This document shows positions 1-35,226 of a stretch of DNA of 35,226 nt, one piece after another. The number at the start of each line of letters is the position of its first letter. Positions within the stretch are counted from its first letter, which is position 1. Source of the stretch: Reclinomonas americana ATCC 50394 (taxonomy: Eukaryota). The stretch is from contig PS015178.1 of the NCBI GenBank assembly GCA_048213135.1, positions 57,950 to 93,175 of the forward strand. The letters run 5' to 3'. A model generated the notes under the pieces. That model saw only the letters and a list, made by a program, of their open reading frames with translations, was not told the DNA's origin and ran no database searches. A program made the position numbers and the translations under genes.

Positions 1-180
1 GGGGAAGGGGGATGGGGAGGGGAGGAAAGGGGATTGAGGAAGGGAAGGAGAGGAGTGTGTGTGTGAGTGTGTGAAAGAGGTGTGGTTGTGGCCGGATGTG
101 AAAAGAGAACGTGAAAGCGCAGTTGATACGTGCAGTCGAATGTGGTTGTGCGCCCTTGTCGTGGAAGGTTACAGTGAGTG

Positions 181-600
181 ATGTGAATGAGCGACTGGGT
201 AGTTGTATTCAAGTGCATTTGTTATTCAAGGCAGTAGAATGATGCTAGATGCGTGAAACATGCACTGTGGTGCACGTTGCCTGCTGCTGGCTCTGTTGTT
301 CAAGACAGTGGAATGTGGTTTGGTTGAAGGTTGATACTGCGTCGTAGTGAGGGACGTGAAATGAGCGAAGCTGGGTAGTTGTATGCGAGTGGTTCTGCCC
401 TTCCAAGACAGTTGAGGATGTGGTTGAGATGCAGGAAGAAGTGGTGATGTTGTATGTGCACTGCTGTTATTCTGTGAGTAACGTGAATGAGCGAAGCTTG
501 AGTCGAATGTTGAATTGGATGTGGTTGGGTGTGCGATGAAGTTGTTGTTTTGTTGTGCGTGCGAGTGGTTCTGCTGTTGTGGTTGCCCAGAATGTGGTGA
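181..600. repeat. Degenerate direct repeats in a probable intron
   Basis: GTGAA(A)TGAGCGA...GGGTAGTTGTAT recurs near 183, 356 and (partially) 484; GCGAGTGGTTCTGC near 385 and 561; several GAATGTGGTT/GATGTGGTT copies. Confidence 0.55.
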
Positions 601-642
601 TCAATTCTCTGTGATTCTGACCTTGCCTTTCCGCCATTGCAG

Positions 643-717
643 ATCAGCGACGACCTGGTGCGCGAGTCCGTGCAATACTGGATCGACATCAAGGCCTTCC
701 CGCCTCTCCTCCACTGA
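643..717 (+). CDS. Terminal exon of an unidentified gene that begins upstream of the window (ISDDLVRESVQYWIDIKAFPPLLH*)
   Basis: CTGAC branch-like motif, pyrimidine tract and TTGCAG acceptor (641-642), then a C/G-ending-codon frame to TGA at 715-717. Upstream sequence looks like a long repetitive intron. Product not recognised. Confidence 0.55.
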   Translation: MSDDLVRESVQYWIDIKAFPPLLH

Positions 718-912
718 AGCAGTGGTACCTCAAGTGTGTGTAAGAGCACCTCCACGGCATGACGTGCGCGTGCTTGTGGTGGTGGTGGTGGTTGGGTTCT
801 TTTGAGAAAAGTGAGAACAGGCACGCGCGGTCCGTCCGTGTCGCTGTCTCAGTGTGCGCAAATGTATGACATAACAGAAAAGCATCTCTTTGGTACATTC
901 TCTCGCTGTCGC

Positions 913-2316
913 TCACGACGACGATCGACTGCCGCTGTCCAAGCGTCGCAGCACTTCTATGATGTCGGCCAGACGCTGTGCATCGCTGACCAGCGGGCCG
1001 GTGACCACATCGCACGTGACGGAGCACGACACTTGGCCGGTGGCCGTGTTCAGCGAGAGGCGCAGGGGTGAGTGCATGCGGGCGTAGGCCTCGTGTTCCC
1101 CATCCACCGCCAGGTAACTGCACATGTGCATGTCGAGCGGGGTCACCATGGTGCGCACCTCCGCGCGACTCTTTCCCGGCTGTGGCAAGAAAAACACAAT
1201 AATGAGGACAGCACTCCTAGAGTCCGCGTTTTTTTTACATCGCTCTCACCTTTTCACGCGTCTGGTGCATCAGGGCAAATCGCTCATCTTGCAGCCGAAT
1301 GACCGCGCGACTGCGATCGCCCGGAGTGCGAATGGCAGACAGACGAGCCAACTGCAACAAACGGTGACGATGAGAAATACGAGAAAAAAGGAGTGAGACG
1401 GAAAGTGGCAAGTAGAGATCTGACCTCGCGCACGACATTCTCCTCTCGAGGGGTCGGCAGCGGAGTATGGCCGCCAATCAGCGTGACCAGATCACCCTGC
1501 GAGCACCACGTGACACTGCATGCATGCACGCGGCATGAGCATACACTTGTCTCGGACAAACTGCTGGACACAGACACACACACGCACACACCGTGACGAC
1601 AGGCCGCCTGTGGCTTTGACTTGCACTGGCTCACCGCTGTTGCTGCTGTCACTGGTTGTGTTGGCCAATCGCTTGGCATCAAACACGTGCTTGACAAGGC
1701 GCTGCGCCAAGACGTCGGGGACATCGAACTTGATTTTCTACACGACAGACAAGTCGCAGGAGTCAGCATGCACCAACGAGGCAGGAGCGTAGGCGAGGGG
1801 GGAGGGGGTGCGACGAACCTCCTTTGTGGACAGAGAACCGCTGAGTGCCAGGCTCGTCACCGGCGCTCGTCGTCTGCCATCAGCTGCAGTCAGCGACACT
1901 GACTGACCCAACTCCACGCTCTCTCCGCCGCCGACACACACGCACCTTATGCACTTGCCGAGGGAGATGAACGCCTCGCGCACCTCATCCACTGTCAAGT
2001 CCACATTGATCGACGACACTGTCTTGCTGGCCTTGGCCGGCTTGCTCTCCGCCGCCGCGGCCTTGCGTTCCTTGGGGCCGGAACTCGTCACCGCAACTGC
2101 CTTCTTCTTCTTCTTCGCCACCTGCTTGTCCTTGGGCGACACCGAGGAGCGCACGACATTCTTCTTCTTCTTCTGAGGTGCGTCGAAAGGAGAATTCTCT
2201 GCGGAGGCGACAACGAGAGGTGCGCTCTCCTCCTCGTCGGAGGGCTGGTCGAGAGAGATCTTGGAGGCAATCGCATGGCGACGGGCTTCTTGACGGGCGA
2301 GGCGCTTGAGAACCAT
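913..2316 (-). CDS. Multi-exon hypothetical protein with Lys-rich basic N-terminus (possible nuclear/nucleolar localisation)
   Basis: ATG at 2316 (MVLKRLARQEARRHA...KKKKN...KKKKKA). GT-AG introns join segments such as KIKFDVPDVLAQRLVKHVF, GDLVTLIGGHTPLP, LARLSAIRTPGDRSRAVIRLQDERF and PGKSRAEVRT...RRLDSGSRSSS*. No recognised domain; some internal boundaries are uncertain. Confidence 0.6.
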
Positions 2317-3248
2317 GGTGTGTTGTGTGTGTGCGTGCGTAAAAGGGCAGAAGGGAAATTGTGATGGCAAACCCCTCTGACGTCATGGATTGGGCGGGAG
2401 TCGTGATGCCGGAAAATTTACACGGCCACGCGTTGTGCTGTCAGTGACGATGGCGTGGTGAAGCAGAGGATCTTCGGCGGCATTCGCTGGTGATCTGATC
2501 TGCTGGCGACGCACATGCGGTATCTGTGCAAGTGTAAATATTCGAACACCAATTTGCAAAGCTGTATTCGAGTGATGCATGCAGGCGTTCGGAGTGGTTC
2601 CTGCTCGCGTGGCGCTGGCCACCGACGCCGCATCCTTGGTGACCATCGCTGGACGGGCTAGTGGTTTTGTGAATGCACAAGCGTTGGTTTCCTCTCGCAA
2701 AAACTCCAGCATTCGAGTGTTCGATTGCAGAATCTGGCCGTGAGTGCGCGACCCAGACGTGTGATCAAGGACTCATGCTCGTGTGCTGCAAGCAGGAAGT
2801 GTTTTGGTCGTCACCAATCGCAAAACGACGCCGTGGGTCGGAATCATAGTGCAATATTTGCCGCAAACGATGTACGAGCTCTGCCCCTTCTCCAGCGCAC
2901 CTCTCTCCGTCTTGACCGACCGCATGTACCGCTCTCCTTATTGCCTGTCTCGGCGTGTGCAGTTTGTCGTTGCACCATCATGTTCACATGCACCCGCCTT
3001 TGTTCGAAAGAGCGCACGGATCCGGACTTGCCAGATTCGTGCATCACGCCTCCGCTGCACACTCACACACGCACAATCATGCTCCTCTCCTGCACCCACC
3101 CCCTCTCTCACACACACAGATCGCACAACACAAGAACCTCGCACACGCGCGCGTTTGTGTGTCGTTTGCCAAGAAAGGTAATGATTAGGCATTGTTCCGA
3201 TCGGTCGGACTGACTCTCTACGCAAAACAACAACGCAATCCAAGCGCC

Positions 3249-6200
3249 ATGAGTGACGCGTCCCCGACACGCGGCTCGCCTTCTCCAGGCAAGCGCCTGG
3301 TGAAACGCAAGAAGCTCGTGCGGCGTCGCGTCTCCGGCGCCACCGACGACTCACAGTCACCTCCGCCTCCTCCCACAACAACAACATCAGCCACAGACGA
3401 CACCACCAGTGGCGCACGCAAGCTGCAACGCACTCGTCCTCCATCGCTGCAGCAACCATCGTCAGAGCCGCGCGTGCAAGTCTCGTTGCAAGGCGTGGTG
3501 CGTCAAAGTGTGGTGTGTGTGATTGGCCATGAGCTTCGGACGCGCGCTCACTCTCTCTCTCTCTCTCTCTCTCTCTCAGGTCTCCACTCCCGGTGGCTCT
3601 CTGATCAAGAGCTCTGCGCGCGATGAGACGCTCCCGTACAAGCGCACCTCGCTGGCTGCGCTCACGCCCTCCATCTATGGCTCACAGTCGTCGTCGTCAT
3701 CACGCGCTGCTGGCAAGTCGGCTTCTTCCTCTGCTGCTGCTGCTGCGTCGTCTGCGGATGAGGATGAGGGTGCGCGTGCTCGCGGCGGCGCGCGGAAGCA
3801 GCGTGGTAGCGGTGATGGTGGTGGTGGATCGAGTGGAGGTGGTGCGGGTGGAAGCAGCTGGGAGAGCAGTGGTGATGATACGCTGAATGACATTGGTGCG
3901 GATGCGTGTGTGTGTGCGTGTGCGTGTGTGTGGGGGGGCTGATTGTCTGTTTGTGTGGGGTCTTGATCTTTCATTCTCGTTCTCTCCGTCGTTTGTCTTC
4001 ACTCATTCGCACCGTGCTCTCTGTGCCGTTCTCTCTTCCTTGCGCTCACTGTCCCTCTCTTGGTGTGTTCTTGGTGACGAGTACGAGATTTAGGCGTCGG
4101 ATAAGTCGTCACCGGAGTCCGACATAGTCGTTGAATGGGTCTCGCATTCTTTGTCTCACTCACACGCATGCTCTCCAACTCTTCCCTGTCTCTCCCTTGT
4201 TCTCCCTCGTCCTCTCTTCGTGCGTCCTTGGTGACGATTGAGTAGTTTAGGCGTTGGATAAGTCGTCACCTGAGTCCGACATAGTTGGATTGAGTGCACC
4301 TCCTCTTTCTCGCTCTCCTTCCCCACTCTCTCACCATCTCTCTCTCTTTCATTTGCGCACAGCCAACGAGATTGTGGACGCGGCGCTCGTGCAAGGATGG
4401 GATCCGACATCGGCGTCCAAGGATCGCCCGTTTGATTTGGTGTCGGCGGAGGGACTGCTGTCGTTGTGCCATCGTGTGGAGCGCCTGTTGGCGCGCGAGC
4501 CCACGGTGGTCGAGCTGCCGGTGCCGTGCAAGGTACGAGTGTCCCCTTGGGCCACACGCATGATTGCTCTCTGCTCACTCTTGCTGGTGTGTGCGTAGAT
4601 CTTTGGCGATGTGCACGGGCAGATTGTGGACCTCCTCGACCTGTTCGCGACGTTTGGCCGGCCCAACACCATGAATGGCGACATGGGCTTTGTCAACTAC
4701 CTCTTCCTCGGCAACTACGTTGGTCGCGGCTGCTACTCGCTGGAGGTCATTACGCTGCTGCTGGCCATCAAGGCGTTGCATCCGCACAAGGTGTGCCTGC
4801 TGCGCGGCGCACACGAGGACGCACACGTCAACGAGGTAACTTTTCAACTGGTTCCCTCCACGCGTGTGCGCGCCGGCTGCTCATTTCTTCTCATTCTGTG
4901 TAGGAGGATGGCTTCTTGGGCGAGTGCACCACGCGCCTCGGTGCCGACAAGGGTCGTGCCGTGTGGGAGCGTCTCAACGAGTTGTTCGAGTGGTTCCCGC
5001 TCGGCTGCCGAGTGGCCGACGAGATCTTTGCGGTGCATGCCGGCATTGGTCGCTCCATCACCGACACGCAACAGCTGGCGGCCATCAAGAAGCCGATTCG
5101 TGCTCCCAACGGACCAATCATGAACGACACGGAGCGCGTCGTGTTTGACGCGCTGTGGAGCGATCCAACTGGTGTGTGTGTGTTTCTCAATCATTTTCTC
5201 GCTGAGTGGGGCAGTATCCCATCGATGCGGTTTTTGTCTCTGCATGCCTGTCACTGTTTCTTCACTCGTCTTCCTTCTCGCTCTCCCTCCCCCCTCCTCC
5301 CTCTCCGTTTCCGTCTCCCTCTCTCTCTCTCCCTCTCCCCTTCCCTCTCCCTCTCCCCTTCCCCTTTCTTTCTCCCTCTCCTTCTCGCTCTCCCTCTCCT
5401 TCTCCCTCTCCTTCTCCTTCTCTCTCCTTCCCCCTTTCCTCCCTCTCCTTCTCCCTCTCTTTCTCCCTCCCTTCCCCTTTCCTCCTTCCCCCTTTCCCCC
5501 TCCCTTCCCCTTTTCCTCCTTCTTCTTCACCCCTCTCATCACCCGCGTGTCACAGAAACCGACCGCCTCGTCGGCACATTCCACAACCCGCGTCGCGCCG
5601 GCAACGAGTACATTGTGTACGGCATTGACCGCTCCAAGGAGTTTTGCGAGAAGAACTCGCTGCGGCTCATTGTGCGCAGCCACGAGTGTGTCGATGGTGA
5701 GTCGTCGCCGCACTACGCGCTCTCTCTCTCCCTTCTCTCCCCGCGCGGCTTCTGACTGTCTCCCCGCAGCCGGCTTTGAGTTCTGCTCCCGCGGTCTCGT
5801 GCTGACGCTGTTCACGGCTAGCAACTACGGCAACCGGTATCCCAACAACTCGGCGCAGTTGGACGTCATCCGCAACCGCGTCACTGGCAAGCTCGAGATG
5901 CGCGCCAACGTGCTCGAGCCGCGCAAGGCGGCGCCTGGCAGCGCACCGCTGTGGGATGTTGCGTGTGTATATGCTTGTCTGTGTACTGTGTATTGTGAAA
6001 TGGCGTTTTGCTAAATGCACGCCTCCCACGACACAGATGTCCGTGCGTCGCCCGCCGACTCCCCCGCGTGGACACACGGAGGACTCGCCGCGCTACGTGT
6101 TCCGCGAGCCGCAGGAGTCGCGGCGCTCGGTGACCGAGTCCATGCTGGCCGGCCCGCCCACGTCGGTGCCGGGCTCTCCGATTGGTGGCGACTCGGGTCC

Positions 6201-9200
6201 AGTTGCGTTTCTCATCATCTCTCTTAAAGTCTCTCTTCTGTCCTCGCTGACCTCACACTCTCCTCCAGGGCTCTGCTCGCGGCCGCCCACGCGACCGTGC
6301 CTGCTGGTCCTACGACCTGACGTACCCGCCACCGGCACCTGAGTCGCTGGCACTCGAGTGGACACCAACGCAGTCGCCGCGCTCGTCGCGAAGCACGCCG
6401 CAGAGCAGTGCGAGCTCCATTCAGACGCACGACGCTTCGAATGGCGTCGGACCGAGTGGCGCCGCCAATGGCCACAAGCTGCGCACGCAGACCAATGGCG
6501 ACCATCCCGCCCACCGCACCTCCTCGGGCACGCTCACCAAGGAGATGCGTGCCATGTTTACCAAGCCGCAGCCGCAATCACCGGTGGTCCCTCCGCTGGC
6601 GACGGCCACGGCGGCGGCCCTGGCGCAGACTCCGGGCACACCCGGTGGCCCGAACTCGCCGGCCACCAATTTCGATTCGCCGGCGTCGACGGCCTCCGCA
6701 GACAGCTCCAGCGACATTGACATGCGCACCGCGCTCAAGTTCCTCAGCGAGGCCGGCGTCACGCTGGAGATGGTGCGCGACGCTCGGCGCATATTCCGAC
6801 TGGCGGCCGGTGCGAAGCGCGACGATCCGGTGCGCACCTCGGAGCTTCGTCTGGACGAGGCCACGGTGACTCGCATCCTGGTCAAGTACGGCGTGAGCCA
6901 CCGGTACGGACGGCAGTACTTCAAGGCCTTTGATCGCGAGAAGAACGGACGCGTTAACTTCCAGAACTTCCTCGTGGCACTGGTGGCCATGGACCCCTCC
7001 ACTCCGCACAAGCTCAATTCGGTGACTGGCGACTTGCGCCTGACGTTTGTGTTTGACACGTACCGCCCGAAGGGTTTGTTTGACTGTTTTCTTTCAGTCT
7101 CGCCGTGTTTGTTGCTGGCTCACTCACCTGCTGCCTTTGCTCATCCTGCAGGCGTGAATTATGTCGAATACCACGGCTTGCGTCACTTGGTTCGACACAT
7201 TCTGCGTGCGTCGCTCGACGAGGCATCGTCGGATGTGGTGGAGCATGAAGTAGAGGCGCTCATCACCGGCCTGCAACGGCAAACTGGCGCACCCACTCGC
7301 GAGGTTTGCTGTGCATGCAGCGATGCTTGGTGAATTGTGTGACACTCATCTGCTCAAATCGTCGCAGCTGTTCTACCTTGACGAGTTCAAGGAGGCGATT
7401 CGCAAGGGCCTCCTCAGTGGCACCACTCACCTCTTCCGACTGATCAAGTCACCATTCCGCACTCGCAACAAGCCACCACACGCGGGCGAGAGCGAGTCGC
7501 GGCCAGTGTCGCGACCCATCACCCCCGGACAGTTGCGTCGCACCACAAGTCACCAACTGATTTCGCTCATCAACTCACTCTTACTCTCTCTGCAGAGTTC
7601 CGGATCTTTCACCACGCTCCAGTGCCTCATCACTGCGTGGTGCCGACGGGCAGGCGCCACACACGCCGCGCACGTTGGACTTTTATGAGAGCGAGCGCGA
7701 ACGAATTCAGGCCACAAGGTTGACGGAGGACGTTTTCAGCGACACGTTTGACGAGGGCCTGCAGCGTCGCGCCTCCTCGATGATCATGTCGCCCATGTCG
7801 TCGGGCTCGTCCCGCATGCCCATGTCACCCACTGGCAGCTCTCCACCGCCGTGGCCACCGGCGAGTAACAAGACCAAGGAGGGCTACCGTATCCCACTGC
7901 CGCCGCAGCGCGCGTTGCCGTCCAAGCCAGACTTTGAGGAGCTGATGCCATCGCCACGCACGCGCGCCATTCTCGATGCGCCCGCTTCACCGCGTGGCAC
8001 ATCACCGAGCCCGACCAGTCCGTTTGCCGCCAGCCCGCCTTCCGGCTCTGGGCTGCCGGGTCTGCTGGATTCACCACGCGGTGTCACGTCCCCGACCACC
8101 CGTGCGCAGATGCCGTTCTCGACTGCAAATGCTGCCGTCTCCCGTTCCGGCATCCCGGCATTCGGCAGTGGCGTCACGGGTGTGGCGCCTCCCATTTCGC
8201 CTCGTGGTCTGCCCTCGGTGGCCGCTCCGCCACTGTCCCCTCGCGGTGTACCGCCCGCCGCCGCGGTGCTGCTGCCGAATGCCGGAGCACCGCTCTCACC
8301 ACGCGGCGTGTCGCCGCACGCCATGGCCGCTCTGCCAGTGGTGCCGCTGTCGCCGCGATCGGTACCCACGACGACGCCAGTGCGAGCAAATGCATTCCCC
8401 GCACTGCTGCCGTCGCCTCGTGGGGCACCGTCAGCCGCACCAGAGGGTGCTGTGGCAGCCGTGGTGGCGCCGCCGCTGCCCAAGTTGCCGCCGACAATGC
8501 CGTGCCCAACCGGCGTACCTGCGTCGCCACCGACCCCGCCGCCACAGCGAGGTTGGTTATTAGTCATCTTTGTGTTTTTATCTCTTGTTGGAAACTCACA
8601 TGTCGNNNNNNNNNNNNNNNNNNNNNNNNNNNNNNNNNNNNNNNNNNNNNNNNNNNNNNNNNNNNNNNNNNNNNNNNNNNCACGCTGCGCAGCCACTCCG
8701 CCATCGCCGCGTGACTCGCCACGCTCACCGCGTGATTCACCACGCGGTCAAACGGCCCGCGAGATTCTGGCCAAGCTGGGTACGGCGGCACCGGCACTGC
8801 CGACGGCGTCGATGCCAGCACTCCCCATGCCGCGCACTCTGCCGGCGGCGACACGCACGACCAGCCAACCGCTGGTGCCCAGCCAGTCGTCGTCACAGCC
8901 AATGCAGCCGGTGGCACGCGCTGTCTCGGAGAACCTCAACACGAGGGTGTTTGGCGTCGACCCGGCGCTGACACATCGTGTGCCTTACACGGGTTCGGAT
9001 TCGAGTGCACTTGATGTGTGTGTGNNNNNNNNNNNNNNNNNNNNNNNNNNNNNNNNNNNNNNNNNNNNNNNNNNNNNNNNNNNNNNNNNNNNNNNNNNNN
9101 NNNNNNNNNNNNNNNNNNNNNNNNNNNNNNNNNNNNNNNNNNNNNNNNNNNNNNNNNNNNNNNNNNNNNNNNNNNNNNNNNNNNNNNNNNNNNNNNNNNN

Positions 9201-9845
9201 NNNNNNNNNNCGTGTGTTTGCGTATCTCACATTGCAGTTCGCAGACTCTATCATGGTACCGCAGGCCCTGATGCTGTTATTCAAGTTCCTGCAAGGCATC
9301 AAGGGGTTCGCGCAAGAAAAGATCTTCCAGTGTGAGGCGCCCAATCGCGAAGAGTACGAGACCACCAAGGCCGTGCTCGACCGTGGCTCGAAGCGTCTGC
9401 CGTGCCAGTTGGTGCACACGGCGGCGGCCCTCATCAAGGCCTACTTCAAGGAGCTGCCTGTCAAGCTGCTCCCGCTGACTGTGGCCGACCTCGATAGTTG
9501 CGCGCGCAAGAAAGAAATAGTGGGAAAGCTTCGCTTTGCTGACTTGTGCCTGCAGACATGGACCCGGAGAGCATGGAAGCGGCGGAGCGCGTTGTACGCA
9601 GCCTTCCGCCTGTGTCGCAGGATCTGTTGTTGTGGTTGCTCGACGTGCTGGGCATGGTCGCCGAGGAGTACGATTCCTCAAGAATGGACTCGAGCACTCT
9701 CGGCTACGTGATGGCACCGTCGCTGGTCGAGTGCCGTACCCTCGTCGAGCGCGACGTGGTGACGGTCGTCAACAAGACCGGAAGCCTGATTGGCACAATG
9801 ATCCGCTGGCGTGCGCTGACCGCCTACAGCAAGCTTGTCAGATAA
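3249..9845 (+). CDS. Multidomain protein: PPKL/BSU1-like PPP-family (pseudo)phosphatase, EF-hand-like pair, Pro/Ser-rich SPR-repeat linker, RhoGAP-like domain
   Basis: ATG 3249, TAA 9843-9845, with phase-consistent GT-AG introns throughout; both N-gaps fall inside introns. PPP motifs: IFGDVHGQ, YLFLGNYVGRG, LRGAHE, VHAGIGRSI, LWSDP, IVRSHECV, LFTASNY. EF-hand-like loop: FKAFDREKNGRVNFQNF. RhoGAP signatures: VFGV, EKIFQ, AALIKAYFKELP, SRMDSSTLGYVMAPSL. Confidence 0.8.
4070..4284. repeat. Two copies (4070-4127 and 4227-4284) of a ~58-nt self-complementary element inside intron 2 of the phosphatase-fusion gene
   Basis: CTTGGTGACGA...TTTAGGCGTYGGATAAGTCGTCACCKGAGTCCGACATAG occurs twice at an offset of 157 nt. 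Confidence 0.85.
5268..5536. repeat. Polypyrimidine (CT-rich) low-complexity tract in an intron
   Basis: Almost pure C/T sequence between the SDPT donor (about 5172) and the CACAG acceptor (about 5555). Confidence 0.9.
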
Positions 9846-10289
9846 TATTCTCTCTCTCCCCCTCTCCTCTGTCTTTCCTCTCTCTTCTCAAATGTGCGCT
9901 GTTTACGTATTCGTGTAATTTTGTGTTGTGTGATGTGTGTGATGGGTGGTCATTGTGATGAAAAAATTGTGGCGCTCTCTATCAGTGCGTGTGCCCTTCC
10001 TTGCACGAACTAGCCGCCTCCCCTTGCGGTTATCGATTTTTGCTCTGTGGAGTTTTTCTTTTTTTCTCTCGCGTCGTGATTGTGTCTATATGAGTGCGTC
10101 TCTGTGTTGCTGCCGCGTTCTGAATGCCGCCGAAGGGCGTGCCGAGTCCGAAGCAATAAAGCTGCGACACTGTTTGCGAGAAGATATTGTCGAGGAGGAT
10201 GTACTAAGTACGGTTGTGTCGCCAATGGTGACTACTCTCGTCTCATGCGCGGTCAATCTATGTTGCCAAAATGGGGCGAGAAAAAACTA

Positions 10290-10819
10290 CTATGCGCGAC
10301 CACCCGTAATGTCGGTGAGTCGCACGCCACGCCGCCTGCTGGTGTCGTCGGCCGATTCCAGCTTGGCCAGTGCCTTGAAGGTGGCCTTCACGACATTCAA
10401 CTGCGTGCGGCGTCCCACAATCTTGGAATTCAGATCCTGAATGCCCAGCACCTGCCACAAACGCGATGTAAGCACCAACCCTCGCCAACCCACTCCATCA
10501 CGAGGCTCTGACGCAACACCACAAATGGCAGCAACCGCGCGCTGCGCCTTGATGCCGGAGGCAGGCTTGGCCGGGCGTAGCTTCACCTTGGTCTCAATGT
10601 ACTCGGCGTCGACCTCGTACGCAATGGTTCGGTTCTCGTAGCGATCGACAAAGCGCAGATTGCGGAACAAGTGCAAGCAGGCGCGACCCACTGCGGACTC
10701 GGCGTCCTCGCCCTACGGGAGAGAAGGGGGAAGGTATTGAGGATTGAAGGGGAAGGAATAGGAGAGAAGAAGGGTATGACTAGATGTTCTCTGTCTCTCT
10801 CTGTATGCATGCATGAATG

Positions 10820-10856
<37 letters not shown>

Positions 10857-11773
10857 CTCATTCTTGCTCTCTTCTATTCCTATTTCCGCTGCGTCCCACT
10901 TCACTCTGTGTATGCACGTTCTTTATTGAGAGAGTGTGTGCCCGCCTGTATGACTTGCCTTGCGCTCCTCCACCATCTCCTCCCTCTTCCGCTCCCCCCT
11001 TCTGTCTGTCTGTCTCAGTCTCGCTCTTTTTCTCCTCTTTCTCTCTCTCTCTCATTCTGCCTGTCTAACTGTCTCAGTCTTGCTGCCTTCCATTCCACTG
11101 TCTCCCTTTTCTGCAGCCTCTCTCTCTCCTCTCTCTGCATGTACGTTTGCTTGTTTAAATGTGCGTGCCTGTCGGTCTGTGCCCTCTTCCACACACACTC
11201 TCTCTCCCTCTCCCTCTGAGAGGGTGTACATACGTTTGTTTTGGTGTCTGTCTGTCTCCGCCTTGCTCTTTTCCCTCCTCCTGATCTCATACTCTCCCAC
11301 TTTCTCTCTTCGCACCTTGCCAAATCCAAATCCACCAAGCCCATTGTTGTTGCCACCGACAATGACCGCATTGGCGCTCATCACACGGCCGCCGCGCTCG
11401 ACCTTGGTCACGCGATTGATCTCCACCACACGAATCTCGCTGATCGGGTGCTCCAGCTGCGTGTGCTGCTGGTGATGCTCCAGTGCACGCTGCGCCACGC
11501 GCAACACGTGCTCGTCAATCGCCGCCTGCTGCTGCTGTGCGTCGTTCGCCACATCGTCGCTGTCGTCCTCGACAGCCGAGGATGATGATGATGATGAAGG
11601 GACCTGGTGCAACGGGAGGGATGAGAGGGGGGAGGAGGGAAGAGAGAGAGATAGAACAGCATGCGAGAGAGAGAGAGAGAATGAGAGAATGAGACCAATG
11701 ACTGGCGCTTGGTGGAAACGTTAGGAACGTGAGAGAGTAAGAATGAATGCACTGTGCCTAACGGGAAGAGAGG

Positions 11774-11818
<45 letters not shown>

Positions 11819-12319
11819 GAGCACAGACGAGAGAGGGGAGAGGAGAGCAATGACTGTGAGCAGAGGAGAAAGAGTGAGTGTGCACACGAGAGAGGAAAGA
11901 GAGAGAGAGAGGTGGCTGCGGGGAACCAGGAGAGCAAAGGGGAATAGCAGGAGTGTGTGTGTGTGTGAGTGTGTGATAGAGAGAGAGGAGAGAGAGAGAG
12001 AGAGAGGAGGAGAGAGACAGAGGAGCAGAGACGAGAGAGGAGAGAAGAGAGCAATGACTGAGCAGAGGAGATGCACCAAGCGGAGTGATACACAATCACT
12101 CAATCACACAATGCACAATGCACAATGCACACTCTTGCCTCTCTCTCACACACACACTCTCTCACACACACTCACCGACTGCTGCACTGCGCTCGCCTGC
12201 TGCTGCTGTGCATCGACTGAGAACACACGCGATCTTGACCACATTGCACTCGACGAAGAAGAAGAGGTCATTGCCCACAAACGCGATGGACACGCACGAG
12301 CAAACACTCGCGACAACAT
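10290..12319 (-). CDS. MRPS5: Mitochondrial ribosomal protein uS5m
   Basis: Exons about 12319-12176 (MLSRVFARACPSRLWAM..., Arg/Ser-rich with no acidic residues in the first 34 aa, presequence-like), 11603-11316 (RVVEINRVTKVERGGRVMSANAVIVGGNNNGLGGFGFGK, uS5 N-domain), 10712-10518 (RNLRFVDRYENRTI...KLRPAKPASGI) and 10451-10290 (LGIQDLNSKIVGRRTQLNVVKATFKAL, uS5 C-domain). Confidence 0.88.
10785..11310. repeat. GT and CT microsatellite/low-complexity intron sequence
   Basis: (TG)n at about 10822-10855 and CT-rich runs through the uS5m intron. Confidence 0.85.
11615..12175. repeat. (GA)n/(CA)n microsatellites with a ~60-nt internal duplication in uS5m intron 1
   Basis: GAGACAGAGGAGCA.AGACGAGAGAGG...GAGAGCAATGACTG..AGCAGAGGAGA at about 11810-11869 and 12014-12071. 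Confidence 0.8.
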
Positions 12320-12405
12320 CTCACACACACACACACACACAAACACACAGAGAGACTGAGAGAGAGGACGCGCAAGAGGACACACTGTCGATTTTGTGTG
12401 TGTGA

Positions 12406-15063
12406 ATGCAGTGCAATGGGCTGCACCTTGCGCGACTGCCTGCACAGTGGCGTGTGCATGACTCCTCTGCTGCTCTCTCACTGCCACTGTGTGTGCAAGT
12501 GACAACAGAAGAGTTGCGCGCACTCATTGACACACACACATACGTGCCTCTCTGTCTCTGCCTGCAGCCTCTCTGGCCTGTGCAAGTCATGCTTGCAGAC
12601 TGTTATCAGNNNNNNNNNNNNNNNNNNNNCTCTCTCTTCTTCTCTCTTCCCCTTCTTCTTCTTCTTCTTGTTCTTCTTCCTCTTCTTCTTCTTCCTCTTG
12701 TTCTTCTCATTCTTCCTCTTCTCCTCCTCCTTCTCCTCCTTCTTTCTCTCTTCTTCTGCTTCTTCCCTTTGCCTTTCATCTTTCTCTTCCTTTGCTCACT
12801 TGTCTCTCTCTCGCAAACAGGGACGCCTTCCTGCGCGTTTCCATGCATCTGCAAGCACGACGCAGTGGAAGCTGCGGCAGTGTGCGCTGGCTGCAACAGC
12901 GCGTGGCACTTGTCAGTCGCTCAGTGCAAGGTTTCCACTGCTGTTGTTCTCTCTTGTTGTACACTGTTGTGTTGCTCACTGTGCGTTCATAGCGACCTCG
13001 GGTCAAGCAGTCGACTCGTTCTCATCGTCTGCGGTTGGCGCTGGCTCCTCGTCGGCCTCTGCTGTGGAGGCAGTCGAGGAGATTGGTGGCGCACAGTGTC
13101 TCTTGCGCTATGTTGCGTCCGACGACATCCTGCCGCAGTTGTCGCGTCTCGATGCTCATTGTGCTGTGACAGTTTGTCGGGGATCGCCCATCGTTGCACT
13201 GGTATGCAGCACACCTATGCTATCGCGCTGTTGAACACGATTCGCTGACTGTGCCTCCCGTAGGATGGCATGTCTGGCGCCGCTCGAGGGCACCTTCTTC
13301 CTCTTTGAGTTCCTCGGCAGTGAGCATGTGTACCACGAGCAGGAGCGCGACTTGGTGGCGTTTTTCCGCACGGCGACGGTCGATGTGGATGTGCTGGCGA
13401 CGTGTGCGGGAGCGGTGCCGGCGCAGAGTTGCGGAGACACGTTGTTGAGCATGTGCGTGAGTCAGTGGTGCTGATCCCGTGTGCGCGCGACAGTGTCCAC
13501 GGTGTGCGTCTACTCGTCGGTGGCCGACAAGTTCCAGATTCAAGTGCCGTCACTGTGGACGGTGAATGCGGAGACTGCGGCTGAAGCAGGTCCGATTGGC
13601 GATGTGTTTGCGTGTGAGGTGCGTTCTTGTCGATCCACGTGACATACATGATTGCGCGCTGCCCACTCACGTTGGTGCAGCTGAGGTCGGGTGTGGAGAT
13701 CACGGTCGGCCGCCTGTCGACGACGCTGTCGGACGACTTGCCACCTGGGTCGGCGTTGGTTTGTCGATCGGAACCCTTGTGTATCACTCCATCCCCAAGT
13801 CAGCCGACCTCACCTCCCTTCCGAATTTGCATGCAGGATGAGATTGTGATGCAGTGCATGACGGATTTCGAGGGCTTCGAGTTCCGACATGCAGAGCAGA
13901 TTGCGTGGTTTGCGGGCCGCCCCGACTCGTACTATATCACCGGAGCACTGGTACGGGAAATAAGGTGCTCGTGGGATTCCTCTCACGCTGACCTTGGAAT
14001 GCATCCACAGATCCCCGGCAAGACACTGTCGCTGTGGTGCACGCTGCGAGGGTGGGGTGCGTTGTGGTATGTCGCGTACTCGGCACACATTGCGTACTTT
14101 GAAGAATTTGCGCCGATCGCCGAGGCCGCGGCCATGTCATTCGCGTTCCTGGACGACGATGGTTGGCTCGCTTCCAACTGATTTGTGTTTTTTGTGCGAG
14201 CGACTTATTTGTGCAGCAGCCTCACGACCCATCAAGTACGAGAGAAAGGTCGCGCCCGCATTCACTCTCTCCGTTCCCGACGGCTTCACAGTGCTGGAGG
14301 CTGGCACTGGTCTCCTTGGCATGGATGAGGACGACGACGATGGTGCCGATGACCTCGCTAGGATGACTGTTGCGTGCGCTCGTCTCCCCCCCTCTTCAGT
14401 CACGCCGTTCGTTCACCGCGCTGCAGGATCCGTGCCACCTGGTCTCCTTTCTTGGCAACCTGCTGCTGCCATCTGCCGGCGTCATCTCGGTGCGTGTGTT
14501 TGTGCTGGCCTGTGCGTGTTTTTTTGTTGCTCAATCGTGATGCACCACAGGTCTCGCAAATTCTGCTGTTGGACGGCACGGTGCCGGCGGCAGGCGACGA
14601 TCATGTGACGGCGGCGATGAATGTGGCGGCCAGACACGTGTCGCAGCAAGGTGGCGTGCGTGAGGTGGCGCGCGTGGCTGCGTCGGAGATTCGCGGCTTT
14701 GATTTTGAGGTTTCGTCTGCTTGGTGATGGCGGTGATGGTCTTCGTTGTTCATGGTTCACCCGCAGCTCAAGTTTGCCAGTGCCCCCCATCACTCGACGC
14801 TTGTGCTGGTGAGTTTTGTTGCACCAGAGATGCAGACGTGTACTCGGACCTCACGCTTCTCATTTTCCGCTCAGGGAGCATTCTCCGGAGATCACAAGAC
14901 GCTGCTGCTCGTGCAGTACTCGGCAGATGAAGTTGCGTGCATCTCTCTCTCTTTGTGCTGGAGTCCCGTCGTGAACTCACTCCCTTCCTTGCAGAGCGCC
15001 CAAATGCTCAGCGAAGACGCGATAAGAGAACAGTCGCTGAGCACGTTTGCTTGGAGTGAATAA
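12406..15063 (+). CDS. Multi-exon hypothetical protein, possibly with tandem PsbP/Mog1/DcrB-like alpha/beta repeats
   Basis: Phase-consistent exon chain, e.g. AQCLLRY|FVGDRPSLHW|MACLAPLEGTFFLFEF and ARMT|DPCHLVSF...|VSQILLLDG...ADE|SAQMLSEDAIREQSLSTFAWSE*. The 5' exons and start codon are uncertain because of the gap at 12610-12629. The fold call is pattern inference only. Confidence 0.6.
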
Positions 15064-15133
15064 TAACAGTGCATTAGTTCTTCTTCTTCTTCTTCTTGGT
15101 TGCCTTCAAAACACTGTGCAGACAGCTAGCTCC

Positions 15134-17628
15134 TCACAGCTCAGCAGCCGGGGCTGCAGCTGCATCCGACGCTGCACCACTGCCTTCTGCCACGCTCGCA
15201 GCCATCACCACGCCCGACTGTGCGCCATCAGTCCTGGAGATGGTCACGGAGGAGGCCGCCGCAGCAGAGGCGCTGCCGGCGTCCACCGAGAGCGCCACCA
15301 TGCTCTCATCGGTCACCTGCGTCACGCCGACAACCACCACTGGCGGTTCGCCAGCTGCCACAGCCTCCGCCTCCCCCGCAGCCACGGCTGCCGCATCGTC
15401 GGAGCGCCACTCTTCCAACACAAAGGTCTCACCGTGGCGGGTCTACGACGGGACGACCAAATGTCAGCGCGCACTCGCACGTGGGGTGACTGGCGGTGCA
15501 ACACGCAACTGTGATGAAAGCGTCCTCCGCCAAGCCGTACGCTGCCGCCGCCTCGCGCACCTTGATCGGCGGCTCGTGGGTGTCCTCCAGCGAGAGATTG
15601 AAGGTGCCCCAGTGAATGCCCAGTGATCGTCGAGCACGAAGGTCAATGTGCATGCGCACGGCCTCCTCCGGATCGACGTGCTGCGGCGCGAGGAAGCTAT
15701 GTCACACAAAGTCTGTGAGTCGGCACTCAATGCATGGAGCACGAGAGGGGGACGACGCGAAACTGCCGCGGGCAATACGCTCCGATCGGAATGAGGGCCA
15801 GATCGAACGGGCCAAAGCGGTCGCCGACTGTGACAACGTCATTCAGCGTGAAGCGTGACCACCACACATAATACAAAGAAAGCGACGCTCAACTGTGCTT
15901 GAATTCGGAGCAGTAGCCAGTGTCGCCGGCAAAGTACATGCGCAGAGACGGCCAGTCGGGCAGCTGTGGAGGGATGTTCGGCGCGGCGCCGGAATCGCCT
16001 TGACCGCCAGTGTTTCTCGACACTGCGCGGCAGCGTGAGGCACATGGCGTGAGGCTAATGCAACAAGAGTTCACGCACACGTCGGAGCGGCCACCAGTCC
16101 GAAACCGTCAATGCCATGTGGAATACGCACGACCCAGCCTGCGCAGGGTGGGGGAAAGTGAGCTCCAAGATGACAGATCACTGTGTTGCGTAAGGCGCAC
16201 CACTCCACAGTGTCTTGTCCTTGTCGCGCTGTGACACACAGCATTGATGAGGCGCAAGACTGGGGGCAAGACACCACAATCTGTGCACGTACCAGTCCGC
16301 GTCGACTCCAATGCTGCGCCGGCACGCACACAATCTCGACCGGGAAATGGCTCTCGTCAATGGTCTCGGGCACGATAATGTGACTCTCGTACCAGCCAAG
16401 CTCGATAATGCTAAGAGAAGGAGTATATCAGCAGCTGCATTCATCGCACTTTGTGGAGAAAGAGACACACCGTTGCTGCAATGGAGAGTCACAGTGAGTG
16501 CGGGGTGAGCATGAGCGACGACGACAAGTCAATCCTCACCTTCTCGACTCCGCACTCGGCAATGACTGCGCCCAGCTTCAGCGGCACAAAGTACAGCGGC
16601 TTGTGGTGCTCCTCGATCACGCGAATCGACTTGGTGTCCAAGTGGTCGTAGTGGTTGTGCGAGATGCACACGGCGTGTACTGGGGGCAGATCGGCAATCT
16701 CCACCGGTGGCAACACGTAACGCTTCGGACCCTGTCACCATTCGATGAGCATAACAAGCAGCTCGATGTACCAAAGCAAGGGGAGGGGGAGGCACGCAAC
16801 AAACATCTGCGACGGCGACGCACGCATGCTCCACACTGCAACGGTCTACATAAGCAACTCGAAACCGAAATCACGAAAGAAAGAGGAGAGCGCACCCGGA
16901 TCCGTGAGAATGCTAAAGCCAGCCATTTGCACAAAGGCGGTCGCATGCCCGATCCAGGTGCACTGTATACACAGACAGCGACACATGTCATGATCTCCGC
17001 GTCATGCTCGCACGCGCGCAAACTCCGCGGCGAGTGACCGACAGACCTGCACCCCGCGAAGTGGCGGACTCTCCAGCTGCATCGAGTCGATCTCCGCCAC
17101 CGAGTGATGCCTCTCAATGTGCTCCTCCGACGGGTTCCGACGAAACACAAACTGTGTGTGTGTGGAGAGTGAATGAGCAGATGCCGCGAGAAAAGAGAGG
17201 CGCAAAAGTGACACACCTTGGTCATGGTGCCCAGCTGCACAACACACAGACACGCACACATATGTGAGTTGTGAGGGCACGCACGCAGTGTCGACGAGTG
17301 AGTTACGAAACGTTCTTCAAGATCTGCACATCGCGCCACTGTGTGCCACGAAACAGAGTCAATAAACGCAACAAAAGCTCACTCTCTTCTCCACTCACAC
17401 ACACACACACCGTTGGCCACGGGTTCACAAAGTGCACTCCCGATGGCTTTGTGTAAGACTCGCGACCTGTGCGCACCGTGTCAGCAACACAATCACACAC
17501 AAAGACACTCACTCACACAGAGAGAACATGCCTGTGATTGGCGATCGCAGAACCTGCTCGGGATCAAAGCCCACCAGTTGCTCAATGGCAAAACCAGCGC
17601 TTTGACCCGACCCTGTCGCACTTTGCAT
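15134..17628 (-). CDS. NAPEPLD: NAPE-PLD-like metallo-beta-lactamase-fold phospholipase D with Ala/Ser/Glu-rich C-terminal tail
   Basis: Spliced motifs: FVNPWPT, TWIGHAT, ILTDPVWSMRASPSQMFGPKRY, ISHNHYDHLD (HxHxDH), VPAQHWSRRG, YFAGDTGY, IGDRFGPFDLALIPIGAYCPR, QHVDPEEAV, GIHWGTFNLSLE, RHGET. Likely ATG at 17628. Confidence 0.9.
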
Positions 17629-17708
17629 TGAAAAGAGAAAGAAGATGAGAGTGAGATCCGGCATGAAAATCTGTCATGCACTTGTCGTGTTTGTGTGTTT
17701 TCGCGCCC
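17629..17708. promoter_or_regulatory. Putative 80-nt bidirectional promoter between NAPEPLD and the CENP-Q-like gene
   Basis: Divergent ATGs at 17628 (-) and 17709 (+). An E2F-like TTTCGCGC lies at 17699-17706. Confidence 0.5.
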
Positions 17709-19258
17709 ATGAACGACGACGATGATGGGGATGAGGTGATGAGTGGTGGAGGAGAGATCGATGGTGATTATGAAGAGGAAGAGGTGATGAGTGGAGCGGG
17801 AAGTGCGCCTGCAGGTGAGCAGTCGCGCAACACGTTGCATTCTCCTTGTGCTCATTCTCTGGTAGGCGATGAGCTGAGTGTGCACAGTGGTCCTGTGGAT
17901 GCTGCTGCTGCTGATGATGATGATGAGGTGATGTGGAGCAAGACATTGTCACCGCGCAGACGGCGACGGAGACGGAAGACGGCGGTGAAAGTTGTGTGCA
18001 TGCATGTCGGAGGAGTGGAGGTGTGATCATCTCATGCGCGTGTCTACAGGCAGTGGTGATTGTGACGCCCATGGGTGATGCAGAGAGGCCGCGAGTGGCG
18101 CCACCACCACCGCCACCGCCTCCTGCTGCTCCTGTGCAGCCAGTGACTCGTGAAGAATACGAACGCAGTTGCGCGTTTCATGTGCGTGTGTGGCATGCAT
18201 GCAACGCCCGCTGGTGCTCACTATGATTGCTCGCAAGTGGTTGCTGCGTTGCCGGCCTCCACGCGGGCGCGATGGAAACCGCTGCCGGAGAAGACGCAGC
18301 GGTCGGTGCTGGCCGATGTGCGCAAGACGTGCTTGCCGTTGCGTCTTTTCTCCGTCGTGGTGTCGTCTTGTGCAGGTGCCGATTGCCCTTCGCTTGTGCA
18401 CAGGCATGTGCTGTCGCGAGTGGCCGTGCCGCGTCGTCGCAAGGCCAGGGAGGCCACGGAGCGCATTTTGACGCGCTTTGCACGCTCCATGGCCAGCATG
18501 CTGGTGGCGCCGCGACCGAGTGGCTTTGACTACTCCTCGGCTCGAGCAAAGATGGTGTGTGTTTGTATGTGTGAGTCTCGCTTCTTGCAGCGCAGCGCTA
18601 ACACGGGTGTGGATGGATGTAGGCGGCTATGACAGCCACTCTGGGTGAGAGTGCCGCCGAGTTGCAGGCGTTGCGTGCGGCGGTGGAGAGCGAGCAGCTG
18701 GCGGTGGAGGAGACGGCGGAGAATCTGCGCCAGTATGCGGCCTCCATGGCGCGGTGGGAGTGCCCGCCGGCCAGGACTGAGGTCTGCTGTTGGCAACAAC
18801 GACTGTCAACCACTTCTTCTTTGTTGCTGACAAGGCCAGCGTGGTACAGATGCATGCCGTGGTGCGTGAGAGCAACATGCAGGAGCTGTTTGAGCGCGCC
18901 AAGTCGGTGCCGAGGAGTGCACTCGACACGGGTGGTTACAGAGTTGAGGACACTCCAACTCTTGGGTAGATTTAACCATGTGCGCTCACTTGCCAAGTGG
19001 TGTGCAGGAATCGGACGACGAAGAGCTGCAGGAGCTGCGACTGTCACTCGTCTCCTCCCTGCGGTGCCTGGAGGCTGCCATGCTACCGTGCGTCGCCTCT
19101 TTGCTCCCTTCCTCCGCTATTCTCTCCCAGCTCACGTCGCCCGCAGAATGGTGCCTGTGCTGCACGCGCTAGAGGAGCGCCTGGCGGGCACGGATGAACA
19201 GCTGGTGGACATTGAGGCGGGCGAGGACGGTGGAGGCGATCAAGACAGCGAGACATGA
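17709..19258 (+). CDS. Probable inner-kinetochore CCAN subunit CENP-Q/Okp1-like protein
   Basis: Acidic/basic disordered N-terminus, then ARWKPLPEKTQRSV...RRRKAREATERILTRFARSMASMLVAPRPSGFDYSSARAKM followed by a coiled coil (LQALRAAVESEQLAVEETAENLRQY). This resembles the W-x-P-L...P...F(D/E)Y + coiled-coil pattern I recall for CENP-Q. Not confirmed by search. Confidence 0.55.
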
Positions 19259-19282
19259 AAGTAATGCAAAAGTGTACAGTGC

Positions 19283-20202
19283 TCAGTTCTCGCCGGCCTC
19301 CCACACCTCGCGAATGGCCTCGGCATTCGCCTCGCCCATCCAGTCGCCCTGATCGGGGCGTGCCAGCTCCGGTGGAATGGAGCGACGGCCGCCCACGCGC
19401 AGCAGCGCCTTGACCACGCGCGCCTCGGGATCACTAGTCACTTCTTCCGACATGACGGCGGCGAGGAGCGGCCACTGCCCCATGCGCTCGTCGTCGTCTT
19501 CACTGCGATTGCGGAGGGCGTCGGGCGGCACCACATTCTCCGCCGTGGCGATCACCTCGATAATCTGCACCGCACTTGCCGCCTCGGCCTCGTCCAGGCA
19601 GAAGCCACTGATGGCCGCCAGCAGCGGCGTGTTGTTGAGCGGCGTCCGGTAGTCGCGGTTGGCGCCGAGTGCCAGCAGCCGGCGCACAATGACCACGTGC
19701 CCGGCACAGGCCGCTCGCATCAGTGGCGTCCAGAACAGCGTCTCCAGGTTGGTCTCTGGCTCGTACGTGACGCCCGTCGGGTACAGCTCGTTGGGTGGAC
19801 CCTCCTCCTCGCCCGACGCATCCAGCTCGCTCTCCGGGTAGGGCTCGTTGACGCCGCCGACCACATGCCCAATGTTATCCAGTGGCTCCTCGTAGCACTT
19901 TTGCACTGCCGCGAAGGCTTCGCGAGGCAGCATGGTGCAGTCGACCGGCACGTTCTGTGTCTACACGTGGATGTTAGTGTGGGAAGCAAGAACGGGCACA
20001 ACACGGTAAAGACGCACCACAACAAGAGCGTTGACTTGCGCCAGGTCGTTTCGCAGCACGGCACGGTGCAGCAGAATGGCATTGCGATTGGCAAATCGCT
20101 GTGCACACCAAGAGTCAGCAGGCATGCACGTGCGCATTCATCGTTGCTCTCTCACACCTGCACGATCTCCATGAGGATCTCTTCGGAATCAGGGCCCTCC
20201 AT
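19283..20202 (-). CDS. Ankyrin-repeat protein
   Basis: Exons MEGPDSEEILMEIVQ | RFANRNAILLHRAVLRNDLAQ | a large last exon with TPLMRAACAGHVVIVRRLLALGA, TPLLAAIS and WPLLAAV...VVKALLRVG. Confidence 0.8.
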
Positions 20203-20340
20203 TCTCGCTACTCTCTCTTCTCTCTCACACACAAGCAAGAAAAACGATGTTGTCGATCAATTGTCGACATCGACCCCAATGCATTTCTGACCATGTCGAT
20301 GTCGACTGCATGTTTTTCTTCACTGATGCCCCCAAGTCGA

Positions 20341-21986
20341 TCACAACCGTAGATTACGAAGCGCCGTTACCGGCCGATTTAGTGTGGGCGGGATCGGCAG
20401 CAGCCAGCACAGGATGCAGTCGGAGCCTAGCACGGAGCGATAGTTGCGCATAAAGCCGACGTTGTACTGGTGCGCGGCCCAGGTGCGTCGGTAGCCGGTG
20501 GCGTCGGTGTCGTTGGCCGACTTCATCGCCAGCGCGTCAATGGTGGTGACATTGTAGGCCAGCATGCACAGGTGCCGAATGAAAAAGTATGTCAGCAGCG
20601 CGCACAGGGCCAGCGTCAACACGCTGGCCACCACCAGATGCACGGCCTGGAACACGTCGGGCAGTTCGTCGGTGCTGACGGCTCGTGTCTGCGCACACGT
20701 GCACTAGTGTGAGTCGAACAGGAGATGTACCCACAGTCACAGGTGCCTGACACCGACACTGACCAGCATGGACAGGGTGTCGAGTGTCACCGGCAGCATG
20801 GTGCCACCCATCCACCCGCACAGCAACGCCGTGTACAACACGGTGAGCAGGAAAAACTTGTGGTTGCGCAAGCCGATGCACTGCCCGACCCACATGCAGT
20901 GGTGATCCATGCGCAGAATGCACACGTCGCACGTGGAGCAGTGGTGGGTGCGGTCGGGTTTGATCTCGTGGCAGCGAAGGCACACTTTCGGGTCGAACAG
21001 CACGCCCAACAAGCTGCTGACGAATGGCAGCACGTCGTTTTGTGCCTTGTTATTGCCACCACTCTGTCCGGGCAGCAGCGGGGAGGAAGCGGCGGCCGCG
21101 CCGTCACTTGCCGACAGAGCTCCACTTGGCGGCCGTTTTCTAGCATGCGGCGGAGAAAAGTCAGAGTCGTGATACCCTTGTCTCCAGCTCTGCACGCACA
21201 CACGCGCGCACGCACCTGGGTGCTTGTGGACGATCATTTGTCGGATGCACTGGTCGGCCCGGCGACACCAGTGCCGCCATCCAGTACGACCACTCGAACA
21301 GCAGCAAAATGGCACCGCCGACAGAGATGCGCACAATGCACCATGCCTGCTCGCACCCACGAAAGAGAGAGAAATAGGTGAGGGCAGTGCGGGGAAACAG
21401 CGACGAGCACTCACTCGGAGGAGGCGCGTGCTCGGAAATGATTGAGTTCGACATGTCGCGCGCGCGAAAAATACACACACAAACACACACAGGGACAAGT
21501 GCACTCTCTCTCAGTGTGTGGAGGGCGATGATGACGACGATTGTGATGCGCGCGCACATCCACTCGGAGAGAGAGAGCGAGGCGAATCACCATCAATCAT
21601 CTTGCTTTCGCGCGCCAAAATCCTTGTTTTCCGCGCCATGACTGAATCTCGGCCTTGTTTCTTTCCTCTCTTCTTCCCCACCCTCTCCCACCCCCTACCA
21701 CCACCCCTCGTTACCGTCAGTGGCAGTGCCGGTCGAGGATCGCCCACCTCGTGCACCAAGTGTGGCAACACGGTGTACATGACATAGACACACACGCCGT
21801 ACAGCAGCACCAGGTGGGCCAGACACATGCCGAGCACGTTGATCGTCGACTGTCTCCGTGGTCTGTGTCGCGCAGCGTGGGCGACAGAAAGCGTGCAGCA
21901 GGAGTGAGAGAGACGAGAGAGAGAGAGGAAGATCACAATGCCGACAATCACCGTGGAGGCAGAAGACCAAGTGGCCGGTGACCCAT
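20341..21986 (-). CDS. DHHC palmitoyltransferase (copy 1)
   Basis: CLRCHEIKPDRTHHCSTCDVCILRMDHHCMWVGQCIGLRNHKFFL Cys-rich domain, four hydrophobic TM-like segments, SPG after TM2, NVTTID and YNVG...N...VLG C-terminal motifs. ATG at 21986 (MGHRPLGLLPPR). Confidence 0.9.
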
Positions 21987-22115
21987 GAGCGGAACTCACG
22001 CACACAACAACTCTCCACACACAACGCCCACTCCCGACAGACGCACACACACAGCCAGCAGAAGCAACAACGCCGACGCGGGACAAACCACATACCGGGG
22101 ATGGTGCCATTTACT

Positions 22116-23427
22116 TCAAGACGGCACATCCAAGTGGCGAGGCAGCGCGTCAGCAGTCGCCGGCAGCCCTGGAGGCACCACCAGAAGCCACGTCCAGTAC
22201 CGCGAACCAAACACTTGCTTGTAGTTCTCCACCCACGACCTCGGCGGCTGACAATCCCACGAGCGCCTTCGGCCGTCGGACTCACCCGCCTCGCGCAAGC
22301 GGTTCATCTCACCGGTCGTGAGATCGTGCGCCAGCATGTGCAAGTGTCGGCGCAGGAACATGCACACCACGCACGCCAGAGACAGCGTGAGGAGTTCCAC
22401 CAGCAGCACGTTCACCAGGCGACCCGGATTAATGAGTCGACGGTGACGGCTGACACGCTGCGTTCGGCGCGTGAGACACATCACAGATGCACATACATAC
22501 ACACTGTGTCGACTCACCTGCCCGTGCAGCACATCGACCAAGTCCGGCAGCAGCGTCACCGCCATCCACACCGTGGTCACTTGCACGTAAAACACCAGCA
22601 GCACAAAGTACTTGTGGTTGAACAGGCCGACACAGTTGCCGATCCAGAAGCAGTGGTGATCGTAGCGCACACTGCACACGTCACAGTGTCGACAGTGATG
22701 TGTGCGCGCACGCTTGATCTCGTGGCAGCGCACACACAGCGTGCTGATCGGCTGCCCGTTCATCATCTTTTTGTGAAAGTGCTCGGCCAGCTTGCAATCG
22801 TCAATCAGCACATCGTGCAGCTGCTCCATGCGCTCGACCACCGTCGACCCTGCCGCCTCCTTGGCCGCGCCCACCTCCGCATCCAGCACCGCCAGCGGCT
22901 CGCCCGGCAACATGTTGCGCACCTTGGCATACGCGCGATCCAGCGTGCTGATCAAATCAAAATGCGGCGGCCTTCCCGGCGACATCCACGCCGACATGAC
23001 ATACGCCAGCTCCAGCGATCCCACCAGCAGCACCGTGATCACCGAGCGCGCAATCGTCCAGCCCTACCTCACCACGAGCACATGAGGAGACAGCAACATG
23101 AGAAAGGGAGGAAAGAGGATGTGGTTTGCCGCAACTCTCCACGTCGTGCTCGGATGCGCGTACCACGACGGAATGATGCCCTCCACCACATACACCACTG
23201 TGCAGTACACAATCGCCGCCTGTGCCAGTGACATGAAGGCCACGTTTTGCAGCGGGAACAGGCGCTCTCTGCAGACACCAGACACCAGTCAGTGTCTCTT
23301 CCTTTTTCTCACACTCTCAGTTGTCTTACCGCTGCGGGAGGAGGCCTATTGGAGGATACGAGCTCGGCCTCGGCTTCTTCTTGTGCTCCTTCTCATCGTC
23401 GTCGTCGTCGTCTCCGCCGCCCTTCAT
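22116..23427 (-). CDS. DHHC palmitoyltransferase (copy 2)
   Basis: CVRCHEIKRARTHHCRHCDVCSVRYDHHCFWIGNCVGLFNHKYF, SPG, DLTTGE and NYKQVFG motifs. Exon 1 is MKGGGDDDDDDEK...PPIGLLPQR from ATG 23427 with a CG|GTAAGA donor. Confidence 0.9.
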
Positions 23428-24230
23428 CTGGCGAAAGATATCACGATATCCGCGAGTCGCGTCTGTCCATTGTCTTCTGTCCGCAGTCGACATCGACTCA
23501 AAAACGAATGGGTGAGTGACAACACGCGCCACTCTGTGTTGTCTCTCACTCACGCGCGCTGTCTCTTTTGTCTCTCCTGCCCTGTGTGCGCGTGTCNNNN
23601 NNNNNNNNNNNNNNNNNNNNNNNNNNNNNNNNNNNNNNNNNNNNNNNNNNNNNNNNNNNNNNNNNNNNNNNNNNNNNNNNNNNNNNNNNNNNNNNNNNNN
23701 NNNNNNNNNNNNNNNNNNNNNNNNNNNNNNNNNNNNNNNNNNNNNNNNNNNNNNNNNNNNNNNNNNNNNNNNNNNNNNNNNNNNNNNNNNNNNNNNNNNN
23801 NNNNNNNNNNNNNNNNNNNNNNNNNNNNNNNNNNNNNNNNNNNNNNNNNNNNNNNNNNNNNNNNNNNNNNNNNNNNNNNNNNNNNNNNNNNNNNNNNNNN
23901 NNNNNNNNNNNNNNNNNNNNNNNNNNNNNNNNNNNNNNNNNNNNNNNNNNNNNNNNNNNNNNNNNNNNNNNNNNNNNNNNNNNNNNNNNNNNNNNNNNNN
24001 NNNNNNNNNNNNNNNNNNNNNCCTTCTCATCGTCGTCGTCGTCGTCTCCGCCGCCCTTCATCTGGCGAAAGATATCACGATATCCGCGAGTCGCGTCTGT
24101 CCATTGTCTTCTGTCCGCAGTCGACATCGACTCAAAAACGAATGGGTGAGTGACAACACGCGCCACTCTGTGTTGTCTCTCACTCACGCGCGCTGTCTCT
24201 TTTGTCTCTCCTGCCCTGTGTGCGCGTGTC
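23388..24230. repeat. Identical ~209-nt duplication (23388-23596 and 24022-24230) flanking an N-gap; probable scaffolding artefact
   Basis: The sequence immediately left of the gap is repeated exactly to its right, offset 634 nt. Confidence 0.85.
23428..23507. promoter_or_regulatory. Putative 80-nt bidirectional promoter between DHHC copy 2 and SPT6
   Basis: Divergent ATGs at 23427 (-) and 23508 (+); the same spacing holds in the duplicated copy (24061/24142). Confidence 0.55.
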
Positions 24231-27200
24231 TCTCTCTGTTGGTGCTCATGTGTGTGTGTGTGAATGCACGCAGAGTTTGTGGATCGCGCGGCTGAAGTGA
24301 GTGGCGATGAGGAGGAAGATGACGAGGAGGACGAGGAGGAGGAGGAGATGACGGCCAAGGATCGTGAGTTTATCGGTGAGTGCAAACCTGCATTGTGCAT
24401 CTCTCTCTCCCTGCGCGCGCGCGTGTGTGTGTGTTGTCTTTTGCGCGCGTGTGTGTGGCATGTCGACTCTGACATCGACGACAACTCACACACACGCACA
24501 CGCGCAGCTGGTGCTTCGTCGTCGTCGGGAGGAGGTGCAGGCGCGATGCAACGAAAGCGACGACGTGCACTCTCTGACGATGAGGAAGGCAACGATGACG
24601 AGGAAGGGGCGCAGCCGTCTGCAAAGGATGGCGAGGAAGAGGAGGACGAGGAGGAGGATGAAGAGGATGAGGATGAGGAAGAGGAGGAGGAGGATGACGA
24701 GGACGGGGAGCCGCAGAAGAAGCGTCGACGCATCGTCTCGGGTCGCAAGCTGAAGCAGCGCAAGGAGGAGTTTATGGCCGAGTTGCAGAATCTGCAGGAT
24801 GTTGCGTGCGCAGCAGCAAAGCTCTTCCTTCTCCTCTCCCGCTGTGCACTCACTGACACGAGCGCGTGCATGTGCAGGATGCGGTGCGATCGTCGAGTGA
24901 CGAGGCGGGTGGCTACTCGGACGAGGAGAAGTCCAAGGCCTCGTCGCAGCGCAAGAAGAAGAGGAGAAGAAAGGAGCATGCGGAGGCGGGCGGTGGTGCA
25001 GGTGGTGCCCGTGCCGGCAGTGACGATGAGGAGGCGGTGGATGCGCTGGTTGCGAAGAAGAAAAAGAAGAAGAAGAAGCTGTCGGTCGTGGACGAGCTGG
25101 AGGAGATGGGCGAGGAAGACGACGACGTGATGCGGTTACCAGAGGATGTGTACGTTGTCCTCCTATGGCTCCCTTCTTTGAGTGCCGAAACGGGGGATAG
25201 CTGATGCGAATTGTCGTGCAGGGGTGGCGGCGACAAGCGACTGACGTCGGTGTTTGGAGATGCGGATCTGCTGGCCGACATGTTGCCGCCCGACGAAGGC
25301 ATGGAGGAGGGTCAGTATGGCGACGCGGAGGCTGGATTCGATGTGTACAGCCGCCTCCTGCAGCGCTTTGAGCCCGCCGAGCTCGCCGAGCGTCATCTCA
25401 CCGACGAAGATGCCGTCATTCTCCACCAGGACATTCCCGAGGAGCTGCAGGTGAGCCAGCGAGTGTCTTTTTCTCTTGTGCCGACCTCACACATACTCAA
25501 TTGTCGTGTGCTCGGTTCCAGGTGCGTCTGCGTCGCCGGCCGCCACCCTCACAAGCGGAGCTGGAGGAGGAGACACGGTGGATCTACCGCACGTATTTCG
25601 AGACGGACGCCTCGACACGCGCCTACGAGGGATTCGGCATTGACGATCCGCGGTACGGCATGTCGTACGCCGAACTCAAGATCAAGGCCATTCGTGCGTG
25701 CCTGGTGGGCATGCTGTGCGAGCACCTGGAGCCGGGTTTCTTGTGGATGTACCGCCGCGATGACTTTCCAGACGGCACACTGGTTCGCCGGGTTCACGCA
25801 CACGTCGTCACTCACTGGGAGATGCTGTTTTGCTCACTGCGATCTGTGTTGTTTTTTCTTGGGCAGACCGCGGTCGATGTGTGGCGTCTGCTGGATTATG
25901 ATGAAATCTGGGTGCGACAGGCCAGGAAGCTGGCCTCGTTGCGTTCGGTGGTGGAAGCCTACAAGGCCGACGAGGCGCGTGCAGTGGACACGGACGAGCA
26001 GAAGGCGTTCTTGGAGGCGTTTGAGCGACTGGTGCTGCGAGCCGTGGAGGAGGGTGCGAAGGAGGCCGAGGTCGAAGACATGTTTTCGTACTGGCAAATC
26101 ATGACCACTGTGGGCGAGGCCAAGTCGCTGGTCCGGCGTGACGAGTACCATCGATTGGTTCGCGTCGGTTTCAACGAGTACATTGCCAAGTTGCGCTTGA
26201 ACGTGCACGAGTACCTCGACACCATTATGAATGCCGGTGTGCCCGAGTCTATTGAGGTGCGTTGCTATGTGCGTGACAGTGTTGGCTTCTTGCCTCTCTG
26301 ACTGTGTGTCGTGATTGCGCGCCGCAGCCCTACCACTTGGATCCGGTGGAGTTTGTGTCGCAAGAGTGCGAGCCACTGCTGTTCTCGCTGGAGACGTTGA
26401 CAACGGAGGATGCGGTGCTGGCCGGCATTCGCAAGGTGGTGGCCACTCGCATTGCGCACGAGCCGGAGTTGCGACGCCGCATGCGTGATGCGTTGCGCGA
26501 CTCGGCCGTGGTGTCCACCCAGCCGACGGAGAAGGGCGACAAGACGATTGACGTGTTCCATCCGGACGCCAATGTCAAGCGCATTGTCAACAAGCCGGTG
26601 TACAGATTCTTGCGCGATCAGGACGACGTGCACTTCTTGCACATGGTGGTGGCGGAGAAGCGTGGACACATTGAGATTGACATTCGAGACGAGGAGCCGG
26701 AGAAGACGATGCAGAGGGTGCGTGCGCAGCATGCATGTGCGCGGTTGCTGTCGCGCTGTATATTTTGATGTTGACAAATGTGTCGCTCGCAGGTACTGCA
26801 ACCCGAGTGCTTCCTCATTGACAGCCACTCTGCACTCGCCACGGCATGGAACGAGCAGCGCCGTCTCATTCTGCAGGATGTGCAGGAGATGTTGTATGAG
26901 GCGTGCATTCCGGAGATTCGCTCCGAGTTGCTAAAGGTCGCCGAGGACAATGCCATGGATTTGTGTGCGCGCAAGCTGCGCAATCTGGTGTACCATCGTG
27001 GATTCGTGCCCCCCGGCTACAATCCCAACGACGCGTCGGGTCTGTTACTCATGCACGGGTCCTGTGTCGCCGGTGCAGGAACTGATTTGTTCTGTGACAG
27101 ATCCATGGTTCTTGGTGGCCTGCGTGTACCAAGATGCCAACAACCCCATTCACTTTGTCAAGGTCACCATGGAAGGCGATGTTGCGTTTGACGCGTGTTG

Positions 27201-30200
27201 TTTTCTTTCCGTCATCGTTGTTGTCTGTGTGTACCGACCTGGCGATTGTTGTTGTTCAGTATGTGGATTCGCTGGTGTGGGGCCTGCGCGACATGGCGGG
27301 CGGCATGCGCTCCGTCGAGTACACGCGAGATATGGAGAGCCAGCATCACACCCTCGCCATGTGGCTGCAGGAGGGCAATGTGCGCGGCCTGGTGGTCGGT
27401 GTGCGTGACCAGACGGTACGACGGCTGCTCGGCGAGCTGCGCAAGCTGATTGACGAGTCCGCCGACCTCAAAGACCACGTGACGCTGATCGACATGGACG
27501 AGGATATTGCAAAGTTGTACGAAGCCGGCGAACTGGCCACAAATGAGTATCCCGACTGGACCGACTCGAATGGTCTGGCCAAGAGGTTTGTTGATGGGAG
27601 CAGGGGTGGGCGATTTGAAATTGTGTGCGGGCACGTGCTAATGGTGATGCAGACGGTGCTTGTCGCTCGCACGACGAGTGCTGGAGCCACTGTGGGAGTT
27701 CTCCTGCCTGTTCAACACCAACAAGGACATTCTCAAAGTGCACATGCACACGTTCCAGTCGGCAGTTGTGTCTCTGCAGCCTTCCTCAATTCATGCAAGA
27801 TCGAGCTCCTCAACTCTCTTCTGTGCAGTTGCCGCAAGACCGTCTCATGATGCGTCTGCGAGAGGAGATGCGCATTGTGACTGCCACGGTTGGTGTGCGT
27901 GTGAACATTGTGATTCATCGACCGCACGCGTGGCCAGTGTTGCAATTCGTCGCCGGCTTGGGACCCCGCAAGGCGCCCGATCTGGTGGTGCAATTGCAGA
28001 AGCTGGAGGTGCGTCTCTTAGAGTGACTCACTTGTGTGTGCCTGCCACTGCTCACATTCACGCACAACAGGGAGGCTGCTTGCAGTCGCGACACCAGCTG
28101 CTGCAGCTGGTGGGCGAGGTGGTTTTCAACAATGCGGCTGGTTTCCTGTTTGTGACGCTGGACGACGAGGAGGGCAGTGGTGGATGTTGCGGCACGCATC
28201 ATTGTCTTTTGCTGCGCGCTCTCGCTTATCTTGTCTCTTCTCTCCCCCTCTCTCTCACACGCGACAGCGCTGGTGGAGCGGAGTCGCATCCATCCCGAAT
28301 TCTACCCGCTGGCCATCAAAATCGCCGTCGACGCTCTCGACCAGGAGGTCTCACCGGACCCGATTTTGCGCATGCAAGAGTACTATCAGCGTCACATGAC
28401 GTTTGCCGAGTTGCTCGACTCGGATGGCCTCGACCCGCTGCTCAACTACGTGGACGACCTGAAGCGACGCAATCTGAGTGCGGAGACACTCTTCCCCGCT
28501 GGTTTGTGTTGGATGGAGGGAAAGGGATGTGTTGCGAGATGAGCATGCGCTTGACGAATGCTCTGTGAATGCAGCTCAAATCGAGAAGCTGGGCATGTGT
28601 GCGAGCGAGTACGTCGAACGGAGTGTGCCGTTCAGCAAGGAGCGCACTGTCACTGCGTTGGCGGGTTCGTGTGTGGCCCCCGTCTTGATCATTTCAGTTT
28701 TCTTCATCCTTCTCACGCATTCATACAGCAGACCGAGGGAAAAATGTTGGCAATGGCAACGATGACGACGACCTCGGAGATGACTTGGACGATGCGGACG
28801 ACGACGATGATGAGATTGGCGACGACGAGTTGGCGGCCCTCGGCGGCAATGGCGATGACGCGTGCGTGCTCTTTCCTTGAGAGTATTCTCCTCGTGCATT
28901 CCTCATTCTTTTTGCTCAACGCGACAGTCAACTTGCTGAGGCTCGTGCGGCTCGTCAGCGAGAGCGTGAGGAGAGGCGGCGGCAGCGTGAAGCTCGACGT
29001 CAAAAGTTGCGCAACCACATGACCGCGCAGTGGTTGCGTCAGGCATCCCACACGTGTTGATTGACCGACGATCTTCTTGCAGACGACTGCTGGACAAGAC
29101 TCCGTTGCATGTGGTGATTATGCGCGGATCGATCATCAGTGCGGCGTTCTTGTGCCAGCGCGAAATCGATCATGCAGGGGAGGACGAACGACCGCCGTTT
29201 GCGGAGCCGACCATGGAGGAGCGATTCCGCATGCTGTTTGGTGACATTCCGGGCGTGACTCTGATGGAGGGCATGCCGGTGTTGGCCGAAGTCGTCCGAC
29301 GTTGCGTTGCTCTCATTCTTTCTCACGCACCTTTTCGTATTTACTCAATCTGTGTGCGCGCGCAGCGGCACAAACGGCCTCCGACTACAGCGACAACAAG
29401 GCCAGCAAAATCATCTGCCGACTCACCGACAACAGCTGTCCTGCCATCTACTTTGCCAACGACCCCACACCCGCCGAGTGCACACGTGGTTCGATTTTGG
29501 ATCTGTGTGTGGAGCGTATCGAGTTGCCGCAACCGTCTGTTGCGTGCCGCATTCGTCTTCTCCGCATCTGTTGTTGTGTTTTCGCGCTGGTTGACATCCG
29601 TGTCCAGGAACCATCCATGATGTTGGATATGGCGCGCGACGCGCCATGGTGGGATCGCATGCAAGTCAAATTGCAGACGAGAGACACTACGCGTGAGCGT
29701 GATGCATCGACGCGCAACTTTGACGAGTACCTGAGATTCACGGCACCGCCCGAGTATCGCGCCAGCTCCTCGACCAGTTGCGTATCGGCAAGAGAATGCA
29801 GCTGCTGTGCTGTGCGGCTGCTGATTGTGTTCCTGCAGCCAAGCGGTCGTCGCGCACCCTGGTCAGTCGCCCTATCAATCATCCGTTCTTCCGCAACTGG
29901 ACGTGGAGCGAGGCCAAGGAGCACTTGAAGGTGGATCATCCATTGTTGGGGCATTTTTCGGGTTTGTCGACTGACATGGTGACGTGATCACGCAGGATGC
30001 ACCGATTGGCGACCTGATCATCAGACCAAAGCCCGGCAACCATGCGCGCCTCTGCATCAGTTTCAAATTCTTCTCTGGTCTCGTCAGCAACATCGAGGTG
30101 GAGGAGAAAGACAAGCCCAATCCATTAGCACTCGGTCAGCGTTTGCTGCTGGACAAGCACGAGTTCGAGGATCTCGACGAAGTTGCGTGACCACGCACCA

Positions 30201-31281
30201 GTTGTGTGCGCCTCGCCGCGATGGCTCATCTCTCTTGGTTAGGTGTGCGAGCGTTACATTGCGCGTCTGATGACGACCGCACGCAAAATGGCCGAGCACC
30301 GCAAGTTTACCGATGCCACCGAGGAGAAGATTGAGGAGATGCTGCAGGCGGAGCTCCGTGCGAACCCGCGTGCCATCCCCTATCGCATTGCCGTGCATCG
30401 TGCCACCTACCGCTCGATGCATTTTGCCATTTACTACATGACACGGCACTCGTCGCTGATGCACAAGAGCGTCAAGCCGGCGCCGGAGGGTTTCTACTTC
30501 CGCAAGTCGCTGTTCAAGAAGCCGGAGGAGGTGATCAATGCCTTCAAGAAGGATCTGGAGGAGGAATTCCGCAAGGCACGCTCCAGTCGCAGTCAGCCGT
30601 CACCTGCTGGCGGCGGAAGCTCGCACGGCATGCCGATGCTGTCACCGCTGCAGTCGTACACCTCACCGCTGGTCAACGAATCACCTCGGTCGGGGTCAAG
30701 TGGCTCCGCCATCTCTACGCCACCCATGCACTCCAGTGCGTTGTCGTCATCGTCGTCGTCGATCGGCAAGCTTCGTGCGCATTGCGATACTCACCTCGTG
30801 CGTCTGTGTGTTTGCAGACTCGAGCATGGATCGCTGGATGTCGGCAGCGCGCGGAATCGCGCCTCCGATACCATCACCGAGTATGCACTCTGGTGTGTCG
30901 ACTCCTTCTCCGTTCGGCCGCCCCAGTGGCGGCGGCGCACCGCCACCACCACCACCACCGCCGCCACCATCGGGTGGCAGCTCGTTTTCGGCACCGCGAC
31001 CACCACCGTCGTCGTCGGGACGTGCGGTCGGCAGCTCACCAGCCCGCGATTCGTACGGAGGTGGGGGAGCTGGGGGTTACTACAACCAACCACCACCACC
31101 ACCACCACCACCACCGTCGTACCCGCAGCAGCCGTCACGATACGACAACAGTCCGTCGATGGCCACTCCACCACTTTATCAGTCGCCCAGCTCGGGAAGA
31201 CACGGTGCTCCGCCACCACCGCCTCCACCGCCGCCGCCGCCGCCTCCAGAGCGTGCTGACGACGATATGGAAATGGACTGA
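24142..31281 (+). CDS. SPT6: Transcription elongation factor / histone chaperone SPT6
   Basis: Micro first exon ATGG|GTGAGT (24142; duplicate at 23508) gives MEFVDRAAEVSGDEEE. Acidic N-terminus, then RFEPAELAERHLTDEDAVILHQDIPEELQ, AWNEQRRLIL, SLARRVLEPL, LQFVAGLGPRKA (HhH), SRIHPEFYPLAIKIAVDAL, an S1-like region, tandem SH2 (RPINHPFFRN, GDLIIRP, FEDLDEVCERYI) and a Pro/Ser-rich tail ending DDDMEMD*. Confidence 0.95.
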
Positions 31282-31377
31282 GCGAATGAGAGGGAGAATG
31301 AGAGGGAGGGGGCGGGAAGAGAAATGGTAGTGAAGTTGTCCTGCGTGTCACACGTCCAACTAAACGAACAAACAATC

Positions 31378-34069
31378 ATGCATTGGCAAACGCCACTTGC
31401 GTTCACGCTTCTGTTGGTGTTGCTGTCGGTGTTGCCGGCGCAGTATGCCGCAGGCACGGGAGGTGTGTGCGTGTCTGTGTGTACATCGCTCTCTCTCTCC
31501 CCTTCTGTCTCTCTCTCGCATTTCTCCTCACGGATGTGCAGTGTCAACACAGGTGACTGTCAATGTCGCCGCTGAGGCCTACGAGACTCGTGTGGTGGCA
31601 CCCGTTGCACTGGTTTGTGGCTTTTATGCGAGAGAAACCGAGAGACAACTGACGACGACGTGCATTCACGCGCGCAGTCTCCAGTGCCACCCATCCCTCT
31701 GCTCTTCCGATCCGTGCTGGTTGTCAGTGTGGTGTCGCCCAAGGTCATTCCGATCGCTTCACTCCCGCACACTTGCTTGCACCTGCATGCAACTCAATGC
31801 ACACACACAGATGGACCATCACAGCCTGCGCGACTTTGTCGGCGCTGTGCACCAGTGCAGCCTCCATCTGCAAGTGCTACTGGTGTCGTTTGAGCAGACT
31901 GGTGGTCGCCTGTCGGAGGCGTTGACTGGAGAGATCGGTGTCTGGGTCAACACCATGTATGTGCACGACGGGGAGACGAAATGGGACGAGGAGAACAGCG
32001 ATGCTGCGGGCTTCTGGTCGGCGTTGCAGGGTGTGGCGAGGCAGCACGCACCTGACAAGGATATGCTGTTCATGCAACCCTCGGTGCTGTTGCACAACTG
32101 CCCCATTCGCGGCGCCGAGATCCTCACTGGTGTCACTGCCAAGCCGCTGCCGGCCACGCGACCCCGCGCCTTCCCCTGGTTGCCACACACTGCATGGTAA
32201 CAGAAGCAGTGCCTTGAACAGACTGTGGCTGTGTCATGAACACTGATGTGCTGTGTTGTGTGCGCGCTTCAGGCTCCCCCTCAGTGGCCGTTCGGCAGCA
32301 AAGTGCCCGACCGGCCGTCGGTGTGATGGTGCCATGCTCTTTGTGGAGAATATGACACCGGCTGGTCGCTGCCACTTGGCGCTACACAATCGGGAACCCG
32401 TGCGGCAAACGACGCTTCTCGTCAACTATTCGCCGAGTGGTGCGGTGGAGGAGCGTGAGCATGTCGGTCAGCGCGACTCTGGCTCGGCAGCACCACGTCC
32501 CGAGGTGTGCGTGCTCATGCCGGCCTACCATCGCAACGTGTCGGTGCCGCTAATGGCAGGCGATCTGTTCCACACGTTCATGAATCAGGTTTGCACTTCT
32601 TCTTTGTTCTTCCTGGTGCGTGTGTGACGTGAGTTGTTGCAGACTGTTCCGGCGCTGTTGGAGGACGCTGACGGCTCCTACGACTTAGCATTCTACTGGG
32701 CCATGCACACAGACAATGTCCACCTGGAACACCCGGGGTTCCTGGAAGCTGCGCTGCTTGGCGAGGTTTGGTGGACAGAGAGCGAGAGAGTGACGAGGTG
32801 GATTGTGTTGCTTCCTGCTGACACTCGTCGATTGTCAGTTCCGCAAAGCGGTGATAGCGGCCAAGCGCGCCGATCTGGCCTTGCGCTACGTAACGTACAG
32901 AACGGCGCTGGGTGAGTTGTTGTGCGATATTTTTCGCCTTTGCCCACGGTGTCTCAATGAGCGCTGCAGGGCCGCCGAGCGACAACATTTACTATCCACG
33001 AAACCAGATGGCACCCGTTGCGCGAGTGGGAACAAGCATGCATCTCGCCATCTCTCCCATTCTCTCATCGCATAATGCACAGGCTGCCTTTCGTGATGGA
33101 TGTGCTTACTTTTTCGTGCGTACATTCCCCGCCTTGCTGTCGTAGGAGGTGTCCACGTCTCACGACAGTGGTGCACAGGTCACGGACAATGACGCAATCT
33201 ACACGAAACGTGGCTTCCTCAACGAGTTTTGTGTTGCTGTCGACCGCGGTAGGATTGTTGTCGACGACATACTCACTTTGCTGCACTTGCACAGGTGGGT
33301 ACAAACTCTGCGCTCGCGACTCGATTTCGGGGCGGTCGGAACTGGTTGGCAACGGCGCCTGTTCAACGCGTTCATGGTCCCCCGGTCGCACGTCGAGATC
33401 TTTGGTCATGTGAGTGCCTGTGATGACTGTGCGTGCTGTTCGCCTGCTGCTGCTCACTGTTGAGCGACTTCGCAGATATGGTCGCCGTTCTTCCACAACT
33501 GGTGCGGATGTCGCCAGCATGTTGTCATCCGTTTTGTTGCCACTCTCATCGTGAGCACGCACGCAGGGTTGGCGACGACTGGGCACAGCAAGTGTACGCC
33601 GACGACGACCGAGTGTGGACATCAGTGGCCGTGCACGGAAGCAACGAAACGACATACTGTTGCGCGCGACACGAGTTGCAATCAATGGCGTGCAAGGCAA
33701 TCTGTGCTCACATCGATGTGCACACAAACAGCGCACTGCGGCTCCCCGTACACCATTCGCGCCTTGCCGTGCACCGTTGAAATGTCGAGAAGAGCCATTG
33801 CACGATGGCTGCGGCAGAAGCAGCAATGGGCGGCACATCCGGCAGTGGCGTTGCGTTTTGAGTGTCTGTGAGAACGGGGAGCGATAGTGAGAATGACTCG
33901 TTCTTTTGGCTGCAGCGACTGGTTTGGCACCAAGCTACGCGTGTACGAAGTGGCCGTCGGCAAGGCCATGGCAGAGGACTGGTGTCTGACTGCTTTCCGC
34001 CATCACGTGAGCGCCATGGAAGTCTTCATGACGAATCCTCTCCTCGACAACACACCACCAGGCGTGTAA
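31378..34069 (+). CDS. Signal-peptide protein with C-terminal GT-A-fold glycosyltransferase-like domain
   Basis: N-terminal signal/anchor MHWQTPLAFTLLLVLLSVLPAQYAAG. Spliced C-terminal half: VCVLMPAY, DGCAYFFVTDND (DxD), DFGAVG, AFMVPRSHVEIFGHIWSPFFHNWVGDDWAQQVY, which fits a GT2-like nucleotide-sugar-binding layout. Stop TAA 34067-34069. Confidence 0.7.
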
Positions 34070-34657
34070 TCAATCTATCGTGCAATGCTGCTGCTGNNNN
34101 NNNNNNNNNNNNNNNNNNNNNNNNNNNNNNNNNNNNNNNNNNNNNNNNNNNNNNNNNNNNNNNNNNNNNNNNNNNNNNNNNNNNNNNNNNNNNNNNNNNN
34201 NNNNNNNNNNNNNNNNNNNNNNNNNNNNNNNNNNNNNNNNNNNNNNNNNNNNNNNNNNNNNNNNNNNNNNNNNNNNNNNNNNNNNNNNNNNNNNNNNNNN
34301 NNNNNNNNNNNNNNNNNNNNNNNNNNNNNNNNNNNNNNNNNNNNNNNNNNNNNNNNNNNNNNNNNNNNNNNNNNNNNNNNNNNNNNNNNNNNNNNNNNNN
34401 NNNNNNNNNNNNNNNNNNNNNNNNNNNNNNNNNNNNNNNNNNNNNNNNNNNNNNNNNNNNNNNNNNNNNNNNNNNNNNNNNNNNNNNNNNNNNNNNNNNN
34501 NNNNNNNNNNNNNNNNNNNNNNNNNNNNNNNNNNNNNNNNNNNNNNNNNNNNNNNNNNNNNNNNNNNNNATCGTCAACATAACAATGTGGTTCATTAAAC
34601 AGCTACTTCACAATAAACAAAAAGTGTCTTGCATACAATGCAGACGATACGATACGA

Positions 34658-35191
34658 CTACGTCTGCGACAGCATGCTGCGCAACATACTTCGTGCAGCA
34701 GCACGCTTGCGATCATCCGGCGGCGTCTGCCGCTCCGGCCGCAGTGCACTCATCCGCACGCGAGGAGTAGTGACTACCGCCTCCGCTCCCTTCTCCGCGA
34801 CTCGCCCCGCCTTGTTGGGCGACGGCAATGCACCGGCTGTTCCATCGGACGGGCCCGGTGAGCGACTCACCGGCGACTGCTGAGCGAGTAGAGAGCGCCG
34901 ACGCGGTGTGGAGGACGACGACTTGGTCGGTGGCGTGCCCGGCGGCTGCGGTCCCGGCGCTGCCGTCGTCGTTGTGGTGACTGGCGACAGCGCCGACTCG
35001 GTGGCCAGGTGTTCCATCTCGGGGCGGTCGCTGTCGCCCGCTGAACTCTCCGACGTCGGTGGCGACATGGGCTCCTCCTCGTTCAGCGCCATGAGAGGGC
35101 GAAGTGGGCTCGACGGCTGACGCACGGCGAGCCGGACGGTGCATGAAAGCAGTCGAATCGGGGGGTGCCGGTGCAGATTGTCGACGGCCTC
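34658..35191 (-). CDS. Probable 3' exon of a gene extending beyond the window (Ser/Pro/Thr-rich disordered tail)
   Basis: GTGAC...ACACAG acceptor near 35192 on the minus strand, then an open frame (EAVDNLHRHPPIRL...RSMLSQT*) to TAG at 34658-34660. No domain recognised. Confidence 0.5.
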   Translation of the reverse strand, partial: EAVDNLHRHPPIRLLSCTVRLAVRQPSSPLRPLMALNEEEPMSPPTSESSAGDSDRPEMEHLATESALSPVTTTTTAAPGPQPPGTPPTKSSSSTPRRRSLLAQQSPVSRSPGPSDGTAGALPSPNKAGRVAEKGAEAVVTTPRVRMSALRPERQTPPDDRKRAAARSMLRSMLSQT

Positions 35192-35226
35192 CTGTGTCAC
35201 ACACGGCGATGTGAGACAATCAAACT

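Follow-up and report, generated by a model that had tools for sequence, protein, structure and literature searches.

Roca and Krainer are said to have described, in 2009, 5′ splice sites of human genes that are read in a shifted register. Like the variant donors considered here, such sites begin with GU, match the canonical consensus poorly, have downstream bases that fit the U1 complement after a shift of one base, and are cut at the GU. They are a rare exception in human, and they differ in that the slid human sequence (e.g., ...UCAAGUAU, a melting oligo in the available text of PMC4856993) pairs strongly with U1, whereas the slid UGCGU of the variant donors pairs weakly with canonical U1, and in that the variant class comes with an A-rich −1 base other than G. 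The bulged and asymmetric-loop registers between 5′ splice site and U1 resemble the variant donors as a consensus donor with one additional U at +2/+3; the accessible part of that study gives 68 predicted human sites for the bulge at +2/+3, while all validated non-canonical registers together account for 1.5% of 201,541 human donors (PMC4856993). In the variant donors, the −1 composition speaks against a simple bulge. An atypical donor consensus could also be met by a change in the recognition sequence of U1: the accessible portion of one preprint reports that the U1 5′ end co-evolved with the donor in Entamoeba (ACAAAC with GUUUGU) and Mastigamoeba (ACGUAC with GUACGU), and that both a standard and a modified U1 occur in Physarum (bioRxiv 10.1101/2022.06.08.495308). 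As far as that portion goes, these organisms have one dominant donor type, whereas ordinary and variant donors occur here within the same genes at a ratio of about 5:3.

The window analyzed is a single stretch of 35,226 nt from a GC-rich eukaryote, considered on both strands. GTTGCG occurs 51 times on the two strands, as compared to 34.8 ± 5.5 in shuffled sequence (at least 51 in 0 of 100 shuffles). An agnostic pass, carried out by a Viterbi gene finder that required GT..AG and modeled codon usage, the 3′ signal and length but not the donor, called 72 introns; the same model called 0 introns in the reversed-sequence control. GTTGCG was the commonest donor hexamer in this pass (17 of 72 introns vs. 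51 of 4525 GT sites, binomial p = 6e-18). All 22 GTTGCG sites and the six related sites of the original prediction are present, and a CTSAY-like branch site and a YAG lie 57–129 nt downstream of each of them. The agnostic pass found 14 of the 22 again and added three (13428, 18338, and 28186). Donor matrices trained on its output were used for a second pass, whose counts are therefore partly circular and are reported alongside the agnostic ones. Among the 83 introns modeled in the second pass, 50 were ordinary (G at +5) and 31 belonged to the variant class (T at +3, G at +6, and a base other than G at +5), which makes up about one third of the short introns of the window; among the 37 donors that follow a non-G exon base, 30 are of this class. 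While 20 of the 22 predicted GTTGCG sites and all six related ones acted as donors in this pass, 13112 and 29006 were not recovered. The former sits ahead of an ATG at 13265, in a low-complexity spacer with few ORFs, and could be the donor of a 5′UTR intron; the latter falls between positions 924 and 951 of the SPT6 profile, in an inserted stretch to which no homologue aligns. Overall, GTTGCG(T) marks real GT-AG donors, which form a second, abundant donor class among ordinary U2-type introns (Table 1).

Table 1. Variant-class introns of the window, and two GTTGCG sites called by neither pass. The slash marks the exon-intron boundary; "both" stands for agnostic and second pass, "new" for absent from the original prediction.
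Positions	Strand	Donor	Length (nt)	Location or remark	Support
5958..6036	+	T/GTTGCGT	79	region without conservation	both
6202..6268	+	A/GTTGCGT	67		both
7532..7595	+	A/GTTGCGT	64		both
9497..9555	+	A/GTTGCGC	59	within RhoGAP domain	both
10452..10517	-	T/GTTGCGT	66	mitochondrial-type uS5 gene	second pass, homology
13112..13117	+	GTTGCG		original prediction	neither pass
13428..13493	+	A/GTTGCGG	66	new	both
14369..14426	+	T/GTTGCGT	58		both
14710..14766	+	G/GTTTCGT	57	candidate hybrid donor	second pass only
14932..14994	+	A/GTTGCGT	63		second pass only
15443..15509	-	A/GTTGCGT	67	NAPE-PLD	both, homology
15697..15763	-	A/GTTTCGC	67	NAPE-PLD	homology
15828..15893	-	A/GTTGAGC	66	NAPE-PLD	homology
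16732..16800	-	T/GTTGCGT	69	NAPE-PLD	homology
17235..17311	-	C/GTTTCGT	77		both
17991..18049	+	A/GTTGTGT	59		second pass only
18168..18237	+	A/GTTGCGC	70	weak acceptor CAAG, 3′ score 2.3	second pass only
18338..18403	+	C/GTTGCGT	66	new	both
18943..19007	+	A/GTTGAGG	65	new	both
23064..23135	-	A/GTTGCGG	72	DHHC-type gene	both
24801..24877	+	T/GTTGCGT	77	SPT6 acidic region	both
27181..27259	+	T/GTTGCGT	79	SPT6	homology rank 1
27765..27828	+	A/GTTGTGT	64	SPT6	homology rank 1
28186..28267	+	T/GTTGCGG	82	SPT6; new	both
29006..29011	+	GTTGCG		original prediction	neither pass
29301..29365	+	C/GTTGCGT	65	SPT6	both
29539..29607	+	T/GTTGCGT	69	SPT6	both
29777..29838	+	A/GTTGCGT	62	SPT6	both
30182..30242	+	A/GTTGCGT	61	SPT6 SH2 domain	homology
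33017..33145	+	C/GTTGCGC	129	putative acceptor	second pass only
33226..33294	+	A/GTTTTGT	69		second pass only
33659..33731	+	T/GTTGCGC	73		second pass only
33850..33915	+	C/GTTGCGT	66		second pass only

The two classes differ on both sides of the junction. In agreement with the enrichment of GTTGCG donors and their tie to a non-G −1 base that had been anticipated, −1G was found in 1 of 31 variant vs. 43 of 50 ordinary donors in the second pass (Fisher p = 2e-14), the lone exception being the G/GTTTCGT at 14710, called by that pass alone, and in 1 of 22 vs. 24 of 34 in the agnostic one (p = 9e-7). The −1 base of the 31 variant donors (A 16, T 9, C 5, G 1) departs from the codon-position expectation of 4.8 A (p = 3e-6) and 11.2 G (p = 1.6e-5) and, being A-rich and G-poor, resembles the −2 base of the 50 ordinary donors (A 21, T 12, C 9, G 8), unlike their −1 base. 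When the variant donors were scored under the ordinary-class matrix, with the GT columns omitted, they reached +4.1 nats in register +1, as compared to −8.0 in register 0, −0.5 in register −1 and −8.2 in register +2: a one-base displacement turns the ordinary motif into GTTGCG(T). Of the shifted or bulged recognition originally proposed, the exon side favors the shifted form, since the variant −1 base resembles the ordinary −2 base. The bulged form, in which standard U1 and later U6 would pair canonically with GU and GCGU around a looped-out extra U at +3 (or +2), describes the motif as GTGCGT with one added T and would preserve U6 pairing with GCGU, and one-nucleotide bulges at +2/+3 have been validated in human cells according to the accessible text of PMC4856993. 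Nevertheless, −1 would still face C9 of U1 and favor G, against the single G and the enriched A observed, and any base could loop out, yet +3 is T in every variant donor and no GT[ACG]GCG donor was called in the window by either pass. For none of the 31 variant donors did RNAduplex with the canonical U1 11-mer choose the mixed 0/+1 (bulge) register, and we regard a bulged U as unlikely.

We infer that the U1 snRNP, on balance probably, reads the variant donors in a register shifted one base into the intron. The early reader of the 5′ splice site would bind one base further in, and catalysis would still cut ahead of the only GU on offer. In the variant (A, T or C)/GUUGCGU, the ordinary (A)G/GUGCGU sits one position later: the first G of the intron takes the place of the ordinary exon-final G, U+3 to U+7 stand for ordinary +2 to +6, and the exon-final base plays the ordinary −2 role. 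Canonical pairing of the U1 5′ end fails as a basis of the class in any register: the predicted duplexes average −1.5 kcal/mol in variant donors, as compared to −6.2 in ordinary ones and −2.65 in a set of 1117 exonic GT decoys, and variant donors pair worse than the decoys (AUC 0.33). RNAduplex found register +1 best in 15 of 31 variant donors and another register in 16. Against the shifted-U1 reading, +5C would oppose an unpairable U1 pseudouridine and is yet almost invariant (26 of 31), and −1G is avoided more strongly than G-U wobble predicts; moreover, H/GTTGCGT donors (30) far outnumber those of H/GTGCGT type (7) despite about equal pair numbers, which pure U1 pairing does not explain. 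Given the poor pairing expected of a standard U1 5′ end, much of the recognition may fall to proteins or to later snRNAs, or else this organism may have a U1 with a compensating 5′ end; a C8 to A change would repair pairing with the variant donors. No snRNA genes were found within the window.

The ranking of variant donors below decoys in canonical U1 pairing would also suit a reader other than U1, namely a sequence-specific protein or U6, U5 or the tri-snRNP reading UGCG(U), with an incidental or historical likeness to the ordinary motif, as would the constraint on +4G, +5C and +6G (27, 26, and 31 of 31), far tighter than on the matching ordinary positions (+3G in 31 and +4C in 21 of 50). However, the displacement reaches exon positions, which is not expected of a purely intronic reader, every other signal is common to both classes and a candidate factor is lacking, so that such a reader, too, appears improbable.

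Protein homology fixed eight variant junctions to the base (Pfam S5_C and SH2_2, human NAPE-PLD 4qn9, and NAPE-PLD and SPT6 profiles), and the five protein anchors originally named (one in uS5, one in SPT6, three in NAPE-PLD) all hold. In uS5 (10517), position 29 of the Ribosomal_S5_C profile falls on residue 64 of the 65 in the upstream exon and the next exon starts from position 31 without gaps; the donor at 10535 chosen by the agnostic pass would delete six residues. NAPE-PLD junctions were compared with rival GT/GC..AG combinations against a profile of 82 homologues, three of them also being placed on 4qn9, and came first at 15509 (71 combinations, 38.1 vs. 34.3 bits), 15763 (71, 97.1 vs. 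89.5; 4qn9 residues 314, 315 at the split codon and 316 contiguous), 15893 (15, 57.1 vs. 35.4; residue 292 at upstream residue 41 of 42, split-codon Ile at 294, next Gly at 295) and 16800 (60, 96.1 vs. 91.9; downstream exon starting at residue 161). Against the SPT6 profile, rank 1 was reached at 27181 (135 combinations, 10.7 vs. 5.5 bits), 27765 (65, 66.2 vs. 60.6) and 30182 (55, 84.7 vs. 78.7; SH2_2 positions 108 and 109 contiguous), rank 3 of 75 at 29301, rank 2 of 105 at 29777 and rank 7 of 88 at 28186; scores stayed below 4 bits at 24801 and below 0 at 29539. At 9497 the RhoGAP profile reaches 74 (about 80 extrapolated) upstream and resumes at about 88–91, i.e., roughly contiguous, and the exons flanking the intron of the DHHC-type gene had no Pfam match.

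These junctions bear on whether the sites were mis-called, the true event being a GC donor at +3 (GTT/GCG...), cleavage as HG/UU...AGN/, a nearby ordinary GT or retention. Among these predicted splice sites, second place usually goes to the GC donor 3 nt further down, which moves ahead at 28186 (50.4 vs. 47.3 bits) and 29777 (38.2 vs. 34.6). Mis-calling is nonetheless very unlikely: GT outscores GC+3 at 16800, 15509, 27181 and 30182, and numbering is contiguous at 10517, 30182, 15763 and 15893, where an extra Val would not fit. Cutting one base later costs 11.5 bits summed over the nine variant junctions at which a residue changes, including Ile to Ser (−5.2) and Tyr to Asp (−4.1). An ordinary-looking GT lies within 40 nt of 7 of 31 variant donors, out of frame in all seven, and read-through runs into stop codons or frame breaks, while SPT6 as spliced in the model matches its profile from position 6 to 1344 with 815 bits.

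In the branch-site and length comparison called for by the original prediction, the two classes of the window were alike. The branch motif is the same, with CTCAC commonest, branch-to-3′ splice site distances (17 vs. 19 nt), intron lengths (66 vs. 66.5 nt) and GC contents (0.535 vs. 0.534) are alike, and the acceptor is CAG in both. Since these signals are shared and the classes are mixed within genes, both belong to one U2-type system, and are neither U12 introns, introner copies nor GC-AG introns. U12-type introns, typically less than 1% of introns, also constitute a second class, which coexists with the major one and has a strict donor motif of its own. As the original prediction had stated, their RTATCCTT is not the variant donor (17 matches with at most one mismatch vs. 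12.8 ± 3.8 expected), and variant branch sites, lengths and acceptors are those of the ordinary class; the frequency of the variant class in the window is also far above that of U12 introns, given as 0.36% in human in the accessible text of PMC4856993. Descent from recently copied introns ("introners") could account for the highly uniform first seven bases but is extremely improbable, as an all-vs-all blastn-short of 81 intron bodies returned only low-complexity matches of 9–22 nt, among which variant-variant pairs, judged by eye from the listing, were not visibly commoner than others. To our knowledge, a one-base-shifted donor motif occurs elsewhere only as a rare exception. In contrast to such rarities in other systems, the variant donors serve about one third of the introns of this window.

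Gene models were based on the window's own sequence and on protein homology, and were built with a Viterbi gene finder using self-trained codon usage, to which later rounds added an acceptor, branch and length model derived from its own introns. In the first, donor-free pass GT was the sole donor requirement and a strict intron penalty was applied; runs with a low penalty over-predicted (130-147 introns per strand) and were discarded. This pass placed 72 introns on the real sequence and none on the reversed sequence under the same model, and its top donor hexamer was GTTGCG (17 of 72 introns vs. 51 of 4525 GT sites, binomial p = 6e-18), with GTGCGT as runner-up (n = 8). The abundant GTTGCG donor class put forward in the original prediction is confirmed for the window. 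Fourteen of the 22 GTTGCG donors originally listed were recovered, together with three unlisted ones (13428, 18338, 28186), while the donor-free model placed 10517 and 15763 wrongly, via in-frame slips. Sixteen of the 72 donors belonged neither to the ordinary class (G at +5, mostly G at -1) nor to the variant class (T at +3, G at +6, no G at +5); most of the introns concerned are long (94-288 nt), apparently artefacts of the model.

For a second pass the finder was given donor matrices trained on first-pass introns, so that its counts are partly circular. This pass returned 92 introns; 83 of them measure 45-140 nt and fall in plausible genes, and these divide into 50 ordinary, 31 variant and 2 belonging to neither class. 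The six originally listed near-variants were all present, as were 20 of the 22 GTTGCG sites, but 13112 and 29006 were called by neither pass. Every donor originally named was found at its position, followed roughly 57-129 nt downstream by a CTSAY-type branch motif and then a YAG.

The window has a GC content of 48-63% (2-kb windows), five masked N runs and no Rfam match for RNA genes at the gathering threshold. GTTGCG occurs 51 times on both strands, vs. 34.8 +/- 5.5 in dinucleotide-preserving shuffles, none of 100 reaching at least 51. It serves as a donor in 23 cases, preceded by A (10), T (9), C (4) and never by G; six of the other 28 have G at -1 and seven lie in sense exons, therefore the hexamer by itself is insufficient for splicing. 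GTTGCGT also follows C at 18670 and 25938 (+) inside sense exons that the models left unspliced, and the 7-mer alone is therefore insufficient as well. When only 3' signals were scored, 8 of 49 GTTGCG sites exceeded the 95th percentile (p = 0.003); polypyrimidine hexamers scored equally and the test is too blunt.

The two classes differ sharply at the exon end, where G at -1 was found in 43 of 50 ordinary and 1 of 31 variant donors of the second pass (p = 2e-14), and 30 of the 37 donors lacking this G are of the variant type. That the last exon base is never G, as originally claimed, holds for the GTTGCG donors (0 of 23) but not for the whole variant class, its one exception being G/GTTTCGT at 14710 (+; the slash marks the exon-intron boundary), called by the second pass only. 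Within the intron, ordinary donors (n = 50) show G at +3 (31), C, T, A and G at +4 (21, 16, 12 and 1) and T at +6 (33). Variant donors (n = 31) have T at +3 in every case, mostly G at +4 (27), a near-invariant C at +5 (26) and frequently T at +7 (21), and H/GTTGCGT is far commoner than H/GTGCGT among the window's modelled donors. A count by eye in the second-pass listing indicated that AA at +3/+4 is nearly absent from ordinary donors.

Downstream of the donor the classes are alike. A YTNAY branch site is present in 27 of the 31 variant introns and in 45 of the 50 ordinary ones, CTCAC being the commonest motif in both, besides CTCAT and CTGAC; branch-to-acceptor distances (medians 17 vs. 19 nt), intron lengths (66 vs. 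66.5 nt) and GC content (0.535 vs. 0.534) are near-identical in variant and ordinary introns, and CAG acceptors are common to both (C at -3 in 25 of 31 vs. 44 of 50). The classes are also interleaved within genes, with 8 variant and 10 ordinary introns in SPT6 and 5 and 10 in NAPE-PLD. A mismatch between the motif and the U12 donor was already pointed out in the original prediction. In agreement with this, a U12-type origin, defined by an RTATCCTT donor and a TCCTTAAC-like branch site, is not supported by donor matches and observed branch motifs: RTATCCTT with at most one mismatch has 17 matches in the window vs. 12.8 +/- 3.8 expected, none at variant donors, and the branch motifs are those given above. 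Variant introns are U2-type GT-AG spliceosomal introns, and one spliceosome type serves both classes. A single exact ATATCCTT, resembling a U12 donor, occurs at 32057-32064 (-), where the sole gene modelled is on the + strand, and is within chance.

Eight variant junctions could be placed to the base by Pfam, PDB or profile alignment, and at these, taking out the intron brings both the frame and the alignment to homologous protein back into line; the other variant donors are consistent with homology or beyond its reach. In the mitochondrial-type uS5 gene the exon ending at 10518 matches Ribosomal_S5_C profile positions 3-29 with residues 38-64 of 65, and the exon after the 10517 intron begins at position 31, leaving one residue and one profile position between them. 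In the SPT6 SH2 domain the exon ending at 30181 stops at SH2_2 position 108, and residue 3 of the exon after the 30182 intron is position 111, hence residue 1 is 109. Further junctions were scanned by pairing all GT and GC donors with all AG acceptors compatible with an open frame, and scoring the products against profiles built from 82 of 99 NAPE-PLD homologues (those of 320-460 aa) and 23 of 88 SPT6 matches (those of 1130-1830 aa). On human NAPE-PLD (4qn9) the 15763 junction corresponds to residue 314, a split codon and residue 316, and the 15893 junction to 292/293, a split-codon Ile equivalent to 294, then 295. The donor-free spliced SPT6 model scored 815 bits over profile positions 6-1344; conservation is lacking around its introns at 24801 and 29539, where the scan is uninformative. 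The RhoGAP profile is roughly contiguous across the 9497 intron.

Placement of variant junctions in the profile scan of candidate donor and acceptor pairs
Gene	Donor	Strand	Rank	Profile score (bits)
NAPE-PLD	16800	-	1/60	96.1 vs 91.9
NAPE-PLD	15893	-	1/15	57.1 vs 35.4
NAPE-PLD	15763	-	1/71	97.1 vs 89.5
NAPE-PLD	15509	-	1/71	38.1 vs 34.3
SPT6	27181	+	1/135	
SPT6	27765	+	1/65	
SPT6	30182	+	1/55	
SPT6	29777	+	2/105	
SPT6	29301	+	3/75	
SPT6	28186	+	7/88	

For NAPE-PLD, the closest relatives with a name come from fungi and animals and are at most 62% identical over part of a 79-aa exon, and the highest identity of the SPT6 SH2 domain is 39%. Protein homologue searches returned no match for the SPT6 C-terminal exon, nor for the phosphatase exon at a 1e-8 cut-off that was too strict, and none of the 461 pattern matches that the SPT6 SH2 exon gave in a metagenome scan was confirmed.

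Alternative placements of these junctions were weighed against the same alignments. Second place usually goes to a GC donor 3 nt downstream (GTT/GCG), in which the exon would retain GTT and the intron start with GC. It scores above GT at the poorly conserved 28186 and 29777, but below it at 16800, 15509, 27181 and 30182, and the alignments at 10517, 30182, 15763 and 15893 have no space for the extra residue. Making both cuts one base later (HG/UU...AGN/) yields an identical mRNA wherever the next exon begins with G, which is so at 5 of the 14 variant junctions in NAPE-PLD and SPT6; the remaining nine would lose 11.5 bits summed, with Ile to Ser costing 5.2 and Tyr to Asp 4.1. An ordinary-looking GT is found within 40 nt of only 7 of the 31 variant donors, and all seven are out of frame. 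An ordinary-looking, out-of-frame donor, T/GTTTGTT at 16804 (-), stands 4 nt upstream of the homology-supported 16800, with which it may compete, or it may give rise to mis-splicing. A sequencing error (GGT read as GTT) was rejected as the origin, since it would displace the junction by one base and disrupt the homology-confirmed frames; an introner or repeated intron family is rejected, as the 81 intron bodies share only low-complexity matches of 9-22 nt; and stwintrons were set aside, the variant introns being single units of 57-82 nt.

Some parts of the window need separate consideration. Upstream of the S5_C exons, an ORF at 11055-11720 (-) resembles by eye the dsRBD-type domain found at the N-terminus of ribosomal protein S5; if this is right, the uS5 gene would span about 10290-11720 with further introns missed by the models, which started it at 10976. 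Between this gene and a divergent one starting at 13265 lies a CT/GA-rich, low-complexity and ORF-poor spacer of about 1.5 kb (11730-13260), with negative coding scores for all long frames and an N run at 12610-12629; the 13112 site lies inside it and could belong to a 5'UTR intron. In SPT6, the stretch 28502-29082 (+) aligns with no homologue; it has two outlier introns (227 and 221 nt) flanking an acidic 44-residue exon, and contains three more GTTGCG (28531, 29006, 29033). The modelling of this stretch is probably faulty and may conceal small exons. Two adjoining genes at 22116-23427 and 20341-21454 (-) are DHHC-type palmitoyltransferase-like (Pfam DHHC match of 1.9e-14 in exon 22518-22670 of the first, motif seen by eye in the second), and the downstream gene at 19283-20202 (-), joined to the second in the first pass, may be separate from it or fused with it. 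Likewise, the long model at 3249-9845 (+) combines a PPP-type phosphatase part (protein atlas match 'Metallophos, Eukaryota'), a long Pro/Ser-rich low-complexity stretch containing two N runs, and a Pfam RhoGAP domain; it may represent a genuine fusion or separate genes that the model has joined.

The original prediction had described the variant donors as register-shifted, and proposed shifted or bulged recognition or else a variant U1/U6 snRNA. The register shift is supported: with the GT columns omitted, the ordinary-class matrix scores variant donors at -8.0 nats in place and +4.1 when slid one base into the intron, vs. -0.5 at -1 and -8.2 at +2. This fit follows partly from the definition of the class (+6G), but the agreement at +4, +5, +7 and the exon positions is independent of it. 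Variant donors match the consensus better at +1 than in the canonical register, and their minor forms mirror ordinary hexamers with an inserted T (GTTGAG/GTGAG, GTTGTG/GTGTG, GTTTCG/GTTCG, GTTTTG/GTTTG). A bulged +2/+3 register, with the extra U looped out, would keep G favoured at -1 through its contact with U1 C9. The variant -1 base is instead A 16, T 9, C 5 and G 1, where codon position predicts 4.8 A (p = 3e-6) and 11.2 G (p = 1.6e-5), and it resembles the ordinary -2 base (A 21, T 12, C 9, G 8; n = 50). Between shifted and bulged recognition, a shifted displacement by one base is supported.

How such donors would be read was approached with RNAduplex, with the 11-mer given in PMC4856993 standing for the canonical U1 5' end. 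Ordinary donors pair at a mean of -6.2 kcal/mol, with the canonical register best in 43 of 50, and variant donors at -1.5 kcal/mol, weaker than decoys, with +1 the best register in 15 of 31. Against 1117 exonic GT decoys the AUC was 0.865 for ordinary and 0.33 for variant donors, values that refer to the canonical U1, from which the host's may differ. Standard U1 therefore fits the ordinary class, and RNA pairing with it fails by itself to account for the variant one, for which standard U1 with assistance, a second U1 or another reader are the candidates. When each of the 33 possible single-base changes was made in the 11-mer, C8 to A set variant donors apart from decoys best (AUC 0.84 vs. 0.32 for the canonical form). 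This is the outcome that shifted-register logic predicts, since U+2 would lie opposite position 8; a host U1 with A at position 8 is at this stage a prediction only. A hypothetical GC-adapted U1 (ACGCACCU type) was rejected, as it raised the variant AUC only to 0.66 and lowered the ordinary one to 0.77.

The +4 preference of ordinary donors, like the near-absence of AA at +3/+4, is the opposite of what pairing with U1 pseudouridines 5 and 6 favours. Thecamonas and Micromonas, according to the preprint 10.1101/2022.06.08.495308, retain standard U1 despite a +4 pyrimidine preference, so the C/T preference of the window's donors, taken alone, need not mean that U1 has changed. Changed U1 recognition sequences are described in the same preprint for Entamoeba (ACAAAC) and Mastigamoeba (ACGUAC), besides Physarum with standard and modified forms. 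It is conceivable, though we hold it rather unlikely, that two parallel 5'-splice-site codes operate within one U2-type spliceosome, G/GUNNGU being read by standard U1 and H/GUUGCGU by a co-evolved second U1 paralogue that compensates the U at the slid '+1' position, with C8 to A as the best single-base candidate.

In the textbook model of U1 and U6 recognition, donors lacking both the exon-end G and +5G are nearly dead. To our knowledge, the documented cases of one-base-shifted recognition are confined to odd human sites, numbering between a few dozen and a few thousand. Experiments in human cells have established shifted and bulged registers, which are nevertheless rare: PMC4856993 gives 68 predicted sites for bulge +2/+3, and 1.5% of 201,541 donors for all validated non-canonical registers together. 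In this window, in contrast, the variant class is mainstream and stands beside ordinary donors in the same genes. The intron classes of Mamiellophyceae (Micromonas and others) were considered and set aside as a parallel: as described in PMC3879977, the branch point that goes with their canonical AG/GTGCGT donors is located 43-52 nt upstream, and a branch motif is lacking from their BOC1 introns. Among the full-text matches listed for GTTGCG, GUUGCG or GTTGCGT with intron or splice terms there were primers and unrelated uses and no donor class, although the host's own genome paper may still describe one.

Gene finders relying on a single donor matrix would mis-annotate about one third of the introns in such a genome. 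The variant class bears on the share of RNA pairing and of proteins in donor choice, as well as on whether snRNA paralogues can divide introns into classes, and a system like the one seen in this Reclinomonas window would offer a natural large-scale test of uncoupling the position of U1 binding from that of cleavage. If a second U1 paralogue does exist, U1 identity would sort about one third of the introns into a separately controllable set.

Follow-up and report, generated by a model that had tools for sequence, protein, structure and literature searches.

Bsu1 phosphatases that have lost the Kelch repeats and gained EF hands form an already described subtype, according to the available text of Kerk et al. 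2021 (PMC8249667). PfPPP8 (PF3D7_1018200) has a Bsu1-type domain and is Kelch-less (PMC4256932); the accessible portion of PMC10317984 presents this protein of the Plasmodium basal complex as the first pseudophosphatase of the PPP family and reports it to be inactive in vitro, with the same two Asp residues changed as in the gene analyzed here. RhoGAP domains that lack the arginine finger show no activity, and Rac1-GTP is bound by OCRL1, as far as the available sections of PMC8305018 and PMC4278560 go.

The present locus lies in a window of 35,226 nucleotides (the whole stretch of DNA that was analyzed) and encodes a Bsu1-type PPP domain, an EF-hand module, and a RhoGAP-like domain in one predicted gene. 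As judged from the sequence, three aspects are new: the EF module lies solely behind the PPP domain, a RhoGAP-like domain is attached, and all three modules look dead. Our main reading, to which we assign a probability of roughly 55%, is that the gene encodes a 1,550-aa noncatalytic signaling scaffold whose ancestor was an EFPP-type phosphatase, a Bsu1 enzyme with EF hands and no Kelch repeats.

Gene model and coding evidence

The gene model (3249-9845, + strand) has 15 exons and encodes 1,550 aa, with its sole stop at the end and 0 internal stops, and all 14 introns have GT-AG borders. Its features are as follows.

3249-3497, 3580-3895, 4363-4532, 4599-4835, 4904-5171, + strand: exons 1 to 5
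5556-5696, 5770-5957, 6037-6201, 6269-7073, 7152-7303, + strand: exons 6 to 10
7368-7531, 7596-8551, 8693-8992, 9245-9496, 9556-9845, + strand: exons 11 to 15
3249-3895, + strand: exons 1-2, N-terminal region (aa 1-188), low-complexity Ser/Gly/basic, no Kelch and no EF module
4363-5957, + strand: exons 3-7, Bsu1-type PPP domain (aa 189-523; Pfam Metallophos), predicted pseudophosphatase
6037-6201, + strand: exon 8, RPPTP motif at 6049-6063, same motif in relatives L004, L005, and L013
6269-6709, + strand: first part of exon 9, linker 1, Ser/Thr/Pro-rich
6710-7451, + strand: exons 9-11, EF-hand module of the EF-Bsu1 family (NCS/KChIP/calcineurin-B-like; aa 726-925)
7452-8946, + strand: end of exon 11, exon 12, and most of exon 13, linker 2, ~20% Pro
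8552-8692, + strand: intron 12, including the assembly gap 8606-8680, 66 non-N bases
8947-9845, + strand: end of exon 13 and exons 14-15, RhoGAP-like domain (aa 1356-1550), stop at 9843-9845

Because the exon ends were picked by eye and in phase, phase consistency alone is no test of the exon chain. In a codon model trained on the neighboring Spt6 gene, 14 of the 15 exons were positive and scored highest in the model frame; exon 1 had a weak coding signal (-3.4 bits), with the model frame still on top, and all 14 introns were negative in every frame. A Viterbi parse returned the identical 15 exons except for the exon 2 donor (3907, versus 3895 in the model). Branch-point-like motifs occur 15-33 nt from the 3' end of 11/14 introns, compared with 4/62 exonic YAG sites. 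Introns 8 and 11, which lie in the linkers, have low-scoring donors (-1.1 in a small weight matrix), and their hexamer is also present in Spt6. A 363-nt contig from another sequencing run covers 5530-5883 and differs by three substitutions and two insertions in intron 6 and by a single silent change in exon 7, a pattern that lends the model weak support. Repeats in intron 2 had no Rfam match and gave folding z-scores of 0.30 and -1.15; hidden microexons within them were considered and rejected, as they would introduce a stop or a frameshift. The continuous exon chain from PPP through EF hands and linker to RhoGAP proposed in the preliminary description therefore holds at the DNA level on the evidence of the codon model, the Viterbi parse, and the branch motifs, and the gene is confirmed as real at that level.

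A gene break had been suspected in either of two gaps, 8606-8680 and 9025-9210. The latter sits within the RhoGAP region and is therefore ruled out, which leaves 8606-8680 as the only place where a break could be concealed. One gene for PPP, EF hands, and linker and a second for linker and RhoGAP might meet there, as two true neighbors or through a scaffolding error. Scaffold gap sizes are unreliable (209 nt are repeated on either side of 425 N at 23597-24021), tandem genes can sit close together (a stop at 31281 is followed by a candidate ATG at 31378), and the fusion is absent from all relatives examined. Such an arrangement would nevertheless have to fit a terminal exon, untranslated regions, a new start, and the bulk of a further intron into an estimated 75 nt. 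The gap flanks total 66 nt, as in a normal intron (11 of the 13 others have 59-82 sequenced bases), and comprise a donor scoring 6.0 and an acceptor, with a branch-like motif at a normal distance, 23 non-N bases before the acceptor. Both sides also carry the same repeats: of 15 Ser-Pro-Arg motifs in the linkers overall, 13 are in linker 2, 9 before and 4 after the gap (compared with 1 in the 1,336 aa of Spt6), and a repeat of 25 nt has one copy on either side, at 8068 and at 8734, with 84% identity. With a parser that can place no features within N-runs, the single-gene parse scored 847.4 bits and the best two-gene parse 812.6 bits, and a break forced into any of three linker stretches cost 60.5, 44.1, and 48.9 bits. 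In linker 1, all five 90-nt windows were positive in the model frame, which was the top frame in four. On this indirect evidence for the join across the gap, two genes are improbable, and one transcript probably spans the whole predicted gene.

A predicted pseudophosphatase domain

Pfam Metallophos matches exons 4-6, and the best solved relative of the PPP domain is BSU1 (E values of 3.6e-19 and 1.5e-11). For exon 4, BSU1 scored 72 bits, PP2A 58, and PP1 56; for exon 5, BSU1 alone among solved relatives passed 1e-6. These top ranks for exons 4 and 5 agree with the placement in the BSU1/PPKL clade made earlier. The best 60 of 92 solved relatives are of the BSU1, PP2A, PP1, and PP2B types and not of the PP5/PPEF/PP7 group; PPEF/RdgC membership was rejected on this basis, the tree having no PPEF row. 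In that tree (47 of 104 rows, midpoint rooted), the nearest rows are of the EF-hand Bsu1 type, and the domain is tentatively placed as sister to 17 intact EF-Bsu1 rows, at an unstarred node with only 94/85 support and on a long branch of 1.57; the top identity was 46%, to a Chromera protein. The RPPTP motif of exon 8 is also seen in Bsu1 relatives of the Kelch type, where it comes after the catalytic domain. Kelch repeats, which the preliminary description had not seen, were also not found by a profile of three Kelch-Bsu1 N termini run against all six reading frames of the window (top E value of 0.7, elsewhere; controls L005 and L019 recovered) or by Pfam on exons 1-2.

The GDVHG motif is intact, and GNYVGRG and GAHE are altered relative to GDxVDRG and GNHE (the first consensus being GDxHG). 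In what we take to be PP1 numbering, the changes are D92N at 4713, D95G at 4722 (N284 and G287 in the predicted protein), and N124A at 4809, and the catalytic positions D64, H66, R96, H125, H173, H248, and Y272 are retained. Among aligned relatives, D92 is retained in 102/103 and D95 in 103/103. Across 79 intact relatives, 51 columns are conserved at a level of 95% or more, and 43 of these are retained here; the eight changed ones are the three catalytic residues plus five mild substitutions, which fits a fold still under selection. Losses at 3/10 catalytic and 5/41 other conserved positions are, alone, no strong enrichment.

The gene might instead be a recent chimera or in decay, with no selected function and with catalytic losses due to drift. 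The long branch, the three degenerate modules, and the single instance would suit such a history, but 1,550 codons are free of stops and frameshifts, GC3 is 0.78-0.87 in the PPP and RhoGAP exons, and most conserved PPP columns persist, so that we consider it highly improbable.

An EF-hand module lacking common Ca2+ ligands

An EF-hand match on exon 9 reached 17 bits in Pfam, under the cutoff. The module was found with 34 relatives (alignment A1), and the profile of A1 matched KChIP (E value of 2.7e-16), NCS-1 (1.7e-14), and calcineurin B (1.9e-13), a family-level result that identifies a four-EF-hand module homologous to NCS/KChIP/CNB. One candidate relative of the module, P0010, was discarded as a spurious match to a YadA-type adhesin. 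EF hands were thus rightly recognized in the preliminary description, but instead of a pair at 6900-7200 there is a full module at 6710-7451. The EF profile had no match upstream of the PPP domain in six frames of the window.

Loop A (6932-6967) keeps Asp1 and Gly6 but has no acid at position 5 or 12, the latter being Asn; loop B (7064-7177) has Arg at position 1 and Gly at position 12. In related modules, position 12 is D/E in 107/116 cases for loop A and in 109/116 for loop B. The Ca2+ sensing suggested earlier is doubtful, because both loops lack ligands kept in most relatives.

A RhoGAP-like domain without the arginine finger

Pfam RhoGAP (PF00620) matched exon 14 at 26 bits and exon 15 at 39 bits (cutoff, 24.5), and 30/30 matches in an Atlas search were RhoGAP. 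Exon 14 queries gave nothing useful in viral contigs or PDB sequences, nor did NCBIfam; an AlphaFold model of exon 14 alone had a pLDDT of 56 and a pTM of 0.31 and was set aside for that reason. Gln1399 (9328-9330) occupies the arginine-finger position, as set by spacing and Pfam offsets and not by a printed residue alignment, and there is no Arg between residues 1366 and 1404. Lys1435 (9436-9438, helix B), presumably the secondary Lys from its motif context and spacing, is retained. The Gln1399-Lys1435 spacing is 36, equal to R232-K268 of RLIP76; the corresponding spacing in p50RhoGAP is 37. The preliminary description was silent on the missing finger and on the degenerate RhoGAP and EF sites.

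The C-terminal half is divergent (phmmer E values of 0.16 or worse to solved RhoGAPs), and GTPase binding may therefore be gone too. In that case the domain of an inactive scaffold could be a peptide-docking surface, like the RhoGAP-like domain of OCRL, which binds F&H-motif adaptors. We regard this as improbable in view of the retained secondary Lys and of the Val/Pro positions that align to solved RhoGAPs and are also kept. A protein that is not fully dead seems rather unlikely as well: GAP activity through another residue (such as Arg1405 or Gln1399) or Ca2+ binding by loop A would turn it into a Rho inactivator under Ca2+ control, with the pseudophosphatase domain serving for targeting. 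Retention of the secondary Lys and of Asp1 and Gly6 in loop A leaves room for this, and Arg-independent GAPs exist (Rap1GAP; available text of PMC2386819). Arg1405, however, is 30 residues from the Lys, versus 36-37 in RLIP76 and p50RhoGAP, and acids are missing at positions 5 and 12 of loop A and 1 and 12 of loop B.

Architecture among relatives

Among sampled relatives, mostly alveolates, a RhoGAP domain was found in 0/71 and 0/33, the count of 33 omitting P0006 (5,499 aa) for its length. The EF module precedes the PPP domain in 74/74 relatives with both parts, 15 of which also have a rear EF module. Of 104 proteins, 99 were classified, the other 5 being without a module match at the thresholds used. 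A metagenome scan with exon 4 yielded 42 loci of the Kelch-Bsu1, EF-Bsu1, and PP1 types; by tblastn, the RhoGAP part had no match among them, and the EF part had a single one, L003. Single-exon word-indexed protein searches had no match, and the relatives were later found with HMMER. No second organism with the PPP-EF-RhoGAP architecture was found among these mostly alveolate relatives, nor was the fusion found in the literature searched, including the available text of PMC8918327, PMC8785970, and PMC5859476. This accords with the earlier statement that no such architecture is described, within the literature and databases searched. The claim of an unprecedented architecture has to be narrowed: since the Kelch-less EF-hand Bsu1 subtype is already described, the novelty is confined to the order of the domains and the attachment of RhoGAP.

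Proposed function and history

Key working residues are missing in all three modules, so that the product probably serves for binding, as a scaffold, and not for catalysis, in line with the role first suggested for it; inactivity of all three modules is likely. The PPP domain would have lost the bridging Asp, the Asp activating the catalytic His, and one metal-binding Asn. As the phosphate-binding Arg and His are kept, it should hold phospho-Ser/Thr partners without hydrolysis, analogous to the proposal for PfPPP8. The EF module, its Ca2+ ligands lost, may be a fixed peptide-binding module. With the secondary Lys kept and Gln in place of the finger, the RhoGAP-like domain would hold GTP-loaded Rho/Rac without switching it off, and this binding could bring the whole protein to the cell cortex, in the way that has been described for OCRL. 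The 15 Ser-Pro-Arg linker sites may be targets of proline-directed kinases that could gate these contacts. Rho-GTP binding and phospho-trapping are putative, with chances a little short of even, and involvement in cell division or in cortical actin is tentative. EF-PPP-EF occurs in 15/99 classified relatives and PPP-EF only in 0/99; the former offers a route to PPP-EF, by which an EF-PPP-EF ancestor would have lost its N-terminal EF module and acquired the C-terminal RhoGAP domain.

A more specific version, which is speculative, is a triple pseudoenzyme under selection, in which a Bsu1-clade PPP pseudophosphatase, an NCS-type module blind to Ca2+, and a RhoGAP devoid of its arginine finger act together as an effector of Rho/Rac-GTP and capture phosphoproteins where the cell divides. 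If true, Rho signaling and the Bsu1/PPP8 cell division phosphatases would here be joined physically and directly for the first time, in one protein that retains three signaling folds although the chemistry of each is gone. Natural fusion to a putative Rho-binding module also suggests a class of partners that can be tested for the EF-Bsu1/PPP8 family. The weight of this is limited: it concerns a single predicted gene, and arginine-less RhoGAP fusions recur in eukaryotes.

Comparison with known systems

The order of a PPP domain followed by EF hands is shared with PPEF/RdgC (PMC4256932), but the present protein has a PPP domain of the Bsu1 type and an EF module of the EF-Bsu1 family, in a comparison whose tree had no PPEF sequence. 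BSU1/BSL/PPKL of plants and alveolates are the best solved relatives and likewise have RPPTP after the catalytic domain; unlike them, the present protein has no Kelch propeller, has lost catalytic residues, and carries two additional C-terminal modules.

Two further systems resemble it in design. OCRL1/INPP5B also join a phosphatase-fold domain to a C-terminal fingerless RhoGAP-like domain (available sections of PMC4278560 and PMC8305018), but OCRL has an active inositol 5-phosphatase of another family together with PH and ASH domains, and the likeness is an analogy of design without whole-protein homology. Class III plant formins, in the accessible text of PMC2386819, also reuse an arginine-less RhoGAP-like domain, which probably binds Rho, in a fusion confined to their lineage; their fusion partner is an FH2 actin nucleator instead of a phosphatase.

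The Kelch-less EF-hand Bsu1 proteins, including apicomplexan EFPP, share the Bsu1-type PPP domain, the absence of Kelch, and the EF module family (available text of PMC8249667). They differ in having EF before PPP, no RhoGAP, and mostly intact catalytic motifs and Ca2+ ligands. PfPPP8 has GNLINRG, with both Asp of GDxxDRG replaced, and the same two are replaced here, where N124 is additionally lost and a RhoGAP-like domain is attached. These shared Asp changes may be convergent. The kinship with EFPP/PPP8-type proteins first noticed in the preliminary description is nevertheless upheld by the common EF module family, the Kelch-less Bsu1 domain, and the replacement of both Asp as in PfPPP8.

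Gene Model and Surroundings

The window is eukaryotic DNA with many introns. The studied gene (3249-9845, forward strand) has 15 exons, every intron being GT-AG, and encodes 1550 residues with the sole stop terminal. Pfam placed Metallophos on exons 4 to 6 and gave a weak EF-hand match on exon 9, while exons 14 and 15 each matched RhoGAP above the cut-off; an Atlas search was concordant for the EF and RhoGAP pieces. The neighboring genes include the following.

913-2319, reverse strand: spliced gene with a Lys-rich N terminus, divergent from the studied gene
10290-11600, reverse strand: gene for ribosomal protein S5, matching Pfam in both its N- and C-terminal domains and convergent to the studied gene
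24270-31281, forward strand: Spt6-like gene, with Pfam matches to SH2_2 and to the Tex central region

A Pfam scan of two pieces of the 913-2319 gene gave no family at the cut-off, the S5 gene is probably organellar, and the Spt6-like gene has a long, Pro-rich C-terminal tail. By eye, ∼20370-23460 (reverse strand) holds two tandem DHHC palmitoyltransferase-like genes, and ∼15100-17620 (reverse strand) a gene resembling a NAPE-PLD-type metallo-beta-lactamase-fold hydrolase. Intron 2 of the studied gene contains two 97-nt copies (4032-4128 and 4189-4285; 81% identity), with nearly identical cores of ∼60 nt and an 8-nt inverted repeat at both core ends. The repeat had no further copy in the window and no Rfam match, and its folding was unremarkable; intronic small RNAs are one possible identity of the copies, a very small repeat element another.

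Evidence for a Single Gene

The splice sites had been picked by eye and were therefore tested separately. Under a codon model trained on the Spt6-like gene, 14 of 15 exons were positive in the model frame and 14 of 14 introns were negative. A Viterbi parse, with splice matrices from 7 Spt6 introns and 7 conserved-domain introns of the studied gene (linker introns left out) and a branch-point weight derived from all introns, returned the identical exon chain, one donor excepted. The best two-gene parse scored 35 bits below the one-gene parse, and breaks forced into the linkers cost 44 to 60 bits, with a parser that is blind inside N-runs.

The gap at 8606-8680 is the weak point of the single-gene model. 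An exact 209-nt duplicate (23388-23596 and 24022-24230) flanks a 425-N gap, so that contigs overlap and N-run lengths in the scaffold are unreliable, leaving room for two genes split at 8606-8680. However, the flanks of this gap total 66 nt, a normal intron length; a branch-like motif lies 23 sequenced bases from the acceptor; and both Ser-Pro-Arg repeats (9 before, 4 after) and a 25-nt repeat occur on either side. We consider such a split unlikely. The other gap named in the preliminary description as a place where a break might be concealed, 9025-9210, sits inside the RhoGAP region. The exon chain, codon model, Viterbi parse, and Pfam confirm at the DNA level the fusion of PPP, EF, and RhoGAP originally observed, and a single transcript is predicted from DNA with a probability of about 85%.

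A Bsu1-Type Phosphatase with a Degenerate Site

For exons 4 and 5, BSU1 was the best relative of solved structure. The RPPTP motif known from Kelch-type Bsu1 proteins follows the phosphatase domain in exon 8, and a profile search found no Kelch region anywhere in the window, in agreement with the Kelch-less Bsu1-type phosphatase initially proposed. In a tree of PPP domains (47/104 rows), the domain was sister, on a long branch, to 17 intact EF-hand Bsu1 domains (support, 94/85).

The PPP motifs are GDVHG, GNYVGRG, and GAHE, with the substitutions D92N, D95G, and N124A (PP1 numbering). D92 is conserved in 102/103 relatives and D95 in 103/103, and both are changed here. Intact positions make up 43 of 51 conserved PPP columns, including D64, H66, R96, H125, H173, H248, and Y272; that the gene is simply decaying is very improbable. 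D92 and D95 are also the two Asp residues replaced in PfPPP8, which was inactive in vitro (PMC10317984).

Inactivation seems, from residue comparisons, to be recurrent in the Bsu1 clade, since N124 is changed on its own in two ciliate loci (L001 and L017) and a different residue set is lost in a dinoflagellate-type group of EF-Bsu1 proteins. The ciliate-code Bsu1-like metagenome loci L001, L017, and L019-L021 have Ala or Ser for the GNHE Asn (L019 with Kelch) and are possible further pseudophosphatases. Proteins P0003, P0009, P0029, and P0035-P0050 form an EF-PPP(-EF) clade (100/100 support, 9 rows) whose named members are dinoflagellates; they have lost D64, N124, H173, and H248, mostly retain D92 and D95, and apparently represent a second, independent pseudophosphatase type within the EF-Bsu1 family.

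EF Module

A search with 6710-7303 against 1.84 billion representatives gave 34 proteins, defining a module of ∼200 residues that is NCS/KChIP/calcineurin-B-like. The spliced module of the window aligns across exons 9 to 11, thereby supporting introns 9 and 10. Kerk et al. (PMC8249667) described Bsu1 proteins without Kelch from Thecamonas, choanoflagellates, Basidiobolus, and Nannochloropsis, and this module is the accessory domain of that group. The closest match, P0001 (474 aa), has two tandem EF-Bsu1-type modules and no phosphatase domain. Among 99 classified relatives, 59 were EF-PPP, 15 had EF on both sides, 25 were EF only (mostly fragments), and none was PPP-EF.

The acid at position 12, found in 107/116 (loop A) and 109/116 (loop B) related modules, is absent from both EF loops, and Asp1 is missing from loop B as well. 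Because these canonical ligands are missing, the Ca2+ sensing formerly envisaged is doubtful.

RhoGAP-Like Domain

The sequence is, in our impression, reminiscent of plant RopGAP and rhizarian RhoGAPs. Gln1399 occupies the arginine-finger position, as assigned by spacing and offsets: it lies 36 residues ahead of Lys1435, the putative secondary Lys, and, from offsets, at about position 23 of the Pfam profile, which we take to be the Arg column. The closest arginines are Arg1365 and Arg1405. The spacing from finger to secondary Lys is 36 residues in RLIP76 and 37 in p50RhoGAP. Residual GAP or Ca2+ function in the protein is rather improbable. Finger-less RhoGAP domains are described as inactive, and OCRL1, which has one, still binds Rac1 and Cdc42 (PMC8305018 and PMC4278560). 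It is unlikely that the fold serves peptide docking only.

Proposed Function and Novelty

The protein is most likely a non-catalytic scaffold. Its finger-less RhoGAP domain would bind GTP-loaded Rho/Rac and so localize the protein, the presumably dead PPP site would retain phospho-Ser/Thr partners, the EF module would act as a fixed surface for docking, and proline-directed phosphorylation could fall on the Ser-Pro-Arg linkers. The preliminary interpretation is supported in part, as a Kelch-less, Bsu1-type scaffold in which Ca2+ sensing is doubtful. Nothing beyond the associations of its family points to a role in division: PfPPP8 is located at the basal complex (PMC10317984), and BSL1 reportedly acts in mitotic entry.

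RhoGAP was found in none of 71 EF-module proteins of 491 to 2000 aa (68 with Metallophos; drawn from the best 8000 candidates scored, named matches being alveolates), in none of 33 scanned matches of the EF-module search (many of them fragments), and by phmmer in none of 134 proteins scanned (best E, 2.1). The word "RhoGAP" does not occur in the supplement to PMC8249667 as displayed, with truncated sequences, and the literature covered, outside subscription journals and bioRxiv supplements, yielded no description of the PPP-EF-RhoGAP combination, as first surmised. As lineages near this organism may be poorly sampled, this absence carries no more than moderate weight. The protein should not be classed as a PPKL (Kelch-type BSU1), an active RhoGAP, or a Ca2+ sensor. 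Within the EF-hand Bsu1/EFPP type, what is new here is the order of the domains, the attached RhoGAP-like domain, and the degeneracy of three sites.
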